NCBI GenBank assembly: GCA_046537975.1 | Contig: JBKHJR010000002.1 | Span: 35,695 to 99,694 of the forward strand | From: Desulfurivibrionaceae bacterium | GTDB lineage: Bacteria > Desulfobacterota > Desulfobulbia > Desulfobulbales > SURF-16 | Length of the DNA: 64,000 nucleotides | Direction: 5' to 3' | Part shown: piece after piece, positions 1-64,000 of the stretch | Position numbering within the stretch: the stretch's first letter is position 1 | Layout: the number at the start of each line of letters is the position of its first letter | The notes under the pieces: model-generated | What the model saw: the letters and a program-made list of their open reading frames with translations, nothing else | Databases searched by the model: none | What the model was told of the DNA's origin: nothing | Made by a program: the position numbers and the translations under genes

Positions 1-528
1 GTAGGAGGAAGCCATGACCTTTTCAAAGAAACTGGTGGCGGGCTGATCCTTTCTCATGGCTAATTCTTCCAGGACCACCCTTTTTTCCCTTTCCAGCTCT
101 TGGGGATCAAAAACCGCATTAAGAACGGCGTCACTCAGGACCTCAAGACCTTTTTCCCGATGACGGTTGGGCATGGTGGCATGATATACCGTGTATTCGT
201 AACCGGTATAGGCGTTTATTTTCCCCCCCAGCCCTTCGACCATCCCTGCTATTTCCCCGGGACCTCTGTCCGGGGTACCCTTGAAGATCATGTGTTCAAT
301 CACATGGGTGATTCCGGCCTGTTCCTGTTCTTCATAGATGCTGCCGGCTTTCACCCAGATCTGTACTGTTGCCGCCCGGCTCCCCTCCACATCCTTGGCT
401 ATCAGGGTCAGCCCGTTGTCCAGTTCTTCTTTGTAGAGATCCGGAGCGATTTCCCCGGCAACTGATGGTTTTATCGGCATAAAGAGTAATATCAGCAGAA
501 AAGTTAGATAATAATAAGGTAATTTCAT
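1..528 (-). CDS. M16 (pitrilysin/insulinase) family zinc peptidase, N-terminal part; the gene continues beyond the left window edge
   Basis: Own translation of the minus strand from ATG 528-526: MKLPYYYLTFLLILLFMPIKPSVAGEIAPDLYKEELDNGLTLIAKDVEGSRAATVQIWVKAGSIYEEQEQAGITHVIEHMIFKGT... It has a signal-peptide-like N-terminus and the inverted zinc motif HxxEH (HVIEH). It is absent from the ORF track because it has no stop in the window. The + ORF 100..465 is its antisense shadow. Confidence 0.8.
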   Translation of the reverse strand, partial: MKLPYYYLTFLLILLFMPIKPSVAGEIAPDLYKEELDNGLTLIAKDVEGSRAATVQIWVKAGSIYEEQEQAGITHVIEHMIFKGTPDRGPGEIAGMVEGLGGKINAYTGYEYTVYHATMPNRHREKGLEVLSDAVLNAVFDPQELEREKRVVLEELAMRKDQPATSFFEKVMASSY

Positions 529-566
529 GGCATACAGGGTTTCATGGTTCACGGTTTCCGGTTCAT

Positions 567-1364
567 TCACTTGCTCCATCTTCTCTTTATTACCGTATAC
601 CAGAGAAGGACTCCTGAACCAACCATTATTATACACAGTATCTGTCCTCTGGTTAACAGGTCAGCCCAGAGCCCGATATGGGCGTCCGGAGCCCGGAAGA
701 ATTCAACCAGGAAACGAAAGGCTCCGTAAAGAATAAGGAATAAGACAAGGATTGTCCCTGAAGGCCACCCCTTTTCATATTTTTTTCTGCCCAGGGGCCA
801 GAGAATCAGAAAAAGCACCAGCCCTTCCAGCAGGGCTTCGTATAACTGGGAAGGATGTCTGGGGTAAGGGCCCGCTCCCGGAAAAATCATGCCCCAGGGT
901 TGCTCCGTTATTCTGCCGTAAAGCTCGCCGTTGATAAAATTGCCCAGTCGTCCCAGTCCCAATCCTATGGGGGCTGTTACTATGTAACTGTCTGCAGTGT
1001 TGAAAAAATCAAGTCCTTTTAGACGGCAGAACAGGTACCCCCCGGCAATTAAAGCTACCAGGCCTCCGTGAAAGGACATGCCTCCCTGCCAGGTGGCCAG
1101 AATTTCCAGGGGATTATGCAGGTAATATCCCGGATTATAAAAGAAGATATACCCCAGTCTGGCCCCTATGATCAGACAAATTATCAGGACAGTGTTGAGG
1201 TTATCGAACTGGGATCTAAGCCCTTCCAGCTTATACAGCCGGATCTGCCTGCGCACGAGAAGGTAGGTGGCGATAAACCCCAGGATATACATCAGGCCAT
1301 ACCAGCGCACCTGGACAGGTCCTAAGGAAACAATTACAGGGTCGATCTGTGGATAAGGGAGCAT
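567..1364 (-). CDS. lgt: Prolipoprotein diacylglyceryl transferase
   Basis: 265 aa polytopic membrane protein with the Lgt motifs RWYGLMY, SFHGGL and GRLGNFINGELYG. Confidence 0.95.
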   Translation of the reverse strand: MLPYPQIDPVIVSLGPVQVRWYGLMYILGFIATYLLVRRQIRLYKLEGLRSQFDNLNTVLIICLIIGARLGYIFFYNPGYYLHNPLEILATWQGGMSFHGGLVALIAGGYLFCRLKGLDFFNTADSYIVTAPIGLGLGRLGNFINGELYGRITEQPWGMIFPGAGPYPRHPSQLYEALLEGLVLFLILWPLGRKKYEKGWPSGTILVLFLILYGAFRFLVEFFRAPDAHIGLWADLLTRGQILCIIMVGSGVLLWYTVIKRRWSK

Positions 1365-1628
1365 TTCAGTCTCTCTAAGTAGTTATGTCTTTAAACTGCA
1401 AATAAAATTTTATTGATACCAACATACGGTCAAGGCTCTTATTTTTCAAGTTTAACTTTCCAGGAGTCCTCAAGGCAAAAAAATCATAGAATTATCAGTC
1501 CGGAATCCTTCTTGTAAGTTCGCCGCAGGTCAGGAATTGAATTCATGGTTATGGATGGAGAAAAGGGCCCGGTATCCATGACTGAATTTAAGGGCACAGT
1601 AAGCCAGAGGAAAATGCTCAATAATCCA

Positions 1629-1658
1629 TTGACATGGATTCGAACAATGTTATATATT
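1629..1658 (+). promoter_or_regulatory. Near-consensus sigma-70 promoter for the small ORF at 1715
   Basis: TTGACA at 1629-1634, then a 17-18 nt spacer, then an A/T-rich -10 (ATATAT 1652-1657 or TATATT 1653-1658). It lies about 55 nt upstream of the ATG, which is preceded by AAGGAGAG. Confidence 0.5.
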
Positions 1659-1714
1659 ATAAATTAATTACAGTTAAGTGGTAACCAATAAACTCTAATT
1701 TCAAGGAGAGAAAA

Positions 1715-1933
1715 ATGGCTAAGAAATTGATCACTCTGGCAATGACCCTGGCTTTCACTGTAAGTGTCGTAGGCATTTCTCTGGCCGGCAGAACCGACTG
1801 TGAAGTAGAAAAAATTGAAAAAGATACTGTAACCATGAAGTGCCGCTCCACCGAGGGCATGAAAGAAGGTACCAAGGTTAAGGTAATGTACAGAGGCGGC
1901 GCCAGCAAAAGCCGCGGGATCGAAGGCTGTTAA
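1715..1933 (+). CDS. Small secreted Cys-containing protein (72 aa), function unknown
   Basis: N-terminal signal peptide MAKKLITLAMTLAFTVSVVGISLAG. The mature part is about 47 aa, lysine-rich, has 3 Cys and ends IEGC. Strong SD (AAGGAGAG), a strong upstream promoter and a strong terminator directly downstream. Confidence 0.6.
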   Translation: MAKKLITLAMTLAFTVSVVGISLAGRTDCEVEKIEKDTVTMKCRSTEGMKEGTKVKVMYRGGASKSRGIEGC

Positions 1934-1965
1934 GCGTAACAGTAACTTAGATAACGTTTTAAGAG

Positions 1966-1999
1966 ACCGTTTTGTCTTCGGATGAAACGGTTTTTTTTT
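1966..1999 (+). terminator. Intrinsic terminator (11-bp stem, UUCG tetraloop, U8 tract)
   Basis: ACCGTTTTGTC-TTCG-GATGAAACGGT followed by TTTTTTTT. Pairing was checked base by base (two G-U pairs). Confidence 0.85.
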
Positions 2000-2024
2000 A
2001 TTAAGACTTATTCAAAGCTGGGGT

Positions 2025-2834
2025 ATGGAAATATTATATGCAGTCTTTCTGGGTTTACTGCAGGGGGCAACCGAGTTTCTGCCGGTATCCAGTTCAGGCC
2101 ACCTAATTCTGGCCCAGGAATTTTTTGGTATCAGCCTGGGAGGACTGGCTTTTGATGTCACCCTTCACCTGGGCACACTTCTGGCTATCCTGGTATACTT
2201 CCGCAATGATTTTTACAGCCTGGGACGGGCCTTTTTTTTCCTTGATAAAGGGGAACAGGCAAACAGACTCCGACGCCAGATATTCTATATAGTTATTGCC
2301 ACCATCCCGGCGGTAATTGCCGGGGTTCTTCTGGAAGATACCGTTGAAACCACCTTCCGTTCCCCTCTCCTGGTAGCCGTTACTCTCTCCGCTCTCGGTT
2401 TTCTGCTTTGGCTGGGGGAAAAGAAGGGGACCAGAAGCAGGGGTATTGAGTCCATGAGATTAAAGGATGCCGGGATAATCGGTCTGGCCCAGGCCTTTGC
2501 CATTATTCCCGGGGTCTCGCGAAGTGGAAGTACCATAACCGCCGGTCTTTTCCTGGGCCTGGAAAGACCGGTCTGCGCCCTGTTTTCTTTTCTTCTCTCC
2601 GCGCCCATAATTTTCGGGGCCGGAATATACCAGGTTCCCCAGATCCTGGAACAGGGGATAGACGGCCGGCAGGCCCTTTTTTATCTTTTCGGTTTTGCTT
2701 CCTCGACCTTTTTCGGCTATCTTTTTATCTCTTTTCTCATGAGATTTGTCAGAACAAGGTCTCTGGCGGTTTTTGCCTATTACCGTTTTTTCCTCTCCGC
2801 CTTGGTGGTAGTGGTTCTTGTTTTGGGGTTTTAA
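2025..2834 (+). CDS. uppP: Undecaprenyl-diphosphate phosphatase
   Basis: 269 aa membrane protein. It carries the BacA/UppP signature EFLPVSSSGHL near the N-terminus and PGVSRSG in the second half. Confidence 0.95.
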   Translation: MEILYAVFLGLLQGATEFLPVSSSGHLILAQEFFGISLGGLAFDVTLHLGTLLAILVYFRNDFYSLGRAFFFLDKGEQANRLRRQIFYIVIATIPAVIAGVLLEDTVETTFRSPLLVAVTLSALGFLLWLGEKKGTRSRGIESMRLKDAGIIGLAQAFAIIPGVSRSGSTITAGLFLGLERPVCALFSFLLSAPIIFGAGIYQVPQILEQGIDGRQALFYLFGFASSTFFGYLFISFLMRFVRTRSLAVFAYYRFFLSALVVVVLVLGF

Positions 2835-2889
2835 GAGAGTTTGAAAATTAAAAATAAAAGATCAAAGACAAGGAAGAGGAATTTTTGTT

Positions 2890-3594
2890 ATGAAAAATGA
2901 TCAGCTGCCTGAGAAAGGGCAGGAAATTGTTAAACGTCTGCGCCGGAATTACCGGGTGGGTTTTGAGCCCTACAAGGTAAGGGATATCAACCTGGATCTT
3001 CTGAAAGTAACCGATCTTGAGCACTTACTGGGAGGCAAAGACCCTTTCGCCGACGTCTCCAGTTTTCCTTTCTGGGTAAAGCTGTGGGAGGCGGCGATGG
3101 TCCTTTCCGAGGTAATGGCAGTTATGGAACCGGACCAGGACAAGAGGGTGCTGGAATTGGGAGCAGGAATAGGGGTTCCGGGGCTGGTGGCTGCAGCCCG
3201 GGGATTCCAGGTTACTCTCAGCGACTATGAACCCCACATACTTGACTTTCAGAGAGTGAGTGCAATGGCCAGCCACCTCGACAATGTGGATTTCAGGATA
3301 ATTGACTGGAAAAAACCGCCTGATCTACCCCCCTTCGATATTATTCTGGGAGCGGAAATACTTTTCCGGGACGAGTTCTTTGAACCGCTGCTCAATGTCT
3401 TCAACCGTTACCTGAAACCGGGGGGCGAGATATATATGGCCCATGATTCCCGGCGCCAGAGTCTTCCCCGCTTTCTCAATCTTGCCCAGAAGGATTACGA
3501 AATCGGCACCCGTTCCCGGCAGATGACCTCGGAGGACGGGGAGTTGACCATCCTGTTGAATCGTCTGCGCAAGCGCAGCACCAATACTTCCTGA
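2890..3594 (+). CDS. Class I SAM-dependent methyltransferase (lysine-methyltransferase-like, Methyltransf_16/PrmA flavour)
   Basis: 234 aa. SAM motif I VLELGAGIGVPG followed by TLSDYE, with the upstream LWEAAMVL element typical of that subgroup. The substrate cannot be inferred. Confidence 0.7.
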   Translation: MKNDQLPEKGQEIVKRLRRNYRVGFEPYKVRDINLDLLKVTDLEHLLGGKDPFADVSSFPFWVKLWEAAMVLSEVMAVMEPDQDKRVLELGAGIGVPGLVAAARGFQVTLSDYEPHILDFQRVSAMASHLDNVDFRIIDWKKPPDLPPFDIILGAEILFRDEFFEPLLNVFNRYLKPGGEIYMAHDSRRQSLPRFLNLAQKDYEIGTRSRQMTSEDGELTILLNRLRKRSTNTS

Positions 3595-3599
3595 TACAG

Positions 3600-4427
3600 A
3601 TGCGGTTTTCTGATATAGACTGGAATCTCCTCTGGCAGGAGGCCCGGCAGAAAAAGGCCTGGAGGAAAAAGACCAGGGCGGACTGGGACAGAAAGGCCCC
3701 GGGTTTTGCCAGGCGCAATTCCGACTCTCCTTTCATAAAACGCCTGCTGGAACTCATGCAGCCTCAGTCCCACTGGAGTGTCCTGGATGTGGGCTCAGGG
3801 CCGGGAACCCTTGCCCTGCCACTGGCCCGCCTGGTCAGGCGGGTAACGGCCCTGGACTACTCCGAGGTTATGGTGGAGGAACTGCATAAGGCCGCCTCCA
3901 GAAAGGGAATCACCAACATTGACACCGGGGTTGTTTCCTGGACTGATGACTGGCTTGAGGCCGGGATCAGGCAGCACGACATTGCTATCAGTTCCCGGTC
4001 CCTTTCGGTTTTCGACCTCGAGTCCGCTCTCTGGAAGTTGAACAACTGGGCCAAAGAGAAGGTGTTTGTAGTGGACAGAGTGGGCAGCGGTCCTTTTGAT
4101 CCTGATTTGTTCAAGGCTGTAGGCCGGGAGTTTGAGCCGGGACCTGATTATATTTTTACTGTTAATCTCCTTTACCGGATGGGTATTAATGCCGGGGTGG
4201 ATTTTATAGAATTGGATTATACAAAGAGGTTTTCCAGCAGACAGGAGGCGGTTGATTCCTGCAGATGGATGCTGGAGCCGCTTTCCGGGGAAGAGGAAAA
4301 GAAACTGCATGATTATGTGGATACCGGACTCATTCGGGTAGAAGACGGTTCCCTGCTGCTTCACAGGCGTCAGCCCGTGAAATGGGCCTTTTTGTCCTGG
4401 GATAAGCAGGCGGCGGCAAGCACTTGA
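3600..4427 (+). CDS. Class I SAM-dependent methyltransferase
   Basis: 275 aa with motif I VLDVGSGPGTLALPLA and post-I ALDYS. It starts 6 nt after the previous methyltransferase. Confidence 0.7.
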   Translation: MRFSDIDWNLLWQEARQKKAWRKKTRADWDRKAPGFARRNSDSPFIKRLLELMQPQSHWSVLDVGSGPGTLALPLARLVRRVTALDYSEVMVEELHKAASRKGITNIDTGVVSWTDDWLEAGIRQHDIAISSRSLSVFDLESALWKLNNWAKEKVFVVDRVGSGPFDPDLFKAVGREFEPGPDYIFTVNLLYRMGINAGVDFIELDYTKRFSSRQEAVDSCRWMLEPLSGEEEKKLHDYVDTGLIRVEDGSLLLHRRQPVKWAFLSWDKQAAAST

Positions 4428-4463
4428 TAAACGTACTATTACGAGCTCTGAATTAGTGATATT

Positions 4464-5810
4464 ATGAGAATTATAATCGCCGGGGCCGGGCAGGTCGGTC
4501 AATATCTCTGTGCAAAGTTGTCCGAGGAAGGCCAGGAGGTTGTCCTGGTGGATAATGATGAGGCTAAGCTCAAACGGGTGGAGAGGAATCTGAACCTCCT
4601 CGCGGTCCATGGCAGTGCTGCCTCGGCCCGAATCCTGGAAGAGGCCGGAATAGACAGGTCGGACCTCTTCATTGCCGTGACGGACAGTGATGAAGTGAAC
4701 CTGATTTCCTGCATTATTTCCCGGCAGTACAATGTCATAAGCAGGGTGGCCAGAGTTCGTAATGAAGACTTTTACGGCTCGGGAAGGGCCCTTACCGAAC
4801 AGGCCCTGGGGGTTGATCTCCTTATCAGCCCCGATATCGCCATGGCTGATGAAACCATCAAGCTCAGTCATCTTTCCGATGCTTTTGATGTGGCTGAATT
4901 TGCCGGAGGTCAGGTGGTTCTTTTAGGATATAATATAAACCAGGGCAATCCGGCTATAGGGGTGTCATTGGCCCGGCTCCAGAAGAAACAGAAACAGAAC
5001 AATTTTGTTATTGTCTCAATTATAAGGGAAGAGAAAACGATAATCCCCCATGGGGATACGATCATCCAGGCGAATGACAAGATCTATGTTGTGGCCAGGA
5101 AAAAGGATATCCTGGCGATTGCCTCTCTTTTCCAATTCACCACCAGAGCTGCTAAAAGAGTCTTTATTATAGGAGGGGGAGCCATAGGCTATCTCATTGC
5201 CAAAAGGATGGAGCAGCACAGGTTCAATGTCTGCCTGGTGGAAGAGAAAAAAGAGCGCTGCGATTTCCTTACCAGTGAGCTGGAACATACCGTGGTCCTT
5301 AATTTCGATGGTCTGGAGTCTGACGCCCTTCTGGAAGAGGGAATCGATATGGCGGATTTGGTGATCTCGGTAACAGAAAACGATACCACCAATCTCCTCT
5401 CCAGTCTGCTTGCCAAGCACCACGGTGCTAAAAGATGTATAACCAAAATCACCAGGCCTGATTTCAGTCCTCTTCTGGGAAAATTAGGCATTGATGTGGC
5501 TCTGAGTCCCCGTCTGGTGGCTGCGGATATGATTCTGAGGTTTGTCCGGGGACGCGGCAAGATCCTTTCCGTGGCCACCCTCCAGAACAGTGATGCGGAA
5601 GTCATGGAAATGCTGGTCCCGGATGATGTCAAATTCAGGGATGTGCCCCTGAAAACTCTGGAATGGCCCAGAGACGCGGTGCTTGGGGCGATAATTCGCA
5701 GAAAGAAGGTAATTATTCCTTCAGGGGAGACCAAGTTGAAGGCAGGAGATAAAATGGTCATCTTTGCCACCCGAGAGGCGATCAGCAGGGTAGAGAATTT
5801 TTTTGAATGA
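4464..5810 (+). CDS. trkA: Trk potassium uptake system NAD-binding protein
   Basis: 448 aa with a duplicated RCK-N/RCK-C organisation. It has Rossmann motifs IIIAGAGQVG and IIGGGAIG. Confidence 0.9.
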   Translation: MRIIIAGAGQVGQYLCAKLSEEGQEVVLVDNDEAKLKRVERNLNLLAVHGSAASARILEEAGIDRSDLFIAVTDSDEVNLISCIISRQYNVISRVARVRNEDFYGSGRALTEQALGVDLLISPDIAMADETIKLSHLSDAFDVAEFAGGQVVLLGYNINQGNPAIGVSLARLQKKQKQNNFVIVSIIREEKTIIPHGDTIIQANDKIYVVARKKDILAIASLFQFTTRAAKRVFIIGGGAIGYLIAKRMEQHRFNVCLVEEKKERCDFLTSELEHTVVLNFDGLESDALLEEGIDMADLVISVTENDTTNLLSSLLAKHHGAKRCITKITRPDFSPLLGKLGIDVALSPRLVAADMILRFVRGRGKILSVATLQNSDAEVMEMLVPDDVKFRDVPLKTLEWPRDAVLGAIIRRKKVIIPSGETKLKAGDKMVIFATREAISRVENFFE

Positions 5811-5826
5811 TGCCGGCTCCCGCTTG

Positions 5827-5847
5827 CCTGAAACCTGAAAACTGAAC
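5827..5847 (+). repeat. Short heptad array (CCTGAAA CCTGAAA ACTGAAC) abutting the NUDIX start codon
   Basis: Three 7-nt units read directly in the trkA-NUDIX spacer. They resemble the GAAACUU/AACUNNN units that precede start codons in the larger elements. Confidence 0.4.
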
Positions 5848-5852
5848 TTATT

Positions 5853-6272
5853 ATGAAATGTCCGGAATGCGGCAAATCGATCCAGGTCTATAAACATCCC
5901 CTGCCCACCGTGGATGTGATAATTGAACTGGAAGGGGGGATTGTGCTGGTGGAAAGAAAAAATCCCCCGGTAGGCTGGGCTCTGCCCGGAGGTTTTGTGG
6001 ATCCGGGGGAGTCTCTGGAAAAGGCGGCCTGCAGAGAGGCCAGGGAGGAAACCGGGCTCGAGGTGACCCTGATCAGGCAGTTTCATACTTATTCCGATCC
6101 GGACAGGGACCCCAGATTTCATACCATTTCCACCGTGTATATAGGCCGGGCTGAGGGCACTCCCCGGGGCGGTGATGATGCCGGGAAAGCCCGGGTCTTT
6201 ACCCGGGATAACCTCCCTGATCTGGTTTTTGATCACGGCAGGATCATCCGGGATTATTTCCGGGAAAGATAA
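5853..6272 (+). CDS. NUDIX hydrolase with an N-terminal CxxC element
   Basis: 139 aa. Nudix box [24 protein letters not shown] (GX5EX7REUXEEXGU). The N-terminal MKCPECG contributes two Cys; I see no second Cys pair, so a zinc ribbon is not supported. Confidence 0.85.
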
Positions 6273-6348
6273 AACAAAAGTTGTTTTTACTTTTTTTCTC
6301 TGGTAAAAGGGGATTTTTGGAGAATAATGTTAAGGAGGAAGATGTCTA

Positions 6349-8100
6349 ATGGTTAACAATCAAACAACTCAAACCCCAACCACTCAATCTGATAATCTGG
6401 AAAGCGGCCAGGAAGATCTGAGTTTTGAATCCCTCTTTTACGAAGAGGAAATCAAAATAGCTACCGTAGGCGAGGTAGTTCCCGGTACCATTATTGGAAT
6501 ATCAGGTGGTTGTGCCATCATCGATATTGAAGACAAATCGGAAAGCGAGATTCCTTTAAGTGAGTTTAACAATCCCACGGATGAGGGACAGGTTCAAGTC
6601 GGTGATACTTTTGACGTTTTTGTGGAAAAACGTGAAGCTGAAGGGGGACTCAAGCTCTCCCGGGAAAAGGCGATAAGTATAAAGGTCTGGGAAAATATCG
6701 CCCAGATCCAGGAAGAAGACGGAGTTATTCAGGGAAGGGTAGACAGCCGGGTCAAAGGTGGTCTTTCCGTGGATATCGGTGTCCCTGCTTTTCTGCCTTA
6801 CTCCCAGATTGATCTCAGACCGGTCAAGGATCTTGACAGTCTTATCGGTGAAGAGTTCGATTTCAAGATCCTTAAATATAATCGTAAGCGCAATAACGTC
6901 GTTATTTCCCGCAGAGCCATTCTGGAAGAGGAAAGGCAGAAACTGCGCGACCAGATGAGGGAAACCCTGGAAGAGGGGGCCGTTCTCAGAGGCACCGTAA
7001 CCAATATTACGGATTACGGGGTCTTTATAGACCTGGGCGGCCTGGACGGTCTCTGTCATATTACCGATCTCTCCTGGGGAAGGGTTTCTCATCCCTCCAA
7101 GCTTTTCAGAGTAGGGGAAGAAACGGACGTCAAGGTTCTAAAGTATGACAAGGAGTCCGATAAGGTTTCCCTGGGTATAAAACAGCTTAAGCCCGATCCC
7201 TGGACCACCGTGGAAGAAAACTATCCGGTGGGCTCCAAGTGCACCGGCAAGGTGGTAAGCATCACTGATTACGGGGTTTTTGTTGAACTGGAAGAAGGGG
7301 TCGAGGGTCTGGTTCATATCTCGGAAATGTCCTGGTCCAAAAAGACCAAACATCCCTCCAAGCTGGTTTCGGTCGGCGATGAAATTGATGTGGTCGTCCT
7401 TAATATAGATGTCAATGCCAAGCGCATTTCCCTCGGCATGAAGCAGCTCCAGGAGAACCCCTGGGATGTGGTTATGCAGAATTATCCTGTCGGCTCCATA
7501 ATAGAGGGCAAGATCAAGAATATCACCGACTTCGGTATATTCATAGGTATTGAAGAGGGAATTGACGGTCTTATCCATGTCTCCGACATTTCCTGGACCG
7601 AGCGGATAAGGCACCCGTCCGAGAAGTACAGCAAGGGTGAAACCATCCAGGCAGTAGTCCTGAATATAGACCGGGATAATGAGAGGTTTTCACTGGGGAT
7701 CAAACAGCTGACCCCGGATCCCTGGCAGGAGGCTGTGCATAAATATCCGGTAGGATCGGTTATTGAAGGTGTGGTTACCAATATCACCGATTTCGGTGTC
7801 TTTGTGGAGATTGAAGACGGTATCGAAGGCCTTATTCATGTCTCGGAGATAAGCGAGGAAAAAACCGAGACTCCTGTGGGCATGTACAATGTGGGAGATA
7901 AAATTACCACCAAGGTAATCAGCCTCTCTCCGGAAGACCGCAAGATCGGTCTGTCCATAAAGGCCCTTTCGGAAAAAGGCAAAAGTGAAACCGGTGCTGC
8001 TGCAGAGGAATACGCCGACAAGCAGAAAGATACCGGTCCCGCCACCCTGGGTGATCTTTTCAAGGAAGAATTTGATAACCAGGAGAAAGAGAACGAATAA
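6349..8100 (+). CDS. rpsA: 30S ribosomal protein S1
   Basis: 583 aa with six tandem S1 (OB-fold) repeats carrying recurring GxV..I...G.FV.L..g.eGL.H.SE motifs. Strong SD TAAGGAGGAAG. Confidence 0.95.
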   Translation: MVNNQTTQTPTTQSDNLESGQEDLSFESLFYEEEIKIATVGEVVPGTIIGISGGCAIIDIEDKSESEIPLSEFNNPTDEGQVQVGDTFDVFVEKREAEGGLKLSREKAISIKVWENIAQIQEEDGVIQGRVDSRVKGGLSVDIGVPAFLPYSQIDLRPVKDLDSLIGEEFDFKILKYNRKRNNVVISRRAILEEERQKLRDQMRETLEEGAVLRGTVTNITDYGVFIDLGGLDGLCHITDLSWGRVSHPSKLFRVGEETDVKVLKYDKESDKVSLGIKQLKPDPWTTVEENYPVGSKCTGKVVSITDYGVFVELEEGVEGLVHISEMSWSKKTKHPSKLVSVGDEIDVVVLNIDVNAKRISLGMKQLQENPWDVVMQNYPVGSIIEGKIKNITDFGIFIGIEEGIDGLIHVSDISWTERIRHPSEKYSKGETIQAVVLNIDRDNERFSLGIKQLTPDPWQEAVHKYPVGSVIEGVVTNITDFGVFVEIEDGIEGLIHVSEISEEKTETPVGMYNVGDKITTKVISLSPEDRKIGLSIKALSEKGKSETGAAAEEYADKQKDTGPATLGDLFKEEFDNQEKENE

Positions 8101-8234
8101 GCATTCTTGTGTCCGCTGTTTGTTCTGACTGCGCATTCGTCTGTTGCTTACGGTTTTCAGTTTACTGTTTAAGGAGATTTTCCGTAAAGATCCAGTGAAC
8201 TGTTAACCGTAAGCTGCCAACCGGTACTTCACTT

Positions 8235-9173
8235 ATGGCTGCAAAATTATCATTTCCCCAGAGGCACCCCATAATAAGCGGGTTTTTAATTCTCGGTTTT
8301 CTCCTGATCTTTTTTCTGGGAGGGTTGAACTATCTCCTCAGATCCTGCACCTCTGATCTGGCCCGGAAAGGACATCTTATTTCAGGAAAGGATGAGGTGA
8401 TCGGGGTTGTGGAGGTGAAGGGAATGATCACCTCCCCTGATCGGATTATCAAGAATCTTGCCGCTTTAAGGGGAAACAAAAGCGTTAAAGGAATAGTGGT
8501 CCGTATTGAAAGTCCCGGCGGTGCGGTAGGGGCCTCCCAGGAAGTTTTCCGGGAAATAGGCCGCAGCAGCAGGGAAAAGCCTGTTGTCGCCTCTATGGGT
8601 TCGGTGGCAGCCTCCGGGGGCTATTACGTCGCCCTGGGAGCCCGGAAGATTGTAGCCAGTCCGGGAACCCTGACCGGAAGCATCGGGGTTATTCTCAAGT
8701 TTCCCAATCTCCAGGAACTCTATAAAAAGATCGGCTACGAGTCCCAGGTTGTAAAAAGCGGTGAGTTTAAAGATATAGGCTCGACTGACAAAGAGCTTAC
8801 CCAAGAAGAAAGGGATCTGTTAAACAACCTGCTCGACAATGTCTATCAGCAGTTTGTCACGGATGTCTCCCGGGAGAGGGATTTACCTGTGGAAAAGGTC
8901 AGGGAGCTGGCTGACGGTCGGATTTTTTCCGGAGAACAGGCCCTGGAGTCCGGGCTTATTGATGAAAACGGCAATTTTTATGATGCGGTCCGCCTTTGTG
9001 CTGAAATGGCGGATATGGCGGAAAAATCCCCCGAACTTTACTATCCCGGCGAAAAGAAGATGGATTTATTTAAAATCTTAAGTCGGGAAAATCTTGACGG
9101 GCTACTTGGTCTCCTGAGGAAGGGCTCGCCCGTTATTGCCTCTGAATTAACAATAGAGCGTCAGACCAGGTAA
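8235..9173 (+). CDS. sppA: Signal peptide peptidase SppA, 36K type
   Basis: 312 aa. N-terminal TM segment and the S49 motifs IESPGG and AASGGYY. Confidence 0.9.
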   Translation: MAAKLSFPQRHPIISGFLILGFLLIFFLGGLNYLLRSCTSDLARKGHLISGKDEVIGVVEVKGMITSPDRIIKNLAALRGNKSVKGIVVRIESPGGAVGASQEVFREIGRSSREKPVVASMGSVAASGGYYVALGARKIVASPGTLTGSIGVILKFPNLQELYKKIGYESQVVKSGEFKDIGSTDKELTQEERDLLNNLLDNVYQQFVTDVSRERDLPVEKVRELADGRIFSGEQALESGLIDENGNFYDAVRLCAEMADMAEKSPELYYPGEKKMDLFKILSRENLDGLLGLLRKGSPVIASELTIERQTR

Positions 9174-9220
9174 TTTCGGAATCCTGTGGAAAAGGAGAAT
9201 GGAAGTAAATTTTATCAGGG

Positions 9221-9520
9221 GTGGCTGAAATGCTGAAAAAAAATCTGATTGACCAAGTCCATGCCAAGGCCGAGCACTTCTATAAACATGAGGTAGAGGC
9301 TGCGGTAGATATCATCCTGGAGTCGATTACCAGGGCCCTGGCTGATCACAACAGGGTTGAACTCCGGGGTTTCGGATCATTTTCCGTGAGAAGCAGAGGG
9401 GGTTACTGTTATAAGCATCCCCAAAGCGGAGAGGAGATGAAGGTACCGGACCGCAAGAAAGTCCACTTCACCATGGGCAAATCCCTTAAGGATAATCTGA
9501 TAGGGCGGCAGGCACCCTGA
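9221..9520 (+). CDS. ihfB: Integration host factor beta-like DNA-bending protein (HU/IHF family)
   Basis: 99 aa. It has VELRGFGSF and the beta-arm region typical of IHF-beta rather than HU. The true start may be the ATG at 9230. Confidence 0.7.
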   Translation: MAEMLKKNLIDQVHAKAEHFYKHEVEAAVDIILESITRALADHNRVELRGFGSFSVRSRGGYCYKHPQSGEEMKVPDRKKVHFTMGKSLKDNLIGRQAP

Positions 9521-9541
9521 CTTTCTTCTGTTGTTTCCTGA

Positions 9542-10153
9542 CTACCGGATATTCAGGCTGTCAAGATCACCGTCGCCTTCCCTGAGAACTTCGATTTTAT
9601 CTTCAATCATGGAAATGACCGTTGATTCCGAGGGGGGGATGGAACCGCCGTCTATAATCAAGTCCACCATATTGCCAAACCTCTCCTCAACCTCCCAGGC
9701 GTCGGTGACCCGGTCCTCCTTGTCCATCAGGGCACTGGTGTTTAAGATCGGATTCCCCAGTTCCTTAACCAGCTGATGGCAGATTTCATTGTCCGGTACC
9801 CTTATTCCCACGGTTTTCTGTTTGGACATCATTATCCTGGGCACCACTTTCATGGCCGGTAAAACAAAGGTGTACGGGCCGGGCAGGGCCTTTTTCATCA
9901 CCCGGTAACCGGTGTTGGATAAATTGCAGTAGAGGCTCACATGCTTCAAGTCGGAGCAGATAAAACTGAAGGGCTTGTCCTTGGGCCTGTTCTTGAGCTG
10001 GTAAACCCTTTTAACCGCCTTCTGATTATAGATGTCGCAGCCGATACCATAGACAGTATCAGTGGGATAGCAGATAATTCCCCCTTTTTTCAGGGCCTCG
10101 GCCGCCTGTTTTATCAATCTCGGCTGGGGATTTTCAGGATGAATATAAAGCAT
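9542..10153 (-). CDS. yciO: Sua5/YciO/YrdC family protein, YciO-like
   Basis: 203 aa. The N-terminus YIHPENPQPRLIKQAAEALKKGGIICYPTDTVYGIGCD closely parallels E. coli YciO as I recall it. Confidence 0.75.
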   Translation of the reverse strand: MLYIHPENPQPRLIKQAAEALKKGGIICYPTDTVYGIGCDIYNQKAVKRVYQLKNRPKDKPFSFICSDLKHVSLYCNLSNTGYRVMKKALPGPYTFVLPAMKVVPRIMMSKQKTVGIRVPDNEICHQLVKELGNPILNTSALMDKEDRVTDAWEVEERFGNMVDLIIDGGSIPPSESTVISMIEDKIEVLREGDGDLDSLNIR

Positions 10154-10211
10154 GAATTTTAGGTTTATTGAAGAACGTTTTCTGACTTAATTTTAATATT
10201 AACAGTGTCAT

Positions 10212-10760
10212 ATGAACGAGGCAATATATCTTGTACGGCATGGCCGGACCCAGGCCAACAAGGATAACCGTTTCGCCGGCCGGACGGAAGAGCCCCTTCA
10301 CCCTGAAGGAGCCCGGGAGATAGCCGGGGTCGCAGAGAAGGCGGGGCTGCTGGACCTGGATCTTATCTGTAGCGGTCCTTCCCTCCGGACCCGGCAGTCG
10401 GCCGAGATTATAGCCGAAAGCTGCGGACTGGACTACCGGGTGGAAACGGGCCTCCATGATATCGATCTCCCTCACTGGGACGGGTTGACCAAGGAGGAAA
10501 TCCGGGTAAAATGGGGACCGGAGTATCCCACCTGGCTGGAGTCCCCGGAGGCATTCAGGCCCGGACAGGGTGAAACCCTTTTTGATGTCCGGGATCGGGC
10601 GGCCGGAACCCTGCAGGAATTAAGGGGAAGCGGCAGAAGGGTGCTGCTGGTGACCCACCTGATAGTAGCCCGCTGTCTGCTCATCCATGTCGGGAACCGG
10701 CCGCTTGCCGATTTCCGTACGGTCAAAATGGGCAACGGCGAGATCATCCGCCTCTGTTAG
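10212..10760 (+). CDS. Histidine phosphatase family protein (phosphoglycerate-mutase-like)
   Basis: 182 aa. It has the catalytic RHG motif LVRHGRTQAN and a later H in VTHLIV. Confidence 0.8.
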   Translation: MNEAIYLVRHGRTQANKDNRFAGRTEEPLHPEGAREIAGVAEKAGLLDLDLICSGPSLRTRQSAEIIAESCGLDYRVETGLHDIDLPHWDGLTKEEIRVKWGPEYPTWLESPEAFRPGQGETLFDVRDRAAGTLQELRGSGRRVLLVTHLIVARCLLIHVGNRPLADFRTVKMGNGEIIRLC

Positions 10761-10794
10761 CCCCCAGCCTGATACAGGTAATCAAGACCTCCTC

Positions 10795-11985
10795 TCATCC
10801 GGCAGCCGAAGCCGCCTCCATGGCCCTGGCAAACCCCGGGGTCGCCCTGTCAATGATTTTGTCCTCCACGCAGAAGGAGAGGCGGAAGTAGCCGGGAGTC
10901 CCGAAGCCCTGTCCGGGTACAGCCAGGATCTTTTCTTTTTTAAGCAGTTCTACGAATGCGGCGTCGTCTTTCAGGGGGGATTCCGGGAAAAAATAAAAGC
11001 CCCCTTTGGGCAGGACGAAATTATAACCGGCCTCTTCCAGGATGGCCCGGAATTTTTCCCTTCTATCGCTGTATATCCGGTTGTCCACACCCGCCCCCTG
11101 GACATCCGCCACCACCCGCTGCATCAGGGCCGGGGCATTGACAAAGCCGAGGATGCGGTTGGCCAGGTTCATCGCCCCGGCCAGCTCTTCTTTGTCCGTG
11201 ATCTCCGGATGTATGGCAAGATAGCCTATCCTCTCTCCGGCCAGGGACAGCTCTTTGGAATAGGAGGACACCACAATGGCGTTTTTACAGGCGGCCAGAG
11301 TCCCCGGGACTTTCAGGCCGTCAAAGACGATATTGCGGTAGGGTTCATCCGAGACCAGGTAAATGGTGCTTCCGTACTGCCTGCCCCTGTCGCTGAGGAT
11401 GCCGGCAAGCTCCTCCAGCTCCCGGGCGGAGTAGACCTGGCCGGTGGGGTTGTTGGGACTGTTTATGATGACTGCCCGGGTTTTGGCGGTGACCGCCTCC
11501 TCCAGGGCCTTCAGGTCCAGGCTGAAGTCTCCGGCTGTCCGGACAATTACCGGGACTCCGCCGTGATTGTCTATATAAAAGTTGTACTCCACGAAATAGG
11601 GAGAGAGGATGATCACCTCATCCCCGGGGTCAAGAATGGATTTTATGACCACATTCAGGGCCCCGGCAGCCCCGCAGGTCATAATAATGTCATTCCGGGA
11701 CAGTTCTACCCCCTGTTCACTGCCGACCTGGACCGCCACTTTTTCCCGGACGTAAGGATAGCCGCTGTTGGGCATGTAGCCGTGGATCCCGGGATCGCGG
11801 CGGGCCGCCTCCTTTTGCAGGGCCTCCTGAAGAAGGGGTGGAGGTGGCAGATCAGGATTGCCCAGGCTGAAGTCATGGACGTTTTCAGCGCCGTGCTCCT
11901 CCTTTAGCCGGGCCCCTTCTTCAAACATCCTGCGTATCCAGGATGAGCGCGCCATAAAGTCGCGCATCTTTGCAGCAACCGCCAT
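10795..11985 (-). CDS. PLP-dependent aminotransferase, class I/II (aspartate/alanine aminotransferase-like)
   Basis: 396 aa. It has NPNNPTG-type INSPNNPTG and the PLP-lysine motif SYSKELSLAGERIGY. Confidence 0.85.
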   Translation of the reverse strand: MAVAAKMRDFMARSSWIRRMFEEGARLKEEHGAENVHDFSLGNPDLPPPPLLQEALQKEAARRDPGIHGYMPNSGYPYVREKVAVQVGSEQGVELSRNDIIMTCGAAGALNVVIKSILDPGDEVIILSPYFVEYNFYIDNHGGVPVIVRTAGDFSLDLKALEEAVTAKTRAVIINSPNNPTGQVYSARELEELAGILSDRGRQYGSTIYLVSDEPYRNIVFDGLKVPGTLAACKNAIVVSSYSKELSLAGERIGYLAIHPEITDKEELAGAMNLANRILGFVNAPALMQRVVADVQGAGVDNRIYSDRREKFRAILEEAGYNFVLPKGGFYFFPESPLKDDAAFVELLKKEKILAVPGQGFGTPGYFRLSFCVEDKIIDRATPGFARAMEAASAAG

Positions 11986-12083
11986 ATTCCCTCCTTCCTG
12001 TTCCCGGCCCCCGACCTCGTCTTAGTCACCGGTTTTAGTTTATCAGCCTGATCTGTTTTCCATATGTTTGTTGGTATGTTTAT

Positions 12084-13937
12084 TCAGGAGCTTATGGCCC
12101 TTTCCAGGATCTTGTAGGTCCGGTCCACCATATCCCGGGGTTCCACCAAAAGACCGGCCTGGACCATGGCATTGTCATATATCTGCTCAACCACGCTTCT
12201 GGCAAACTCTTCATCCCTGGCCCGGAGATCGGCCAACCCCTTGATCAGGCTGTGACCGGTATTTATTTCCAGATTTTTGGCACTTATGGGATAATGTTCC
12301 CGGGTGGCATGCATGACCCTTTCCATACTGCTGGTAAACATGCCGTCCGGGTTGACGATCATGGCCGGGCTGGATTCCAGGCGGCTGGAGGCGGTGACAT
12401 CCTTCACTTTGCCGTCCAGAACCTCCTTCATCCATTTGGTCAGGGAATCAGCCACAGGCTGGTCCAGCTTCTCCTCTGCTTTTTCTTCTTCCGTTTCTTC
12501 CGTTTCGGGAAGTTCAAGATCGGAGCTGTCAGCAGAGACCAGTTTTTTGGAGTCGAATTCTCCCAGGTGGTTGAAAACAAAGTCATCAATGGGCTCCATG
12601 GTGTAAATGACTTCAACACCCTTTTTGCGGAAAGCCTCGAGATAAGGCCCTTTTTCAATGGCTTCCCGATTGGGACCGTTTATATAATAGATCTCGTTCT
12701 GTCCCTCTTGCATGCGTTCCACATAATCAGACAGGGAAATCAACTGGCCCGGTTCCGATTTGGAAGATTCGAAGCGGAGGAGGCCGGCGATCTTCTCCTG
12801 GTTAGTGTAGTCGGTGGTAGCCCCTTCTTTCAGGAAGATGCCGAAGGTGCGCCAGAACTGTTCGTATTTTTCCGGCTCTTTCTTGGCCTGTTCTTCCCAG
12901 AACTTGAGCAGCCGCTTGGTGATGATCTGGCGTAGTCTGGCAACCAGGGTGTTATCCTGGAGGGACTGGCGGGAGATATTCAGGGGGAGGTCTTCACTGT
13001 CTACCACTCCCTTAACAAAACGCAGCCAGTCCGGCAGAATGTTTTTGCTGTTTTGTTCAATCAGCACCCGCTTGCAGTACAGGCTGACCCCGGGGTTCAT
13101 CCGGCCGAATCCCATGCCTTCCATGTTTTCGGAGGGGATAAACAGCAGGGCCTTGATAGTCAGAGGGGCATCGGTACTGAAATGAAGATGACTCAGGGGC
13201 TCGTCAAAGGCATTGGCTATAAACTTGTAGAACTCGGTGTACTCTTCCTCGCTTATCTCTTTTTTATCCCGGGCCCACAGGGCCTGAACGGTATTTACGG
13301 TTTCACCGGTGACCTTGATGGGAAAGGAGACGAAATTGGAATACTCCTTGATTATCCTTTTGATGGTCTCTTCCTTGGCGTAGTCCTTGGCATCCTCTTT
13401 GAGCTCCAGGATGACCTTGGTTCCCCGGTGGAGGCCTTCAGCCGGGGCCAGGGTGTAACTGCCGCTGCCGTCGGAGGACCATTCGCAACCGTCGGCATCC
13501 GGCTTGTAGGAACGGGAAAGGACCCTGACCCTGTCCGCCACCATAAAGGCGGCATAAAACCCTACGCCGAACTGGCCGATAAGATTTAATTTGTCTTCGC
13601 CCCCTTCCTGCAGGCGCTCCAGGAAATTCTTGGAACCGGAATGGGCGATGGTTCCCAGCTGGCTTTCCAGCTCAGCCCGGGTCATGCCGATACCGGAGTC
13701 GGATATGGTCAGAGTGTTTTCATCTTCGTTGACGCTGATATTAATTTCCAGGGAGGCCTCGGGATCAAAGACTTCATCCTCGATAAGCTGCTGATGGCGG
13801 AATTTTTCCAGGGCATCCGCCGCATTGGAGATGAGTTCCCGGAGGAAAATATCCCTTTCCGTGTATAGGGAGTTAATTACAATATCCAGAAGTTGTTTCA
13901 CCTCTGCCTGAAATTCCCTTGTCTCTGTAGTTGCCAT
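12084..13937 (-). CDS. htpG: Molecular chaperone HtpG (Hsp90)
   Basis: 617 aa with the GHKL ATPase motifs ELISNAADALEK, DSGIGM and GQFGVGFYAAF. Confidence 0.95.
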   Translation of the reverse strand: MATTETREFQAEVKQLLDIVINSLYTERDIFLRELISNAADALEKFRHQQLIEDEVFDPEASLEINISVNEDENTLTISDSGIGMTRAELESQLGTIAHSGSKNFLERLQEGGEDKLNLIGQFGVGFYAAFMVADRVRVLSRSYKPDADGCEWSSDGSGSYTLAPAEGLHRGTKVILELKEDAKDYAKEETIKRIIKEYSNFVSFPIKVTGETVNTVQALWARDKKEISEEEYTEFYKFIANAFDEPLSHLHFSTDAPLTIKALLFIPSENMEGMGFGRMNPGVSLYCKRVLIEQNSKNILPDWLRFVKGVVDSEDLPLNISRQSLQDNTLVARLRQIITKRLLKFWEEQAKKEPEKYEQFWRTFGIFLKEGATTDYTNQEKIAGLLRFESSKSEPGQLISLSDYVERMQEGQNEIYYINGPNREAIEKGPYLEAFRKKGVEVIYTMEPIDDFVFNHLGEFDSKKLVSADSSDLELPETEETEEEKAEEKLDQPVADSLTKWMKEVLDGKVKDVTASSRLESSPAMIVNPDGMFTSSMERVMHATREHYPISAKNLEINTGHSLIKGLADLRARDEEFARSVVEQIYDNAMVQAGLLVEPRDMVDRTYKILERAISS

Positions 13938-14223
13938 CCTGTTCTCCTTTTCTGGTGGTTAAAAATTATGAAATTATTCGGGTATTATTCCGTTGTTATT
14001 AAAATGCTGACTAATAATATGACATTAAAAGAGGATGTGCTAAGGAAATGATACTTGTCCGCACTGAACTGTTCCAAATGTAAGATAAACATCAAAGCTG
14101 GTCTGTCAAGCAAGGTAAAGGTGGAGAGTGCAAGGTTTTAAGTTGCATTAGGGTCAGGGGGGTGGTATTTTTGACCTTTATTAATCGCTAAGTGAATAAT
14201 CCGAGCCTTAAATTCAGATAAAG

Positions 14224-15522
14224 ATGACTATTCGTGAAGACGCCTTAAACGGCAAGATAACCCCTATTTTTGAGGCCTGCGCCCGGAAGGAGGGAACCAC
14301 TCCGGAAAAAATCAGGGAAGGGGTGGCCTCCGGGGTGATCGCCATACCCAAGAACATACATCACAACTTTGACAATCTCATGGCGGTTGGGCAGGGCCTG
14401 ACCACCAAGGTCAATGCCAATATCGGGGCCTCCAGGGACATGCCGGAGCTGGAGCAGGAGATGGAGAAACTGTGCGCCTCTCTTAGAGCCGGAGCCGACA
14501 CGGTCATGGATCTTTCCATGGGAGAAAACCTGAACAGCATCCGGGGCAGGATTCTGCAATACTGCTCCGTGCCCCTGGGTACAGTTCCTGTTTACCAGAC
14601 CATATCCGAGGCCGTGGAAAAGGACGGCCGGCAGATCGGCGAAGTTACAGTAGATGAGATGCTCGCCACCATAAGGCAGCAGGCCGAAGACGGGGTGGAC
14701 TTTATGACTATCCACTGCGGCCTGACCAGGGACAGCCTGGATCGGGTCCGGAATCATCAGCGTCTCATGGGAGTGGTCAGCCGGGGGGGGTCCTTCACCA
14801 TTGAGTGGATGCGCTTTAATAACAGGGAAAACCCCTTTTATGAATACTACGACGATATCCTGGCCATCCTCAGGGAGCATGAGGTGACCATCAGCCTGGG
14901 GGACGGCCTGAGACCGGGCTGCCTGGCCGATGCCACCGACCGGGGCCAGGTCCAGGAGCTTATCCATCTGGGGGAGCTGACCCAGCGGGCCTGGGAGGCC
15001 GGGGTCCAGGTTATAATCGAGGGACCGGGCCACATGCCCATGGACCAGATTCAGGCCAATATCCTTTTGCAGAAACGGCTGTGCCACGGGGCTCCTTTTT
15101 ACGTACTCGGTCCCCTGGTTACGGATATCGCCCCCGGCTATGATCATATAACCGGAGCCATCGGCGGAGCTATTGCCGCCGGAGCCGGGGCTGACTTCCT
15201 CTGTTACGTCACTCCGGCTGAACATCTGAAACTGCCTTCCTCCGATGATGTCCGGGAAGGAGTTATCGCCTCCCGGATTGCCGCCCATGCCGCTGATATA
15301 AGCAAGGGCATCCCCGGGGCCATGGCCAGGGACGAGGAAATGGCCAGGCGGCGCAACAGGCTGGACTGGAAGGGACAGATCGAAATGTCCCTGGATCCGG
15401 ACAAGGCCTGGCAGTACAGGGAGGAAGGCGGTACCTACAAGGGGGATGCCTGCTCCATGTGTGGTTCCTACTGCGCTCTGAAAATTTATCGTAGAGCCAC
15501 TTCAGGAGATGCCGAGGAATAG
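14224..15522 (+). CDS. thiC: Phosphomethylpyrimidine synthase ThiC (short anaerobe-type; a BzaA/BzaF-like paralog cannot be excluded)
   Basis: 432 aa with VNANIG, HGAPFYVLGPLVTDIAPGYDHI and the C-terminal cluster CSMCGSYCA. Confidence 0.8.
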   Translation: MTIREDALNGKITPIFEACARKEGTTPEKIREGVASGVIAIPKNIHHNFDNLMAVGQGLTTKVNANIGASRDMPELEQEMEKLCASLRAGADTVMDLSMGENLNSIRGRILQYCSVPLGTVPVYQTISEAVEKDGRQIGEVTVDEMLATIRQQAEDGVDFMTIHCGLTRDSLDRVRNHQRLMGVVSRGGSFTIEWMRFNNRENPFYEYYDDILAILREHEVTISLGDGLRPGCLADATDRGQVQELIHLGELTQRAWEAGVQVIIEGPGHMPMDQIQANILLQKRLCHGAPFYVLGPLVTDIAPGYDHITGAIGGAIAAGAGADFLCYVTPAEHLKLPSSDDVREGVIASRIAAHAADISKGIPGAMARDEEMARRRNRLDWKGQIEMSLDPDKAWQYREEGGTYKGDACSMCGSYCALKIYRRATSGDAEE

Positions 15523-15529
15523 TTGAGCC

Positions 15530-15862
15530 ATGTCTGATATCCTGACCCCGATCGTCGAAATCATCAACAACACCAATGTCCTTCAACAGATCCGGGAGGT
15601 TCGGCCCGGAGCTCTGTTTACCAATGTCTATTTTCTGATACCGTTTGCCGCTCTAATGCTCTGGTGGCTTTACCGCCTGGCAGTGAAAAACTTTATCCTT
15701 ACCGGTCTTGTCCTTGGGCTCTGGCTCTTTTCCGGCAGCAGTTACACCCGTAATTTCATTATAGGTGATGAACTGCAGCTGGATAAGGTTCTGCCTGTGG
15801 CCGGGGTCGGAGTAGTGGCGGTTGCCGTCATAGTCTATATACTGTTTATCCGTTCGGATTAA
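15530..15862 (+). CDS. Small integral membrane protein, function unknown
   Basis: 110 aa with three hydrophobic segments. It starts 8 nt after the thiC stop. Confidence 0.5.
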   Translation: MSDILTPIVEIINNTNVLQQIREVRPGALFTNVYFLIPFAALMLWWLYRLAVKNFILTGLVLGLWLFSGSSYTRNFIIGDELQLDKVLPVAGVGVVAVAVIVYILFIRSD

Positions 15863-15900
15863 AAATCACGACTTCAGACCTCCGGATTTTAAATTCACCA

Positions 15901-16566
15901 ATGGCCAGTCTTCAAGAGATCTATAACACCCTGTATGAATACTTCGGCCCCCAGCACTGGTGGCCCGGAGATTCCCCCCTGGAGATAATGGTCGGGGCGG
16001 TCCTCACCCAGAATACCAACTGGAAAAACGTGAGCCGGGCCATTGCCAACCTCAAGGAGGAAAACCTTCTTTCCCTCGCTGCCCTGGCGGCCCTTCCCGA
16101 GGAGGAGCTGGCGGCCAGAATTAGGCCGGCCGGCTACTATAACATCAAGGCGGGAAGACTGAAAAACCTGGTGCACCTGGTAAATGAAGAGTGCAACGGC
16201 TCCGAGAGCCTGAGCGATCTTCTGGATCAGGATAAGGAGAGCCTGCAGGAAAAATTTCTGGCAGTCAAGGGAGTGGGCCGGGAAACCGCGGATTCCATTA
16301 TCCTTTACGCCGCAGAAAAACCGGTGTTTGTGGTGGATGCCTATACCTACCGGATACTGGTCCGCCACGCCCTTATCCCGGAAGAGGCCGGTTACGGGGA
16401 GATCCAGGAACTTTTCCATGACCACCTGGAAGAGGATGTCTCTCTTTTCAACGAGTATCACGCCCTTCTGGTCCGCCTGGGCAAGACTTTCTGCAAGAAG
16501 CAGAAGCCCCTCTGCTCCTCCTGCCCCCTGGGCAATCATGAGCCCCTGCTGGAAGAATACCTGTGA
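15901..16566 (+). CDS. Endonuclease III-like HhH-GPD domain protein
   Basis: 221 aa. The helix-hairpin-helix LAVKGVGRETADSIILYA is followed by a conserved Asp. The C-terminal CX6CX2C has only three Cys (expected fourth position is not Cys). Confidence 0.75.
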   Translation: MASLQEIYNTLYEYFGPQHWWPGDSPLEIMVGAVLTQNTNWKNVSRAIANLKEENLLSLAALAALPEEELAARIRPAGYYNIKAGRLKNLVHLVNEECNGSESLSDLLDQDKESLQEKFLAVKGVGRETADSIILYAAEKPVFVVDAYTYRILVRHALIPEEAGYGEIQELFHDHLEEDVSLFNEYHALLVRLGKTFCKKQKPLCSSCPLGNHEPLLEEYL

Positions 16567-16575
16567 AATGTTGCC

Positions 16576-17688
16576 ATGACCGATCTCTACAGCCTCTGGA
16601 CCAGACAGCTTTTAAGGGAGTTTGACGAGATTTGCGGGGCCTATGCCCTTAATTTGCCCCCTCCCGCCTTTGAGATCAGCCGTTCCCAGAGGGTCTACGG
16701 CAGCGGGCATCCCGACAGCAGAACCATAAAGATCAGCGACCACCTGATCAGGAACTTTTCCTGGGACAAGACCCTCCAGGTCCTGAAACATGAAATGGCC
16801 CACCAGGTCTGCTCCGAAGTCTTCGGCAACAACGACTCCTCCCACGGCCCCGCCTTTCAGAAGGCCTGCGACCTGCTCAGGCTTGAGCCGATTTTCCGCA
16901 GAAGCAACAGTGACCTGGCCGGGGAAGTGGAATCCCCGGAGGAAGGAACAGAGACCACCAGGGCAGGGCGCAGGTTTATCGCCAAGGTGGAAAAGCTTTT
17001 ATCCCTGGCCCGGTCAGCCAACGAGAATGAAGCAGCCCTGGCCATGGAGAAGGCCGGGGCCCTGATGGAGAAGTATAATCTTCGGGACTTATCTGCAGAG
17101 GGAGGGGGTTACACCTGCACCATCATCAACAGCCGCCGCAAGAGGCTGGAAGGCTACCAGCGCCGGATCTGCACCATCCTGCAGGAGTACTTTTATGTAA
17201 AGGTGGTTCTCTCCCGGCTCTATGATCCGGAAAAGGATCAGTATCACAAGACCATGGAGCTTCTGGGGCGTCAGGAAAATGTGGAAATCGCCGGATATTG
17301 TTATTATTTTTTGGAGAACCGACTGCCCATGCTCTGGAAACAGCACCGGAAGACCAGCCGGGATAAAGGAATCAGGGCCCGCAACAGCTACTATTACGGC
17401 CTGCTGGAGGGCTTCCGCGATAAGCTTAGAAAGCAGGAAGAAAACCGCAGATCAGGCCCGGCAAAGAAAGAATCCTCCATCCGGACCAGGAGCATTGTCT
17501 GCCTGGAAAACGATCCCGGCCTGCAGGAATTCCTGCGGCAGCGTTATCCCGGATTGGCCAAAGGACGAAAGACCACCTCCCGGGTGGACAGCGGTATTTT
17601 TGCGGCAGGCAGGGAAAAGGGCGGGACAATCGTTTTTCACAAGGGAGTCACAGACAAGCAGGGCGATAATGGCAGGCTCCTTGAATAA
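16576..17688 (+). CDS. SprT-like zinc metalloprotease domain fused to a DUF2786-like helical domain
   Basis: 370 aa. HExxH motif (LKHEMAHQV) sits in an SprT-like context. KVEKLLSLARSANENEAALAMEKAGALMEKYNL matches my recollection of DUF2786. Confidence 0.6.
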   Translation: MTDLYSLWTRQLLREFDEICGAYALNLPPPAFEISRSQRVYGSGHPDSRTIKISDHLIRNFSWDKTLQVLKHEMAHQVCSEVFGNNDSSHGPAFQKACDLLRLEPIFRRSNSDLAGEVESPEEGTETTRAGRRFIAKVEKLLSLARSANENEAALAMEKAGALMEKYNLRDLSAEGGGYTCTIINSRRKRLEGYQRRICTILQEYFYVKVVLSRLYDPEKDQYHKTMELLGRQENVEIAGYCYYFLENRLPMLWKQHRKTSRDKGIRARNSYYYGLLEGFRDKLRKQEENRRSGPAKKESSIRTRSIVCLENDPGLQEFLRQRYPGLAKGRKTTSRVDSGIFAAGREKGGTIVFHKGVTDKQGDNGRLLE

Positions 17689-17718
17689 GAGATAATATCA
17701 AGTTATCTTAAACATAAC

Positions 17719-17807
<89 letters not shown>

Positions 17808-17836
17808 TATTTGGTTCGGGAAAGTTGCCGGCAAAT

Positions 17837-19354
17837 TTACTTCCGGTATATCAAGACCTGGTCTCCCTTATCATTGGCAAACCGTTGCAGGGGCTTTTCT
17901 CCCAGTTGTCCGATTACCTTCTTTTCGGAGAGCTCACTGCGATGGTCCACCCATAAGGCCAGATAATCATAATCTCTCTTATTCCATTTTTTCAATCTAT
18001 CCGCTGTAATCATCGTTTTGGACCCCTTTTTTAAGTTACCACTGTAAAAACTTACCCTGACATTGTTGGTAAAAATCCGGGCATCTTCGGCGGTATTCCG
18101 CTGCAGCCAATTGCCGGCATCTTTCAGGTATTTTTTCGAAACATGTCCGCAGTCATTGATCAGGGCCTCCCCGCTGTTGGCGAAAAGCAGCAGAACAACC
18201 GCATAATAGACCACCTTTCTGGGCCAGGACTGCTGCCTGCCCCCATTTTGCCGCCAGCTGTCATACAAGGCTGAAAGGGTAAAACCAAGAACAAGCAGCA
18301 GGATAAGGACGAGAGGGATGACAAAACGTTCAATAAAGAAATAGCGGTTAATAACAGCTACGGCGATAATCAAGAGGTTTAAAAACACTACCCAGAGCAG
18401 TACCGGCTTTGCCAAAGACTGCAGCCGGGATAAACTCTCCCCCGGCCTCCAGCAGAGAAGAAGGGTATAAACCGGGGTCAGGGCCTTTATTAAAGCAATT
18501 AGGCAAATAAGGACAGGGATAAGCAGGGCCACCCAGATTGCCGCATCAGCCGAATACTTATTTAACAGTCTGTCTTCAATAATTGCGGCATGTTCTGCAA
18601 TTCCCTCCGAGATGGTGGCCCAGAACTGTTGGATAGATGACAAGGGTTCTGAGAGGCGGCTTTCGGCCAGCCACCCCATATCCAGCCCGGTCAGATAAAG
18701 CACCAGTAGGCCGAGACAGCATGTTAGGGTCAAAAGGTGGGCGGTCAGAAAATGTTTTAGTTTTGCTTTCCCTCCCCATCCCTGGTGGAAAAGTAGAATC
18801 AAGGGCAGCAGGAGCAGAAAAACCAGGCCCTCAATCCGGAACAGGGTGGCGATGATTATGCTCAGGTTCCAGCCCCAGGCATATGATGGCCGCGGCGACC
18901 TGTAAAAACGGCTGAAACAGAGAATGGCCAACAGGTAAAAGGACCAGTAACCATGACCCCTGATCACCATGGATCTGGTTTCGTTTAGTTCGGAAAAAAA
19001 GACAATGACAAAGGCGGCAATAACAAAGGGTACGGTTTTGTCCCGGTCCAGCTCGTGGATCATGCTTATAAAAACATAGGTAAGCAGGGCCGCGCAACAA
19101 GCGGTTATTAAATGAGCCGAAGCCTCAAGCCCAAGGGAAGTGACCTTGCTGACCCCGGCAATAACCAGGGAATAAAAAGGCCAGCGGTAAAGATCGAAAC
19201 CCCGGGACCAGTTTCCCTGGAGAAACTGGTCAGCTACCTGCATATAAAGGATGCCATCCAGGTTGATGACCGGGTCTAAAAAAATAATCCAGTAACACAG
19301 GGCAAAACTGATCAGGGAGGCCAGGATCTTTAAATGGTTGTCGGTCAGGGTCAT
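17837..19354 (-). CDS. Polytopic GT-C type glycosyltransferase (family 39/83, ArnT/PMT-like), start uncertain
   Basis: More than 10 predicted TM segments, the first-loop motif NLDGILYMQVADQFLQGNW, and a soluble C-terminal domain. The track ORF extends to a TTG at 19429; I prefer the ATG at 19354. Confidence 0.55.
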   Translation of the reverse strand: MTLTDNHLKILASLISFALCYWIIFLDPVINLDGILYMQVADQFLQGNWSRGFDLYRWPFYSLVIAGVSKVTSLGLEASAHLITACCAALLTYVFISMIHELDRDKTVPFVIAAFVIVFFSELNETRSMVIRGHGYWSFYLLAILCFSRFYRSPRPSYAWGWNLSIIIATLFRIEGLVFLLLLPLILLFHQGWGGKAKLKHFLTAHLLTLTCCLGLLVLYLTGLDMGWLAESRLSEPLSSIQQFWATISEGIAEHAAIIEDRLLNKYSADAAIWVALLIPVLICLIALIKALTPVYTLLLCWRPGESLSRLQSLAKPVLLWVVFLNLLIIAVAVINRYFFIERFVIPLVLILLLVLGFTLSALYDSWRQNGGRQQSWPRKVVYYAVVLLLFANSGEALINDCGHVSKKYLKDAGNWLQRNTAEDARIFTNNVRVSFYSGNLKKGSKTMITADRLKKWNKRDYDYLALWVDHRSELSEKKVIGQLGEKPLQRFANDKGDQVLIYRK

Positions 19355-19483
19355 CTTAAAACCTGATTGCTTGAAATTAATTAAAGGCACTTTTCCTTTT
19401 ATTAAGTTTGATAATCGCCAAAAAAGCAAACCAAAAGGAGAAAAAGCTGCGGTCTCTGGTGGATGGTGACAATTCTGGAAATC

Positions 19484-19525
19484 AGTAACAAAAGGCCATT
19501 AAAAAATAAATGTCCTTTTGTTACT
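19484..19525 (-). terminator. Hairpin downstream of the outer-membrane protein gene (possible terminator)
   Basis: 12-bp perfect stem AGTAACAAAAGG / CCTTTTGTTACT with an A/T-rich loop. The U-tract on the minus strand is weak. Confidence 0.4.
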
Positions 19526-19559
19526 TCTTACATAAGAAGGGCAAGGTCAAGCCCGGTTT

Positions 19560-20834
19560 TCAGAAATCGAATTCCACGCCCACGGAGGCCATGATTCCGG
19601 CATCTTCCTGATCGTCGGCTACACCGCTGAAGTCCGTGGTGGTGGAGGCCACATCCATGGTTAAGAAGCCGAGGGTCAGCCCCAGGGTCCCGTAAGTATA
19701 CTCCGAACCGGCCAGGTTGCCGCGCAGTCCCAAACGGACATCCGGAACATACCAGGTGCTGGTGGCGTAGCTGGCGGAGATGGTCCACCACTGGGTCTCT
19801 TCGTCGTTGAGGTCGTTGGCTTCTTGCAAGTCCAGGGACCCGGCCAGGGTCCAATTACGGTTCTGACTGAACCACTGGGCGTTCAAGCGGTACTGTGCTT
19901 CCAGTTCAAACTTGTCCTCGATTGCAAAGGCGGTATTGGCGTTGCCGGTGGACTTGTCCTGAACATCAAACTCGGGCGAGTTTAGATTCATACCCACAAG
20001 GCCGATCATGTAGTTCTCGGAGGTCCAGTTTATGCCGATATCAGCGGTGATACCGGACTCGGATGATCCGGAATCAATGTCGTCGATGTAGTCACCGGTA
20101 TCTTTGTCCTTAGCCCCCAGGTTGTCATCGGCGATTTCGCTTAAGTCAATGGCTCTGGCATTGGAGAGCAGGCCGAGATAGCGGGCGGTCACTCCCACCG
20201 AAAGCCGACCATGATTGTTGTCGATTATACTGCGGCCGTAGCCCAGGGCAAACTCATCCAATTCCTTATAGTGGATGGCAATAGCGGCGTCGCCGCTTTC
20301 TAAGCCGATATCTGTCCCCCGGAGTGTTGCAGAGACGTCGTCTTTACGGATAACTTCTCCCTTTGAGGCCCTTTGATGGGTATAGTCAAAGGAGATACCC
20401 CCGCCTAAAACATCATTTTTGATTATCAAGGGCACGGTGGCCCCGCCGATAGCGGAGAAGTTACCTCTGTCGTAGCGCCTTAAAAATTTGTTTACCTCCT
20501 CTTGCAGTAGTTCTGCATCTTCATAATCGTTTCGATCCAGTATAGGCTTGATCTGATCGTCTAAAAAATCCTTGGAGTCTTCCAAGCCGTCGGTTTCTGC
20601 CTGAATCTGTGCTGCGGCCCCCAATCCGTAACGGCTGCCTTCGATATCCGCCGCATTCAGGTCATTGTTGGCCGGATTGGCCAGAGCGCTGTACAGGGAG
20701 TTGGGGTTGGAGCTATCACCATAACCGATGTTGGGGCCGATCGGGGTGTAGCTGGAAGGTGCCGCCAGGGCGGTTCCGGAACAAGCGATGAAGATTAGAG
20801 TTGTCGACAATCCTGCCTGAAGCCTTTTCTGCAT
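19560..20834 (-). CDS. Outer-membrane beta-barrel protein, family uncertain
   Basis: 424 aa. Signal peptide ending ALA-AP, alternating beta-strand patterns, and a C-terminal VGVEFDF with terminal Phe. Confidence 0.6.
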   Translation of the reverse strand: MQKRLQAGLSTTLIFIACSGTALAAPSSYTPIGPNIGYGDSSNPNSLYSALANPANNDLNAADIEGSRYGLGAAAQIQAETDGLEDSKDFLDDQIKPILDRNDYEDAELLQEEVNKFLRRYDRGNFSAIGGATVPLIIKNDVLGGGISFDYTHQRASKGEVIRKDDVSATLRGTDIGLESGDAAIAIHYKELDEFALGYGRSIIDNNHGRLSVGVTARYLGLLSNARAIDLSEIADDNLGAKDKDTGDYIDDIDSGSSESGITADIGINWTSENYMIGLVGMNLNSPEFDVQDKSTGNANTAFAIEDKFELEAQYRLNAQWFSQNRNWTLAGSLDLQEANDLNDEETQWWTISASYATSTWYVPDVRLGLRGNLAGSEYTYGTLGLTLGFLTMDVASTTTDFSGVADDQEDAGIMASVGVEFDF

Positions 20835-20998
20835 ACTGCCCTCCTTGTCTTAGTTTAAGTGCAAATTACAATATCCGCCTCTGTTGCCTCATGGAGAATT
20901 GGTGCTGTGAAACGATATAAAGAGACAGCCGGCCAGCATGATCAATTTTGGATTATTATCATAATTATTACATGATACAAACTTTTATAGAGAGGGGA

Positions 20999-22093
20999 TT
21001 ATAGATCCAGAAAGATGGTGTCCCGGTTGAGTACTTCACAGCCATCCTTTTTTACCACTACCATATTCTCCAGCCTTATGCCTCCCCAGCCTTGGATATA
21101 GATCCCGGGCTCCACTGTCACCACCATGCCCTCCCGGAGTTTTTTCCGGTTCCTTCTGTTGAGGGAAGGGGCTTCGTGGACGGCAAGACCTACTCCGTGG
21201 CCCAGGCCGTGGTTAAAATAATTTCCCATCCCCTCGTCGGCGATCAGGCTGCGGGCGGTCCGGTCCACCTCCCGGGCCGGGATCCCGGCCCGGATGACCT
21301 GGATTGCGGCCTGCTGGGCCCTCCGGACCAGGCGGATACGTTCCGTAGTCTGCCGGTCCGGTTTGCCCAGGATGATGGTGCGGCTCATATCAGAGCAGTA
21401 GCCGTCCAGGATAAGACCCATGTCTATGATTACCGGTTCGCCTTCCCGCAGGGGACGTCCGCCCGGGACGGCATGGGGGGCGGCGCCGCTTGGACCTCCG
21501 GCCACGATGGTGGGAAAGGAAGGCCCCTCCGCCCCCTTAAGCCTCATGGTCCGCTCCAGGTCAAGGGCGACCTCGATCTCGGTCATACCGGGTTCAAGTC
21601 TTTGATATGCCTCCTGGAAGACCTCTTCGTTAAGTCGCACCGAGGCCTTTATCTTCTCCAGTTCCCCGGGCCCCTTGCGGAGTCGCATCCTTTCCACCAG
21701 ATTCTCCAGGGGAGTGATCTCGATGCCTGTACCCGATAATTTGTCTGCCAGTTCAAGATAGGTGGAGTGGAGCAGGGCGCGGCTCTCAAAGGCCAGCTGC
21801 CTGATTTCCTGTTCCTTCAGGAGGTCCCGCAGGGAAGACAGCAGACTGCGGGAATAGATAACGGTACGGAAATCCGGGGCCTCTTTTTCCGCCTCCAGCC
21901 GGAAACGGGGGTCGGTGAGCAGGCAGGGGCCGCCCTCCGCCGGGATCAGCAGCCATCCGGAGGTCTCGGTCAGGGAACCGTCCGGAGGGCTGAAGCCGCT
22001 CAGGTAACGGCGGTTTTCCGGAGAGGCGATAAGGACCGCGTCAAGCCGGCGCTGCTTCAGGCTCTGTTTGATACGGTAATGGCTGGTTTTCAT
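20999..22093 (-). CDS. M24 family Xaa-Pro aminopeptidase/dipeptidase
   Basis: 364 aa. Creatinase-like N-domain plus metal ligand motifs DMGLILDGYCSD, HGLGHGVGLAVHE and VEPGIY. Confidence 0.85.
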   Translation of the reverse strand: MKTSHYRIKQSLKQRRLDAVLIASPENRRYLSGFSPPDGSLTETSGWLLIPAEGGPCLLTDPRFRLEAEKEAPDFRTVIYSRSLLSSLRDLLKEQEIRQLAFESRALLHSTYLELADKLSGTGIEITPLENLVERMRLRKGPGELEKIKASVRLNEEVFQEAYQRLEPGMTEIEVALDLERTMRLKGAEGPSFPTIVAGGPSGAAPHAVPGGRPLREGEPVIIDMGLILDGYCSDMSRTIILGKPDRQTTERIRLVRRAQQAAIQVIRAGIPAREVDRTARSLIADEGMGNYFNHGLGHGVGLAVHEAPSLNRRNRKKLREGMVVTVEPGIYIQGWGGIRLENMVVVKKDGCEVLNRDTIFLDL

Positions 22094-22377
22094 GTTTTTT
22101 CGATCTCAAGGTTTACAGGCAGGTCGTACAGGCGGCTATGCAGTGCCGCCCACGCACTGAGGAGGTCGTGGCTGCCGGACTTCAGGGTAAGAGTGATCCC
22201 GGCTGCCGTACTTTCCGGCAGCTCCTTTTTTTCCATTCCGATCTGGTATTGACAGCCCCAGTCCCAAACAATCTCCAGAATCCGGGGCCACCTGGGTCTT
22301 ACCCGGGGGTGGTCAGGGCTTAGAGACAGCAGAAAAGTACTGGAATTTCCTTTGCTTGTGTAAGACAGGTCTTGCAT
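22090..22377 (-). CDS. Hypothetical 95-aa protein, translationally coupled to the M24 peptidase gene
   Basis: Its stop overlaps the downstream start (ATGA at 22093-22090). There is a weak resemblance to a PilZ-type barrel (HPRVRPRW ... STAAGITLTL), but this is not a secure assignment. Confidence 0.45.
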   Translation of the reverse strand: MQDLSYTSKGNSSTFLLSLSPDHPRVRPRWPRILEIVWDWGCQYQIGMEKKELPESTAAGITLTLKSGSHDLLSAWAALHSRLYDLPVNLEIEKT

Positions 22378-22535
22378 TATGAGCGATTTTAGGATATTAC
22401 AAATTAGCTGCTCTTCAGAAGAATTTGTAAAACTTCCTTTTTATCATAAGGCGGTCTTTTCGTCGAGCAGGTCTTGTTGGTAATGGCGGTTTTTTACTGT
22501 TTTTTTAAATTAAGGCAAATATATTGTTGCGCCTT

Positions 22536-22554
22536 CTACCACAATGTGGTAGAC
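22536..22554. promoter_or_regulatory. Perfect 8-bp-arm palindrome, candidate operator upstream of the porin gene
   Basis: TCTACCAC-AAT-GTGGTAGA read directly, about 290 nt upstream of the porin ATG. Confidence 0.35.
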
Positions 22555-22844
22555 AAGAAGTGCTGGTGCTTAACCGAACCCGGATTATCCCCGGCCTTTT
22601 TCTGGGAGAGCAGGTATCAGGCTGGTGATTTTTGGAATATTTCATGGAGGTAAATCCTGTCGTCCCTGTGGTTAGGGGGGGGATCTTAATAACCTGAAAA
22701 AAAGAAAAAGGAGGATGAAAAACAAGCAGATTTTTTACATTTACATTACGGGATTAAAAGCTCTAAAACCTGGTGGCGTTTGTCGCGGCACTTTTGGAAC
22801 TGTTTTTTATTATAGCAACTATTAAAAAGAAGGAGGAGAAAGAG

Positions 22845-23867
22845 ATGAAAAAGACAATGATTGGTGCTTCGGTAGCAGCAGCCTGCCTGCTGCCCCTCAC
22901 TGCTGCAGCAGGAACCACCCTGTATGGAGAGTTAAGTTATTCCTTCAACTCTGTGGATGAAGACAGGGAATTTAATCCGGACGGCTCGACCGGTCAGGAC
23001 GGTTTAAGCGGTAATGATAATGTTTCTCTCTTCGGTCTGAAAGGCTCTTACGGAGATGATATCAAGGCCTTTTTCCACCTGCAGACCGGGGCCAAAGCCG
23101 ATCCCGGGGGAGCCTTTGATCAGCGTTTCTTTTTCGGAGGCCTGGAAGGCGATTTCGGTAAAGTTGCTTACGGCCGGATGACCAACGCCTATAAGTTCCC
23201 CGGATTCAAGATGGATCCCTTCTACAATCTCAGTCACATAGGTGCGGGAGGCGGTTTTGCTGCCGGAGCGGGAACTTACGGCCTGTCCCCGGCCACCGAC
23301 GGCTTCACCGATAATGCGCTCCAGTATACAACCCCCAGTCTGGCCGGGTTCAAGCTATTAGGCGGTGTCTACGTTGATGACAGCAATGAAGACGATCACG
23401 GCTATTCCGCCGGTATCTCCTACGACGGGGTGGAGGGACTTAACGTCGGGGCTGTTTTTGCCTCCAACGACGACACCGGAACTATCCCCAACATTGCCGC
23501 AGACGGTGACGCCCTTCGCGGTTATGCCAACTATGAGGTGGATATCTTTACCTTCGGCCTCTCTTACGAGAATGTGGATCTGGCTGCTGCTGATACCGAT
23601 GCCAACTACTTGTATGCCACCGGTACCGTGGCCATCCCCAATGCCAACACCGATATTTCCCTCTCCATCGGTAATGTGGATGACGGGCCGGCTGAAGGCT
23701 TAGGCTTTACAGCAGGCGCTTTTTATAACATTACTGAAAATACCGACATCCATGCCATTTACAGCCTGGCCTCCCTGGATGCGGATGACCAGTACCCTGC
23801 CTCTGATTCCGAACCGGAGGTTATCTCCCTCGGTTTCACCCATAAGTTCAGCCTGAGTTCCAACTAA
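22845..23867 (+). CDS. Gram-negative porin (Porin_4-like)
   Basis: I start it at ATG 22845, behind AGGAGGAG (22831-22838). Signal peptide MKKTMIGASVAAACLLPLTAAAG, then TLYGELSYSF, and Gly/Asp/Tyr-rich beta-strand repeats. The track ORF (22773) adds 24 unlikely residues. Confidence 0.75.
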   Translation: MKKTMIGASVAAACLLPLTAAAGTTLYGELSYSFNSVDEDREFNPDGSTGQDGLSGNDNVSLFGLKGSYGDDIKAFFHLQTGAKADPGGAFDQRFFFGGLEGDFGKVAYGRMTNAYKFPGFKMDPFYNLSHIGAGGGFAAGAGTYGLSPATDGFTDNALQYTTPSLAGFKLLGGVYVDDSNEDDHGYSAGISYDGVEGLNVGAVFASNDDTGTIPNIAADGDALRGYANYEVDIFTFGLSYENVDLAAADTDANYLYATGTVAIPNANTDISLSIGNVDDGPAEGLGFTAGAFYNITENTDIHAIYSLASLDADDQYPASDSEPEVISLGFTHKFSLSSN

Positions 23868-23881
23868 GATAATCCCGTATA

Positions 23882-23936
23882 AAGAAAAAGCCGGTCTCTG
23901 CTGCTTGACAGCAATTGGTAGAGACCGGCTTTTCTC
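23882..23936. terminator. Bidirectional intrinsic terminator between convergent genes
   Basis: 11-bp stem AGCCGGTCTCT / AGAGACCGGCT flanked by an A-tract (AAAGAAAAA) and a T-tract (TTTTCTCC). Confidence 0.8.
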
Positions 23937-23959
23937 CTTGCAAAGCGTAAGGGCGGCTG

Positions 23960-24658
23960 TTATCTGCCGAGTTTTTCCAGGTTATCGATAACCCGCTTTA
24001 CAGGCACTCCTTCCCGGATTGGAATTATGAGCTGATCACCATCCTCCTGCACCGTTTCCGTGACCAACTCCCGTTCTTTTTCCGGCAGTTCTTCCAGGCC
24101 GCCTATGATTTGGCGGCTGATCTCACCTTCGACTTTAACCCTCTCGTCCCCGAAAAACAGGTACTCCTTTTCCGAGCTCAACACTTTCATACCTCGTAAA
24201 TCAATGGTGTAAAGTATCTCAGGGCAGACCTTTCCCTTAAAACCAAACAGATCTTCTTCCCCGTACTCCAGGCATCTTTCCCGGGTATATTTTAAATAAT
24301 CTCCGGTTATATCAATATCGTAGCCGTCTATCGATTCGGCCAGGAATTTTTCAGGGGTGCCGGGATACCCGCTTTTTGACTGCGGCCGGGTTTTGGTTGG
24401 GGTTTCAGATGACTGATCAGGGCTGAGAGGGTCATCCGTTGTAACTTCGGTTTTGCTCCCGTTGTCTTGCCGGATAGGCTCTTTCTCCTGCACCGGCCCC
24501 CTGCAGATATCGGCAATCTGTTCATGGGTAAAGCCCTTTTCCAGATAATAGTCCACATCACTTCGGCTGCAGGCGCCTTGGGACTGTCCCGGGAAAACCG
24601 GGAGGAGGAGGCAGCCGGCCAGCAGCAGTGCGGATTTTTTAAGTTTTTTATTTTTCAT
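23960..24658 (-). CDS. Lipoprotein, function unknown
   Basis: 232 aa with the lipobox LLLAGC after a basic N-terminus. No recognisable catalytic motif. Confidence 0.55.
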   Translation of the reverse strand: MKNKKLKKSALLLAGCLLLPVFPGQSQGACSRSDVDYYLEKGFTHEQIADICRGPVQEKEPIRQDNGSKTEVTTDDPLSPDQSSETPTKTRPQSKSGYPGTPEKFLAESIDGYDIDITGDYLKYTRERCLEYGEEDLFGFKGKVCPEILYTIDLRGMKVLSSEKEYLFFGDERVKVEGEISRQIIGGLEELPEKERELVTETVQEDGDQLIIPIREGVPVKRVIDNLEKLGR

Positions 24659-24822
24659 TGTATCATCCCATCTCTTTTATTCTGTTCATGAAAATAAGTA
24701 TTAAATTATCGGATAACCCACCTGGAATCCCTCTGTCAAGATCAATTTAAGCCGGGGTTACGGCAGCAAGCCTGCAAATGACGGGAAATACCGGGTGAAG
24801 GCCGCCTCGGGGGCAGGTATGC

Positions 24823-25776
24823 TCAGGAGCATCCCTCAAGCAGGAGAAGATAGCCGATATAGCCCGCCAGCATAAGCACGCCGTGCCAGCGGCTTATTTT
24901 CAATTGAAAATAGAGCGCCGCCATAATGAAAACAGGGAAGGCCAGCATCGCCGGGATATCCCGGCCTAATACATCCGGGGAAATAGTAAAGGGTTTTACC
25001 GCACCCGAGATTCCCAGCACCATTAACAAGTTGAAGATGTTGCTGCCGATTATGTTGCCCAGGATCATGTCGACATGCCCCCGGCGGATGGCGGATATGG
25101 AAGAGGCCAGTTCCGGAAGCGAGGTTCCCAGGGCTGCCATGGTCAGGCCGATTATCAGAGCGGGAACCTCCAGGTAAAGGGCCATATCCACCGCCCCCTT
25201 GATAAAGAGATCCGAGCCCAGGCTAAGGCCGATCAGGCCGGCGCCGCAGAGCAGCAGGCTGGAGAGGAGGGGATCCGTCCCCGGGCCGTCCATCTCCTGT
25301 TCCGGCTGTGTCCTGCCTTTCCGCCAGGACAGCCAGCAGAAAAAGACCAGCCCTCCCATAAATACAAGGCCTGTTATTCTGTTGAAATGGCCCTGCCAGG
25401 CAAACAGGGCCAGGAGAATGGTGGCTCCCAGAACCCAGGAAAGTTCCCAGATATAATAGGAATGGTGGCTGAAAATCGGCCGGATCAGGGCGGAGATGGC
25501 CAGGATCAGGCCGATATTGGCGATATTGCTGCCAATCACGTTTCCCAGCATGAGATCAGGTTCACCCTGGAGGTTGGCTGAGAGGCTGACAAAAAGTTCC
25601 GGGGCGGAGGTGCCGAAGGCTATAATGGTCAGGCCCACCAGCAGGGAGGTCATACCCCAGCGCCGGGCCAGTTTGACTGCCCCGGAGATCAGGAGCTCCC
25701 CCCCTGATATCAGGATAACAAGTCCGGCGATAAAGGCGGTTATGGAACCGGGTATAGAGGAGAAATGGGTTTCCAT
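24823..25776 (-). CDS. Ca2+/Na+ antiporter (CaCA family, YrbG-like)
   Basis: 317 aa. Two alpha-repeat signatures GNVIGSNIANIGL and GNIIGSNIFNLL, with about 10 TM segments. Confidence 0.85.
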   Translation of the reverse strand: METHFSSIPGSITAFIAGLVILISGGELLISGAVKLARRWGMTSLLVGLTIIAFGTSAPELFVSLSANLQGEPDLMLGNVIGSNIANIGLILAISALIRPIFSHHSYYIWELSWVLGATILLALFAWQGHFNRITGLVFMGGLVFFCWLSWRKGRTQPEQEMDGPGTDPLLSSLLLCGAGLIGLSLGSDLFIKGAVDMALYLEVPALIIGLTMAALGTSLPELASSISAIRRGHVDMILGNIIGSNIFNLLMVLGISGAVKPFTISPDVLGRDIPAMLAFPVFIMAALYFQLKISRWHGVLMLAGYIGYLLLLEGCS

Positions 25777-25938
25777 TTTACGGCTCCGGCTTATGAATTA
25801 GGGTTTGATCTCTAAATGTAAGAGGTTGAATTTTTTTTTTAAAATCTCTTGAAAGAAAATGATAAGCAATTTAATTTATACTTAGACTGAACCCTGAGCT
25901 CAAAAACACTCCTCTTCAATCCGGGATATATTAATTTA

Positions 25939-27708
25939 ATGGCAGTCTTCTCTGAGAGTTCCGTTCAGCTTGTTAAAGAAGCGGCTGATATCGTCGATGT
26001 TATCGGCGAATATGTCCAGCTTCGTAAAAAAGGGACCAACTACCAAGGGCTCTGTCCTTTCCACAGCGAGAAGACCCCCTCCTTTTCGGTTAATCCGACC
26101 CGCCAATTTTATCATTGTTTCGGCTGTAAGGAAAGCGGAGATGTATTTTCATTTTTTATGAAATACAACAACCTCGGCTTTCAGGAATCCCTGGAGGCCC
26201 TGGCCGACCGCTATGGGATCACTCTTTCCCCCAATGACCTGACCCGGGAGGAGAAGGAGAGGCTGCAGCAGAAGGACTCCCTTTTCCGGATCAACAGCGA
26301 GGCCGCCCGTCTCTACCATGACTTTCTGGTTAAAAGCCCGGCTGCCGCCCAGGCCAGGGAATACCTGGAAAAAAGGGGGCTGAGCTCCGCCACCATAGCC
26401 AGGTATCAATTAGGTTATGCCCCTCCCCGCTGGGATTTTTTCAAGAAAAGTCTTTCCAGCCTCGACCTGTCCCTGGAAACGGCAATAAAGGCAGGCCTGA
26501 TCGCCCGCAATGACCGAGGCAGGACCTATGACCGCTTCCGGGACCGGATCATGTTCCCCATTTTTGCCATGGACGGCCGGGTTGCCGGATTCGGCGGCCG
26601 GGTAACCGGGGATGGTGAACCCAAGTACCTCAACTCTCCGGAAACGGAGGTGTTTAGTAAAAGCCGTCTGCTTTACGGCCTTTATCAAAACAGCGACGCG
26701 GTTCGTAAAGCGGGCCGGTGTCTTGTGGTGGAAGGCAATTTCGACCTCCTGGGCCTTGCTGAGCAGGGACTGGATTATGTGGCAGCCCCTCTGGGAACCG
26801 CTTTGACCCGCCGGCATGTTCAGGCTGTCAAGCGATATACCGGGGAGGCGGTTCTTCTTTTCGATGGAGATGAAGCCGGCCGCAAAGCGGCCATGAACTC
26901 CATTCCTCTGTTTCTAACCGAGAGATTGCCGGCCAGGGTAGTTCCCCTGCCCCGGGATGAGGATCCCGACACCTTTATAAAACGTGCCGGCAAAGAGGAA
27001 CTGGAAAAGAGGATCGACAATGCCTCTTCCCTGCCCGAGTTTGTCTTTAACTCCCTGGTTGAGCAGTACGGCCTGAGCCTGGAAGGCAAAAACAGGATCA
27101 TCGAAGAACTGGCACCCATGGTTAAGGCCGTAGACAACAATCAACTCCAGCAGTCCCTTTTTATCTCTCATTTTAGCGATAAGTTAGCCATAAGTCCGGC
27201 GGAAATGGAGGACAAACTGTTTAAAGACAACCATCCCCATCCCCTTCCGGCCAAAAGCAAAGCCCCGGACTGTCAGCTGCCTGTCCAGGAAAGGCAGCTG
27301 CTGGAATTTCTCCTGGTCTACCCTGATGTGCTGCCCCGTATGCTGGGGGCGGGCATGACGCGGGTCTGCTGCCACCGGGTCTTTCTGGATATCGTCGGCA
27401 AGATGGAGGAGATAGGTTTTGAGTCTGCCGGTTCTCCGGAAATGCTTTTAGACGTTCTGGAGGGACAGGCCCGTTCCCTGATATCGGCCCTTCTGATGAC
27501 CGCTCCTTTCTACCCCGAGGATTCCAAGGAGATAATGGTTCAGGAAATGGAACAGTGGCTGCAGGGGAAAATCAGGCAGCAGCGGAAGAGCGAACTGGTT
27601 ACCCGGATAAGCGAGGCACAGCAAAAAGGCGATGATGATCTTCTTCTTCACCTTCTCGAGGAAAAGAAGAAGATTGATGAAAATGGTGCTGAAATTACGG
27701 CATCTTAG
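25939..27708 (+). CDS. dnaG: DNA primase
   Basis: 589 aa. Zinc-binding CPFHSEKTPSFSV...CFGC, the RNA-polymerase domain and Toprim VVEGNFDLL...DGDEAG. Confidence 0.95.
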   Translation: MAVFSESSVQLVKEAADIVDVIGEYVQLRKKGTNYQGLCPFHSEKTPSFSVNPTRQFYHCFGCKESGDVFSFFMKYNNLGFQESLEALADRYGITLSPNDLTREEKERLQQKDSLFRINSEAARLYHDFLVKSPAAAQAREYLEKRGLSSATIARYQLGYAPPRWDFFKKSLSSLDLSLETAIKAGLIARNDRGRTYDRFRDRIMFPIFAMDGRVAGFGGRVTGDGEPKYLNSPETEVFSKSRLLYGLYQNSDAVRKAGRCLVVEGNFDLLGLAEQGLDYVAAPLGTALTRRHVQAVKRYTGEAVLLFDGDEAGRKAAMNSIPLFLTERLPARVVPLPRDEDPDTFIKRAGKEELEKRIDNASSLPEFVFNSLVEQYGLSLEGKNRIIEELAPMVKAVDNNQLQQSLFISHFSDKLAISPAEMEDKLFKDNHPHPLPAKSKAPDCQLPVQERQLLEFLLVYPDVLPRMLGAGMTRVCCHRVFLDIVGKMEEIGFESAGSPEMLLDVLEGQARSLISALLMTAPFYPEDSKEIMVQEMEQWLQGKIRQQRKSELVTRISEAQQKGDDDLLLHLLEEKKKIDENGAEITAS

Positions 27709-27752
27709 TCTTTATGCCCTTTCTTTTAGGTATTCTGGACCGTCCCTGAAAA

Positions 27753-29288
27753 GTGAGTGGGCGGAAGCTTAACAAAGGATATGATAAGCATATGAAAAAC
27801 TTAGATGAAGAGTTTGAAGAGCAGGTCCCGATTGAGGAAGAGGCCGCCGGCGATGTTGTCGGAGAGGAGGATGGCTCCGTTAATGAGGAGCATAGCTCCA
27901 TCAATCCTGTGGCTGATTCCGCTAATGAAGCCAACCCCATGCTTACCTATTTACAGGAGATGGGGAGGATTTCCCTTCTGTCTTCAAAAGAGGAAGTCGA
28001 GCTGGCCAAGCAAATGGAGGAGGGGCATCAGCAGTTGCAGAATGCGGTGCTGGCTGTTCCCGTCTCCATTAAAAAACTGGGTGCGATTGCGGAACAGCTT
28101 GAAAACGGGGAATGCCGGATAACCAGCCTGCTGCACGGACTGGACAAGACGGATCAGGAAGGCAACGAAGAGATAAAAGCCCGGTTTGTGAACAATGTCA
28201 GGGAGGCGGAACGTATAAACCGGGAAAGAGCCGCCTTTCAGAAAGATCTGAATCAGCCTTCCACCACCAAGGATTCTGCGGTCATGGCTATTGTCCGCAT
28301 TGAACGCAGTACCCATTCCATAGTCTCCTTGTTCCGGGAGATGATGCTCAGCCGCAAGTATCTTGATGATATGGCTGCTGAAATAAAAGCAATAGGCCGC
28401 AAGTTTGAGGCGGCCGGAGAACATCAGAGCAAAGACCGGGACCTCGCGGGAGATGGAGAAAAAAGGGATGCCCTGTCTGAACTGGAACAGGCTCACCAGA
28501 TTGACCGGGAAAACCTGGAAAATATTATTGCAACCATTGAAAGGGGTGAAGCCATTGCCAGTGAAGCCAAGAATAAACTGATACAGGCCAATCTCAGGCT
28601 TGTGGTTAGTATGGCCAAAAAGTATACGAACAGAGGGCTCAGCCTGCTCGACCTGATCCAGGAAGGCAACATCGGCCTGATGAGGGCGGTGGAGAAGTTT
28701 GAATACAGGCGGGGCTTTAAGTTCAGTACTTACGCCACCTGGTGGATAAGGCAGGCGATTAACCGGGCTTTGGCTGACCAGGGCAGGACTATTCGCATGC
28801 CGGTTCATATGGTGGACACGATCAATCAGCTGATAAGGCACTCCAAAGAATTCGCCCGGGACTACGGCCGGGATCCCTCCCTGGAGGAACTGGCCGGGAT
28901 GCTTGATCTTGATCCGGCCAAGGTTCAGAATATTCTTACGGTCGCCAAGGATCCGGTCTCTCTCAATGTCCCCATCAAGAGTGATGAAAGCAGTTTCCTG
29001 GGCGATCTGCTTGTGGATGAGGACTCGCCTTCCCCTCCGGAAATTTCGGAGAAAGAGGCTTTGCGGGCCGGCATCAGGGAGGTTCTGAGTCTGCTGGATC
29101 CCAGGGAAGAAAGTATTCTTAAACAGCGTTTCGGCCTTGAAACCAACCAGGATCTTACTTTGGCTGAAGTAGGCAAGAATTTTTCGGTTACCAGGGAGCG
29201 GATCCGTCAGATAGAGGTTAAGGCGATTCAGAAGCTCAGACATCCCAACCGGAAAAAGCAGCTGGAGAGTTTCGCAGAGGATGAGTGA
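27753..29288 (+). CDS. rpoD: RNA polymerase sigma factor RpoD (sigma-70); the start may be ATG 27792
   Basis: Region 2 ([10 protein letters not shown]), region 3, region 4 (TRERIRQIE) and an acidic N-terminal region 1. It follows dnaG, as in the classical MMS operon. Confidence 0.95.
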
Positions 29289-30387
29289 GCTGATAGACTG
29301 GTTACGTCTGTATCTTACACCAGGTCTCGGTATCCGCAGCTGGCAGAAGCTGCTCAGCGCTTTTGATGGGCCCCGGGAGATCCTGGAGGTCTCCCGGGAC
29401 GAGTTAAGGCGCCTGGCCCCGGGAATTAACAGGGAGGTCCTTGAAGCCGTTCAGGGGCAGGAGCAGCGGGCGGCTGCGGAAGTCGAGCTGGACAAGGCTC
29501 TCAGGGCCGGAATAAGAATAATCACCATAAAGGATTCCCTTTACCCTGAATATCTCCGCCACATCTTTGATCCACCCCCGGTTCTTTATCTCAAAGGCAA
29601 TCCCGATCTCTTAAACAGCAGGTGCATAGGGGTGGTGGGAGCCCGGTCCGCTACTGTTTACGGCCAGAGAGTGGCGGCTGACCTGGCCAGACGCCTGTCC
29701 CTCCAGGATTTCACCATAGTCAGCGGCATGGCTCTGGGCGTAGATGCTTCCGCCCATGAAGGAGCCCTGAAGGGGTCCGGAAAGACAGTGGCGGTACTGG
29801 GCAGCGGCCTTGATGTGGTCTATCCCCGGCAGAATCAACACCTCTATGACAGAATTGCCGAACAGGGAGCGGTTATCAGCGAGTGCCCTTTGGGGTCTCA
29901 ACCGGAACCTTTCCGTTTTCCGGCCCGGAACCGGCTGATTAGCGGCATCTCCCTCGGGGTAATGGTTGTGGAGGCGGCCCGCAGGTCTGGTTCGCTGATA
30001 ACCGCCAGGTGTGCCATGGAACAGGGAAGAGAGGTGTTTGCCACTCCCGGAAGAATTGATTCCCGGAACAGTGAAGGGGCCCACCGCCTGGTAAAAGAGG
30101 GGGCCAAGCTTGTTCATACCGTGGAAGACATCACGGAGGAATTCTCTCCTGCTGAAGGCGTGACCGCCGGGCGGGAACCAGGGCAGGAAGAAAGTCCGCC
30201 TCCCTCTTTAACCAGAGAGGAGGAGAATCTCCTCCCCTTTCTCGACCTCTATCCCCAGAGTTTTGATGAGATTCTGACCAGAACAGGTTTGAGCGCCGCC
30301 AAGCTCAATGAACTCCTCTGCCTTTTAGAATTAAAAGAAATAGTTGAAATTTTACCCGGGAAAATGATACAAAGGCTGTCTGTCTGA
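29281..30387 (+). CDS. dprA: DNA-processing protein DprA (Smf)
   Basis: 368 aa. It has the Rossmann-like core with GSGLDVVYP and a C-terminal winged-helix. The start overlaps the rpoD stop by 8 nt. Confidence 0.9.
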
Positions 30388-30396
30388 AACGGTGGC

Positions 30397-30510
30397 CGGA
30401 GATCGGAAGTCGGAAGTTGGAAGTCGGAGATCAAAAGACAAAAGGAAGAAGACAGAGGTCAGACAACAGCAGCCTAAGTTTTTAATCTTGCACCTTGCAC
30501 CTTGAACCTT
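30397..30510 (+). repeat. Composite heptad element, copy A (dprA-topA spacer)
   Basis: Units in one register from 30397: CGGAGAT CGGAAGT CGGAAGT TGGAAGT CGGAGAT CAAAAGA CAAAAGG AAGAAGA CAGAGGT CAGACAA CAGCAGC CTAAGTT TTTAATC TTGCACC TTGCACC TTGAACC. It begins 10 nt after the dprA stop. It is the reverse-complement homolog of copy F. Confidence 0.9.
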
Positions 30511-30527
30511 AAGCCCTTAAAATATTT

Positions 30528-32795
30528 ATGTCCAAATCATTGATAATTGTCGAATCACCTGCCAAGGCCAGGACCCTCCAGAAATATCTGGGCAGCAGCT
30601 ACGAGGTAAAAGCCTCTGTCGGTCACATCCGTGATCTGCCCGGTAAAGAGATGGGGGTTGATATAGAACACGGTTTTCTGCCCCAATACACAACCATTCC
30701 CGGGAAGGGGAAGATTATTTCGGAAATGAAGAGTGCCGCCAAAAAGGCAGATGCCGTCTATCTGGCCCCTGACCCGGACCGCGAAGGTGAAGCGATCGCC
30801 TGGCATATAGCCGAGGCCATCAAATCCGCCCAGGGCAATATTCACCGGGTCCTTTTCCATGAACTTACCAAAAAGGCGATTATCTCCGCCCTAAATCAGG
30901 CCACGGAGATAGATCAGAATAAATTCGAGGCCCAACAGGCCAGGAGGATTCTGGATCGGCTGGTGGGCTACCAGATCTCCCCCCTCCTGTGGGACAAGGT
31001 GAGACGGGGGCTGAGTGCCGGAAGAGTTCAGTCGGTGGCAGTCCGCATGGTATGTGACCGGGAGCAGGAAATAGAATCGTTCCAGCCCGTGGAATACTGG
31101 TCCATAACCGCCGACCTCGAAGGAAGCAGCCCGCCGCCTTTTCAGGCTCAGCTGGAAAAGGTTGCAGGCAAAAAGGTTGATAAAAAAGACAACCGGATAG
31201 ACAGCGAAGAAACGGCCCAGAGGCTGACAGAGGAGATAAGGCAGGCGGAGATCAGGGTTGCTGAAGTAAATAAGAAGGAAAAGAAGCGCAACCCCCAGCC
31301 TCCGTTCATAACCAGTTCCATGCAGATAGAGGCCAGTAACCGGCTGCGCTTTTCCGCTAAAAAGACCATGACCCTGGCCCAGAAACTCTATGAAGGTGTG
31401 GAGATAGGTTCTGAGGGTCTCAGCGGCCTGATAACCTATATGAGGACCGATTCCACCAGGGTAAGCGACGAGGCCCTGAACCAGGCCCGGGATCAGATCC
31501 GCAAAACCTACGGTGATGACTACCTGCCGGCAAAACCCCGGAAATTCAAATCCAAGGATTCAGCCCAGGATGCCCATGAGGCCATACGGCCTACAGATGC
31601 CGGCCGCACTCCGGAAAAAATGGCTCCTTTTCTGGATAAGGATATGCATAAACTGTATACCCTTATCTGGCAGCGTTTCGTGGCCAGCCAGATGGCCCCG
31701 GCCGTGTTTGACCAGACCACCATCATCCTGGAGGCCGGGGAACACACCCTAAAGGCCGTGGGCAGCATACTGCGTTTTCCGGGCTACCTGAGCCTGTACC
31801 AGGATTCTGCCAAATCGGGCAGCGAGCAGGAAGAAAGCCTCCCCGATCTAAGCGAAGGCGAGCAGGTTGAATTGCTGAAACTGGAGCCCAGGCAGCATTT
31901 CACCCAGCCTCCGCCCCGCTATACCGAGGCCTCTCTGGTCAAGGCCCTGGAGGAGAACGGAGTGGGACGGCCCTCTACTTATGCTGCCATCCTCAGCACC
32001 ATCCAGGAAAAAGAGTATGTGGAGCTGCGGGAAAGAAAATTCTTCCCCACCGACCTCGGCAAGGTGGTTAACGATCTTCTGGTCCGTCATTTTCCGGAAA
32101 TCATGGATATCGATTTTACCGCTTCCATGGAGAGCAAGCTGGATGATGTGGAAGAGGGGGAGCTGGACTGGCAGGAACTGTTAAAAGTTTTTTATACCCC
32201 CTTTCGCCAGACCCTGGAAAAAGCCAAGGAGGAGATGGAGTCGGTCAAGGGCAAGTCCGTTCCCACGGACATCAAGTGTGAGGAATGCGGCGGGACCATG
32301 GTTATCAAGTGGGGAAAGATGGGGGAGTTCCTGGCCTGCGACCAGTATCCGGACTGCCGCAATACCTGTGATTTTGAGAGGGATCAGGAAGGCAGGATAA
32401 TTCCGAAAGAAAAGGAAAAGGAAGAAGAGTCAGAGGAGGTCTGTGAAAAGTGTGGCCGGCAGATGATTTACAAGAAAGGTCGTTACGGCCGGTTTCTGGC
32501 CTGTTCCGGCTATCCCGAGTGTAAAAATATCAGAGCGGAGGGAACCGGGGTCCAATGCCCGGAGGAAAACTGTCCGGGGGAATTAGTAAAAAAAGTTTCT
32601 AAAAAGGGAAAAATATTTTATGCCTGTAACCAGTATCCCAACTGCAGTTATGCCCTGTGGAACAAACCGGTAAATCAGGCCTGCCCGGAATGCGGCTCCC
32701 CGTATCTTATTGAAAAGGAAACCAAAAAACAGGGCCGCCATTTAAGGTGTCCCGACAAAAAATGCGGCTATACCAAAAAGCTGGACGAGGAATAA
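30528..32795 (+). CDS. topA: DNA topoisomerase I
   Basis: 755 aa. Toprim IVESPAKA, active-site region YMRTDS and C-terminal tandem CxxC zinc ribbons. Confidence 0.95.
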   Translation: MSKSLIIVESPAKARTLQKYLGSSYEVKASVGHIRDLPGKEMGVDIEHGFLPQYTTIPGKGKIISEMKSAAKKADAVYLAPDPDREGEAIAWHIAEAIKSAQGNIHRVLFHELTKKAIISALNQATEIDQNKFEAQQARRILDRLVGYQISPLLWDKVRRGLSAGRVQSVAVRMVCDREQEIESFQPVEYWSITADLEGSSPPPFQAQLEKVAGKKVDKKDNRIDSEETAQRLTEEIRQAEIRVAEVNKKEKKRNPQPPFITSSMQIEASNRLRFSAKKTMTLAQKLYEGVEIGSEGLSGLITYMRTDSTRVSDEALNQARDQIRKTYGDDYLPAKPRKFKSKDSAQDAHEAIRPTDAGRTPEKMAPFLDKDMHKLYTLIWQRFVASQMAPAVFDQTTIILEAGEHTLKAVGSILRFPGYLSLYQDSAKSGSEQEESLPDLSEGEQVELLKLEPRQHFTQPPPRYTEASLVKALEENGVGRPSTYAAILSTIQEKEYVELRERKFFPTDLGKVVNDLLVRHFPEIMDIDFTASMESKLDDVEEGELDWQELLKVFYTPFRQTLEKAKEEMESVKGKSVPTDIKCEECGGTMVIKWGKMGEFLACDQYPDCRNTCDFERDQEGRIIPKEKEKEEESEEVCEKCGRQMIYKKGRYGRFLACSGYPECKNIRAEGTGVQCPEENCPGELVKKVSKKGKIFYACNQYPNCSYALWNKPVNQACPECGSPYLIEKETKKQGRHLRCPDKKCGYTKKLDEE

Positions 32796-32801
32796 AAAAC
32801 G

Positions 32802-32817
32802 TGGCCCGGCATTTGCA
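32802..32817 (+). promoter_or_regulatory. Candidate sigma-54 (-24/-12) promoter
   Basis: TGGCCCGGCATTTGCA versus the consensus TGGCACG-N4-TTGCW. GG and GC have the correct 12-nt offset, with one mismatch in the -24 box. It sits 7 nt after the topA stop and about 225 nt upstream of ORF 33041. Confidence 0.5.
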
Positions 32818-33040
32818 AAGTTGTAAGCAGGACCAGTAATTTAAACCGGACCATAATGTTCCGGAGGTACGGTAACCAGTTGAAATTTTAAACGTTTCGC
32901 TTCACCCAGAACCACTAACAAACACTGTGCAATGTTCCTGAATATACATACCAACTGTAAGCATAATCTCTTACATGAAATTTGTCGGTTTTATCAAAAA
33001 GATAAATCAACCCGAAAAGTTCAGTAAAGGAGCTTGAGTT

Positions 33041-33394
33041 ATGATCTCCGGTGTAAGAAATTCCCTGTCGGCTCTCCAGGCTTTCCAGACCAGGCAGAAT
33101 GCGACTGCCGACAATGTCGCCAATGTGAATACAGAAGACTATAAAAAAACAGAGGTCACTCTGGATGGGGGGCAAAACGATTCGGTCCGGGTCCGTACCG
33201 AAAAAGTTGACACCCCGGGTCCCCTGGTCTCCGAAGAAACCGGCCGGGGCAGTGAGCTGGTGGAAAAGTCAAATGTGGAACTCAGCGAGGAACTGCCCGA
33301 GTCCATGTTGAATAAGCGGCATTTTGAGGCCAATGTCAAGATGATTGAGCAGGCCGACGAAATGACCGGGGCCCTGCTCGATATAGTCAGTTAG
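33041..33394 (+). CDS. Minimal flagellar axial-family (rod/hook D0-type) protein, orphan
   Basis: 117 aa. The N-terminal LSALQAFQTRQNATADNVANVNTEDYKK fits the Flg_bb_rod signature. The C-terminal SNVELSEELPESMLNKRHFEANVKMIEQADEMTGALLDI fits the rod/hook C-terminal helix. Good SD (AAAGGAG, 8 nt). No other flagellar gene is in the window. Confidence 0.6.
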   Translation: MISGVRNSLSALQAFQTRQNATADNVANVNTEDYKKTEVTLDGGQNDSVRVRTEKVDTPGPLVSEETGRGSELVEKSNVELSEELPESMLNKRHFEANVKMIEQADEMTGALLDIVS

Positions 33395-33404
33395 CAGCCG
33401 GGTG

Positions 33405-34697
33405 TTATCCTCTCGAGAACCTTATCTCCCCGTCCATTATGGTCAGAACCGCCCTGCCTTTCAGCTGCCGGCCCAGAAAAGGTGAGTTCCTGCTTTTGGA
33501 GACCACTTCCTCCGGCTGGTAGGTAAACTCCTGTTCAGGATCGATCACTGTTAAGTCCGCTACTGCCCCCTCCTCCAGCGAGCCTCCTTCCACCCCCAGA
33601 ACACGCGCAGGGTTGAGGGACATCAGCTCTACCATCCCGGCGGGAGTCAGGATTTTTTCCCTGACCAGGGCCAGAGCAAGAGGGACTGCGGTTTCAAGGC
33701 CTGTTATGCCGTTGGCCGCTTCCTCGAATTCCAGATCCTTTTCCAGGGTGCTGTGGGGGGCATGGTCAGAGGCAATCACATCGAGAGTTCCGTCTTCCAA
33801 GCCCCGGCGTACTGCCTCCCTGTCCCGGGAATTCCTCAGTGGTGGATTCATCTTGGCATTGGTATCGTACTGTCCCACCGCCTCTTCGCTCAAGGTGAAA
33901 TAGTGGGGGGCCGTTTCCGCTGTAACCCTGACCCCTCGTTCTTTTGCCCTTCTGATCAGGTCAACCGCTTCTCCGGTGGAAATATGGGCCAGGTGAATGG
34001 GCCGCTTCAGGTATTCGGCCAGGGCGAGATCCCGGTAGACCATAATGGTTTCCGCCACGGAAGGAATACCGCGCAGCCCCATCCTGGTCGAGATGGGGCC
34101 TTCATTCATGCCCCCGTTTTTACTGAGTGACGATTCTTCAGGATGGGAGATGACGAGCATGTCATAGTTTGCTCCATACTCAAGGGCCCGCCGCATAAAG
34201 AGGCTGCTGATCACTGGACGGCCGTCATCGGAAAAGGCAACAGCCCCCGCCTTCTTTAACTCCCCGAAAGGGGCCAGCGACTCTCCTTCACTGTTTTTGC
34301 TTACCGCCCCCACCGGGTAGACCCGGGCCGGACAGCCGGCGGCCTTGGTAAGGATCATCGAGGTCACCGTTTCCGAGTCATTGACCGGACGGGTATTGGG
34401 CATGCAGGCAACCGCTGTGAACCCTCCGGCAGCAGCGGCCCTGGTTCCGCTGGCTATGGTTTCCTTATACTCTTCACCGGGCTCCCGGAGATGGACGTGC
34501 ATATCTATAAGACCGGGAGTCAGCCATTTGCCCTCGATGTCAATATGTTGACATCCTTCCGGGGCTTCAAGAGACCCAGGGCTGGCGACCGCTTCAATCC
34601 TGCCATTGCTTACCAGTATCTCCCCTTTTTGATCCAGGTTGTTGCGGGGATCTATGATGCGGGCATTGCTAAGAAAAATTTTTTTACTATTTTTCAT
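33405..34697 (-). CDS. pyrC: Dihydroorotase
   Basis: 430 aa amidohydrolase with DMHVHLREPG and the later His/Asp ligands (SDHAPH). Confidence 0.9.
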   Translation of the reverse strand: MKNSKKIFLSNARIIDPRNNLDQKGEILVSNGRIEAVASPGSLEAPEGCQHIDIEGKWLTPGLIDMHVHLREPGEEYKETIASGTRAAAAGGFTAVACMPNTRPVNDSETVTSMILTKAAGCPARVYPVGAVSKNSEGESLAPFGELKKAGAVAFSDDGRPVISSLFMRRALEYGANYDMLVISHPEESSLSKNGGMNEGPISTRMGLRGIPSVAETIMVYRDLALAEYLKRPIHLAHISTGEAVDLIRRAKERGVRVTAETAPHYFTLSEEAVGQYDTNAKMNPPLRNSRDREAVRRGLEDGTLDVIASDHAPHSTLEKDLEFEEAANGITGLETAVPLALALVREKILTPAGMVELMSLNPARVLGVEGGSLEEGAVADLTVIDPEQEFTYQPEEVVSKSRNSPFLGRQLKGRAVLTIMDGEIRFSRG

Positions 34698-34715
34698 AAT
34701 AAGGTGTCCGGGTTT

Positions 34716-34728
34716 GAGAGATCAGAAT
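34716..34728 (-). promoter_or_regulatory. Leader motif UUCUGAUCUC about 25 nt upstream of the pyrC start
   Basis: The plus strand reads GAGAGATCAGAAT. The same GAGATCAGR string recurs at the same distance upstream of two other minus-strand starts (54591-54599; 56611-56619 and 56625-56633). Confidence 0.4.
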
Positions 34729-34772
34729 ATATCCTTTCAGGAATTGCCGCTAATTGTCCATTCTTTCCCCTG

Positions 34773-35732
34773 TCAGCCTTCTCCCCCTAAAGCATGGAAG
34801 AGAAGAGCCATTCGCACTGCCACCCCGTTTGTTACCTGATCCAGAATCACGGATCTGGGACCGTCCGCCAGTTCGGGGTCCAGTTCGACCCCCCGGTTTA
34901 CTGGTCCGGGGTGCATTATAATGGCGTCGGTTCTGGCACGCTCAAGCATTTTGTTGTTTAAGCCGAAAAAAGTGGCGTACTCGCGCCGAGAGGGGATCAG
35001 GGGGTCAAACTGCCTTTCCTGCTGAATTCGCAGCCCCATTACCACATCTGCATCTTCCACCGCCTCTTCAACCGAATAACAGACCTTGGCCCCTAATTCT
35101 TCCACTCCCCACGGCATAAAGGTCGCGGGACCGCTGACATATACTTCAGCACCCATTTTGTTGAATCCGAGAATATTGGAATGGGCTACCCGGCTATGGC
35201 CTATGTCTCCGATAATGGCAACTTTCAACCCTGATATGCTCTCCTTTTTCTCCTGCACTGTCATCAGGTCAAGCAGGGCTTGGGAGGGGTGCTCATGGCA
35301 GCCGTCTCCGGCATTAATGACGGCAGCTTTGGTGTGACGGGTGACAAGGAGAGGGGCGCCGGATCTGGCATGCCGGATAATAATGATGTCCGGATTCATG
35401 GCGTTGAGGTTTTTTACGGTATCTATCAGGGTCTCCCCTTTTACCGCACTGCTGCTGGAAGTGGAGATGTTAAAGGTATCTCCGCTCATTCTTTTGCCGG
35501 CAAGTTCAAAAGAGAGGCGGGTGCGGGTGCTCGGCTCAAAAAAAAGGTTGATTATTGTTTTGCCGCGCAGAGTTGGAACCTTTTTGATAGGGCGGCTGGA
35601 AATTTCTTTAAAGGATTGGGCGGTATTCAGTATGAAATCGATGTCTTCGGCAGACAGGTCTGCTATTCCCAGGATATGTTTATGGCGGAATTGATAATCA
35701 TTGTTCCGGGATTGAGAAACCATTTCAACCAT
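34773..35732 (-). CDS. pyrB: Aspartate carbamoyltransferase catalytic subunit
   Basis: 319 aa with [19 protein letters not shown] and HPGP motifs. No pyrI or pyrR is adjacent. Confidence 0.95.
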
Positions 35733-35756
35733 CCTGTAGTATTAATTGGGAGTTAA

Positions 35757-35912
35757 TACTTAGTGTCCCTCCAGGAAACGGCCCTTTTGCCCGATCTCTG
35801 TGTCACAGCAAAAATAAAAAATGCTCACACATACCCAATATGCTGCGCTTTTTTATTTTCACTGTTCCTTGACCTCGAACAAAAAATCTCGTTTCTGGAT
35901 GGACACTAAGTA
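35757..35912. repeat. 156-bp long imperfect palindrome in the pyrB upstream region (MITE-like or leader RNA structure)
   Basis: The outer arms TACTTAGTGTCCCTCCAGGAAACG (35757-35780) and CGTTTCTGGATGGACACTAAGTA (35890-35912) pair. The inner arms CAGCAAAAATAAAAAATGC (35806-35824) and GCGCTTTTTTATTTTCACTG (35845-35864) also pair. Between the two stems there is roughly a 25x25 nt unpaired interior. Confidence 0.7.
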
Positions 35913-36178
35913 GGATTATTATATCGCTTTTCTCCGGGCCTGAAAATCTGTAAATCAATCCGATCCGTAACCCTTATTCCATAACCCTTATTATATTGAT
36001 ATCTAAAAACTGCAATTAGTAATTGGCTGTTAGCGGTTAGCCGGGCAAATGACCTGATTAAGCCAATGGGTGACTGACTTGCAGTTTACCATACCTGAAG
36101 GTACGTTATGATAAGGTATCTGACTGAATATTCCATTCAGGAAATTTGTGAATCTCCTTAAATGGACTCTACCATGAT

Positions 36179-36210
36179 AATCAGCTGTTATCTTAAGAAA
36201 ACAGCTGATT
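36179..36210 (-). terminator. Hairpin just downstream of lepB (possible terminator, no clear U-tract)
   Basis: 11-bp perfect stem AATCAGCTGTT / AACAGCTGATT with a 10-nt loop, 8 nt from the lepB stop. Confidence 0.35.
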
Positions 36211-36217
36211 GCAATAT

Positions 36218-36832
36218 TTAATTAATAACATCTCCGATCCGGGACCATCTGGGGCTGAATTCCTCCCTGTCCCATGACCAGTAGAGGATAAAGGCCTTGC
36301 CCTTTAAGGCCTTGAAATTGACAAAGCCCCAGAATCTGCTGTCGTGACTGTTGTCACGATTGTCTCCCATGACGAAAAGGGAGTTTTCAGGGACCGTGGC
36401 CGGCCCGTAATTGTCCCGGGGGGACAGTTCGCCGGGAATAACCTGGGAGTCAAGATGGACAGCGGATTCCACCTTGAAGCGTTCGCCGTTGACATATACT
36501 TTTTTATCGACAATTTTAATCCGGTCTCCGGGGAGACCTATCACTCTTTTGATAAAATCCTTGGACGGATCCGGTGGATATTCAAAAACAACAATATCTT
36601 TCCGTTCCGGTTCCCCCACAGGAATCAGAACCGAATCGGTAACAGGATTTTTTATACCGTAAATAAATTTATTTACCAGAAGATGGTCGCCGATCTTAAG
36701 TGTAGGCAGCATAGAACCTGAAGGTATTTTAAAAGCCTGAACCACAAAAGTTCTGATGAAAAGAGCCAGAATAAGGGCAATTATGATAGCTTCTGCGTAT
36801 TCCCTTATCGTTGATTTTTTCTTTTTTGACAA
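36218..36832 (-). CDS. lepB: Signal peptidase I
   Basis: 204 aa. Catalytic Ser box IPSGSMLPTL, Lys box, and GDNRDNSHDSRFWG. Confidence 0.9.
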   Translation of the reverse strand: MSKKKKSTIREYAEAIIIALILALFIRTFVVQAFKIPSGSMLPTLKIGDHLLVNKFIYGIKNPVTDSVLIPVGEPERKDIVVFEYPPDPSKDFIKRVIGLPGDRIKIVDKKVYVNGERFKVESAVHLDSQVIPGELSPRDNYGPATVPENSLFVMGDNRDNSHDSRFWGFVNFKALKGKAFILYWSWDREEFSPRWSRIGDVIN

Positions 36833-37127
36833 GGATAACTCCTTTGGTATGAATGTTGCTTTCTGTTCCTGGTAAAGAGTTTTCTATTTTTAAACCATAA
36901 ATGATTATTAAACAAGCAAATTTCACACATCGGCAGTAGAAGGCGAGGATGATTTAAAAAAGCTTAATCCGGCACCGGTGCGCAGGAGGCAGGCTTGTGA
37001 TCATCCGGTCAGCATGTTTGCGGAAAACGGTCATGCCCAATATGTTGTAGTTGTAAAAAGGTGATACCCCCTAAATATCGGACAAGTTTAAATTCAAGAT
37101 TTTTGAATTATTTTTTTGCAAAAAAAT

Positions 37128-37156
37128 TAGACAGTTATCCTTTTGTTGGTTATAAT
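37128..37156 (+). promoter_or_regulatory. Sigma-70-type promoter upstream of pilM
   Basis: TAGACA (37128-37133), exactly 17 nt of spacer, then perfect TATAAT (37151-37156). It sits in a very A/T-rich tract about 75 nt upstream of the pilM ATG. Confidence 0.5.
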
Positions 37157-37229
37157 CGGAATCAATAAAAAATTTAACTAAAAAAAATAGAGCTATTAAA
37201 ATTATATATCTTATAAAAAAGTCCTGAAA

Positions 37230-38297
37230 ATGAATTTTACACCATCTCTGCATACCGGACAGCAACTTACTGTAGCCCTGGATATAGGCTCTCACAGCGT
37301 TAAGGTTTGTGAGCTTAAAAAAAGCGGCAAAGGATTGAAGCTCAACAAGCTGGGTAGTGCCGTCCTGCCGGAAGGGGTGGTGGTGGACGGAGAGGTCCAG
37401 GATCCCGAAGCTGTCACCGCTATCATCATTAATCTTTTTAAGAATCTTAAAATTAAGAATAAAAAAGTTGGCTTTTCCATATCCGGGTACTCCGTTATTC
37501 TGAAGAGAATAAATCTCACCCTGGCGAGTGACCAGGATCTGGATAGCCATATCTATTCAGAAGCTGAACAGTATATCCCCTTTGATGTGTCCGAAGTATA
37601 CCTTGATTATCAGGATATAAGCAACACCTCCACCAGGAAAGGGCAAACCGATGTTATGCTGGTAGCCGCCAGAAAAGAGGTTGTGGATGCCTATCTTGAT
37701 ATTCTGCGGAATGCGGGTCTGAAAACGGCCCTGGTGGATGTGGATGCCTTTGCCCTGGAAAACAGTTATGAGACAAATTGTGCTTCGGAAAATAATGTCC
37801 TTTTAGTGGATATCGGTGCCTCTACCATTAATCTCAATGTTGTCTCCGGAGGGAGTTCTCTTTATGCCAGAGACGCCTCCACCGGCAGCGGCCTGATCAC
37901 GGAACAGATCCAGGAAAGGTGCGGTGTGAGTCCGGAAGAGGCCGAGTCCTTCAAGGTAGGGTTAAAGCCGGTTCCGGAGGAGTTAAGGGGAGATGTAGAA
38001 GAGATATTTGTCGATGCGGTCAATGACTGGCTGAAAGAAGTGCAGAAGGCCATTGATTTTCATGGCACCAATCACCCGGAAACAAAGCTGGATAAGATTG
38101 TCTTAAGCGGCGGCGGCTCAAAAATAGAGGGCTTGGACATTCTGTTCAGGAAAGAAACAGGACTTCCGGTCGAGTATTTTTATCCTTTTGCAGGGGTTCA
38201 GGCGGATGACAAGAAAATCGATCCTGAATATTTAAAAACCATAGCCCCGGAAATGGCTATTGCCATGGGCATGGCATCAAGGACGGCACCGTTTTAA
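37230..38297 (+). CDS. pilM: Type IV pilus assembly protein PilM
   Basis: 355 aa actin-like ATPase fold (LDIGSHSVKV, VDIGASTINL, LSGGGSKIEGL). It leads a pilMNOP-secretin gene order. Confidence 0.9.
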   Translation: MNFTPSLHTGQQLTVALDIGSHSVKVCELKKSGKGLKLNKLGSAVLPEGVVVDGEVQDPEAVTAIIINLFKNLKIKNKKVGFSISGYSVILKRINLTLASDQDLDSHIYSEAEQYIPFDVSEVYLDYQDISNTSTRKGQTDVMLVAARKEVVDAYLDILRNAGLKTALVDVDAFALENSYETNCASENNVLLVDIGASTINLNVVSGGSSLYARDASTGSGLITEQIQERCGVSPEEAESFKVGLKPVPEELRGDVEEIFVDAVNDWLKEVQKAIDFHGTNHPETKLDKIVLSGGGSKIEGLDILFRKETGLPVEYFYPFAGVQADDKKIDPEYLKTIAPEMAIAMGMASRTAPF

Positions 38298-38360
38298 CAG
38301 TGGCAGGTGGACAGGGTAAACTGAGGACCAAAAACTCTTAATTCTGAACTAATAATAGAG

Positions 38361-38927
38361 ATGATATATATTAATCTGTTACCGATAAGAGATATGCAGA
38401 AGAAGGCCCGGACCCGGAAAGGGGTCTGTATGTTTTTTTTATCTCTGGTCGGTGTAGCAGCTGTATTGTTAGTGATTACTGCCGCTCTTAACAGTCGTAT
38501 AACTGGTCTGGATCAAAATATTGATGATCTCAGGGCTGAGAAACAGAAGTATAATAAGATCCTGCAGGAAATAGAAAAAATAAAAAAAGACAAAAAGAAA
38601 CTGATGACCAAAATCAAGGCCATCAAGACCCTGAAAAGCAGGTCCCAGGTTCCGGTCCGCCTGGTGGATACTGTTGCCAGGGCGGTTTCAAGTCCGGAGG
38701 ACAGCCTGTGGTTGAAGAGCTTCAAGCAGAACGGCGACACTCTTTCCCTGAGCGGGGCTGCCATGGATAATTCCAGGCTTGCCAGATTCATGGATGATCT
38801 CGACGCCTCTCCTCATTTTCAGCAAGTCAACCTTGGCCAGTCTTCCATGACTGAAGTGGCGGGGCGTCATTTGAAATCCTTCAAGCTTACTCTGAAAATA
38901 AACACTGATCTCCTGGCCAACCAGTAA
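38361..38927 (+). CDS. pilN: Type IV pilus assembly protein PilN
   Basis: 188 aa. N-terminal INLLPIR motif, single TM, coiled coil, and its position after pilM. Confidence 0.8.
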   Translation: MIYINLLPIRDMQKKARTRKGVCMFFLSLVGVAAVLLVITAALNSRITGLDQNIDDLRAEKQKYNKILQEIEKIKKDKKKLMTKIKAIKTLKSRSQVPVRLVDTVARAVSSPEDSLWLKSFKQNGDTLSLSGAAMDNSRLARFMDDLDASPHFQQVNLGQSSMTEVAGRHLKSFKLTLKINTDLLANQ

Positions 38928-38990
38928 AAAGGTAAAAAGAATGGATATATTCGCCACTTACCTTACCATAACCTACTGGAGGTACGGTAA

Positions 38991-39623
38991 ATGAGTCCCA
39001 GTTCAGGCAAGATACAAGAGCAGATCACCTCTTTTATCGACGACAAGATAGTCCCTTTAGATCTATCCAAGAAAATCGGGATCTGGCTGGCAGCTCTTCT
39101 AATCCCCTGTTTGGCTTTTTATTTTCTGTACTATACCGGTAAAACCGAGGAGATCGAGAAATTAGAGAAGCAGCAATCCCGCCTGGAGAGCGATCTGGCC
39201 AGAGTGAAAAAGAGATCCCGGAAAATAAAAGAGCACAAGGCGGAAATGAAAGAAGTGAAGACCATGTTTGATATGGCTGCCAGGCTGCTTCCGGAGAAAC
39301 AGGAAATACCCTCTCTTCTGACCAGCATATCGGAGATCGGCAGGTCCTCCGGTCTTGATTTCCATTCCTTTACTCCGCAGAAGGAAAGGAAAAAGAGATT
39401 TTATGCCGAGATACCGGTGAATATAAAAGTCCAGTGTTCCTATCACGAAGCCGGAGTATTTCTGGATAAAATCAGCAATCTTGACAGAATAGTGACCGTC
39501 TCGAATCTGAGTATGGGGGGGGCTAAAAATAAGGGAGGAAAAAATAAGGAAGGAAATATGATGCTTAATACGAGTTTCCGGCTGATAACCTACAGATTCC
39601 TGAATTCTTCGGGAAAGAAATAA
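38991..39623 (+). CDS. pilO: Type IV pilus assembly protein PilO
   Basis: 210 aa. Single TM, coiled coil, then a ferredoxin-like C-domain (IPSLLTSISEIGRSSGL...VTVSNLSM). Strong SD GGAGGT. Confidence 0.8.
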   Translation: MSPSSGKIQEQITSFIDDKIVPLDLSKKIGIWLAALLIPCLAFYFLYYTGKTEEIEKLEKQQSRLESDLARVKKRSRKIKEHKAEMKEVKTMFDMAARLLPEKQEIPSLLTSISEIGRSSGLDFHSFTPQKERKKRFYAEIPVNIKVQCSYHEAGVFLDKISNLDRIVTVSNLSMGGAKNKGGKNKEGNMMLNTSFRLITYRFLNSSGKK

Positions 39624-39710
39624 ATTTAATCGGTGTTTAAGCCCTAACAAGTTTAAAGGTTAAATTATGGATAAATTTCGCAGCATTAAGCCTAAATCAA
39701 AATCACAGTC

Positions 39711-40271
39711 ATGACGTCCGCAATCATGGATTCCATAAGACCATATATTAAATTTTTTCTGTGCCTGGCACTGCTGCTTTTTATAATTAGTCCGGCGGCT
39801 GTTTCCGCTGCACCAAAGGACAAGGCGGACGACTCTGAGCAGGGGAACAGTGAGGAGTACTCCGACCGGGTGCAGGAGCTGGCTGAATTTCTGGAGGAAA
39901 CCGGTTCCGATTTCAGTTATCTGAGAGGGGACCGAACTGATCCTTTCAGCCCTTTTATATCCCAAAGGCCGACAGAAAAGAAAAAGAAAGAGATAGACAA
40001 GGATAAGCTCAAAGGGCTGCGTAAGTTCGAACCCGGTCAATTGAGTCTGGTGGCTATTGTTGAATCCGGTAAAGGGGAGGCAAAGGCCATGGTCCAGAAT
40101 GCCGCGGGTAAAGGATTCGTAATCAGGCCGGGAACCAAAATTGGCAGATATGGTGTTGTCGACAGCATTTCCTCCAATATGGTAAAGGTGAAGGAAACAT
40201 ATGAGATGACCAGTGGCGAAACTCAGACCGAGATCAAAGAAATGCTTCTCAACAAAGAGGAGGAAGAATAG
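39711..40271 (+). CDS. pilP: Type IV pilus assembly protein PilP-like
   Basis: 186 aa. Signal sequence, disordered linker, and a C-terminal beta-domain (LSLVAIVESGKGEAKAMVQNAAGKGFVIRPGTKIGRYGVVDSISSNMVKV). The start could be ATG 39726. Confidence 0.7.
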   Translation: MTSAIMDSIRPYIKFFLCLALLLFIISPAAVSAAPKDKADDSEQGNSEEYSDRVQELAEFLEETGSDFSYLRGDRTDPFSPFISQRPTEKKKKEIDKDKLKGLRKFEPGQLSLVAIVESGKGEAKAMVQNAAGKGFVIRPGTKIGRYGVVDSISSNMVKVKETYEMTSGETQTEIKEMLLNKEEEE

Positions 40272-40273
40272 TA

Positions 40274-42145
40274 ATGCCCCTTAGGATAATTTTTTTCATA
40301 GTTTTTGTAAGCTCCTGCACTTTCATATCTCCGGCCCTGGCAGATAATGCAACCGAGGATGATGGTTCTTTTACAATAGAGGACATTGCCTGGGAGGCTG
40401 AACAGGGTTCCTGGATTTACACACTGAAAGGCAGCCAGGTTCCCACCTTTACCAGATACGAACTTTTTTCACCTCACCGGCTGCGGCTTGATATTGCCAG
40501 AGGTTCCATAATGGAAGGTCTTGATTTACCTATGGAACCTGAAGAGGGGCCGGTCAGCGAGATTCGGGAAAAAACCGTCAATAATACAGAGGTGGATATA
40601 TCCCGTCTTGAATTTTTATTAAAAGAAGATGTTGAATATGATGTGCAAAGCCAGGGCAATATTATTCTCGTCAAGTTGTCACCACCCGAGCAGTCAGAAA
40701 AAGAGGGAGAGGAGTCTGCCGCTGCGGAGAGTGACAGACAGCTTATTTCGGATATCAGTATCAGCAGTAAACCCGAAGAGGGTCTGATCAAGATAGATGC
40801 CGGCGCCCCCATTCATTCCGTTGAGGCCAGCGAGGTGTCCGGGAGTAAGACTGAGCCGCCGCAATTGATAATCGATATTGATTCCGTGAGCACAAAGGAG
40901 CTGGTCAGGCAGGGCCCTGAGGAGTCACTGGTTTCCAGAATCAAGGCTGAACCCTACCAGGACGGAAGCCGCTTGCGGATTGATTCAGCATCCAGTCGTT
41001 TATTCGACTACAAGCTCCTGACTTCTGAAGACGGATTAGATATCAGGGTGCAGACCCGGGAGTCCGGGACCGATAAACTCCTTGCCGCTATTACCGAAGG
41101 CGATGGCAAGAAAAAGAGGGGCTCGGACCGGAAGCCGGAAGAAATTTCCCCCCAGACCAAGATATCCGAAAAGAAAACTCGGGGTCAGGATACGGCCTAT
41201 GATGAAGAGCCCTTTTCCCGGTCAGGCTATTCCGGTGAAAAGGTTACTGTTGATTTTTACCAGACCGGACTTCATAACGTCTTCCGTATCATAGGGGAGG
41301 TAAGCGGCAGAAATATCATTGTGGCAGAAGGAGTGAGCGGAACCCTGACCCTGTCCCTGAACGAGGTTCCCTGGGATTTTATGCTGGACATTATCCTCAA
41401 TCTCAAGAACCTGAATAAGGAGGAACAGTTCAATACCATCATAATTTCGCCTGCGGATAAAAAGTTTGAATGGCCGGGGCAGGGTGACAAAGAGGATCTG
41501 GTCGTCAGCAGGCCTTCCCCTGTCGTTAGTAAAGAAGCTGAAGATACAAGAGGTAAAATGGAAGAGGCCCAGCTTCTGCGCCGTGCCAAAAAGGCGGAGC
41601 AGGCGGGAAATACGAAGGAAGCTTTGAGTTATTATGAAAAAGTTTTCAAGCTTGACCCGGAAAGGGGGGATGTAGCCGCCCGGATCACCAGACTTGCCCT
41701 TACCAAGTTAGAACTTAATGCCAAGGCGGCTCACTATGGTAGAATAGCCTGTCGTCTCAAACCGGAAGAAAAAGAACTGGCATTATTGACCGCAACCGCC
41801 TATGCCAGGATAGGTAAGCCCAAGGAGGCAGTTGAGTATTATGAAATTGCCACCAGCGGGGCGCAACCTTCAGAGCAGGCGTTGAAAGGTTATGCAGCCT
41901 TCAGTGAAAAATACAATAGTCACCGGATGGCCCTGAGGCTCTGGGAAAAGTATGAAGAAATATACGGAGCCTCTCTGGAAACCATGGTAAGCAGGGCCCG
42001 GATCCTAGACCTTCTGGGCAAAAAGGAGAAGGCAACGGAAATATACCGGCGGCTTAAATTGTCCGGCTATGAGATTCCTTCAGATCTGGCCGAATATATC
42101 GACAACCGGGTCGGTAATCGAGGTGATTTTACAAAAGACGATTAG
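40274..42145 (+). CDS. AMIN-AMIN-N0(secretin N-terminal)-TPR protein: the PilQ N-terminal module fused to a TPR domain, with no secretin domain
   Basis: 623 aa. Signal peptide, then two AMIN-like repeats (approx. residues 30-140 and 165-260). A PilQ-N0-like block follows: VTVDFYQTGLHNVFRIIGEVSGRNIIVAEGVSGTLTLSLNEVPWDFMLDIILNLKNL. The C-terminus is TPR-like helices (about 430-600). It starts 3 nt after the pilP stop. Confidence 0.65.
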   Translation: MPLRIIFFIVFVSSCTFISPALADNATEDDGSFTIEDIAWEAEQGSWIYTLKGSQVPTFTRYELFSPHRLRLDIARGSIMEGLDLPMEPEEGPVSEIREKTVNNTEVDISRLEFLLKEDVEYDVQSQGNIILVKLSPPEQSEKEGEESAAAESDRQLISDISISSKPEEGLIKIDAGAPIHSVEASEVSGSKTEPPQLIIDIDSVSTKELVRQGPEESLVSRIKAEPYQDGSRLRIDSASSRLFDYKLLTSEDGLDIRVQTRESGTDKLLAAITEGDGKKKRGSDRKPEEISPQTKISEKKTRGQDTAYDEEPFSRSGYSGEKVTVDFYQTGLHNVFRIIGEVSGRNIIVAEGVSGTLTLSLNEVPWDFMLDIILNLKNLNKEEQFNTIIISPADKKFEWPGQGDKEDLVVSRPSPVVSKEAEDTRGKMEEAQLLRRAKKAEQAGNTKEALSYYEKVFKLDPERGDVAARITRLALTKLELNAKAAHYGRIACRLKPEEKELALLTATAYARIGKPKEAVEYYEIATSGAQPSEQALKGYAAFSEKYNSHRMALRLWEKYEEIYGASLETMVSRARILDLLGKKEKATEIYRRLKLSGYEIPSDLAEYIDNRVGNRGDFTKDD

Positions 42146-42221
42146 GCAGTGTTTATAACGAGGGAAACTACCTTATATTTGGGGCATTATATTTTTAAAT
42201 TTTAATCGGGGTAGCAAGAGA

Positions 42222-43868
42222 ATGAACAGCAGAAAAGACTTCATGAGAAAGAGCTATATATTGCAGATTCAGGCCTTGATAGCTGTCCTTTTAATATTCA
42301 CCTCCTGCGCAGGGCAACAGTCTTCTTCCTTGGAGGACCCGGATGATAAGGCGGACCGTTTTATAGCTAAACATAAGGAAGATACTGAATCCAAGGCCGG
42401 CAAAAAGTCGGGTCAGCTGCCTGAGCGCTTTCAGAAGGCCGATTTTTCCATTGAAGACAAGGTTGAGTCCGATGTTGAGGAGGTGGATATCCCCGTAGGA
42501 GTGGATATCAGGTCCGATCATCCTGTCTCCCTGAGAAAGATAATGAAAAAACTGGTCCAGCTCAAGGGCATGAACGTAAGCTGGGCCAATGACGTGGATC
42601 AGGGGGCTTTGGTGGATGTGGATATCCGGGCCGGAGATAATTTTTTCCAGTCTATTGAGAATCTTCTTGGGCAACTGGATTACTTTCACGAAATCAAGGG
42701 CAATTCCATTCTGGTCAAGCATAAGGATACCCAGGTTTTCCATGTCGCCATGCCTTTTACCAAGGATGATTATTCCAGCGGTGCCGGTGGTGATGTCCTG
42801 GGAGGATCAGGGGGTTCAGAGCATGAATTGACCGGGACCATTCAGCTCACCAGTGAGCAGGAAAGCGAAGGTAGCTTTAATATCTGGTCAAATATCCGCG
42901 ATAACCTGGACCAGATTCTGGAAATCTGGACCAAAAAGGTAGAAACCACTGATGACTCTGCTGGCCAGCAGGGGGAAGGTGAAGAAAACGGGACCTCGGT
43001 TACAACCAACCGGCAGCCGGGTAAGGGGTATTATACCATTGACAGGCCTGTCGGCCTGGTAACAGTAACTGCGCCCAAGTCTCTGCTGGAGAAGGTGGAA
43101 AACTACTTTGACCAACTCAAGAATCAGGTATATCGCCAGATCTCCATTGAGGCCAAGATCGTTGAGGTAACCCTTTCCGAAGATAACAGGACCGGAATTA
43201 ACTGGGAAGATCTGCTGCAGAACAACAGTAACCCCTTAAGTTTCAGTATGGATTTTCAGAAGCTGAATCCCTCATACCAGGGCGATGGTACTCAGAACAG
43301 GTTCCTTACCCTGGATACCCATAACTTCGGTCTGATTATTGACGCCATGAAGGATCAGGGGCATGTAGAGGTACTGGCCAATCCCAGAGTCAGCGTCATG
43401 AATGGTCAGCCGTCCCTTATATCCATCGGAGAGAATAAAACTTTTATTGATAAAGTAGAGGCCACCCAGGAAGAAGGGGTGGTAACCTACAGTGTAACCA
43501 CCAACAAGGTCATGTCCGGACTGGGGATGGGAGTGGTTGCCACCATCCATGATAATAATGAAGTAATGCTCAAGATGACCCCGGTAACTTCCAAAGTCAA
43601 GGAGCCCATAGAATACCGGCAGTTTGGTCAGGAAGGCAGTGAGGTAGGCCTGCCCCAGGTGGCTATCCGGGAACTCACCAGCATTGTCAAGGTGGAAAAC
43701 GGTAGGATGCTGGTGGTGGGAGGACTGATCGACAGCCGCAATGAGTACGGCAATAACCGGGTGAGCTGGCTGCACAGCATACCTGTACTGGGCAAACTGT
43801 TCCGGCAGGACGGTATGAATAAGGAACGTAAGGAGCTGGTTATTCTGCTCAGGCCCAAAATAATATAA
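42222..43868 (+). CDS. pilQ: Secretin (PilQ/MshL-like), probable lipoprotein
   Basis: 548 aa. Lipobox-like IFTSCAG, an N0-like domain (VSLRKIMKKLVQLKGMNVSW...), then the secretin core (ISIEAKIVEV...LANPRVSVMNGQ...IPVLGKLFR...ELVILLRPKII). It has no AMIN domains of its own. Confidence 0.85.
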   Translation: MNSRKDFMRKSYILQIQALIAVLLIFTSCAGQQSSSLEDPDDKADRFIAKHKEDTESKAGKKSGQLPERFQKADFSIEDKVESDVEEVDIPVGVDIRSDHPVSLRKIMKKLVQLKGMNVSWANDVDQGALVDVDIRAGDNFFQSIENLLGQLDYFHEIKGNSILVKHKDTQVFHVAMPFTKDDYSSGAGGDVLGGSGGSEHELTGTIQLTSEQESEGSFNIWSNIRDNLDQILEIWTKKVETTDDSAGQQGEGEENGTSVTTNRQPGKGYYTIDRPVGLVTVTAPKSLLEKVENYFDQLKNQVYRQISIEAKIVEVTLSEDNRTGINWEDLLQNNSNPLSFSMDFQKLNPSYQGDGTQNRFLTLDTHNFGLIIDAMKDQGHVEVLANPRVSVMNGQPSLISIGENKTFIDKVEATQEEGVVTYSVTTNKVMSGLGMGVVATIHDNNEVMLKMTPVTSKVKEPIEYRQFGQEGSEVGLPQVAIRELTSIVKVENGRMLVVGGLIDSRNEYGNNRVSWLHSIPVLGKLFRQDGMNKERKELVILLRPKII

Positions 43869-43875
43869 GACCGGC

Positions 43876-43925
43876 AGTTACGAATTAAGGGATATGATTA
43901 TCCCCCCTTAATTCGTAACTTTTTA
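43876..43925. terminator. Strong hairpin terminator between convergent secretin and secB genes
   Basis: 16-bp perfect stem AGTTACGAATTAAGGG / CCCTTAATTCGTAACT, a 13-nt loop, then a TTTTT tract that overlaps the secB stop. Confidence 0.85.
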
Positions 43926-44402
43926 ATTCTGATTTTCTTTCTTCTGTTGATGCTGATACAGGGCCATGAAATTAACCGGTTCCATCAGAAAGGGCATAAA
44001 GCCGCCGTCAACAGAGACCTGACTCATGATCTGCCTGGTAAAGGGAAACATCAAAGTCGGACAGTCCACGGCCAGTGCCATGGGGACATTTTCATCGGGA
44101 ATGTTTTTCAGGATGAAGACCCCGGCATGTTCCACTTCTATAATGAACAGATTCTTGCCTTCCTTGCCGTTTTTTACCGTACCGGTCACAGCAATAGTGA
44201 CTTCATAATGATCGTCTTCCAGGGCCCGGTGTTTTACCTCGAGGTTGATGTCTACAGTGGGCTCCTGTTTTTCCATAAAGATTTCCGGAGCGTTGGGGTT
44301 TTCAAAAGACAGATCTTTCAGGTAGAGTTTCTGCAGCCTGAATACGGGTGATTCCTGTTGATTCTGCCCTTTCTGGGCATTGCTCTGGTTTTCTTCTGCC
44401 AT
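43923..44402 (-). CDS. secB: Protein-export chaperone SecB
   Basis: 159 aa, colinear with E. coli SecB as I recall it (LQKLYLKDLSFENPNAP...VDCPTLMFPFTRQ...EPVNFMALY). Confidence 0.9.
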   Translation of the reverse strand: MAEENQSNAQKGQNQQESPVFRLQKLYLKDLSFENPNAPEIFMEKQEPTVDINLEVKHRALEDDHYEVTIAVTGTVKNGKEGKNLFIIEVEHAGVFILKNIPDENVPMALAVDCPTLMFPFTRQIMSQVSVDGGFMPFLMEPVNFMALYQHQQKKENQN

Positions 44403-44413
44403 GTTTTATCCTT

Positions 44414-44469
44414 TTAGGGCTGAATTATTTATAATTTCCTGTTGTCTGCTCCCTTGTCCATCTTTCTTT
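44414..44469 (-). repeat. Degenerate copy of the heptad-element middle section (uvrA-secB spacer)
   Basis: TTAGGGCTG...CCTGTTGTCTGCTCCCTTGTCCATCTTTCTTT resembles copy F CTTAGGCTGCTGTTGTCTGACCTCTGTCTTCTGTCTTTT in the same orientation relative to minus-strand genes. It lacks the flanking arrays. Confidence 0.3.
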
Positions 44470-44531
44470 AATCACTAACCTTTTATCTCTCTATCGTTCA
44501 GTCGTCAAGCTTTTTCCTTGCCCCTTGAGCC

Positions 44532-47354
<2,823 letters not shown>

Positions 47355-47367
47355 ATTATATTAGTTA

Positions 47368-47458
47368 CAAGGTGCAAGGTGCAAGGTTTTTTAAATCTAC
47401 GGCTTAGCCCTCTGCCCTCTGATCTCCGCCCTCCGACTTCCGCCCTCCGACCTCAGTC
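47368..47458 (-). repeat. Composite heptad element, copy B (rsmB-uvrA spacer)
   Basis: Plus-strand units in one register: CAAGGTG CAAGGTG CAAGGTT TTTTAAA TCTACGG CTTAGCC CTCTGCC CTCTGAT CTCCGCC CTCCGAC TTCCGCC CTCCGAC CTCAGTC. The last unit overlaps the rsmB stop codon. It fills almost the whole 98-bp spacer. Confidence 0.9.
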
Positions 47459-48802
47459 TCTCACCAGCCGGGCGGCAAAAAAGCCGTCGTTATACTCCCC
47501 GGGGACAAGCTTCAGAAATCCCTGTTCGTCCAGCACTTGGCTGCAGCTTTCAGGCAGTTCCGGAAAATCAGGCTTGAATCGGGGATGTCCGGCAATAAAC
47601 CGGGTGATAATCTCTTCGTTTTCCTCGGGTTCAGTACTGCAGGTGGCATAGACCAGGGTCCCGCCGGAAGGAATAAGTCCGGCGGCCTCCTCCAGAAGGG
47701 CGAGCTGAATGGACTGATAAGGCTGCAGTTCGCTTTCACCGGCGGCAAGATTCCAGCGTATGTCCGGATGACGGCGGATCACCCCCAGTCCTGAACAGGG
47801 AGCATCTATCAGGATGCTGTGGTAATTCTTTTCTGTCTGTCTTCTGAAATCCTCAAGAGTAATATTTAAAGGAGTGATACCTGAAGTCAAGCCCATTCTT
47901 TGCAGGTTTTCCATCAGGAGCTTAAACCTTTTCTGGTTGGGCTCCAGGGCGGTTATACTGCTGGCCGGCGGCACCAGGCTGCTCAGCTGGATGGTTTTAC
48001 CCCCCACACCGGCACAGGCATCAAGGTAGGAGCCGGGCTGAAAAGGGGCCAGCATTCTGGTTATCAACTGGGCCCCTTCATCCTGGACCAGGAACCAGCC
48101 CCGGTCATAACCGGGCAATTCACTGACCCAGCCCCTGTATTCCGGCAGGATCACGGCTTCCCGGACATATGGTCCCGGAATAGCCCTGTTGCCCTCCTGA
48201 GTCAGAAGTTCTATAAATTCTTCCCTGCTGACGGCAGATAGATCAAGACAGAGGGTAAGGCAGGGTTGCCGGTTGTTGTTTTGACATATTTCCCGGGCCC
48301 TGTCCTCGCCATAACGCAGCCTGTAACGCTCATAAAGCCAGTCCGGATGACTGAACCTGACCTGCGGAGGCAGGTTTTCCTCCTCAGGAAGACCGGGACG
48401 GTTACCTTCTCGGGCAAGGGCCCGGAGTACACCGTTCACATAACCTGTCAGCCATTTGGGCTGACCGGCCTTTCTCATTGCCTTTACCGTTTCATTTACA
48501 GCGGCGGAAGGAGGGACCCGGTCCAGGAAAAGGAGCTGGAAAGCACCCAGTCTCAGGGCCTGCAGAGTGAAGGGCTTCATCTTAGGCAGAGGATGACTGG
48601 AAAAGCGGCTGAGGACAGCATCGAGATAACGCTGTTGGCGCAGGACTCCGTAAACCAGGGCCATGACCAGATGGCTGTCCCTGGAATCGGTCAAGCCGGC
48701 CTGATTCAACTCCTGCTCCATGACAGTATCCACCGGTTCTTTTTCCCGGGAGCTCCGGCAAAGGATCTGAATACTTAAGTATCTGGTGCTGCGGGATTTC
48801 AA
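47453..48802 (-). CDS. rsmB: 16S rRNA (cytosine967-C5)-methyltransferase
   Basis: 449 aa. NusB-like N-domain plus a C5-MTase core (DACAGVGGKT, PCSGLG, LVYATCS). It has a TTG start and no SD. Confidence 0.9.
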   Translation of the reverse strand: MKSRSTRYLSIQILCRSSREKEPVDTVMEQELNQAGLTDSRDSHLVMALVYGVLRQQRYLDAVLSRFSSHPLPKMKPFTLQALRLGAFQLLFLDRVPPSAAVNETVKAMRKAGQPKWLTGYVNGVLRALAREGNRPGLPEEENLPPQVRFSHPDWLYERYRLRYGEDRAREICQNNNRQPCLTLCLDLSAVSREEFIELLTQEGNRAIPGPYVREAVILPEYRGWVSELPGYDRGWFLVQDEGAQLITRMLAPFQPGSYLDACAGVGGKTIQLSSLVPPASSITALEPNQKRFKLLMENLQRMGLTSGITPLNITLEDFRRQTEKNYHSILIDAPCSGLGVIRRHPDIRWNLAAGESELQPYQSIQLALLEEAAGLIPSGGTLVYATCSTEPEENEEIITRFIAGHPRFKPDFPELPESCSQVLDEQGFLKLVPGEYNDGFFAARLVRD

Positions 48803-48876
48803 GATTGGTATTCTTTGTAGTGAAATTATTATGGCTCATCCGGATAATAAGTATCTGAATCCGGGTGATTCAATGT

Positions 48877-48932
48877 CTCTGATCTCCGACCTCCGACCTC
48901 TGACCTCCGACCTCTGACTTCCGATCTCCGAC
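48877..48932 (-). repeat. Heptad array, copy C (pgeF-rsmB spacer)
   Basis: Eight plus-strand units: CTCTGAT CTCCGAC CTCCGAC CTCTGAC CTCCGAC CTCTGAC TTCCGAT CTCCGAC. In the gene sense this reads GUCGGAG-type units starting 6 nt after the pgeF stop. Confidence 0.9.
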
Positions 48933-48937
48933 CGGGG

Positions 48938-49699
48938 TTACTGCTTGCTGAGACCTATTACCGCCCCGAAACGGCCGGTCCGGCCTTCCCTGCGGTAGGA
49001 AAACCACTCCGGGCCGCACTTGGTGCAGAGGGCGGCAGTATGAACATTTTGCCCCAAAACCCCGGCCCGGCGCAACTGATCTCTGCTGACCGCCCATAAG
49101 TCAAAATAATCAGGCCTTACCTGGTAGCGGGAGAATTCCCGGGGCAGTTCCTGCCTCCAGTTTTTGAACTCGGCACAGCAGGGACCCAGGGAGGGACTGA
49201 TAAATGCTGATAAGTCAGAAGGCCGGCTCCGGAAACGTTCGGTCATCCTGTGGATGGTCTTACCGATAATATCAGCTGCGTTGCCCCGCCAGCCGCAATG
49301 GATATTGGCTGCCACTCTTTTTACCGGGTCCAGAACCATAACCGCCTGGCAGTCAGCAAGCTGGATCATCAGTGCCGGGCCGGGGACATCGGTTATCAGG
49401 GCATCATAGCCTGGAAATTCCCTGTCTTCCTCCGGTTCCTCTTCAATAACCAGAATGCCGCTGCCGTGCACCTGCCCTGCAGATAACAGCCTCTCTGCGG
49501 CCAGGGATTTTTTGACCCGGTCTCTGTTAGCACGCACGTTGTCGGGATGATCCCCCACACCCAGGCTCAGGTTCAGGGAATCGTAGGGCGGCGGACTTAT
49601 TCCCCCGGAGCGCTTGAATATGCCGTGGAAAAATATCCGGTCAGGAATTTCCGGGGATTCAAGCCGGAACGGAGTAAGGGGTTTGCTGAAGTTGTCCAT
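48938..49699 (-). CDS. pgeF: Laccase-domain protein PgeF/YfiH (purine nucleoside phosphorylase LACC1 family)
   Basis: 253 aa with QVHG, ADCQ and HCGWRG motifs. Confidence 0.85.
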   Translation of the reverse strand: MDNFSKPLTPFRLESPEIPDRIFFHGIFKRSGGISPPPYDSLNLSLGVGDHPDNVRANRDRVKKSLAAERLLSAGQVHGSGILVIEEEPEEDREFPGYDALITDVPGPALMIQLADCQAVMVLDPVKRVAANIHCGWRGNAADIIGKTIHRMTERFRSRPSDLSAFISPSLGPCCAEFKNWRQELPREFSRYQVRPDYFDLWAVSRDQLRRAGVLGQNVHTAALCTKCGPEWFSYRREGRTGRFGAVIGLSKQ

Positions 49700-49785
49700 G
49701 TTTCAAATCAATCGGCTTAACTGTCTGTACTTGAGCCTTAATGCTACCGGAACTGTCTTGCCTTATTCTACGTGTTGAGAACCCT

Positions 49786-49834
49786 GAAAAAAAGAAAAAA
49801 GGACAACCTCCATACCGGAGATTGTCCTTTTCTT
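49786..49834 (-). terminator. Intrinsic terminator downstream of the 49919 outer-membrane gene (bidirectional in form)
   Basis: 12-bp stem AGGACAACCTCC / GGAGATTGTCCT (one mismatch) with loop ATACC. On the minus strand it is followed by UUUUUUCUUUUUUU. Confidence 0.8.
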
Positions 49835-49918
49835 AACGGAGCGCCGGGAACAGCCTGGTTCCCGCTAAAAGATGCGGGAAAAATGTGCTCCCGGAATCAT
49901 ACCTGTAAGGATTTTTCT

Positions 49919-51682
49919 CTAAAAGCGGGCCTCAAAGGTCAGGTAGACCTGATCCATCTCCTCGATAGCCGGATACATCTGGGCGGCCAGAGGATCATCC
50001 GCCAGGTCATCTATATCCTGGGGTTCACCCAGCCAGAAGCCGCTGCCGGTGTAGTCATAGTCGTAGTGCTGATAGCCCAGGCGCATGAAGGCCTTGGAAT
50101 ACTCGGAGATCTTCCAGCCTGCGGGAATATCGTAGATCATATAGGCCTCATAGACACTGCCGCGGGTGGCAAGCTTGGCCTGATAGAGGTCGTCATGACC
50201 CGGGGTAAAGGAGATCCAGTCTTCGGAGCCGAAGTTATACTCCAGCCCCAGTTTCAGACCGAGATCATCCAGGTCGTAACGGGCCCCGGCATAAACACTG
50301 TAACCGTCTTTGGAATCAGTGGCATCTTCATCCCACCAGCTGGTCAGGAGTCCGGTCCCCATCTCGTCAACGCCGCTGGGATCGGTACGGCTCCAGCCGG
50401 CGCTGAGAAAGTAGTTCAGATTCCGCCATTTGTCCATGGCCGCGAAGCTGGTATGTTGGATGTCACCGAGGTTGGTCCGGTCCAGCATGCCGTTTTCATC
50501 TGAGTCTATCACACCGTTTCCGTCCACGTCACGGACTTGATAGGGTGTATCATATCCGTGTAGTGACATTTCCAGGATGTTGGGAAAATCAACGTCACTG
50601 GGGATGTTGAACATGTTAAAGACCCTGAAGGACTGGAAGTTGATGAAAAGGTCGTCCTTCTTGTAGACATCCCAGTTGATTCCGGCGAAATCAGTATCAT
50701 TGATGTGATCATCATTAGTGGTGACTCCGGACTCAAAGCCCCGGCCTATGCAGAGCCTTACCCGGCCGGAACCTTCGTTACCCAGGGGATTGAAATAGGC
50801 GTAGCCGAAGGTGGCGCCGTCAAAGGGATAGTTCATGAAGGCTGTGGGAGTGGCCATGGTGTCCGCGGGATCGTTGCCCATGCGGATATGCTCCGGGGGG
50901 CCGTCGGTGGTGGGCCGGCGGCCGATGGAGAACCAGATGGGGAGGTCCGCGATATTGTTCCAGTTTACGTAGGCCTGGTCCACGATCAGGTCGTTGTCAT
51001 CCGGCTGCCTGGCAGTGGTGCCGTCAAAGGAGAGAGCACTGGTGGTAAAGGGGCCGCCGAATTCCAGGGGAGTGGACTGGCCGCCGTAGGTCTTGTACAT
51101 GGCCAGGCGTCCCTTGAAGGTGACGTTTTCCATGGCCTTGACCTGCATATTCAGGCGCAGGCGGTTGGTGAACAGGGAGTCGTTGTCGTAGTCCTGGGCG
51201 GGATCAGGGGTGGCTGCTGTAAAAGGTATATCGGCCGGCGGTTGACCTCCTCCCAGAGAACCAGCTGGAATCACTCCGTTCTGGATGAGTTGATTCCTTT
51301 GGGATGCCGACATGGACCTAAACATTGGAACTAATTGGTTCTCAATATACCCGACTGAGGCATTACCCAATGTCATTGCATCAGCGATAGATACCATAGA
51401 GTCAGCCACATTCCCGGCACTGTACTGAGACGGAGCCTCGGCGCTCATGGAGTCTACCCGGGCCCGGAAGTCCCCGGAAAACTTAAAGCGGGAGGCCAGG
51501 TTCCAGTCCTCGATGTTGGCGTCAACATCATCCTGGATATACTGCTGGTCAGCCTTGAGCTCTTCCAGCTGCTGAGAGAGATTGTCGATTTGCTCCTGCA
51601 GGTCTTCCTGGCTGGCAGCGCCGGCGGTCAGCGGCAAAGCCAGGAGGCCGGTCAGGGCCAATGCGGAAAATTTTTTTACCAT
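49919..51682 (-). CDS. Outer-membrane beta-barrel protein with N-terminal coiled coil (DUF3373-like by recollection)
   Basis: I start it at ATG 51682, behind AAAGGAGGG. Signal peptide MVKKFSALALTGLLALPLTAGAA, a coiled coil (LQEQIDNLSQQLEELK), and a long Gly/Asp/Tyr-rich barrel ending LTFEARF. Confidence 0.6.
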   Translation of the reverse strand: MVKKFSALALTGLLALPLTAGAASQEDLQEQIDNLSQQLEELKADQQYIQDDVDANIEDWNLASRFKFSGDFRARVDSMSAEAPSQYSAGNVADSMVSIADAMTLGNASVGYIENQLVPMFRSMSASQRNQLIQNGVIPAGSLGGGQPPADIPFTAATPDPAQDYDNDSLFTNRLRLNMQVKAMENVTFKGRLAMYKTYGGQSTPLEFGGPFTTSALSFDGTTARQPDDNDLIVDQAYVNWNNIADLPIWFSIGRRPTTDGPPEHIRMGNDPADTMATPTAFMNYPFDGATFGYAYFNPLGNEGSGRVRLCIGRGFESGVTTNDDHINDTDFAGINWDVYKKDDLFINFQSFRVFNMFNIPSDVDFPNILEMSLHGYDTPYQVRDVDGNGVIDSDENGMLDRTNLGDIQHTSFAAMDKWRNLNYFLSAGWSRTDPSGVDEMGTGLLTSWWDEDATDSKDGYSVYAGARYDLDDLGLKLGLEYNFGSEDWISFTPGHDDLYQAKLATRGSVYEAYMIYDIPAGWKISEYSKAFMRLGYQHYDYDYTGSGFWLGEPQDIDDLADDPLAAQMYPAIEEMDQVYLTFEARF

Positions 51683-52047
51683 TTTTCCCTCCTTTAATTG
51701 GAAAAATTTTGTAAATGGGTTTGCTCGATGGTACTTAAACTGAGGCATTTTGACGCATTTTGACCGTAATTTCTACTTCATAATGGTGTAGTTGTCAAAT
51801 AAGTTGACAATTTTTTTTGAGGTGATATCCGGAAATCATTACTCAGGGAGGCAGAGTTTATCCCTGGATTCAGGGAGCCTGTTTAAAACCCACTGTTTAT
51901 AATGGGTACATAGTTTGCCTGCTGTGTGCCGTATTATTCAGCAGGGATGTCTGCCTGATGCGGTTTAAAGTTTACAGCTTACCCATGAATATATTAATGT
52001 ATCCTCACCATTACACCCCAAACTTTAAACCCAAGACCTAAAGATAT

Positions 52048-52893
52048 ATGTATTTCCAGGATATCATTTTAAGATTAAGCCAATACTGGGCCGAGCAGGG
52101 ATGCATTATTGAACAGCCCTATGACATGGAAGTGGGGGCCGGAACCTTCCATCCCGCCACCATTCTGCGGGCTTTGGGGCCGAATCCCTGGAGGGCCGCT
52201 TACGTCCAGCCCTCCAGGCGGCCCACTGACGGCCGCTACGGGGACAACCCCTATCGCCTCCAGCGTTATTACCAGTTTCAGGTGGTACTGAAACCTTCAC
52301 CTCTGGACTCCCAGGACCTGTTTCTGGGCAGTCTTAGGAGTTTTAATCTTGAGCTAACTGACCATGATGTACGGTTTGTGGAAGATGACTGGGAGTCCCC
52401 CACCCTGGGGGCCAGCGGCCTGGGCTGGGAAGTCTGGCTGGACGGCATGGAGATCGCCCAGTTCACTTATTTCCAGATGGCGGGCAGTCAGGAACTCGAC
52501 CCCATAACTGTTGAGCTTACTTACGGCCTGGAGCGTATAGCTATGTATCTCCAGGGCAAGGAAAGTGTCTATGATATAGAGTGGAACCGGGAGGTCCTTT
52601 ACGGGGATCTGGCGCATCAGGCGGAAAAGGAGTTCTCCGCCTATAATTTTGAATATGCTGATGTTGATTTTCTTTACTGGCTTTTTAATTCCTGTGAGGA
52701 AGAGGCCTTTAAGATGCTGGATCTGGATTTGCCCTTACCCGCCTATGAACATTGCCTGAAATGCTCTCATACCTTTAATCTCCTGGATGCCAGGAAAGCG
52801 ATAAGTGTTGCGGAAAGGACGAGATATATCGGCCGGATAAGGAAAATCGCCCGGGAGGTGGCCGGGAAGGTGATTGCCCGGGGCTCTGTCTGA
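52048..52893 (+). CDS. glyQ: Glycine--tRNA ligase alpha subunit
   Basis: 281 aa, highly conserved N-terminus [17 protein letters not shown]...[12 protein letters not shown]. No glyS follows. Confidence 0.95.
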
Positions 52894-52896
52894 TAC

Positions 52897-54567
52897 TCAT
52901 TTCTTCCCCAGTCTGGCTAAGGTGATAACAAGGGAGATAAGGGGGACGATCAGAAAGGCGGTAAGGGAGAGGGCGGTTCTCTGGAAGTCGTAATCAGTGA
53001 GGATTCTTCCCCACCTGTATTCATCGAGAGCAGGTTCCAGTCCCATTCCTATGAACAGTGCAACCCCCATTACGATAAATTCAAGGATGAAAAGGGATTT
53101 ACCGAAAATCCAGGCTCCGTCCAGAATGGTTCTTATCCAGATCATCCTGCCATAGAGGGAGTTGAGTACGGCAATACTTTTCCTCACATCAAAAAAAAGG
53201 GCCAGGGCTTTTTTATAAGACGAGGGGGTGGTTTCACCCATCAGTTTGCGGATACGGGCAATTTTCTTGGAGGCGGATTCCAGATTATCCCCAAAGCGGC
53301 TGAAAAAATTTTGGTACTTATAGTCCTGCCAGAAAGGCTTATAGACTTTCATCTCATGCTCTGCCTGCCTGACCCGGCGCTGAAAGGCATTTTTCTGCTT
53401 AAAGAATGTCTCCTGCCATTGCCTCAAGAGGTATTTGCTTTCTTTTGACAGAGTCAGAAGATCGTAGTATCCCTGGTGCTGAAAAAGGCTTGTTAACTGA
53501 TTCAGCTTCTCTTTTCTTTCCTGTTGGCTCCTGTCTTCTTCATCAAACCAGACATCCAGATTGGCAAATGTCCTACTGAGCGAGGATATATATTCTTCAG
53601 CTTCCTGCTTCACTTTCGAGTAGCGGGAGGAGGCGATATCCTCAACCAGTTCCTGTTCCGGGATAAAAGCAGGATCCATGAGAGCGGTCATGAAGTACTC
53701 CCTGCTTTCTTTCATGAGGTCGCGGAGCTCTTTTACACTGTTATTATCCAGGCCTGTCTCCACTGCCAGCTGTATCTTGCGGTAGGCTATTTCATCTGCG
53801 TAATAAATGCTTTTTTCGGCAATGGACAGGGCATTACGGCTCCGCCAAGGATCGTCATTTATCTGATAATAACGGGACAGGAGAAAGCCTATGTAAATCC
53901 TTTCTTTTTCCAGGGTGGCGAGGATCTCCGCTTTTTTCAGGTATGAGAGCATTTCCTCAAAATAGCCGGTTTCCAGAGAGAGAAAGGCCAGGGCCACGTT
54001 GGCACAGAAAGTTTTACCCTTTGGTTCATTTGTTTCTTTTTTAAGCAGGTCCCGGGCTTCTTCATACTTTCTGACTCTTAAGTAATCCAGGCCCAGGTAG
54101 AGATTGCGCCTGTCAATATTTCTCTGGCCGGTTCTTTCCAGCTTTTGCCATTCCGGCTGTATGCTGAAAGCAACCTGATAGAGAAAGCGGATCTGATAAA
54201 GGCGGCTGATATCCAGAAAGGCGATGAGTACGAGGATCTCTGTATCCTGGGCCAGTTGTGAATTGGTGATGCCGGTATCCAGCCTCGACAGCGGAGAGCT
54301 GTAATCCGGGAAGATTTTCCGGTATATGTCGTTTAATTCCGAAAAGGACAGCCGGCCCACTCTGCTGAGTCCGCGGATGTTCATGGTCAGCAGACGGCTG
54401 GGGCATTCGGAGGGAGTATGCCCGGTCATGCTGCAGTAAAAACAGGGGGGACCTTCCAGGGAGACCGGCAGTTCTCTGGCAGGAAGAAGGAAGTCCATAC
54501 CAGGTGCCATGTCGGAACCGGTCTCAGCTTCCCGGTAATTTTCCGGAGAATTCAGGTCATCGTTCAT
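52897..54567 (-). CDS. CCHC zinc-knuckle protein with a large helical (TPR-like) domain and two C-terminal TM helices
   Basis: 556 aa. Residues 42-55 CFYCSMTGHTPSEC match exactly CX2CX4HX4C. The long alpha-helical middle has a TPR-like segment (YLGLDYLRVRKYEEARDLL). The hydrophobic C-terminus is FILEFIVMGVALFIGMGL and LSLTAFLIVPLISLVITLA. Confidence 0.6.
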   Translation of the reverse strand: MNDDLNSPENYREAETGSDMAPGMDFLLPARELPVSLEGPPCFYCSMTGHTPSECPSRLLTMNIRGLSRVGRLSFSELNDIYRKIFPDYSSPLSRLDTGITNSQLAQDTEILVLIAFLDISRLYQIRFLYQVAFSIQPEWQKLERTGQRNIDRRNLYLGLDYLRVRKYEEARDLLKKETNEPKGKTFCANVALAFLSLETGYFEEMLSYLKKAEILATLEKERIYIGFLLSRYYQINDDPWRSRNALSIAEKSIYYADEIAYRKIQLAVETGLDNNSVKELRDLMKESREYFMTALMDPAFIPEQELVEDIASSRYSKVKQEAEEYISSLSRTFANLDVWFDEEDRSQQERKEKLNQLTSLFQHQGYYDLLTLSKESKYLLRQWQETFFKQKNAFQRRVRQAEHEMKVYKPFWQDYKYQNFFSRFGDNLESASKKIARIRKLMGETTPSSYKKALALFFDVRKSIAVLNSLYGRMIWIRTILDGAWIFGKSLFILEFIVMGVALFIGMGLEPALDEYRWGRILTDYDFQRTALSLTAFLIVPLISLVITLARLGKK

Positions 54568-54576
54568 TGGAGTCCA

Positions 54577-54604
54577 AAGGTCGGGGTTCAGAGATCAGAG
54601 GCGC
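54577..54604 (+). repeat. Short degenerate heptad array, copy D (spacer before the zinc-knuckle gene)
   Basis: AAGGTCG GGGTTCA GAGATCA GAGGCGC on the plus strand. In the gene sense it reads ...CUCUGAUCUCUGAACCCCGACCUU 10 nt before the ATG. Confidence 0.5.
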
Positions 54605-54624
54605 AATACAGTATCGGTCCACTC

Positions 54625-55773
54625 CTACAAAGACCTTAGCAGTCGTTTTACCTCGAGATTGTCAGGATATAACCGAGAGGCGGTCCCGGCCCATTTATCC
54701 GCCCGGACCAGTCTGCCCATATCATAATAGGCCTTGGCCAGGGCCATGAGCACTTCCAGTTCTTCACCATATTCAGAAGCAGCTTTTTCCAGGTGGTTCA
54801 CCGCTTCCATGTTTTTCCTTTTATGCCGGTATATGATGCCAAGCATCTTATGGCTGTATAAGTTGTCAGGTTCCTTTTTAACCGAGGTCTGGAAGCACTT
54901 TATAGCCAACTCGTACATTTCGTTCCGGGCCGCCATATCACCGGCTTTGATCAGCAATTCCATATCGCAGGGATTATATTTCAATATATGGCCAAGGATC
55001 CTGGCTGCTTCTTCTTTTTCCTGTCTTTCCAAGAGAAGGGAGGCGAAGTCGAAGGCCCATTCCTGGCGTCTCGGATTGATTTCCAGAGCTCTGCTGAAAT
55101 GATGGACAGCCTGGTCGACCCTGTCTTCCTCCACAAAGAGTTTCCCCAAATTGTAATGGGAAGATATATCAAGCTGATTAAGGGCAACTGATTTTCGGAA
55201 ATATTTCCGGGCTTCTTTTTTGTCGCCGATTTCAATGAATAGTTTGCCCAGTTCCCGCAAGGGCCGGGAAGAGTCGGGTTTAGCTGCCGCCGCCTTCCGG
55301 GCCTCTACTATGGCTTCGGATATCCTGCCCTCTTCCTTCAGATCACGGGCCGCCCTGAGGTGAATTACCATGGGTTCCGGAGATCTGGCCCTGGCCAGAA
55401 TGGAATCTATGGTTTTGGACAGGGTGGCGGAATTAAAAGGCAGGCCCAGATAACCGTCCACATCGTATTCAGCCGCCTCTGCCACGACTTCTCTGTTTGT
55501 CTCAGCAGTGATTATCAGGAAGAGGGTATTCCTTAATTTCCTGTCTTTTCGTACGCGCCGCAGCAGTTCAATTCCGTTTATCCCGGGTAAAGTGTAATCG
55601 GCAATAATGAGGTCGACCCTGTTTTTCTGAAGGAATTCCCAGGCCTTTGTGCCGTTGCCTGTTTCCTGGATATTCCTGCCGTACTGCGCCATCCGGAGCA
55701 TGGTCCTTACTGAACGGCGCATAAAATCGCCTCTTCCTGCGATCAGCATATTAAGTTTGCTCGGGCTAAGCAA
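54625..55773 (-). CDS. Receiver-domain (degenerate) plus TPR-repeat protein
   Basis: 382 aa. The CheY-like fold has the DLIIAD Asp and the LIITAE Thr. The N-terminal acidic pair is replaced (LIAGRGDF) and the conserved Lys is Leu (YLGLPF). The C-terminal about 250 aa are TPR repeats. Confidence 0.8.
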   Translation of the reverse strand: MLSPSKLNMLIAGRGDFMRRSVRTMLRMAQYGRNIQETGNGTKAWEFLQKNRVDLIIADYTLPGINGIELLRRVRKDRKLRNTLFLIITAETNREVVAEAAEYDVDGYLGLPFNSATLSKTIDSILARARSPEPMVIHLRAARDLKEEGRISEAIVEARKAAAAKPDSSRPLRELGKLFIEIGDKKEARKYFRKSVALNQLDISSHYNLGKLFVEEDRVDQAVHHFSRALEINPRRQEWAFDFASLLLERQEKEEAARILGHILKYNPCDMELLIKAGDMAARNEMYELAIKCFQTSVKKEPDNLYSHKMLGIIYRHKRKNMEAVNHLEKAASEYGEELEVLMALAKAYYDMGRLVRADKWAGTASRLYPDNLEVKRLLRSL

Positions 55774-55793
55774 AAGAGTAATCCTTACGATTT

Positions 55794-56600
55794 TCAGGAA
55801 AAATTTTTATCAGATGATCCGTTGTTGCTTTCCATCTGAAGAAGCCGGATGTTCTGAGCCTCATACCTGTCTGAATCACGGTTATTGGGGGCTATCTGAA
55901 ATTCAAAAATATTAGAGGGGTTGTGAAAGACCTGTGGTGAGCTTTCAAAGGGAGATTGGGAACAATGGAAAAAAAGACTGTCACTTTCCAGTCCCAGGGC
56001 GGTCAATCTGTAATAACGCATAAATCCAAAGCCCCGATCCGGCTTATAGCTGATCACTGTGCCCCGGTACCATTCTCTGGGATCATGATCACCCTGAATC
56101 GGTAAAAGGCCGGGAACCAGGAAGCCGGAAATAAAGAAATCGGCGGTCTCTCTTAAACTCGAGCTGACATTATTGAAACCGATGACCTCAACCCGGCAAC
56201 CTCTGTTCTGGATGGCCGTTACCAGACGGATAAAGTCTCCATCCCCGGTTACCAGGATAATCCGGTCGAGGTTGCGGGACTGGAGGAGGGCGTCAATGGC
56301 CAGGTCCATATCAGCGTTGGCTTTGGTGGTAACAACCCCCTCTTCATCAACATAATGCTGAACATATTTTTTAATGACCTTAAAACCGTGATTACGGACG
56401 ATGTTATGGTAATTATGAACCTTCTGCCGGTATTCGCCATCGTTTTCAGTCCTTTCCCGGTCTTCAGCCAGATAGGAGTTGGCCCTTAAGAGCTGCGAGT
56501 TCCCTCCATTGGCCAGATCAACCAGGACATCATAACGCATGCCGTATCCTCCGCTTAGCCGGATGTTTTCTGCGTCAACGTATATACCGGTTTTAAACAT
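55794..56600 (-). CDS. NYN/LabA-like ribonuclease domain fused to a cold-shock (CSD/OB) domain
   Basis: 268 aa. NYN motifs GIYVDAENI, ADMDLAIDAL and ILVTGDGDFIRLV. The C-terminal YRGTVISYKPDRGFGFM...LFFHCSQ...FEFQI matches the cold-shock domain pattern. Confidence 0.8.
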   Translation of the reverse strand: MFKTGIYVDAENIRLSGGYGMRYDVLVDLANGGNSQLLRANSYLAEDRERTENDGEYRQKVHNYHNIVRNHGFKVIKKYVQHYVDEEGVVTTKANADMDLAIDALLQSRNLDRIILVTGDGDFIRLVTAIQNRGCRVEVIGFNNVSSSLRETADFFISGFLVPGLLPIQGDHDPREWYRGTVISYKPDRGFGFMRYYRLTALGLESDSLFFHCSQSPFESSPQVFHNPSNIFEFQIAPNNRDSDRYEAQNIRLLQMESNNGSSDKNFS

Positions 56601-56605
56601 AAGAG

Positions 56606-56633
56606 TTCGGAGATCAGGAGTCGGAGATCAGAA
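56606..56633 (+). repeat. Heptad array, copy E1 (5' leader of the NYN-CSD gene, C/U-rich in the gene sense)
   Basis: TTCGGAG ATCAGGA GTCGGAG ATCAGAA on the plus strand (a 14-nt unit twice). It lies 6-33 nt upstream of the minus-strand ATG at 56600. Confidence 0.8.
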
Positions 56634-56646
56634 TGTCGTTGTGCCT

Positions 56647-56676
56647 AATATATTTGCAATCTTGAGCAATGTCCAA
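56647..56676 (-). promoter_or_regulatory. Candidate sigma-70 promoter for the NYN-CSD / receiver-TPR / zinc-knuckle genes
   Basis: Minus strand: TTGGAC (56676-56671), 18 nt of spacer, then TATATT (56652-56647). The predicted leader of about 40 nt consists of array E1. Confidence 0.4.
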
Positions 56677-56784
56677 GGAAGATTCGGTTTTATTGTTTTC
56701 TCCATTGCAGTCAGTCAGCTAAACAATAAGCTCTTTAGCCGAGTTGATCTGCATACTTTTTCCCGCTGAATTGCCGGCCTTGCC

Positions 56785-56833
56785 CTCTGTCCTCAGACTT
56801 CAGACTTCAGACTTCAGACTTTAGACCTCTGCC
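56785..56833 (-). repeat. Heptad array, copy E2 (immediately downstream of guaA)
   Basis: Plus-strand units CTCTGTC CTCAGAC TTCAGAC TTCAGAC TTCAGAC TTTAGAC CTCTGCC. In the gene sense these are GUCUGAA/GUCUGAG units starting about 14 nt after the guaA stop. Confidence 0.9.
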
Positions 56834-56846
56834 CCCGCCCACTGAA

Positions 56847-58397
56847 TCACTCCCATTCAATGGTCCCGGGAGGTTTGGAGGAAATGTCGTAGACCACCCG
56901 GTTTACCCCCTTCACTTCATTTATCAGGCGGTTCGAAATGCGGCCCATCAGCTCGTAAGGCAGCTTGGACCAGTCTGCAGTCATGGCATCAACGCTGTCT
57001 ACGGAGCGCAGGGCGATTACGTGTTCATAGGTCCGCTCATCCCCCATAACACCAACGGTCTGAATGGGCAAAAGCACGGCAAAGGACTGCCATACCTTGT
57101 AATAGTAGCCTGAACTCTTCATCTCGTCCAGTATAATAGTATCAGCCTGTCTCAGGATTTCAAGGCGTTCCCCGGTAACCTCTCCCATTATTCTTATCGC
57201 CAGTCCGGGACCGGGAAAAGGCTGGCGGTAAATGGCTTCCTTAGGCAGTTCCAGGGTGAGACCGAGTTCCCGGACTTCATCCTTGAACAGTTCCCGCAGG
57301 GGTTCAATAAGATCGAGCTTCATAATCTCTGGCAATCCCCCCACATTATGATGGGATTTAATGGCTGCCGCTCCCCGGAAGGACACGGATTCAATGACAT
57401 CCGGATAAAGGGTGCCCTGGGCCAGGAATTTGACGTCTCCCAGTTTGACAGCCTCTTTTTCAAAGATCTTTATGAAGCCCTGACCGATTATCCTCCGTTT
57501 TTCTTCGGGATCCCTTATGCCCTGGAGCTGGTCAAGAAAATAATCGACAGCATCGACCTCAATCACCCGGAGATGCTCCTGTTCCTTGAAAAAGCGCATA
57601 AGCCTCTTTGTTTCTCCGGCACGCATCAGACCGTTATTCACATAGATGCAGGTCAACTGGTCGCCTACAGCCCGGTGCACCAGGGCGGCGGTTACCGAGG
57701 AATCGACTCCGCCGGAAAGAGCGCAGATTACTTTATTATCACCGACTTTTTCCTTGATGGCGGCCACCGTGGTATCCACAAAGGATTCCATGGTCCATGC
57801 CGGCCGGCAGTTGCAGATATTAAAGATAAAGTTGGCCAGCACATCATTGCCGATAAGGGTATGAGCGACCTCCGGGTGGAACTGCACGCCAAACAGGGGC
57901 TTTTCCTGGTGACGGACCGCGGCCAGGGGGCTGTGTTCACTCCGGGCTGCGGCCTGGAATCCGGCGGGGGCCCGGTCAATCCTGTCGCCATGGCTCATCC
58001 AGACCTGATAGCGGGGCGAACCGGTAGCCAGGTCGGCAAATAAGCCGTCGGTGCGGAGGATCTCCAGGTCCGCCTTGCCGTATTCCCTTTTCGCGGCCCC
58101 GGCCACAGCACCGCCTAATTGGTGCATCATTAACTGGGCTCCGTAGCAGATGCCAAGCACGGGAATACCCAGATCCAGAAGATCGGGGTCGGTCATCGGG
58201 GCATCTTCGTCATAGACGCTGGCCGGGCCACCGGACAGAACTATGCCTGAAGGCTTCATCTTCTTGAGTTCGTCAAGGGACAGGGTGTAGGGATGGATCT
58301 CACTGTAGACCCTCTGTTCCCTGATCCGCCTGGCTATGAGCTGGGTGGTCTGGGAACCGAAATCAAGGACAATTATTTTTTCCTGATGTATATCCAT
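56847..58397 (-). CDS. guaA: GMP synthase (glutamine-hydrolysing)
   Basis: The start is set at ATG 58397 ([20 protein letters not shown]...), which matches the usual GuaA N-terminus. The track start (TTG 58409) lies inside the heptad array. GATase and ATP-PPase (SGGVDSSV) domains, C-terminus TIEWE. Confidence 0.95.
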
Positions 58398-58400
58398 GGA

Positions 58401-58558
58401 CAGTTTCAAGTTTCAAGTTTCAAGTTTCAAGTTTCAAGGCACAAGGCACAAGGTACAAGGTATAAGGTGCAAGATTAAAGGCTTAGGCTGCTGTTGTCTG
58501 ACCTCTGTCTTCTGTCTTTTGACCTCCGACCTCCGACCTCCGACCTCCGACTTCCGGG
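58401..58558 (-). repeat. Composite heptad element, copy F: fills the whole guaB-guaA spacer
   Basis: 22 consecutive plus-strand units in a single register from 58407: CAAGTTT x4, CAAGGCA x2, CAAGGTA x2, TAAGGTG, CAAGATT, AAAGGCT, TAGGCTG, CTGTTGT, CTGACCT, CTGTCTT x2, TTGACCT, CCGACCT x3, CCGACTT, CCGGGGC. It ends 2 nt before the guaB stop. Confidence 0.95.
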
Positions 58559-58560
58559 GC

Positions 58561-60021
58561 TCAGCTCATTCGGTAATTGGGCGCCTCTTTGGTGATTATT
58601 ACGTCATGGACGTGGCTTTCTTTGAAGCCGGCCGGGCTGATCTTGACAAATCTGGCTTTTTCCTGGAGTTCCGCAATGCTCCGGGCCCCCAGATAACCCA
58701 TGCCGGACCGCAGACCTCCGGTGAGCTGGTAGATGGTATCACTTAAAGGGCCGCGATAGGGAACCTTGCCTTCAATGCCCTCAGGAACGAATTTTGCCGC
58801 AGATTCCACATCCGCCTGGCTGTAACGGTCTGCACTCCCCTCTTTCATGGCTCCCAGTGATCCCATGCCCCGGTAGCCTTTGTAGGTTCTCCCCTGATAG
58901 AGAAAGGTCTCACCGGGAGTTTCTTCACAACCGGCCAGAAGACTGCCTATCATTATGGAATCCGCCCCTATGCCTATGGCCTTGCTCAAGTCGCCGGACT
59001 GCTTTATCCCGCCGTCGCTGATCACGGGGATTCCGTGTTTCCGGGCCGCGGTGCTGCAATCACTGATAGCCGTAAGCTGAGGGACGCCGACACCGGCCAC
59101 GATCCTGGTTGTGCAGATAGAGCCGGGTCCAACTCCAAGCTTGAGGGCGTCGGCTCCGGCCCTGATCAGATCTTCGGCAGCCTCGGCAGTGGCAATATTG
59201 CCGGCAATTACCTGAAGGCCGGAAAAATCCGCCTTGATTTTTTTCAGGGCATTAACGATATTGCTGGAATGACCATGGGCTGAATCCAGGACCAGAACAT
59301 CGACGCCGGCGGCCTGTAGGTTGTCGACATGCTCCAGGGAGATGTCTGCCCCTATGGCAGCTCCGGCCAGGAGTCTGCCCAGGGAGTCTTTGGCGGCCAG
59401 GGGGTATTTCCTGATCTTTTCCAGATCCTTGATGGTGATAAGGCCGTGCAGGCTGCCGTCCTCGTTGACCACCAGCAGCTTTTCAATCCGGTGCTCATGC
59501 AGCAGGGCCTTGGACTGCTCCAGAGTGATACCGGGCTTGGCGGTAACCAGATTCTTGCTGGTCATGACATCCTTGACCTTAAGCCCCAGGTCGGAAACAA
59601 AGCGCATATCACGGTTGGTGACGATTCCGGCCAGTTTGCCGTCCCTCAGCACGGGAACACCGGAGATATGAAAGGTCTGCATAATCTTTTCAATCTCGCC
59701 CACAGTCTGGTCTTCCTCGGCGGTGACCGGATCCACAATCATACCGGATTCGGATTTTTTGACTTTCTCCACCTCAAGCAGCTGTTTTTTCAGGCTCATG
59801 TTCTTATGTATTATCCCTATCCCTCCTTCGCGGGCCATGGCAATAGCAGTCCGGTGTTCGGTTACCGTGTCCATGGCTGCACTGATCAGGGGCATGTTAA
59901 GGGAAATTTCCCTGGTCAATCTGGTTGAGAGATCCACCTCGGAAGGAAGTACGGATGACTTCCTGGGTACCAGGAGAATGTCGTCAAAAGTGAAGGCCTC
60001 ATTTATATTTTCCGGTAGCAT
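58561..60021 (-). CDS. guaB: IMP dehydrogenase
   Basis: 486 aa TIM barrel with a CBS pair and the catalytic loop [11 protein letters not shown]. Confidence 0.97.
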
Positions 60022-60023
60022 AG

Positions 60024-61808
60024 TTATTCCTTCCAGTCAGGACGTAGTTTTAATTCTGTAAGTTGCTTGCGGTTGACCGGGGCCGGGGCTTCGGTCATGG
60101 GACAGGTGGCTTTCTGGGTTTTGGGGAAGGCGATTACATCCCTGATAGTTTCCCTGCCGGTAAGAATCATCAGCAGCCGGTCCAGGCCGAAGGCAATCCC
60201 ACCGTGGGGCGGTGCTCCGAGTTCCAGGGCCCGCAGCAGAAAGCCGAATTTATCCTCGGCTTCTTCCCGGCTGATGCCCAGAGCCTCGAAGGCCCTGTCC
60301 TGGATATCTTTTTGATGGATACGCAGACTGCCGCCCCCTATTTCCGTGCCGTTTAAAACCAGGTCATAGGCCCGGCTTCTGACTCGGCCCGGATCGGATT
60401 CCAGCAGATCCAGATCTTCCTCCCGGGGTGCGGTGAAGGGATGATGGACCGCAGTGTGGCGGCGTTCTTCATGATCATATTCCAGCAGAGGAAAGTCTGT
60501 TATCCACAGGAAGTTGAGGGTGTTTCCGTCCAGCAGTTCAAGCCTGCGGGCCAGCTCAAGCCTGAGTTCAGCCAGGGCCTCGTGGACAACCGGACTCTTG
60601 TCAGCCACAAAGAACAGGAGATCTCCTTCTGCCGCCTCCAGGTCTTCGCTTATCCTGCCCCGTTCTTCCGGAGTGAAAAATTTGGCAATTGGTGACTGCC
60701 ACTCGCCTTCAGGCTTCACCTTGACCCAGGCCAGTCCTTTGGCCCCGTACTGGCCGGCGAATTCGGTCAGGTCGTCCAGGTCCTTGCGGGAGAAATCGGC
60801 ACAGCCTTTGGCGTTGATGCTCTTCACTATGCCGCCGGTTTCCACTACATTTTGAAAGACCTGGAAGCTGCAGTCCCTGACCGTTTCGGTCAGATCGACC
60901 AGCTCCATGCCGAAGCGGGTGTCGGGCCGGTCCGTACCGAATCTGGCCACGGCTTCATCATAGGTCAGGCGGGGAAAGGGCGGTTTCAGGTCCCTGTTTC
61001 TGGTTTCTTTGAAAATTGCCTGCATTATCCCTTCGGACAGGGTAAAGATATCTTCTTCATTAATAAAGGAAAGCTCCATGTCCAGCTGGGTGAATTCGGG
61101 CTGGCGGTCGGCCCGCAGATCCTCGTCCCGGAAACACTTGACTATCTGATAGTAGCGGTCCATACCTGCGGCCATCAGCAGCTGCTTAAAGAGCTGGGGG
61201 GACTGGGGCAGGGCGAAGAAGCGGCCGGTATTAACCCGGCTGGGTACCAGGTAGTCCCTGGCCCCTTCAGGAGTGGAGCGGGTGAGCACCGGGGTCTCGA
61301 TTTCCAGAAAATCAGCATCGTTCAAGTAGCTGCGGATGGCCTGGCAGGCTTTGTGCCGGGTTATGAGGTTGTCAGCCATTCCCGGGCGGCGCAGGTCGAT
61401 ATAACGATAGGCAAGCCGGAGGTTGTCGGAGACCTCCACTTCCTCGTCCAGGGGGAAGGGCGGGGTTTTGCTGGTATTGAGTATCTTCAGTTCATCGGCA
61501 AAGACCTCTATTTCTCCGGTAACCAGCTTTTCATTGATCATTCCTTCCGGCCGGCGGGCGACTTTTCCCCGCACTGCAATCACCCATTCACTCCGCAGGG
61601 TGTGGGCCTTGGCATGGACCTCGGAATTGTGCTCCGGATTGAATACCACCTGAGTGATACCCCAGCGGTCCCGCAGGTCAATAAATATAACACCCCCGTG
61701 ATCCCGTCTTCTCAGTACCCAGCCCATCAGGACGATTTCCCGGTCAAGATTGGCCGCATTCAGTTCATTGCAGCTATGACTACGTTGCAGCGTTCCCATG
61801 GATTCCAT
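60024..61808 (-). CDS. aspS: Aspartate--tRNA ligase
   Basis: 594 aa class IIb synthetase. OB anticodon-binding N-domain, motif 2 [18 protein letters not shown], motif 3 GIAFGLDRL. Confidence 0.97.
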
Positions 61809-61820
61809 AGGATCTCCTAT

Positions 61821-61884
61821 TAAGGTTCAAGTTTCAAGTTTCGGGGTGCGGTATGATGGTTTGTCTGACACCTCTTGCTCTTAG
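61821..61884 (-). repeat. Short/degenerate heptad element, copy G (hisS-aspS spacer)
   Basis: TAAGGTT CAAGTTT CAAGTTT, then GGTTTGTCTGACACCTCTTGCTCTT, which resembles the copy F middle TGTTGTCTGACCTCTGTCTTCT. It lacks the CTCCGAC array. The aspS start keeps a normal SD (AGGAG). Confidence 0.6.
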
Positions 61885-61889
61885 AATTG

Positions 61890-63176
61890 TTATAATATTT
61901 CAAATTTTTCCCCTCCTACCGCCTCCATGATATCATCTCCCCATTCCGCCGGATCGCTTTTTATGGCCAGCGCTGCCTGGTCCCTGGTTCTCATGTCCCG
62001 AAGCCGGGCCTCCCCCTTTTCAAACTCTTCTTCTCCCACGATCAGGACAAAATCGGCTTTGGCCCGGTCAGCCTGTTTCATCTGGCTTTTTAAACTGCGG
62101 TCCATGACATCCATGGCCACAGCCAGTCCTTTTTCCCTTAAGTAATAGGTCACCGGGAAGGCCATGTCCTGGGCTTTAGGGCCGAGAGCGGCTATAAAAA
62201 GGTCGGTCCTGGTTTTTCCGGGCCGGGAATCCTTTTCAGACAGGAGGAGGGCCAGACGTTCAATCCCCATGGCAAAACCCAGTCCCGGGACATCCGGTCC
62301 CCCCAGCTCCCCGACCAGGCCGTCATAACGCCCCCCGGCTCCCACCGCACTCTGGGCTCCCAGGTCGTCGGTTATAAGTTCAAATGTGGTACGGCAGTAA
62401 TAGTCCAGGCCCCTGACCATGAAGGAGTTGACAGTATAGGGAATTCTCAGGAGGCTGAGACTTTCTTCAACCGCCCGGAAGTGGTCGGAGCATTCCGGGC
62501 AGAGATGCTGGATTATCAATGGCGCCTGTCGATACTGTTCCCGGCAGTTTTCATTTTTGCAGTCCAGAACACGGAGGGGATTGTAATCCCTGCGCCTTTC
62601 GCAGTCGTCACAGATGGAATCACATTGGTTCAGAAACTGCCGCAGGGCCCGATTAAATTCCGGCCGGCATTCCGGGCATCCCAAGGAATTTATCTCCAGT
62701 CTGGCACTCAGGTCGAGGCTGGTGAGCAGATACCAGGACATGGCCATCACTTCCGCATCTATCCGGGGATGATCAAGGCCGACAGCCTCGACACTGATCT
62801 GGTGAAATTGTCGCAGGCGGCCTTTCTGGGGTCTTTCATGCCGGAACATGGGGCCGATAGTATAAAGCTTCTGCAACGGTTTTGCCGTGTACAGCCCCTG
62901 TTCGATGTAGGCCCGCAGAACCGAGGCGGTCCCTTCCGGCCTCATGGTGACCGAGTCCCCGTTGCGGTCGCTGAAGGTGTACATCTCCTTTTCCACGATA
63001 TCGGTGGCCGCCCCCAGAGAACGGACAAAGAGATCGGTCTTCTCCAGAATCGGGACCCTTATTTCCCGGAATTCAAAACGGCGGAAAATATCCCTGGCAG
63101 TTTCTTCGATAAAACGATATATGTCCACCTCATCCGGGACGATGTCTTTAAATCCCTTTAAGGCCTTAACTTTCAC
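61890..63176 (-). CDS. hisS: Histidine--tRNA ligase
   Basis: 428 aa class IIa synthetase. Motif 2 FRHERPQKGRLRQFHQ, motif 3 GGGRYDGL, and a C-terminal anticodon-binding domain. Confidence 0.95.
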   Translation of the reverse strand: MKVKALKGFKDIVPDEVDIYRFIEETARDIFRRFEFREIRVPILEKTDLFVRSLGAATDIVEKEMYTFSDRNGDSVTMRPEGTASVLRAYIEQGLYTAKPLQKLYTIGPMFRHERPQKGRLRQFHQISVEAVGLDHPRIDAEVMAMSWYLLTSLDLSARLEINSLGCPECRPEFNRALRQFLNQCDSICDDCERRRDYNPLRVLDCKNENCREQYRQAPLIIQHLCPECSDHFRAVEESLSLLRIPYTVNSFMVRGLDYYCRTTFELITDDLGAQSAVGAGGRYDGLVGELGGPDVPGLGFAMGIERLALLLSEKDSRPGKTRTDLFIAALGPKAQDMAFPVTYYLREKGLAVAMDVMDRSLKSQMKQADRAKADFVLIVGEEEFEKGEARLRDMRTRDQAALAIKSDPAEWGDDIMEAVGGEKFEIL

Positions 63177-63315
63177 GAATCCTCCATCATTAAGTTGTAT
63201 TTAAAATAAATCTGATTAAAATAGCCTGTTCCGGGGGGCAAGTCAAGGGAATGATATATGATGAATTTTGAATTGTGATTCAGTAATTGAAGGAAATTGC
63301 CCGATCAGTTACTTT

Positions 63316-63378
63316 GAGGTCAGAGGTCAGAGGTCAGAGGTCAGAGGTTCATAACTTGTAACTCACAACTAATATACT
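63316..63378 (+). repeat. Heptad array, copy H (serS 5' leader), in register with the start codon
   Basis: GAGGTCA x4, GAGGTTC, ATAACTT, GTAACTC, ACAACTA, ATATACT, then ATG at 63379: nine units exactly. Confidence 0.9.
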
Positions 63379-64000
63379 ATGCTGGCACTAAGTTTTATCA
63401 GGGACAATATCGATCTGGTCAGGGAAAAAACCAGGCTCCGGGGGTTTCCGGTCACCGGTCTTGATGATTTTATCGAGATTGATCAAAAAAGGCGGGAGCA
63501 GCTGACAGAGGTGGAAAGCCTGCGAAACCGGAGGAAGACGGTATCCCGGGAGATTGCCGAATTAAAGAAAAAAGGCGAATCCGCTGATGAACTGATCTCC
63601 GAGATGCGGACGGTCAGTGACAGGATCAAGGAGCTTGAGCGGAGCCTTAACGTTATAGAGGATGATCTTCAGAAAATTGTCATGGAGATTCCCAATCTCT
63701 GCCATGATTCGGTTCCGGTGGGAGAGGATGACAGCGATAATGTGGAAATCAGGAGATGGGGGGAGCCCCCTTCCTTTTCCTTTACCCCGAAAGCCCACTG
63801 GGAACTGGGGGAGGCGGACGGCAGCCTTGATTTCAAGAGAGCCGCTAAACTGTCAGGAGCCCGTTTTACTTTGATGACAGGATTTGCCGCCCGTCTGGAG
63901 CGGGCTCTTACCAATTTCATGCTGGATCTTCATGCTGGAAGGCATGGTTATAAAGAGGTTCTGCCACCCTTTATGGTTAATTCCGCCACCATGACCGCCA
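63379..64000 (+). CDS. serS: Serine--tRNA ligase, N-terminal part (continues past the right edge)
   Basis: Own translation: MLALSFIRDNIDLVREKTRLRGFPVTGLDDFIEIDQKRREQLTEVESLRNRRKTVSREIAELKKKG... This is the SerRS coiled-coil arm. It is followed by PKAHWELGE...LDFKRAAKLSGARF (core domain start). It is not in the ORF track because no stop lies in the window. Confidence 0.9.
   Translation, partial: MLALSFIRDNIDLVREKTRLRGFPVTGLDDFIEIDQKRREQLTEVESLRNRRKTVSREIAELKKKGESADELISEMRTVSDRIKELERSLNVIEDDLQKIVMEIPNLCHDSVPVGEDDSDNVEIRRWGEPPSFSFTPKAHWELGEADGSLDFKRAAKLSGARFTLMTGFAARLERALTNFMLDLHAGRHGYKEVLPPFMVNSATMTA

Follow-up and report, generated by a model that had tools for sequence, protein, structure and literature searches.

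Register-locked heptanucleotide arrays in operon spacers of a Desulfurivibrionaceae genome

The window analysed here, a 64-kb (64,000 nt) stretch of a Desulfurivibrionaceae genome, carries dprA, topA, uvrA, rsmB, pgeF, guaB, guaA and serS, all correctly named in an earlier sequence-only reading, and additionally hisS and aspS. That reading listed ten non-coding sites made of 7-nt units, and inspection found such units at all ten, at the positions it gave. Three spacers hold composite elements (A, B and C). The composite type, in its full order of G-rich RGARRTC units, a degenerate centre, CCTTGNN and then GAAACNN, has homologous copies at unrelated loci. The features are as follows.

5827..5847, + strand: trkA to nudix gene spacer, CCTGAAA CCTGAAA ACTGAAC, 5 nt before the ATG
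30398..30432, + strand: element A (dprA to topA spacer), 5' module, GGAGATC GGAAGTC GGAAGTT GGAAGTC GGAGATC, beginning 10 nt past the dprA stop
30433..30486, + strand: element A, centre, degenerate heptads with the register kept (AAAAGAC ... AGAGGTC AGACAAC AGCAGCC TAAGTTT TTTAAT), >90% identical to the centre of B
30487..30514, + strand: element A, 3' module, CTTGCAC CTTGCAC CTTGAAC CTTAAGC, ending 13 nt upstream of the topA ATG
47368..47388, - strand: element C (rsmB to uvrA spacer), 3' module, an A-run and then CCTTGCA x3, ending 13 nt upstream of the uvrA ATG
47407..47455, - strand: element C, 5' module, TGAGGTC GGAGGGC GGAAGTC GGAGGGC GGAGATC AGAGGGC AGAGGGC
48877..48933, - strand: lone G-rich array in the pgeF to rsmB spacer, 8 RGARRTC units, beginning ~5 nt past the pgeF stop
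54577..54604, + strand: short degenerate array, G-rich on the + strand and thus read as C-rich units in the mRNA, 9 nt upstream of the start of a 556-aa gene
56606..56633, + strand: short array, G-rich on the + strand; GATCTCC-type C-rich units in the mRNA of the flanking - strand genes, 5 nt before the start of an NYN-domain gene
56785..56833, - strand: G-rich array 15 nt past the guaA stop, AGAGGTC TAAAGTC TGAAGTC x3 TGAGGAC AGAGGGC
58402..58473, - strand: element B (guaB to guaA spacer), 3' modules, CCTTGNN-type, in mRNA sense TTGCACC TTATACC TTGTACC TTGTGCC x2, then GAAACTT x5
58474..58520, - strand: element B, centre, CAAAAGA CAGAAGA CAGAGGT CAGACAA CAGCAGC CTAAGCC TTTAATC, homologous to the centre of A
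58521..58556, - strand: element B, 5' module, in mRNA sense GGAAGTC and 4 x GGAGGTC, beginning 6 nt past the guaB stop
61821..61843, - strand: hisS to aspS spacer, GAAACTT GAAACTT GAACCTT, then a normal Shine-Dalgarno (SD) sequence (AGGAG) and the aspS ATG
63316..63378, + strand: serS leader, GAGGTCA x5, AACTTGT AACTCAC AACTAAT, ATG

A scan of the window for tandem periods at 18/21 self-matches returned seven runs (302 nt) at period 7 and six at period 14, and none at periods 4-6, 8-13 or 15; shuffled sequences gave none. Long tandem runs in the window are thus exclusive to period 7 and its multiple 14. At 12/14 self-matches ten runs are found, every one of them intergenic, although coding sequence makes up 89.8% of the window; the window arrays are confined to non-coding spacers. 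The register is unbroken over 24 consecutive heptads from stop to start between guaB and guaA, where the unit sequence drifts in a graded manner within a single register, and over ~20 between dprA and topA. Independent contigs from short reads, belonging to this organism too, also contain the arrays and end at them.

Elements A and B, which lie 28 kb apart on opposite strands, have a centre of ~65 nt in common (>90% identity), and the last unit of B ends 4 nt before the guaA ATG at 58397. In element C the rsmB stop codon falls inside the first unit of the 5' module. G-rich arrays do start 0-15 nt past the stops of dprA, rsmB, pgeF, guaB and guaA, as had been noticed, and the sense orientation is found in all six window arrays with at least four G-rich units. 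The further claim that order and polarity are always the same was overstated: two arrays, 54577-54604 and 56606-56633, have their G-rich strand opposite to the sense of the neighbouring genes, and the mRNA therefore has C-rich units just before the start codon. The latter array forms an inverted pair with 56785-56833, and pairing of the two is predicted to close off the spacer, which is 246 nt long. Nor do arrays fill every spacer, since ~74 nt of ordinary, non-repeat sequence separate the pgeF-rsmB array from the rsmB TTG.

Comparison of orthologous spacers revealed that arrays differ between close relatives in presence, unit and copy number. At the same junctions, relatives have either 8-45 nt between the genes or a gene overlap, and their starts are equally SD-less. 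In the relative L126 (GuaA 79% identical) the guaB-guaA spacer is 8 nt, pgeF and rsmB overlap, the rsmB-uvrA spacer is 45 nt, and no heptad run occurs in 21.5 kb. In the closer L123 (GuaA 91% identical) the G-rich arrays are absent from the orthologous junctions, and the serS leader has (CTTACAG)13 where the window has (GAGGTCA)5; neither L123 nor L126 has the hisS-aspS GAAACTT array. In the relative L135 (RsmB 67% identical) a G-rich array is retained and extends the 3' end of rsmB by 19 extra codons, and a CCTTGNN array stands ahead of uvrA, positioned as in element C. Contigs from soda-lake sediment show the same composite order, with one copy lying in sense orientation between gltX and fur, and in the soda-lake element L130 the module next to the start consists of CCTGAAC, the unit type of the trkA-nudix array. 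On the evidence of these junctions, the window arrays are lineage-specific insertions or expansions, and they are built and resized in whole 7-nt steps, with the register kept while the units drift.

Arrays of RGARRTC units were found at no fewer than 120 loci in >15 phyla, including Bacteroidota and Cyanobacteria, where by our own estimate ~4 matches would be expected by chance. Among the matches listed, the purine-rich strand adjoins the 5' neighbouring ORF in 54 cases vs 19. To judge from their placement, the window and cross-phyla arrays obey the positional rule published for the GGGNATC heptads of Xanthomonas and Nostoc, namely a G-rich strand just past a stop, its complement just ahead of a start, aligned ORFs, and variability among relatives.

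Slippage alone does not account for homologous composites at unrelated loci, for the purine-rich strand at the 5' ORF, or for inverted pairs with the G-array first (13 distinct pairs vs 0 among the matches listed); the sense orientation of the six longer G-rich window arrays likewise speaks against a slippage-type explanation. Beyond slippage, a polar process or selection of some kind is acting on the arrays, and the persistence of the rsmB-uvrA composite in L135 could mean retention for function.

Heterocystous cyanobacteria carry heptanucleotide tandem arrays known as STRR, dispersed over many intergenic regions, and the G-rich Nostoc heptamer we take to be the STRR1 heptamer read in another register. 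The window arrays resemble STRR and long simple sequence repeats (SSRs) in being dispersed intergenic tandem heptanucleotides, and differ from STRR in taxon and unit sequence; their ordered, register-locked composite architecture with a shared centre falls outside the STRR definition. Mrazek et al. (2007), as summarised in PMC4679880, found heptamers to be the commonest class of long SSRs in SSR-rich environmental bacteria, and a proposed origin is polymerase slippage over a 7-nt contact.

The earlier statement that no such system has been described holds for this order (Desulfobulbales) only, as there are close matches in Xanthomonas and Nostoc (PMC4692102), Beggiatoaceae (PMC4679880) and Geobacter metallireducens (PMC2700814). 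Xanthomonas and Nostoc carry the G-rich heptamers GGGAATC and GGGGA(C/T)T (Rehm et al. 2015, PLoS One; PMC4692102), which are mostly transcribed, vary widely in length and sequence among close relatives and also exist as inverted copies. Like them, the window arrays consist of tandem 7-nt R5Y2 units, are strongly enriched in non-coding DNA, prefer spacers between aligned ORFs and lie nearer the 5' neighbouring ORF irrespective of its orientation; these positional features are reproduced in both the window and the cross-phyla sample. Unlike them, the window units (GGAGGTC, GGAAGTC, AGAGGTC) have GG doublets only, so that three-tier G-quadruplexes (G4) are not possible, there is no four-unit preference, and other heptads follow the G-rich array in a set order, making it the first module of a longer composite.

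In marine Beggiatoaceae, and also in some Cyanobacteria and Bacteroidetes, direct repeats of TAACTGA (MacGregor 2015, Front Microbiol; PMC4679880) form mostly intergenic arrays of 2-6 units; 147 of 170 sets face a start codon, most ending a few nt away, a ribosome-binding site is usually absent, some sets overlap the end of the ORF upstream, and the genes downstream show no functional pattern. The GAAACTT, CCTGAAA and AACTNNN modules ahead of guaA, aspS, the nudix gene and serS are similar, although their unit sequence differs and the start-proximal units here are the tail of a composite headed by a G-rich array at the upstream stop. The closest relative with a published description, G. metallireducens, also a former deltaproteobacterium, has 16 "Class 3 global regulator binding sites" of five tandem MTYCTGA in inverted pairs, which were read as targets of a global regulator yet to be identified, IHF/HU proteins being one possibility (Aklujkar et al. 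2009, BMC Microbiol; PMC2700814). On the other strand MTYCTGA reads TCAGRAK, the AGAAGTC/AGAGGTC unit in another register, and both are multicopy and intergenic (e.g. between proB and proA) with opposite-strand pairs; the CCTTGNN and GAAACNN composite and the stop/start rule were not reported there.

We suggest that the window arrays are probably a heptanucleotide repeat family of the STRR or long-SSR type, changing by 7-nt slippage and spreading between spacers. The exclusive period 7, drift within one register, turnover at orthologous sites, dispersed homologous copies and occurrence of the same phenomenon in many phyla all support the comparison with selfish, STRR-like microsatellites, one of four readings offered earlier.

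An explanation that we regard as unlikely makes the arrays cis-acting RNA platforms, in which G-rich SD-like units would retain ribosomes, whether terminating or on standby, or serve as CsrA sites, A+U-rich start-proximal units would recruit an S1- or cold-shock-type protein, and both would jointly set the translation of SD-less genes. The 64-kb window itself contains no csrA gene. The arrays are almost certainly part of the operon transcripts, as the heptad spacers contain no terminator-like site; the long G-rich arrays are all in sense, close behind stop codons; and the GAAACTT, CCTGAAA and AACTNNN arrays end 4-18 nt upstream of start codons, like the TAACTGA repeats, whose proposed roles are the same (PMC4679880). 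The three composite spacers are predicted to fold no better than shuffles, two of them more weakly, and would thus be accessible single strands, and deletion of heptamer repeats at Nostoc recO altered reporter output (bioRxiv 10.1101/2022.06.06.494920). Against this, the earlier observation that no SD lies within 15 nt of the start, true of topA, uvrA, guaA and serS, is unremarkable because an SD core at -18..-4 is present in only 18 of 53 window genes and missing from 35 (about two thirds). Outside the serS leader, where the distance is 28 nt, the start codons are 60-120 nt or more away from the G-rich units, too far for an SD; array-less relatives share the SD-less starts with shorter spacers; and identical units occur in phyla making little use of SD and are abundant in Bacteroidota and Cyanobacteria. 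At the same site arrays are gained, lost and swapped for unrelated units, and across phyla co-directional spacers show a modest excess of the sense orientation (39 vs 21 among the matches listed), which is largely gone without ambiguous in-ORF cases. The notion of an SD standby platform rescuing SD-less starts thus finds no support, and a ribosome-handling role is unproven, as nothing in this analysis shows it.

It is improbable that the arrays are DNA-level sites, either tandem sites for a nucleoid-associated or regulatory protein or ends of foldback/MITE-like elements whose handling by a dedicated enzyme would fix their polarity. The skeleton GA-NN-TC-N is identical on both strands, and three units (3 x 7 = 21 bp) would span two helical turns; the G-array-first order of inverted pairs is expected of terminal inverted repeats of mobile elements; homologous composites are dispersed within genomes, as with A and B here and two L131 copies with the common core GGAAGRTGGAATTGTCT; and binding of an IHF/HU-type regulator was proposed for the matching G. 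metallireducens unit (PMC2700814). However, many unrelated heptad units in one genome argue against a single sequence-specific binder, elements A and B lack terminal inverted repeats and show no visible target-site duplication, no transposase or reverse-transcriptase gene adjoins any copy examined, and Rehm et al. found no mobile-element association (PMC4692102).

Very improbable is action through nucleic-acid structure, be it a long imperfect hairpin bringing the stop near the start or two-tier G4 of GGAGG units in RNA or non-template DNA: the proposed hairpin fails in the three composite spacers, predicted to fold equally to or worse than shuffles (MFE z = +1.8, +2.0, +0.4), even if the structure predicted for guaB-guaA does show the ladder described earlier, with 5-bp helices regularly separated by 2x2 internal loops, and is marginal in guaA-NYN only, where the 5' G-array is predicted to pair with the 3' C-array (z = -1.8; 10/200 shuffles fold as well); with G4 terms on, G4 is predicted for GGAGGUC arrays (pgeF-rsmB spacer, -26.5 to -33.4 kcal/mol) and GGGNATC heptads form G4 in vitro (PMC4692102), but the GG doublets here would make any G4 weak; and many arrays in other phyla are perfect inverted pairs, whereas single arrays without a complement are common (117/134 among the matches listed).

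Returning to a slippage-driven repeat family, the arrays would originate by slipped-strand mispairing in 7-nt steps and may pass from one spacer to another through recombination, through gene conversion among arrays or by some other mobilisation, with selection retaining them only where harmless, in transcribed but untranslated operon spacers. Their arrangement would be that of other bacterial heptads, with the purine-rich strand running out from the end of the preceding ORF, and pyrimidine- or A+U-rich units before the next start; the same positional rule, transcription and variability are found in the published families (PMC4692102, PMC4679880, PMC2700814). That GGAGGTC looks like an SD most likely just follows from its belonging to the purine-rich R5Y2 unit type. 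In this organism the arrays would lengthen ancestrally tight gene junctions and be co-transcribed with the operon, and they may modulate downstream gene expression without being required for it. We conclude that the arrays are real and fast-changing, and belong to an already described, poorly understood kind of bacterial microsatellite.

A self-match scan of the whole window at a threshold of at least 18/21 returned seven runs at period 7 (302 nt) and six at period 14, with none at periods 4-6, 8-13 or 15 and none in shuffled sequence. At 12/14 matches ten period-7 runs were found in the window, against 0-2 for each other period. All ten are intergenic and occupy eight spacers, in a window of which 89.8% is coding; seven of these spacers lie between co-directional genes, and the remaining one is the serS leader. 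Tandem Repeats Finder placed a period-7 array at every heptad site listed by the sequence-only reading, with the sequences as it had given them, and its gene names (dprA, topA, uvrA, rsmB, pgeF, guaB, guaA, serS) were borne out by NCBIfam, which also named hisS and aspS.

The arrays are no assembly artefact, since the same sequences occur in short-read contigs obtained independently for this organism, where contig ends fall inside arrays. Logan short-read assemblies (L121, L122 and L125, as well as P0121, a 1713-nt contig) break at heptad arrays, housekeeping operons of this organism are split there into contigs of 1.7-6 kb, and exact look-ups of window proteins led solely to short Logan contigs ending in arrays. 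Short-read assemblies of this clade are interrupted by arrays at housekeeping operons, and array copy numbers given by them are not to be trusted.

Read in the mRNA sense, the guaB-guaA spacer is made up of 24 consecutive heptads from stop to start. The dprA-topA spacer follows an identical plan and shares with it a centre of ~65 nt at >90% identity, the two lying 28 kb apart on opposite strands; this common centre shows that one dispersed composite was copied, and that slippage did not produce the two independently. A 22-nt stretch of the centre was sought in a metagenome scan without a match, which points to a centre specific to this genome. The rsmB-uvrA spacer holds a shorter third copy (G-rich array, CTAAGCC, A-run, CCTTGCA x3), with the rsmB stop codon inside a G-rich array that begins in the last two rsmB codons. 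The composite and the partial sites are as follows, in the mRNA sense unless stated:

guaB-guaA spacer, from stop to start: GGAAGTC, GGAGGTC x4, degenerate units, CCTTGNN-type x5, GAAACTT x5, ATG
guaB-guaA spacer, degenerate centre (five or six units): CAAAAGA CAGAAGA CAGAGGT CAGACAA CAGCAGC CTAAGCC TTTAATC
3' of pgeF: G-rich array alone
3' of guaA: G-rich array
5' of aspS: GAAACTT units
5' of serS: GAGGTCA x5, then AACTNNN
5' of a nudix gene: CCTGAAA
54577-54604, G-rich strand opposite the genes: short array, C-rich units in the mRNA just 5' of the start
56606-56633, G-rich strand opposite the genes: short array, C-rich units in the mRNA just 5' of the start

The claim that the polarity is always the same holds for all six arrays with at least four G-rich units, which are in sense, but not for the two short arrays at the end of the list. 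Five G-rich arrays begin 0-15 nt past stop codons, while two others, on the non-coding strand, begin at 5-9 nt from a start codon. An inverted pair is present in one window spacer alone (guaA-NYN, 56606-56833), the rest being single arrays or composites.

Orthologous spacers of close relatives differ both in array copy number and in unit sequence. On L123, a syntenic contig with a GuaA 91% identical, the guaB-guaA spacer measures 91 nt and retains two CTGAACC units and a stretch resembling the centre; it has no G-rich array, the spacers hisS-aspS and guaA-NYN are free of arrays, and the serS leader carries (CTTACAG)13 at the place of the window's (GAGGTCA)5. On L126 (GuaA 79% identical) 8 nt separate guaB from guaA, pgeF overlaps rsmB, the rsmB-uvrA distance is 45 nt, and there is not one heptad run across 21.5 kb. 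A third relative's contig, L135 (RsmB 67% identical), has a G-rich array in the orthologous position, joined in frame to the 3' end of rsmB (L135:1368-1425), and eight CCTTGNN units 5' of uvrA. Its RsmB has 465 aa vs 449, with 19 extra codons directly after the conserved C-terminus FFAARLV, and this fusion point, together with the start of the window array within rsmB, indicates that arrays begin exactly where protein constraint ends. Taken together, the relatives' junctions show the arrays to be insertions or expansions into ancestrally tight junctions, labile in unit and copy number. They occur throughout a Desulfobulbales clade of very different G+C content.

Metagenomes were scanned for the composite with the query G-rich pair, 40-70 nt, CCTTGYRCCTTG, and four real matches were obtained, three from a single soda-lake sediment. 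Their order is that of the window: G-rich units, a T- or A-run, CCTTGNN, and then CGGAAAC, CCTGAAC or CCGTCTC units. One lies in sense between gltX and fur, another in antisense between two confirmed co-directional genes; a further hit, L133, was discarded as it looks like a chance match and has no heptad run. The soda-lake locus L131 contains two composites (4444-4689 and 2980-3186) with a common core, GGAAGRTGGAATTGTCT. One of them is nested inside outer GGTGAAA and TTTCACC arrays, and the other is antisense between glcD-like and DAO genes, alongside a sense (TGAGGTC)5 array with the stop codon in its first unit. Within 4.6 kb a second soda-lake locus, L130, contains six heptad runs, made up of five different units.

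The proposal that these are selfish, STRR-like microsatellites fits the data. We lean towards a reading in which the arrays would arise by slippage in 7-nt steps and would afterwards spread by recombination or some mobilisation, with selection probably restricting them to spacers that are transcribed and to an arrangement that is tolerated. Among the long microsatellites of free-living bacteria, heptanucleotide arrays are the most common; in over 30 years no reason for the period of 7 or for the polarity of the arrays, and no function, is known to have been established. The window repeats have the marks of the heptanucleotide LSSR/STRR type, being exact 7-nt head-to-tail units above chance at dispersed non-coding loci, variable between relatives. 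STRRs in the strict sense, which we take to require a heterocystous cyanobacterial host and units CCCCAGT, TTGGTCA or CAACAGT, are a different thing from GGAGGTC, CTTGCAC and GAAACTT units in a Desulfurivibrionaceae MAG. The GuaA of the window is identical to a protein that NCBI assigns to a MAG of this family.

A literature search for the exact unit strings returned no bacterial paper, and the closest parallels are of unit type and position. GGGAATC and GGGGAYT heptads of Xanthomonas and Nostoc lie mostly between aligned ORFs, nearer to the 5' neighbour in either orientation, and are mostly transcribed and very variable in close relatives (Rehm et al. 2015, PMC4692102). The window arrays match the positional rule of these GGGNATC heptads, but have GG doublets in 3-8 units instead of runs of at least three Gs and a preference for four units (PMC4692102). 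In Beggiatoaceae, 147 of 170 sets of TAACTGA heptads are directed at a start codon, mostly without RBS, and S1, Csp or CsrA have been suggested as their readers (MacGregor 2015, PMC4679880). There is no tandem TAACTGA in the window, its units being GAAACTT, CCTGAAA and AACTNNN; like TAACTGA, however, these end just 5' of starts (GAAACTT x5 at 4 nt from guaA, CCTGAAA at 5 nt from the nudix gene, AACTNNN reaching the serS ATG), and guaA, nudix and serS are without SD, while the aspS copy keeps one. The summary of Mrazek et al. 2007 in PMC4679880 gives heptamers as the most common class of long SSR, with slippage across a polymerase contact of 7 nt as their proposed origin. Geobacter metallireducens has 16 sites of five MTYCTGA units in inverted pairs (class 3; Aklujkar et al. 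2009, PMC2700814), and MTYCTGA reverse-complemented is TCAGRAK, a shifted register of AGAAGTC / AGAGGTC, so that the unit type matches that of the window. In a Nostoc preprint, reporter output is reported to be altered on deletion of heptamer repeats.

G-rich arrays of this unit type are widespread. When a single genome of each species was scanned for 3.4 units of RGARRTC, a search in which ~4 chance matches are expected by our own arithmetic, at least 120 loci were found. Among the matches listed, the units are AGAAGTC, AGAGGTC, GGAGGTC and GGAAGTC and the hosts belong to >15 phyla, including Verrucomicrobiota, Planctomycetota, Acidobacteriota, Bacteroidota and Cyanobacteria, together with several Desulfobacterota, Chloroflexota, Actinomycetota, Firmicutes, Proteobacteria and a Pacearchaeota MAG. 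Flanking genes were called with a home-made ORF caller, in which arrays were masked because stop-free G-rich arrays are otherwise absorbed into ORFs; it is unreliable at high GC and was wrong for the composite locus L134, which was corrected with Pfam. With respect to co-directional flanking genes, 39 arrays among the matches listed are in sense and 21 in antisense, a mild bias that, with so crude a caller, is weak evidence, the sense excess coming largely from arrays possibly inside ORFs. Such arrays are seen, seemingly within long ORFs and in sense, on Lentisphaeraceae and Pontiellaceae contigs, for example (L009, L031, L039-L041, L047, L062, L066, L094-L096, L099); where the length of the tract is divisible by 3, they would be translated into short peptide repeats of 7 residues.

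Two asymmetries stand out. The 5' end of the purine-rich strand adjoins an ORF end, whichever way the ORF runs: among the matches listed, 54 arrays are nearer to their 5' neighbour vs 19 that are not (p = 5e-5), at median distances of 8 nt vs 145 nt. The ORF-abutting rule of Rehm et al. (PMC4692102), drawn from three genomes, thereby extends to many phyla, again among the matches listed. Where an array has a complementary partner no more than 300 nt away, the G-array precedes the C-array whichever strand is read, in 13 distinct pairs vs 0 among the matches listed (L005, L011, L024, L040, L058, L070, L078, L082, L104-L107, L120). Such pairs would follow from head-to-head joining of two 3'-extended ends or from a mobile element with terminal inverted repeats. 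Purine asymmetry was set aside as a general rule: of the remaining heptad arrays at the fetched loci, 23 have 6/7 purines vs 9.6 expected, a moderate enrichment with many exceptions.

It is conceivable, if improbable, that RGARRTC arrays are not passive microsatellites but are made or acted on by a dedicated polar process of wide distribution. This could be 7-nt-step synthesis at DNA 3' ends or a protein or RNA machine that reads heptads, and telomere-like break healing at 3' ends would give exactly G-array-first inverted pairs. If true, the process would explain why the purine-rich strand leaves the nearest ORF end and why inverted pairs of the opposite arrangement are absent, both among the matches listed, as well as the copying of whole composites between operon spacers. 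We keep a small place for it because the polarity (ORF-abutting, G-array first) is explained neither here nor in the literature. As for directional growth, a comparison of the first with the last third of each array, in 51 arrays, gave no gradient of unit purity (18 vs 22, p = 0.08).

The idea that the G-rich units are SD-like standby platforms handing ribosomes to SD-less starts draws no support, short of disproof, from the relatives, in which the downstream genes are equally SD-less without arrays; on L126, guaA starts 8 nt past the guaB stop with no SD. The downstream genes do lack an SD, as had been claimed, but this has no special meaning, as 35 of the 53 window genes lack one too and a core of GGAG, GAGG or AGGA lies at -18..-4 in only 18; this organism seems as a rule to initiate without SD. 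The distance from the end of the G-rich units to the start codon is 95 nt for topA, ~120 nt for guaA, ~50 nt for uvrA, ~74 nt for rsmB and 28 nt for serS, and the units do not form an anti-16S core ~4-15 nt 5' of these starts. Given arrays in so many phyla, an SD-like look cannot be the general reason for the RGARRTC unit to exist. The sole place with a heptad unit at SD distance from a start codon is a 14-codon ORF (LNHPDSDTYYPDEP; 48829-48873, minus strand) with a TTG start 9 nt past the final GGAGAT of the array in the pgeF-rsmB spacer, which is probably a chance ORF.

A sponge for CsrA had also been envisaged. GGA does recur every 7 nt in the arrays, and predicted folds put it outside hairpin loops; there is no csrA-like ORF within the window, and the sole Rfam match there at the gathering threshold is tRNA-Ser (17719-17804). 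No terminator-like site was found within the heptad spacers, which are probably read through by transcription. A strong intrinsic-terminator-like hairpin (18 pairs, then a T-run) lies 5' of pgeF at 49795-49833 on the minus strand, and suggests that pgeF-rsmB-uvrA form one transcription unit containing two heptad spacers. The best promoter-like match of a 20-kb scan (56647-56675, minus strand; 10/12 positions) lies between the G-rich and C-rich arrays of the guaA-NYN spacer, and the NYN-domain gene may thus have a promoter of its own.

Folding of the arrays into a long imperfect hairpin is seen as a ladder of 5-bp helices in the predicted guaB-guaA fold, but fails as a general explanation, the three composites being no more stable, or less stable, than dinucleotide shuffles (z = +1.8, +2.0, +0.4). 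The guaA-NYN spacer, in which 150 nt separate a G-array from a complementary C-array, is predicted to be marginally more stable than chance (z = -1.8). For GGAGGUC runs the prediction is of two-tier G-quadruplexes, whose energy gain is small in all spacers but one. Unlike REP, BIME or MITE elements, the composites fold no better than shuffles and the arms of each are not complementary; comparison with the relatives' empty sites gave no target-site duplication. Replication-linked orientation was rejected, as arrays switch strand with their genes within 1.5-5 kb (hisS/aspS/guaB vs serS) and the GC-skew profile of the window has no reversal.

Whether or not slippage in 7-nt steps is at its origin, this is a statistically solid heptanucleotide repeat family in a lineage without an earlier description. 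What is new is a clean case in Desulfurivibrionaceae, in which stop-proximal G-rich and start-proximal A+U-rich types are two ends of one register-locked composite copied between operon junctions, end types known separately from Xanthomonas/Nostoc and from Beggiatoaceae. The relatives provide junctions before and after (guaB-guaA 8 nt vs 163 nt; pgeF-rsmB overlap vs 135 nt), and these pairs make an effect of the arrays on operon expression directly testable. The kind of repeat is one that a specialist would recognise; the junction pairs are unusually clean for testing an old question.

Follow-up and report, generated by a model that had tools for sequence, protein, structure and literature searches.

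In bacteria, the heptamer is the commonest unit of long simple sequence repeats (SSRs); such repeats are distributed sporadically among lineages, and polymerase slippage in steps of 7 nt has been proposed for them (Mrazek et al. 2007, as presented in PMC4679880 and PMC4692102). The heptamers GGGNATC and GGGGA(C/T)T of Xanthomonas and Nostoc are located at most 50 bp from stop codons, on the sense strand and between co-oriented ORFs, and are without known function (Rehm et al. 2015, PMC4692102). TAACTGA repeats, described for marine Beggiatoaceae, some Cyanobacteria and Bacteroidetes, occur as 2 to 6 forward heptamers just before the starts of housekeeping genes, which usually have no recognisable ribosome binding site; related 7-mers interrupt the sets (MacGregor 2015, PMC4679880). 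In H. influenzae, the (ATCTTTC)n repeat in the 5'-UTR of hmw1A and hmw2A forms a stable hairpin with a G-rich arm, which is cleaved by RNase III, and drives adhesin phase variation (PMC12721329). Geobacter metallireducens possesses intergenic multicopy heptanucleotides (GGACCGG x4 and MTYCTGA x5), for which a regulatory role was proposed (PMC2700814). The reason for heptamer repeats and for their strand and position rules around genes is unexplained to date.

The window analysed here, i.e. the whole stretch of 64,000 nucleotides, originates from a member of the Desulfobulbales. Its GuaA is 100% identical to a protein from a metagenome-assembled 'Desulfurivibrionaceae bacterium' at NCBI. The 31-mer GAAGACAGAGGTCAGACAACAGCAGCCTAAG was found exactly twice in it, at 30448-30478 on the plus strand and at 58482-58512 on the minus strand, where shuffles lead one to expect no such match. 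The perfect inverted match of 31 nt described in the earlier note proved to be one base longer, since 30447-30478 (+) is the reverse complement of 58482-58513 (maximal exact match 32 nt). The two copies lie in the dprA-topA and the guaB-guaA spacer, respectively, between which ungapped homology extends over 112 nt with 85% identity (30404-30515 and 58445-58556). When the coding strands are compared, the central approximately 80 nt differ by 5 substitutions (A/G, TT/CC, GC/AT) and one indel of 7 nt, in agreement with the earlier description. An ungapped alignment of the same stretch costs about 6 additional mismatches, so that the one-heptad indel is the more parsimonious solution. Both copies have the same orientation relative to their genes, too, which were assigned by Pfam as dprA followed by topA and guaB followed by guaA.

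An assembly artefact does not account for the match, as contigs assembled independently from short reads of this strain (Logan SRR21542049) reproduce both sides of the first copy. One contig agrees fully with the window on the dprA side and ends inside the 32-mer; a second one does so on the topA side and begins at the 32-mer. If this assembly was built with k = 31, as Logan assemblies are, the observed contig breaks are those expected at a true repeat. An exact match of 32 nt cannot result from convergence; over the central 80 to 112 nt, the two spacers are therefore homologous copies of each other. The spacers are best explained as probable paralogous copies of a heptameric long SSR tract.

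In each of the two spacers, 7-nt units follow one another in phase from stop codon to start codon and make up one tract of about 19 to 22 heptads. The identity at lag 7 amounts to 0.59 in the dprA-topA spacer and 0.74 in the guaB-guaA spacer, compared to about 0.25 at other lags. The units change gradually along the tract, from GGAGGTC-type units over CAGAGGT, CAGACAA, CAGCAGC and CTAAGCC to CTTGCAC/CTTGAAA-type units before the ATG. Three parts can be distinguished in this order: a purine-rich array after the stop codon (A array), a core of degenerate heptads containing the exact match, and a second array before the ATG (B array). The core consists of degenerate heptads itself, and the 7-nt indel corresponds to one unit.

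The dprA-topA spacer (30388-30527, +, about 19 heptads) is delimited by the dprA stop codon at 30385-30387 and the topA ATG at 30528. Its A array (30390-30431: CGGTGGC, CGGAGAT, CGGAAGT, CGGAAGT, TGGAAGT, CGGAGAT) is purine-rich and Shine-Dalgarno-like and begins 3 nt past the stop codon, the first unit being preceded by AA. The core (30432-30487: CAAAAGA, CAAAAGG, AAGAAGA, CAGAGGT, CAGACAA, CAGCAGC, CTAAGTT, TTTAATC) is one heptad longer than that of the second copy and includes the exact match. The B array (30488-30522: TTGCACC, TTGCACC, TTGAACC, TTAAGCC, CTTAAAA) stops 5 nt (TATTT) short of the topA ATG and is not accompanied by a Shine-Dalgarno sequence.

The guaB-guaA spacer (58398-58560, -, 22 heptads) extends from the guaB stop codon at 58563-58561 to the guaA ATG at 58397-58395, a start position backed by GuaA homologues of 516 amino acids beginning there. 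After GCCC, the A array (58522-58556) consists of CGGAAGT followed by four CGGAGGT units. It is succeeded by the core (58473-58521: CAAAAGA, CAGAAGA, CAGAGGT, CAGACAA, CAGCAGC, CTAAGCC, TTTAATC), which holds the exact match. The B array (58403-58472: TTGCACC, TTATACC, TTGTACC, TTGTGCC, TTGTGCC and five TTGAAAC units) ends 5 nt (TGTCC) ahead of the ATG. The differing numbers of flanking units, the 7-nt indel and a phase which is not broken over 19 to 22 units fit the earlier proposal that change occurs in whole-heptad steps.

Comparison with relatives shows that the tracts are young. In metagenome-assembled genomes whose TopA is 84-86% identical, the dprA-topA spacer has a length of 61 or 52 nt and an unrelated sequence without a tract, and 12-13 kb of syntenic DNA in these relatives are almost free of heptad arrays. 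The guaB-guaA spacer of a relative with 91% GuaA identity comprises 91 nt and contains neither tract nor A array; ahead of its ATG there are just two CTGAACC units. One stretch of this spacer weakly resembles the core (GGGCAGCAGAATAGCAGCCT, p about 0.08). Overall, the likeness of the window spacers to the empty spacers of relatives is marginal (p 0.03-0.09) and gives no direction of copying. Since the tract is missing in relatives with 84-91% protein identity, in which the gene order across both spacers is intact, it originated or arrived recently and without rearrangement. An inversion between the inverted copies was rejected, too, because the tract-free relatives exhibit the identical gene order across both spacers.

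The arrays themselves differ between relatives. At the orthologous serS site a different unit has been expanded: the leader of the 91% relative (GCA_041641775.1) contains (CAGCTTA)x12.7 (TGTAAGC on the other strand) directly upstream of the ATG, while the window has GAGGTCA x4.7. A 97% relative has kept the last approximately 45 nt before the topA ATG ungapped with 3 substitutions, and carries CCCTTGA units at the place of the core of the window. As regards change in heptad steps, this comparison can be read either way. In another relative (L002) a single TCGGAAG unit is located directly after the dprA stop codon, a plausible seed for local expansion as far as its position suggests. Thus unit number and sequence differ between close relatives, as is characteristic of heptameric long SSRs, and array turnover is fast. 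The Logan short-read contigs of the source organism and of the 97% relative break inside heptad tracts, at gene boundaries.

From the expansion of different units at orthologous sites (serS) and the single seed unit after dprA in L002 it follows that the outer arrays look locally expanded and that the middle alone was copied. The earlier view of the arrays as copies of one element rather than local expansions therefore needs to be divided: the central 80 to 112 nt are indeed homologous, but a discrete element is not apparent and the outer arrays seem to have expanded locally.

Heptad arrays are not confined to the two spacers. In a scan for tandem periods across the window, period 7 alone was enriched, with 7 arrays of at least 3 units compared to none in shuffles, and no arrays of at least 3 units were detected for periods 5, 6 and 8-12. 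The head-to-tail arrangement of 7-nt units beyond chance length is that of heptameric long SSRs. Altogether, 12 arrays are present in 8 intergenic regions of the window. The purine-rich A arrays (GGAGGTC-type) begin 3-20 nt past stop codons on the coding strand, which is the position described for heptamers by Rehm et al. (2015). All six B arrays (CTTGCAC/CTTGAAA/CCTGAAA-type) are oriented forward and finish a few nt ahead of start codons. Of the 12 arrays, 11 run in the direction of the neighbouring gene (p=0.006). The sole exception consists of inverse A-type units at 56603-56633, directly before the ATG of a gene encoding a NYN-domain protein (55794-56600, -), where the gene strand reads CTGATCTCCGACTCCTGATCTCCGAAC.

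The rsmB-uvrA spacer (47355-47452, -) is a more distant relative of the two tracts. It has the unit order in common with them (CGGAGGG, CGGAAGT, CGGAGGG, CGGAGAT, CAGAGGG, CAGAGGG, CTAAGCC and further on TTTAAAAAA), with an A/T-rich stretch before the three CCTTGCA-type units which precede the ATG. Other arrays stand alone. An A-type array of about 8 units (GGAGGTC/AGAGGTC/GGAGATC; 48876-48933, -) is located upstream of rsmB, 4 nt past the stop codon of a Cu-oxidase_4 gene, and has neither core nor B array. About 20 nt past the guaA stop codon there is an A-like array of about 5 TGAAGTC units (56789-56826, -). The interval between the GAGGTCA x4.7 array (63313-63348, +) and the serS ATG (63379) is filled by degenerate heptads of the AACTTGT type. 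B-type units are represented by about 3 CTTGAAA units upstream of aspS (61822-61842, -), where a Shine-Dalgarno sequence is kept between array and ATG, and by a B-like array of about 3 CCTGAAA units (5827-5846, +), which stops 6 nt short of the start codon (ATG) of a NUDIX gene.

Five of the six genes behind B arrays have no Shine-Dalgarno sequence, as holds for most genes of the window; the difference from the background (14/44) is not significant (p=0.65). In the window, a GGAG, GAGG or AGGA motif is found 4-18 nt upstream of only about 15 of 48 gene starts in crude calls; these crude start calls suggest a low use of Shine-Dalgarno sequences in the source organism.

Further intergenic features were observed in the window. 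The topA-flgB spacer (32796-33040) comprises 245 nt, compared to 57 nt in an 86% relative. A stretch of 31 nt within it (32845-32875) is 81% identical to 38960-38990, just upstream of a gene starting at 38991; both finish in GGAGGTACGGTAA, and no small ORF is obvious. An intergenic inverted repeat (35757-35794 and 35875-35912) has arms of 38 nt which are 74% complementary and 80 nt apart, and is adjoined by a 14-nt tandem repeat (35964-35992).

Arrays of the A type are widespread. Runs of (TCGGARR)x3 or longer were found in species-representative genomes in at least 120 stretches from many phyla; among the matches listed are Bacteroidota, Verrucomicrobiota, Planctomycetota, Kiritimatiellia, Xanthomonas, Nostoc, several Desulfo- lineages and others. 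Among these listed matches, crude gene calls place the upstream neighbour on the strand of the array in 45 cases and on the other strand in 27, and 26 of the 45 co-oriented arrays begin no more than 35 nt downstream of a stop codon (hand count on crude ORFs). These figures count stop-adjacent placement and not over-representation of the unit. Cross-phylum A arrays often grade into kindred purine units (GGAAGTC to GGAAGAC to AGAAGAC). The full composite of A array to B array is not general among the cross-phylum loci examined. In some other phyla (L039, L098, L122), the reverse complement of an A-type array (CCTCCGA-type) lies no more than about 100 nt behind the array itself; this arrangement, which is absent from the window, would form a long hairpin.

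B-type arrays of (CTTGMAM)x3 are widespread in metagenomes, and many of them adjoin an ATG. Thirty-eight of 43 such metagenome arrays situated inside a long ORF are antisense to it. These antisense hits may be coding repeats (GTTCAAG-type) or spurious ORFs running through stop-free repeats; the orientation counts come from a crude ORF caller which opens ORFs at TTG codons inside the arrays.

An RNA structure, for which compensatory changes had been suggested as a check, found no support: the folds of the whole spacers were no better than those of shuffles (z-scores of +2.3, +1.1 and +0.4 for three spacers), and pairing of the A with the B arm is not common to the copies. Covariation analysis had no power with only 2-3 sequences. 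A long imperfect hairpin, in which the purine-rich A arm would pair with the pyrimidine-rich B arm and thereby join stop and start codon or create an RNase III site, has a precedent in hmw of H. influenzae (PMC12721329) and is in line with the guaB-guaA copy. There, four GAGGU units are predicted to pair with four ACCUU-type units, and the duplex of the arms reaches -30.5 kcal/mol compared to -23.8 kcal/mol for arm-wise shuffles (p 0.046). In the dprA-topA spacer, however, 99.6% of arm-wise shuffles give a better duplex, and the duplex of the rsmB-uvrA spacer is at chance level. With pairing that beats shuffles in the guaB-guaA copy alone and positive z-scores for whole spacers, we rejected the duplex as a conserved feature and consider the hairpin highly improbable.

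A similar picture emerged for a G-quadruplex formed by the repeat on DNA or RNA at the 3' ends of genes, as proposed for the heptamers of Xanthomonas and Nostoc. For the guaB-guaA spacer, a two-tetrad quadruplex is predicted in the (GGAGGUC)4 arm (-21.9 vs -4.6 kcal/mol), and the arrays follow the positional rule of PMC4692102. No quadruplex is predicted for the A arm of the dprA-topA spacer (GGAAGUC/GGAGAUC), though, and the rsmB-uvrA arm gains 1 kcal/mol only; moreover, the units carry G2 runs rather than runs of at least three G. As a conserved feature the quadruplex was thus rejected, and we regard this reading as extremely improbable.

Neither spacer contains a sigma-70 promoter or intrinsic terminator consensus on its sense strand. 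A search against Rfam 15 at gathering and E-value thresholds revealed no relevant family in the spacers; the sole match was a spurious one to a vertebrate lncRNA model (9-12 bits vs a gathering score of 80).

Two clear copies and one more distant relative within 64 kb, all between co-oriented genes, and the empty sites in relatives would also agree with a discrete element between genes, dispersed or mobile in the manner of MITE, REP or Correia elements, with fixed orientation and many more copies elsewhere in the genome. Such an element is, however, not recognisable by its ends: within either spacer there are no terminal inverted repeats and no palindromic core, the A and B arms are not complementary, and neither target duplications nor sharp boundaries were detected, the arrays grading into native spacer sequence. 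The outer parts also occur on their own, as A-type and B-type units form core-free arrays at other spacers of the window and A-type units do so in many phyla. A 22-mer of the core had no match in JGI metagenomes and was found in none of 120 cross-phylum loci, and plasmid and phage searches with the tract gave no match, either. In addition, we know of no transposition route for tracts of direct repeats. We therefore think a mobile element very unlikely, and the best reading is that the tract is neither a mobile element nor a structured RNA, promoter or terminator.

The explanation we favour, with moderate confidence, is that heptameric tracts were built by slippage, that the middle was copied between the spacers by non-reciprocal recombination, and that the units were sorted by strand-specific selection on the transcript. 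Slippage, the mechanism of copying and the nature of selection are what we infer here. Arrays would grow, shrink and diversify by replication slippage in steps of 7 nt together with point mutation, and some of them may have a unit of the native spacer as their starting point. Gene conversion or template switching, possibly primed by the GGARRTC and CTTGNNN arrays common to many spacers, would have brought the older, degenerate middle part of one tract into the other spacer. Thereafter, the outer arrays would have gone on changing independently.

The strand and position rule, with Shine-Dalgarno-like purine units after stop codons and G-poor, unstructured units before start codons, may result from selection on the transcript. 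Repeats rich in GGAGG would be tolerated only where there is no reading frame, and there they may retain ribosomal subunits or capture them again. Weakly structured repeats could be tolerated or favoured in the leaders of starts which often lack a Shine-Dalgarno sequence. Any function would then be a modest cis effect on the expression of the downstream cistron. Against this translational part stands the finding that starts without Shine-Dalgarno sequence are at background level behind B arrays (p=0.65). Furthermore, Bacteroidota rarely use Shine-Dalgarno pairing; as A arrays occur in Bacteroidota, too, a reason based on the ribosome cannot be universal.

The strictness of the same rule might point to more than tolerance, namely to a dedicated post-transcriptional module in which A and B arrays are periodic sites for ribosomes or an RNA-binding protein and the number of units tunes the downstream cistron. 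Ribosome standby or coupling of re-initiation over a long spacer is one variant, an oligomeric RNA-binding protein another. Possible binders would be CsrA-like proteins for a GGA motif every 7 nt and S1 or Csp for the G-poor array, and ring proteins such as HutP recognise triplets spaced 7 nt apart. The hexamer GGAGGT is a perfect Shine-Dalgarno sequence, and spacers less structured than shuffles would suit a platform for single-strand binding. The after-stop placement recurs across phyla and in the heptamers of PMC4692102, and B-type arrays adjoin start codons in the window and in many metagenomic contigs, as TAACTGA does (PMC4679880). On the other hand, the tract is missing at the same essential genes in the 84-91% relatives, unit sequences differ between the two copies as well as between orthologous sites, a specific tie to starts without Shine-Dalgarno sequence was not seen, and no candidate binding protein was identified. 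We regard such a module as possible, yet rather unlikely.

A more far-reaching version, which we consider unlikely, takes the stop-to-start tract for an intercistronic device tunable by copy number and read at a periodicity of 7 nt. Terminating ribosomes or a periodic RNA-binding protein would be caught by the GGRRRTC units after the stop codon and passed on by the G-poor units, which are in phase, to a start without Shine-Dalgarno sequence. Through gene conversion primed by the arrays, such modules would spread from operon to operon. Were this device real, the long-unexplained heptamer repeats of bacteria would gain a function. If the tracts are slippage products only, the finding is an ordinary one; even then they matter for assembly, because short-read contigs break at them.

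Under the favoured explanation of slippage-built tracts with a copied middle, part of a heptamer tract can be copied between operons. An array of the GGARRTC type recurs after stop codons in many phyla. The locus is also a compact test case for distinguishing an effect on translation from tolerated slippage, as topA and guaA are easily assayed and the relatives provide natural empty controls.

Among the systems described so far, the long SSRs of Mrazek et al. share the 7-nt unit with the tracts; that work, in the form in which it is presented by later authors, is statistical and does not deal with bipartite stop-to-start tracts or paralogous copies. The Geobacter elements, from a related bacterial group, are intergenic multicopy tandem heptanucleotides as well, but they are built from other units, always in four or five copies, some of them are located inside genes, and no composite tract was described. 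Similar to the hmw repeat of H. influenzae, a heptamer array lies ahead of a start codon, a pyrimidine-rich arm is opposite a G-rich one, and change proceeds in steps of seven. In contrast to hmw, however, pairing is not conserved, and the genes are housekeeping genes.

Like TAACTGA repeats, the B arrays are forward heptamers just before the starts of housekeeping genes. Five of the six starts have no Shine-Dalgarno sequence, at a background rate of such starts which is high as well (p=0.65). Their units (CTTGAAA, CTTGCAC, CCTGAAA) are not TAACTGA, occur in many variants and are coupled to an upstream purine array. The closest likeness is to the heptamers of Xanthomonas and Nostoc (PMC4692102), which are also tandem repeats of GG-purine-purine-purine-TC, vary in length and sequence between close relatives and show no tie to mobile elements or particular gene functions. 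These have runs of three to four G (GGGNATC-type), whereas GGAGGTC, GGAAGTC and GGAGATC have G2 at most, and quadruplex potential here is weak and not common to both copies. Furthermore, the purine array runs in phase into a pyrimidine/A-rich array reaching the next start codon, and duplication of a tract between spacers is documented here. Two published positional classes, purine-rich repeats after stop codons and repeats before start codons, are thereby joined in one in-phase tract. As a bipartite stop-to-start tract with copying between operons, it is a variant within an established class of bacterial heptamers whose function is unexplained.

Follow-up and report, generated by a model that had tools for sequence, protein, structure and literature searches.

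Heptanucleotide repeats between guaB and guaA in a Desulfurivibrionaceae bacterium

In this genome, the stop codon of guaB and the start codon of guaA are separated by a spacer that is filled with 7-nt repeats, and the question was whether this tract is a device on which the coupled expression of both genes depends. The initial annotation had offered two options, a tract that is compatible with coupled expression and a tract that is required for it. The analysis was performed on the whole stretch of 64,000 nt (the window), to which all coordinates refer, and was extended to related genomes, metagenome contigs and published repeat families.

Layout of the spacer and start of guaA

The minus strand carries all genes from 44532 to 63176, including hisS (61890..63176) and aspS (60024..61808), both assigned with NCBIfam, guaB for IMP dehydrogenase (58561..60021; TIGR01302, 610.7 bits; UGA stop at 58561–58563) and guaA for GMP synthase (56847..58397; NF000848, 804.5 bits). 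aspS, guaB and guaA are co-directional, with an aspS–guaB gap of 2 nt. The guaB–guaA gap (58398–58560, minus strand) comprises 163 nt, and its annotation as a spacer filled with heptads was borne out: in gene sense it was parsed into 5 nt (GCCCC), 22 heptads and 4 nt (GTCC, directly before the ATG). The units are distributed as follows:

58521..58555, minus strand: units 1–5, purine-rich 5′ arm, GGAAGUC and GGAGGUC ×4, starting 5 nt after the guaB stop
58500..58520, minus strand: units 6–8, transitional purine heptads AAAAGAC, AGAAGAC, AGAGGTC, also present in the dprA–topA spacer
58472..58499, minus strand: units 9–12, degenerate core AGACAAC, AGCAGCC, TAAGCCT, TTAATCT, where periodicity lapses, within the sequence common to the guaB–guaA and dprA–topA copies
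58437..58471, minus strand: units 13–17, pyrimidine-rich 3′ arm, part 1, TGCACCT, TATACCT, TGTACCT, TGTGCCT ×2 (ACCUUGN type)
58402..58436, minus strand: units 18–22, 3′ arm, part 2, (UGAAACU)×5, A/U-rich (TRF array 58402–58438, 100% matches)

Lag-7 identity of the spacer was 0.731; the remaining lags gave 0.19–0.31, except for 0.66 at lag 14, and after 5000 shuffles the best lag (lags 4–12) had a mean identity of 0.30 ± 0.02 and a maximum of 0.40. Period-7 arrays were called by TRF at 58402–58438, 58435–58473, 58504–58518 and 58521–58556, with copy numbers of 5.1–5.6. Over ~25 central nt (sense positions ~57–80) the periodicity falls to background, and the element is therefore described as two repeat arms with a degenerate core, writable in one register. 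The description as one uninterrupted tract of 22 heptads thus holds for the register, which all 22 units keep, but not for the periodicity. Five GGAGGUC-type units do follow the UGA, but the first of them (GGAAGUC) starts 5 nt after the stop and not 3 nt; each GGAGGU within this arm is a perfect SD-like hexamer. On the other side, the annotated run of GAAACUU units up to the guaA start was found as the (UGAAACU)×5 block, which ends 4 nt before the AUG and is unpaired in the predicted minimum free energy (MFE) structure.

The guaA start was placed at the ATG at 58395–58397, since alignments with relatives begin at residue 1 (MDIHQEKI) and the TTG of the ORF track at 58409 sits within the repeat, in agreement with the earlier view of this TTG as a repeat artefact; the family profile begins at residue 8. 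That guaA lacks a Shine–Dalgarno (SD) sequence was likewise confirmed, as no GGAG or GAGG core was present in the 20 nt preceding the ATG (GAAACUUGAAACUGUCC). For the last 20 nt and ACCUCCUUA, a duplex energy of +0.4 kcal/mol was obtained, computed at the TTG start called by the script. Such starts are frequent in the window: ~33 of 53 genes have no SD, typically behind A/U-rich, G-poor leaders. They make up 6/7 of the tract-associated genes and ~27/46 of the others, an association too weak to claim. With a gap of 163 nt and no SD, the arrangement of classical translational coupling was not found at the guaB–guaA junction.

Related tracts in the window and in relatives

Among repeat runs sorted by period, the window contained five runs (286 bp) of period 7 and none of periods 4–6 or 8–12. 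Pooled lag-7 identity was 0.325 for intergenic and 0.249 for coding DNA. A lag-7 identity of at least 0.40 was reached in 12/40 intergenic regions, 11 of which lie between co-directional genes and one between divergent genes (the serS leader); convergent regions contributed 0/6. GGARRTC, ACCTTGN and GAAACTT units recur across several of these loci, and the neighbouring genes are unrelated housekeeping genes (dprA–topA, pgeF–rsmB, rsmB–uvrA, guaA–NYN, hisS–aspS, serS). Besides the guaB–guaA spacer, the following tracts were recorded:

30388..30527, plus strand: full second element in the dprA–topA spacer, with GGARRTC ×5, the guaB–guaA core and ACCTTGN units
47355..47452, minus strand: shorter related element in the rsmB–uvrA spacer, GGAGGGC/GGAAGTC arm, TAAGCC and CTTGCAC ×3
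48875..48931, minus strand: purine arm only (GGAGATC, GGAAGTC, AGAGGTC, GGAGGTC and others), directly 3′ of the pgeF stop
56601..56846, minus strand: guaA–NYN spacer, CUGAAGU/CAGAGGU arm after the guaA stop and complementary GAUCUCC arm before the next start
61820..61851, minus strand: GAAACTT heptads 5′ of the aspS SD at the hisS–aspS junction
63311..63352, plus strand: GAGGTCA ×4.7 and then AACTTGT-type units in the 5′ region of serS

The guaB–guaA and dprA–topA copies are near-identical at a distance of 28 kb. They align end to end, contain ACCTTGC units in both cases, and differ by a whole-heptad indel (an extra AAAAGGA in dprA–topA). An exact 25-mer, AGAGGTCAGACAACAGCAGCCTAAG, is common to both (58482–58506 in guaB–guaA), with 0 expected by chance, which shows that the element was copied between intergenic sites at least once in this genome. 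The rsmB–uvrA and hisS–aspS elements are shorter, more degenerate relatives. No target-site duplication was seen at the borders of the guaB–guaA and dprA–topA copies, i.e. in two copies.

A common architecture was observed: the purine/G-rich arm starts 0–14 nt after the upstream stop, and the arm rich in pyrimidines or A/U extends almost to the next start. In co-directional spacers with tracts, GC skew changed from +0.28 (first half) to −0.16 (second half; 10/11 spacers), a trend missing in spacers without tracts (7/16). Replication strand was considered as a cause of array orientation and set aside, on the weak evidence that cumulative GC skew rises over the whole window with no switch, and that the arrays track the gene strand.

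A GuaA scan over 185,579 species genomes placed the genome in the Desulfobulbales, and 80 loci were compared. The nearest matches were “Desulfobia” MAGs, namely locus L001 (87% amino acid identity) and Ca. Desulfobia pelagia (80%). guaB precedes guaA in 75/80 loci, and the remaining five loci end before guaB. Spacers of 12–2741 nt (median 57, IQR 40–148) were recorded between guaB and guaA in these 75 Desulfobulbales relatives, with at least 163 nt in 16/75; the E. coli K-12 spacer has 68 bp. In view of these lengths, a guaBA operon that is “normally tightly linked”, from which the earlier argument had started, was an overstatement. An SD before guaA is present in only 14/75 relatives and absent in 61/75. 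Spacer length and missing SD are ordinary in this clade.

L001 is syntenic over serS–hisS–aspS–guaB–guaA–NYN through uvrA, with 72–80% nucleotide identity, and has no GGAGGTC-type purine arm at any of the orthologous spacers. Its guaB–guaA spacer of 75 nt keeps degenerate pyrimidine heptads homologous to the right arm of the window element and is thus not a clean empty site of the kind sought in a comparison with MITEs, for which few copies were available; at its hisS–aspS junction, the heptads differ from those of the window. The guaB–guaA spacers of the remaining 74 relatives are unrelated to the tract, and one of them (L016) carries an independent bipartite heptad element at this junction, GGGGATT ... 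CCCTAAT. The comparison of junctions in related genomes, which the initial annotation had put forward as a check, thus lends no support to a requirement, and guaA would evidently be expressed in the relatives without the array. In 1.33 Mb including the relatives' loci, 31 period-7 tracts were counted, compared with 0–10 for each other period, and the units were lineage-specific. Heptad arrays, as read from these loci, are labile, lineage-specific and recurrent. The 22-nt core gave no match in the metagenome scan, and blastn of the core against 200 loci matched in the heptad part only; the core therefore appears to be private to this genome.

Comparison with known heptanucleotide repeats

Cyanobacterial STRR heptanucleotides were reportedly described by Mazel in 1990. 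The guaB–guaA element belongs to this known class of intergenic heptanucleotide repeats (LSSR/STRR-like), as it consists of 7-nt tandem units, has counterparts at many intergenic loci (64 kb sampled) and is labile between relatives. STRR and heptanucleotide LSSRs share with it the intergenic position at many loci and the lineage-specific units, and polymerase slippage is proposed for them; in the accounts at hand they are described as simple arrays, whereas a bipartite stop-to-start layout with a shared core does not appear in those accounts. Heptamers are quoted as the most abundant class of long bacterial simple sequence repeats, with polymerase slippage given as their origin (Mrazek 2007, via PMC4679880 and PMC4692102). 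The spacer is a clean, well-bounded case of a repeat class whose excess in bacteria was recognised in 2007.

The element comes closest to the class 3 repeats of Geobacter metallireducens (Gmet_I301–308 A/B; Aklujkar et al. 2009, PMC2700814), which comprise eight pairs with ~five heptads per array and the unit MTYCTGA, are multicopy and are missing from G. sulfurreducens; for these pairs, IHF/HU binding was hypothesised only. As in the window, each pair has an array behind one gene and an array ahead of the next co-directional gene, at sites that include proB–proA, the junction of a two-gene biosynthetic operon; on the strand read, the purine-rich array precedes the pyrimidine-rich one, and the repeats are multicopy and lineage-specific. 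Moreover, MTYCTGA becomes TCAGRAK on reverse complementation and rotation, and so belongs to the AGAAGTC/CAGAGGT family of the window. In contrast to the near-perfectly complementary arms in Geobacter, the GGAGGTC arm of the guaB–guaA element finds only a partial complement in the right arm (ACCTTGN/GAAACTT); the host order also differs, and the window element has a conserved non-repeat core in two copies.

The repeats studied by Rehm et al. 2015 (PMC4692102), GGGAATC in Xanthomonas and GGGGA(C/T)T in Nostoc/Anabaena, are intergenic and occur at ~100 or more loci. Their G-rich strand is the coding strand within 0–50 bp of a preceding stop and the non-coding strand directly ahead of a start; they favour co-directional genes with divergent ones under-represented, form paired inverted arrays and are transcribed; length and sequence differ between close relatives, and tests found no function. 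The window follows the same positional rule, and the L016 element GGGGATT/CCCTAAT resembles these units. Unlike the G3–4 runs of the Rehm repeats, which form G-quadruplexes in vitro, GGAGGUC contains only G2 runs, and the Rehm repeats were without sense/antisense preference. A G-quadruplex is not favoured for the window element, as ViennaRNA with the gquad option picked no G4 in guaB–guaA, dprA–topA or rsmB–uvrA; many units (GGAAGUC, AGAAGAC) are without paired G runs.

TAACTGA direct repeats were reported from marine Beggiatoaceae, some Cyanobacteria and Bacteroidetes (MacGregor 2015, PMC4679880), where a role in translation was suggested, not demonstrated, and binding of S1, Csp or CsrA was proposed. 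These heptamers likewise lie immediately 5′ of starts, and the downstream genes are mostly SD-less, housekeeping and of all classes; in contrast to the window element, a single unit dominates in 2–6 copies, the upstream stop is not followed by a paired purine arm, and the taxa are unrelated. REP/BIME elements and MITEs share with the window element a dispersed, intergenic position, co-transcription within operons, which is probable for the latter, and copying between loci. The window element, however, has no stable palindromic stem, and neither fixed-length terminal inverted repeats nor target-site duplications are visible at the borders of its two full copies. No REP/BIME or other stable extragenic palindrome was found in the four tract spacers folded (guaB–guaA, dprA–topA, rsmB–uvrA and pgeF–rsmB), all of which gave folding z-scores above 0 (+0.4 to +2.3, both strands). 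In Rfam covariance model searches of 56000–64000, both strands, there were 0 matches at E ≤ 1.

Explanations of the tract and polarity of heptad arrays

The guaB–guaA tract is best explained as a tolerated, slippage-grown, copied passenger, one member of a lineage-specific dispersed heptad element, and a probability of roughly 0.6 was assigned to this reading. The element is bipartite, with a purine/G-rich GGAGGTC arm after the stop, a degenerate core, and ACCTTGN followed by GAAACTT units up to the start, and its arrays would grow and shrink in 7-nt steps by replication slippage. Absence of promoter and terminator motifs points to co-transcription, and the tract is probably transcribed within the aspS–guaB–guaA message. 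The RNA is predicted to be weakly structured, so that the G-poor, A/U-rich 3′ arm would present an unstructured, SD-less leader to guaA. A/U-rich leaders allow SD-independent, S1-assisted initiation, and guaA may well be initiated in this manner; perhaps the tract is mildly useful as an unstructured spacer. The element varies by whole heptads, is absent from the nearest relative, and has no promoter, terminator or stable structure. As a passenger with a leader type common in this genome, the tract would be tolerated at the junction and not required for guaBA coupling. Counting against the passenger reading, one unit family (GGARRTC, ACCTTGN, GAAACTT) recurs at several loci, which random slippage alone would not give, and tracts are confined to co-directional spacers with a fixed G-first, C-second polarity; in view of recurrence, co-directional restriction and polarity, a sequence-specific function or generating mechanism is conceivable.

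Such a function could lie in binding: the arrays would be cis-acting mRNA, ssDNA or dsDNA sites for a protein that acts in 7-nt steps, and guaA would belong to its post-transcriptional or architectural regulon. This explanation, rather unlikely overall, draws on the same unit families at several unrelated junctions, on the restriction of tracts to co-directional spacers and one 5′ leader with fixed polarity, on exactly five left-arm units in both full copies (the Geobacter sites also have five), and on the binding of S1/Csp/CsrA (MacGregor) and IHF/HU (Aklujkar) proposed for related repeats. Conceivable binders are an OB-fold protein of cold-shock/S1 type, a GGA binder resembling CsrA or a nucleoid protein of IHF/HU type. 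However, units vary within the element (GGAGGUC, AAAAGAC, ACCUUGU, GAAACUU) and between relatives, so that there is no single motif, and none of the orthologous sites in the nearest relative carries the arms; the analysis yielded no candidate protein, and the Xanthomonas/Nostoc repeats showed no function when tested (PMC4692102). Pairing of GGAGGU with ACCUU into a hairpin, by which the guaB stop would be drawn near the guaA start, or the leader alternately hidden and exposed, and guaA initiation thus coupled to guaB translation, is very unlikely. Such pairs do appear in the MFE structure of the spacer as 5-bp helices every 7 nt between the arms, and owing to its G–U pairs such pairing would be confined to the sense transcript; the guaA–NYN spacer, with truly complementary arms, folds better than shuffles as the only spacer to do so (MFE −71.9 kcal/mol, z = −2.0). 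The guaB–guaA spacer itself, on the other hand, is less structured than its dinucleotide shuffles (MFE −37.6 vs. −46.1 kcal/mol, z = +2.0; trimmed version −36.5 vs. −39.8 kcal/mol, z = +0.8), 5/7 positions between its arms pair only with G–U allowed, sense and antisense energies are alike, and the 35-nt GAAACUU block adjoining the AUG lies outside the hairpin. In dprA–topA the arms are unpaired (z = +2.3) with no compensating changes, GGAAGUC facing the same ACCUUGC; rsmB–uvrA and pgeF–rsmB gave z = +0.4 and +1.5. The arm–arm hairpin of the guaB–guaA spacer was therefore rejected on its z-scores and its lack of conservation in the dprA–topA copy.

Two further explanations are the least probable of all. 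In one, the five GGAGGU units would hold terminating or free 30S subunits on standby, which then slide to the SD-less guaA AUG. The GGAGGUC–anti-SD duplex reaches −10.2 kcal/mol per unit, the first unit lies 5 nt behind the UGA, little structure is predicted for the spacer beyond the array, and guaA has no SD of its own; yet the last SD-like unit is ~123 nt away from the AUG, and units at the equivalent position elsewhere bind poorly or not (GGAAGUC −3.6, UGAAGUC −0.5, AGAAGAC −1.0 kcal/mol; AGAAGTC and AGAGATC are often the units of metagenome relatives among the matches listed), while guaA would be expressed in relatives lacking such an array. In the other, equally doubtful, an independent promoter, or a terminator with a promoter, in the spacer would transcribe guaA separately and make the repeat irrelevant to coupling. 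The 3′ arm repeats TTGAAA, with 5/6 matches to the −35 hexamer, at intervals of 7 nt, and the long spacers of relatives could house promoters, but no suitably spaced −10 precedes the AUG, and no sigma-70-like promoter was found on the gene strand of 58398–58560 with a consensus scan of E. coli type, a weak exclusion. An intrinsic terminator was not found on the gene strand of the same interval either, the single scan match being located on the plus strand inside guaB. Compatibility of the tract with expression, the weaker of the two original options, is reasonable: guaA is intact and conserved, the spacer holds no promoter- or terminator-like site, and the genes are co-directional. The stronger option, a requirement for coupled expression, is unsupported, because heptad tracts occur at many window junctions and dprA–topA carries a homologous copy (the tract is not guaBA-specific), relatives lack the tract, SD-less starts are common, and the predicted hairpin is no more stable than in shuffles and is not kept in the dprA–topA copy. 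For guaBA the result is deflationary, the junction being no special coupling device. The locus is of use in another respect, in that one element fills the stop-to-start gap inside a housekeeping operon, and a syntenic relative without the tract provides a natural deletion control.

Polarity was followed beyond the window with a metagenome scan for (RGARRTC)×4, which matched at least 120 contigs of 37–69% GC. Where a complementary array was located within 250 nt, the purine arm came first in 25 cases, against one ambiguous case, among the matches listed; G-first polarity holds for ~22/23 of these metagenome elements, for 10/11 window spacers and for 8/8 Geobacter pairs. A literature search for the explicit repeat strings returned no bacterial paper. 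A purine/G-first polarity common to Geobacter, Xanthomonas and many metagenome contigs has to be covered by any explanation, and slippage combined with selection against Rho loading or structured leaders, a protein that reads heptads, and an end-addition mechanism are those that face it. Since polarity and the invariant 7-nt period are unexplained by simple slippage, the arrays might be footprints of an unrecognised, widely distributed mechanism and not passive slippage products, although this is improbable. In the pattern at issue, the period is fixed at 7 nt while unit sequences vary, arrays often sit beside gene ends, and the G-rich strand always runs 5′→3′ away from the adjoining gene, with a different heptamer following suit in Xanthomonas. 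Either a protein could read nucleic acid at a step of 7 nt and support SD-independent expression inside operons, or G-rich heptamers could be added to 3′ ends at breaks in a templated reaction, with joining as the next step.

Relative to flanking ORFs, with crude ORF calls and among the metagenome matches listed, RGARRTC tracts were found 19 times in sense, 14 times in antisense, 13 times between convergent and 10 times between divergent ORFs; 35 further tracts were located “inside” ORFs under the same crude calls, which make this mixed picture uninformative. An initial impression of 7/7 tracts in sense was weakened, near-palindromic pairs having no defined orientation.

Polarity of the paired arrays and a second copy of the guaB–guaA element

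The polarity of paired heptad arrays is strict. Among the listed matches on the metagenome contigs (L081–L200), the purine/G-rich array (RGARRTC)n was located before its complement in 25 cases, against one ambiguous case, and the same purine/G-rich-first order was found in 10 of the 11 tract-bearing co-directional spacers of the window. Both agree with the class-3 pairs of Geobacter, in which the purine/G-rich array comes first in 8/8 (PMC2700814). Since a palindromic pair is identical on both strands, this polarity belongs to the element and not to the direction of transcription.

The bipartite heptad tract between guaB and guaA was found in a second full copy:

30388–30527, + strand, second full copy of the guaB–guaA element, filling the dprA–topA spacer

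This spacer measures 140 nt, corresponding to 20 heptads. The two copies have an exact 25-mer in common, and the difference between them is one whole heptad.

Arrays downstream of guaA

In several separate lineages of the Desulfobulbales, purine-rich heptad arrays start no more than approximately 10–15 nt past the guaA stop codon. In the window, the array lies in the spacer between guaA and the following NYN gene.

Window 56601–56846, − strand, guaA–NYN spacer, 246 nt
Window 56781–56834, purine-rich array past the guaA stop
L011 11556–11584, purine-rich array past the guaA stop
L035 11560–11588, purine-rich array past the guaA stop, unit GAAACTT
L074 5451–5484, purine-rich array past the guaA stop

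The L035 unit is that of the right arm of the window's guaB–guaA element. For the guaA–NYN spacer, a long-range hairpin of the purine arm with a complementary GAUCUCC arm was predicted (MFE −71.9 kcal/mol, z = −2.0; 6 of 200 shuffles were equally stable), and its predicted folding differs from that of the guaB–guaA spacer.

Repeats in other genomes

The guaB–guaA spacers of four relatives (L011, L013, L017 and L002) contain inverted arrays with CACGGAGA / TCTCTGTG-type units, which resemble the "class 2" paired sites (TCTCCGTS) of Geobacter metallireducens and thus represent a second paired tandem-repeat family at this junction. Further arrays were located as follows:

L071 271–325 and 737–791, inverted GAATACC / GGTATTC heptad arrays, ~8 units each
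L175 ~2391–2530, − strand, purine-to-pyrimidine heptad gradient, metagenome contig with 41% GC

The L071 arrays stand on either side of a ~410 bp segment, a geometry unlike that of the other pairs and possibly that of a mobile-element end. The L175 gradient, running from (AGAAGTC)4 through AGACAAA (three times), AGACAGA, AGATAAC and AGCAATA to a (CTGTGTT)n array, is similar to the window element, with an AACAGCA-like centre in both.

Reading frames and translation starts

No NCBIfam match was obtained for the ORFs 49919..51748 (609 aa, − strand) and 52897..54567 (556 aa). The former lies in segment 49700–52047, which is absent at the syntenic position of the nearest relative (L001), where ~280 nt are present, and which is possibly a lineage-specific insertion.

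In L001, a heptad tract (6577–6610; GGGAACT twice, CTGAATT twice) lies inside the hisS ORF (5327..6610), which reads through it before its stop, so that the repeat forms a C-terminal extension there; the corresponding hisS junction of the window carries another tract (GAAACTT) beyond the ORF end.

Based on starts from crude ORF calls, a Shine–Dalgarno sequence (duplex ≤ −4.4 kcal/mol with ACCUCCUUA) was detected in only ~20 of the 53 called window genes, and A/U-rich motifs, e.g. CTAATATAAT, ACTAATATACT and TTAAAATATTT, precede many of the starts so called.
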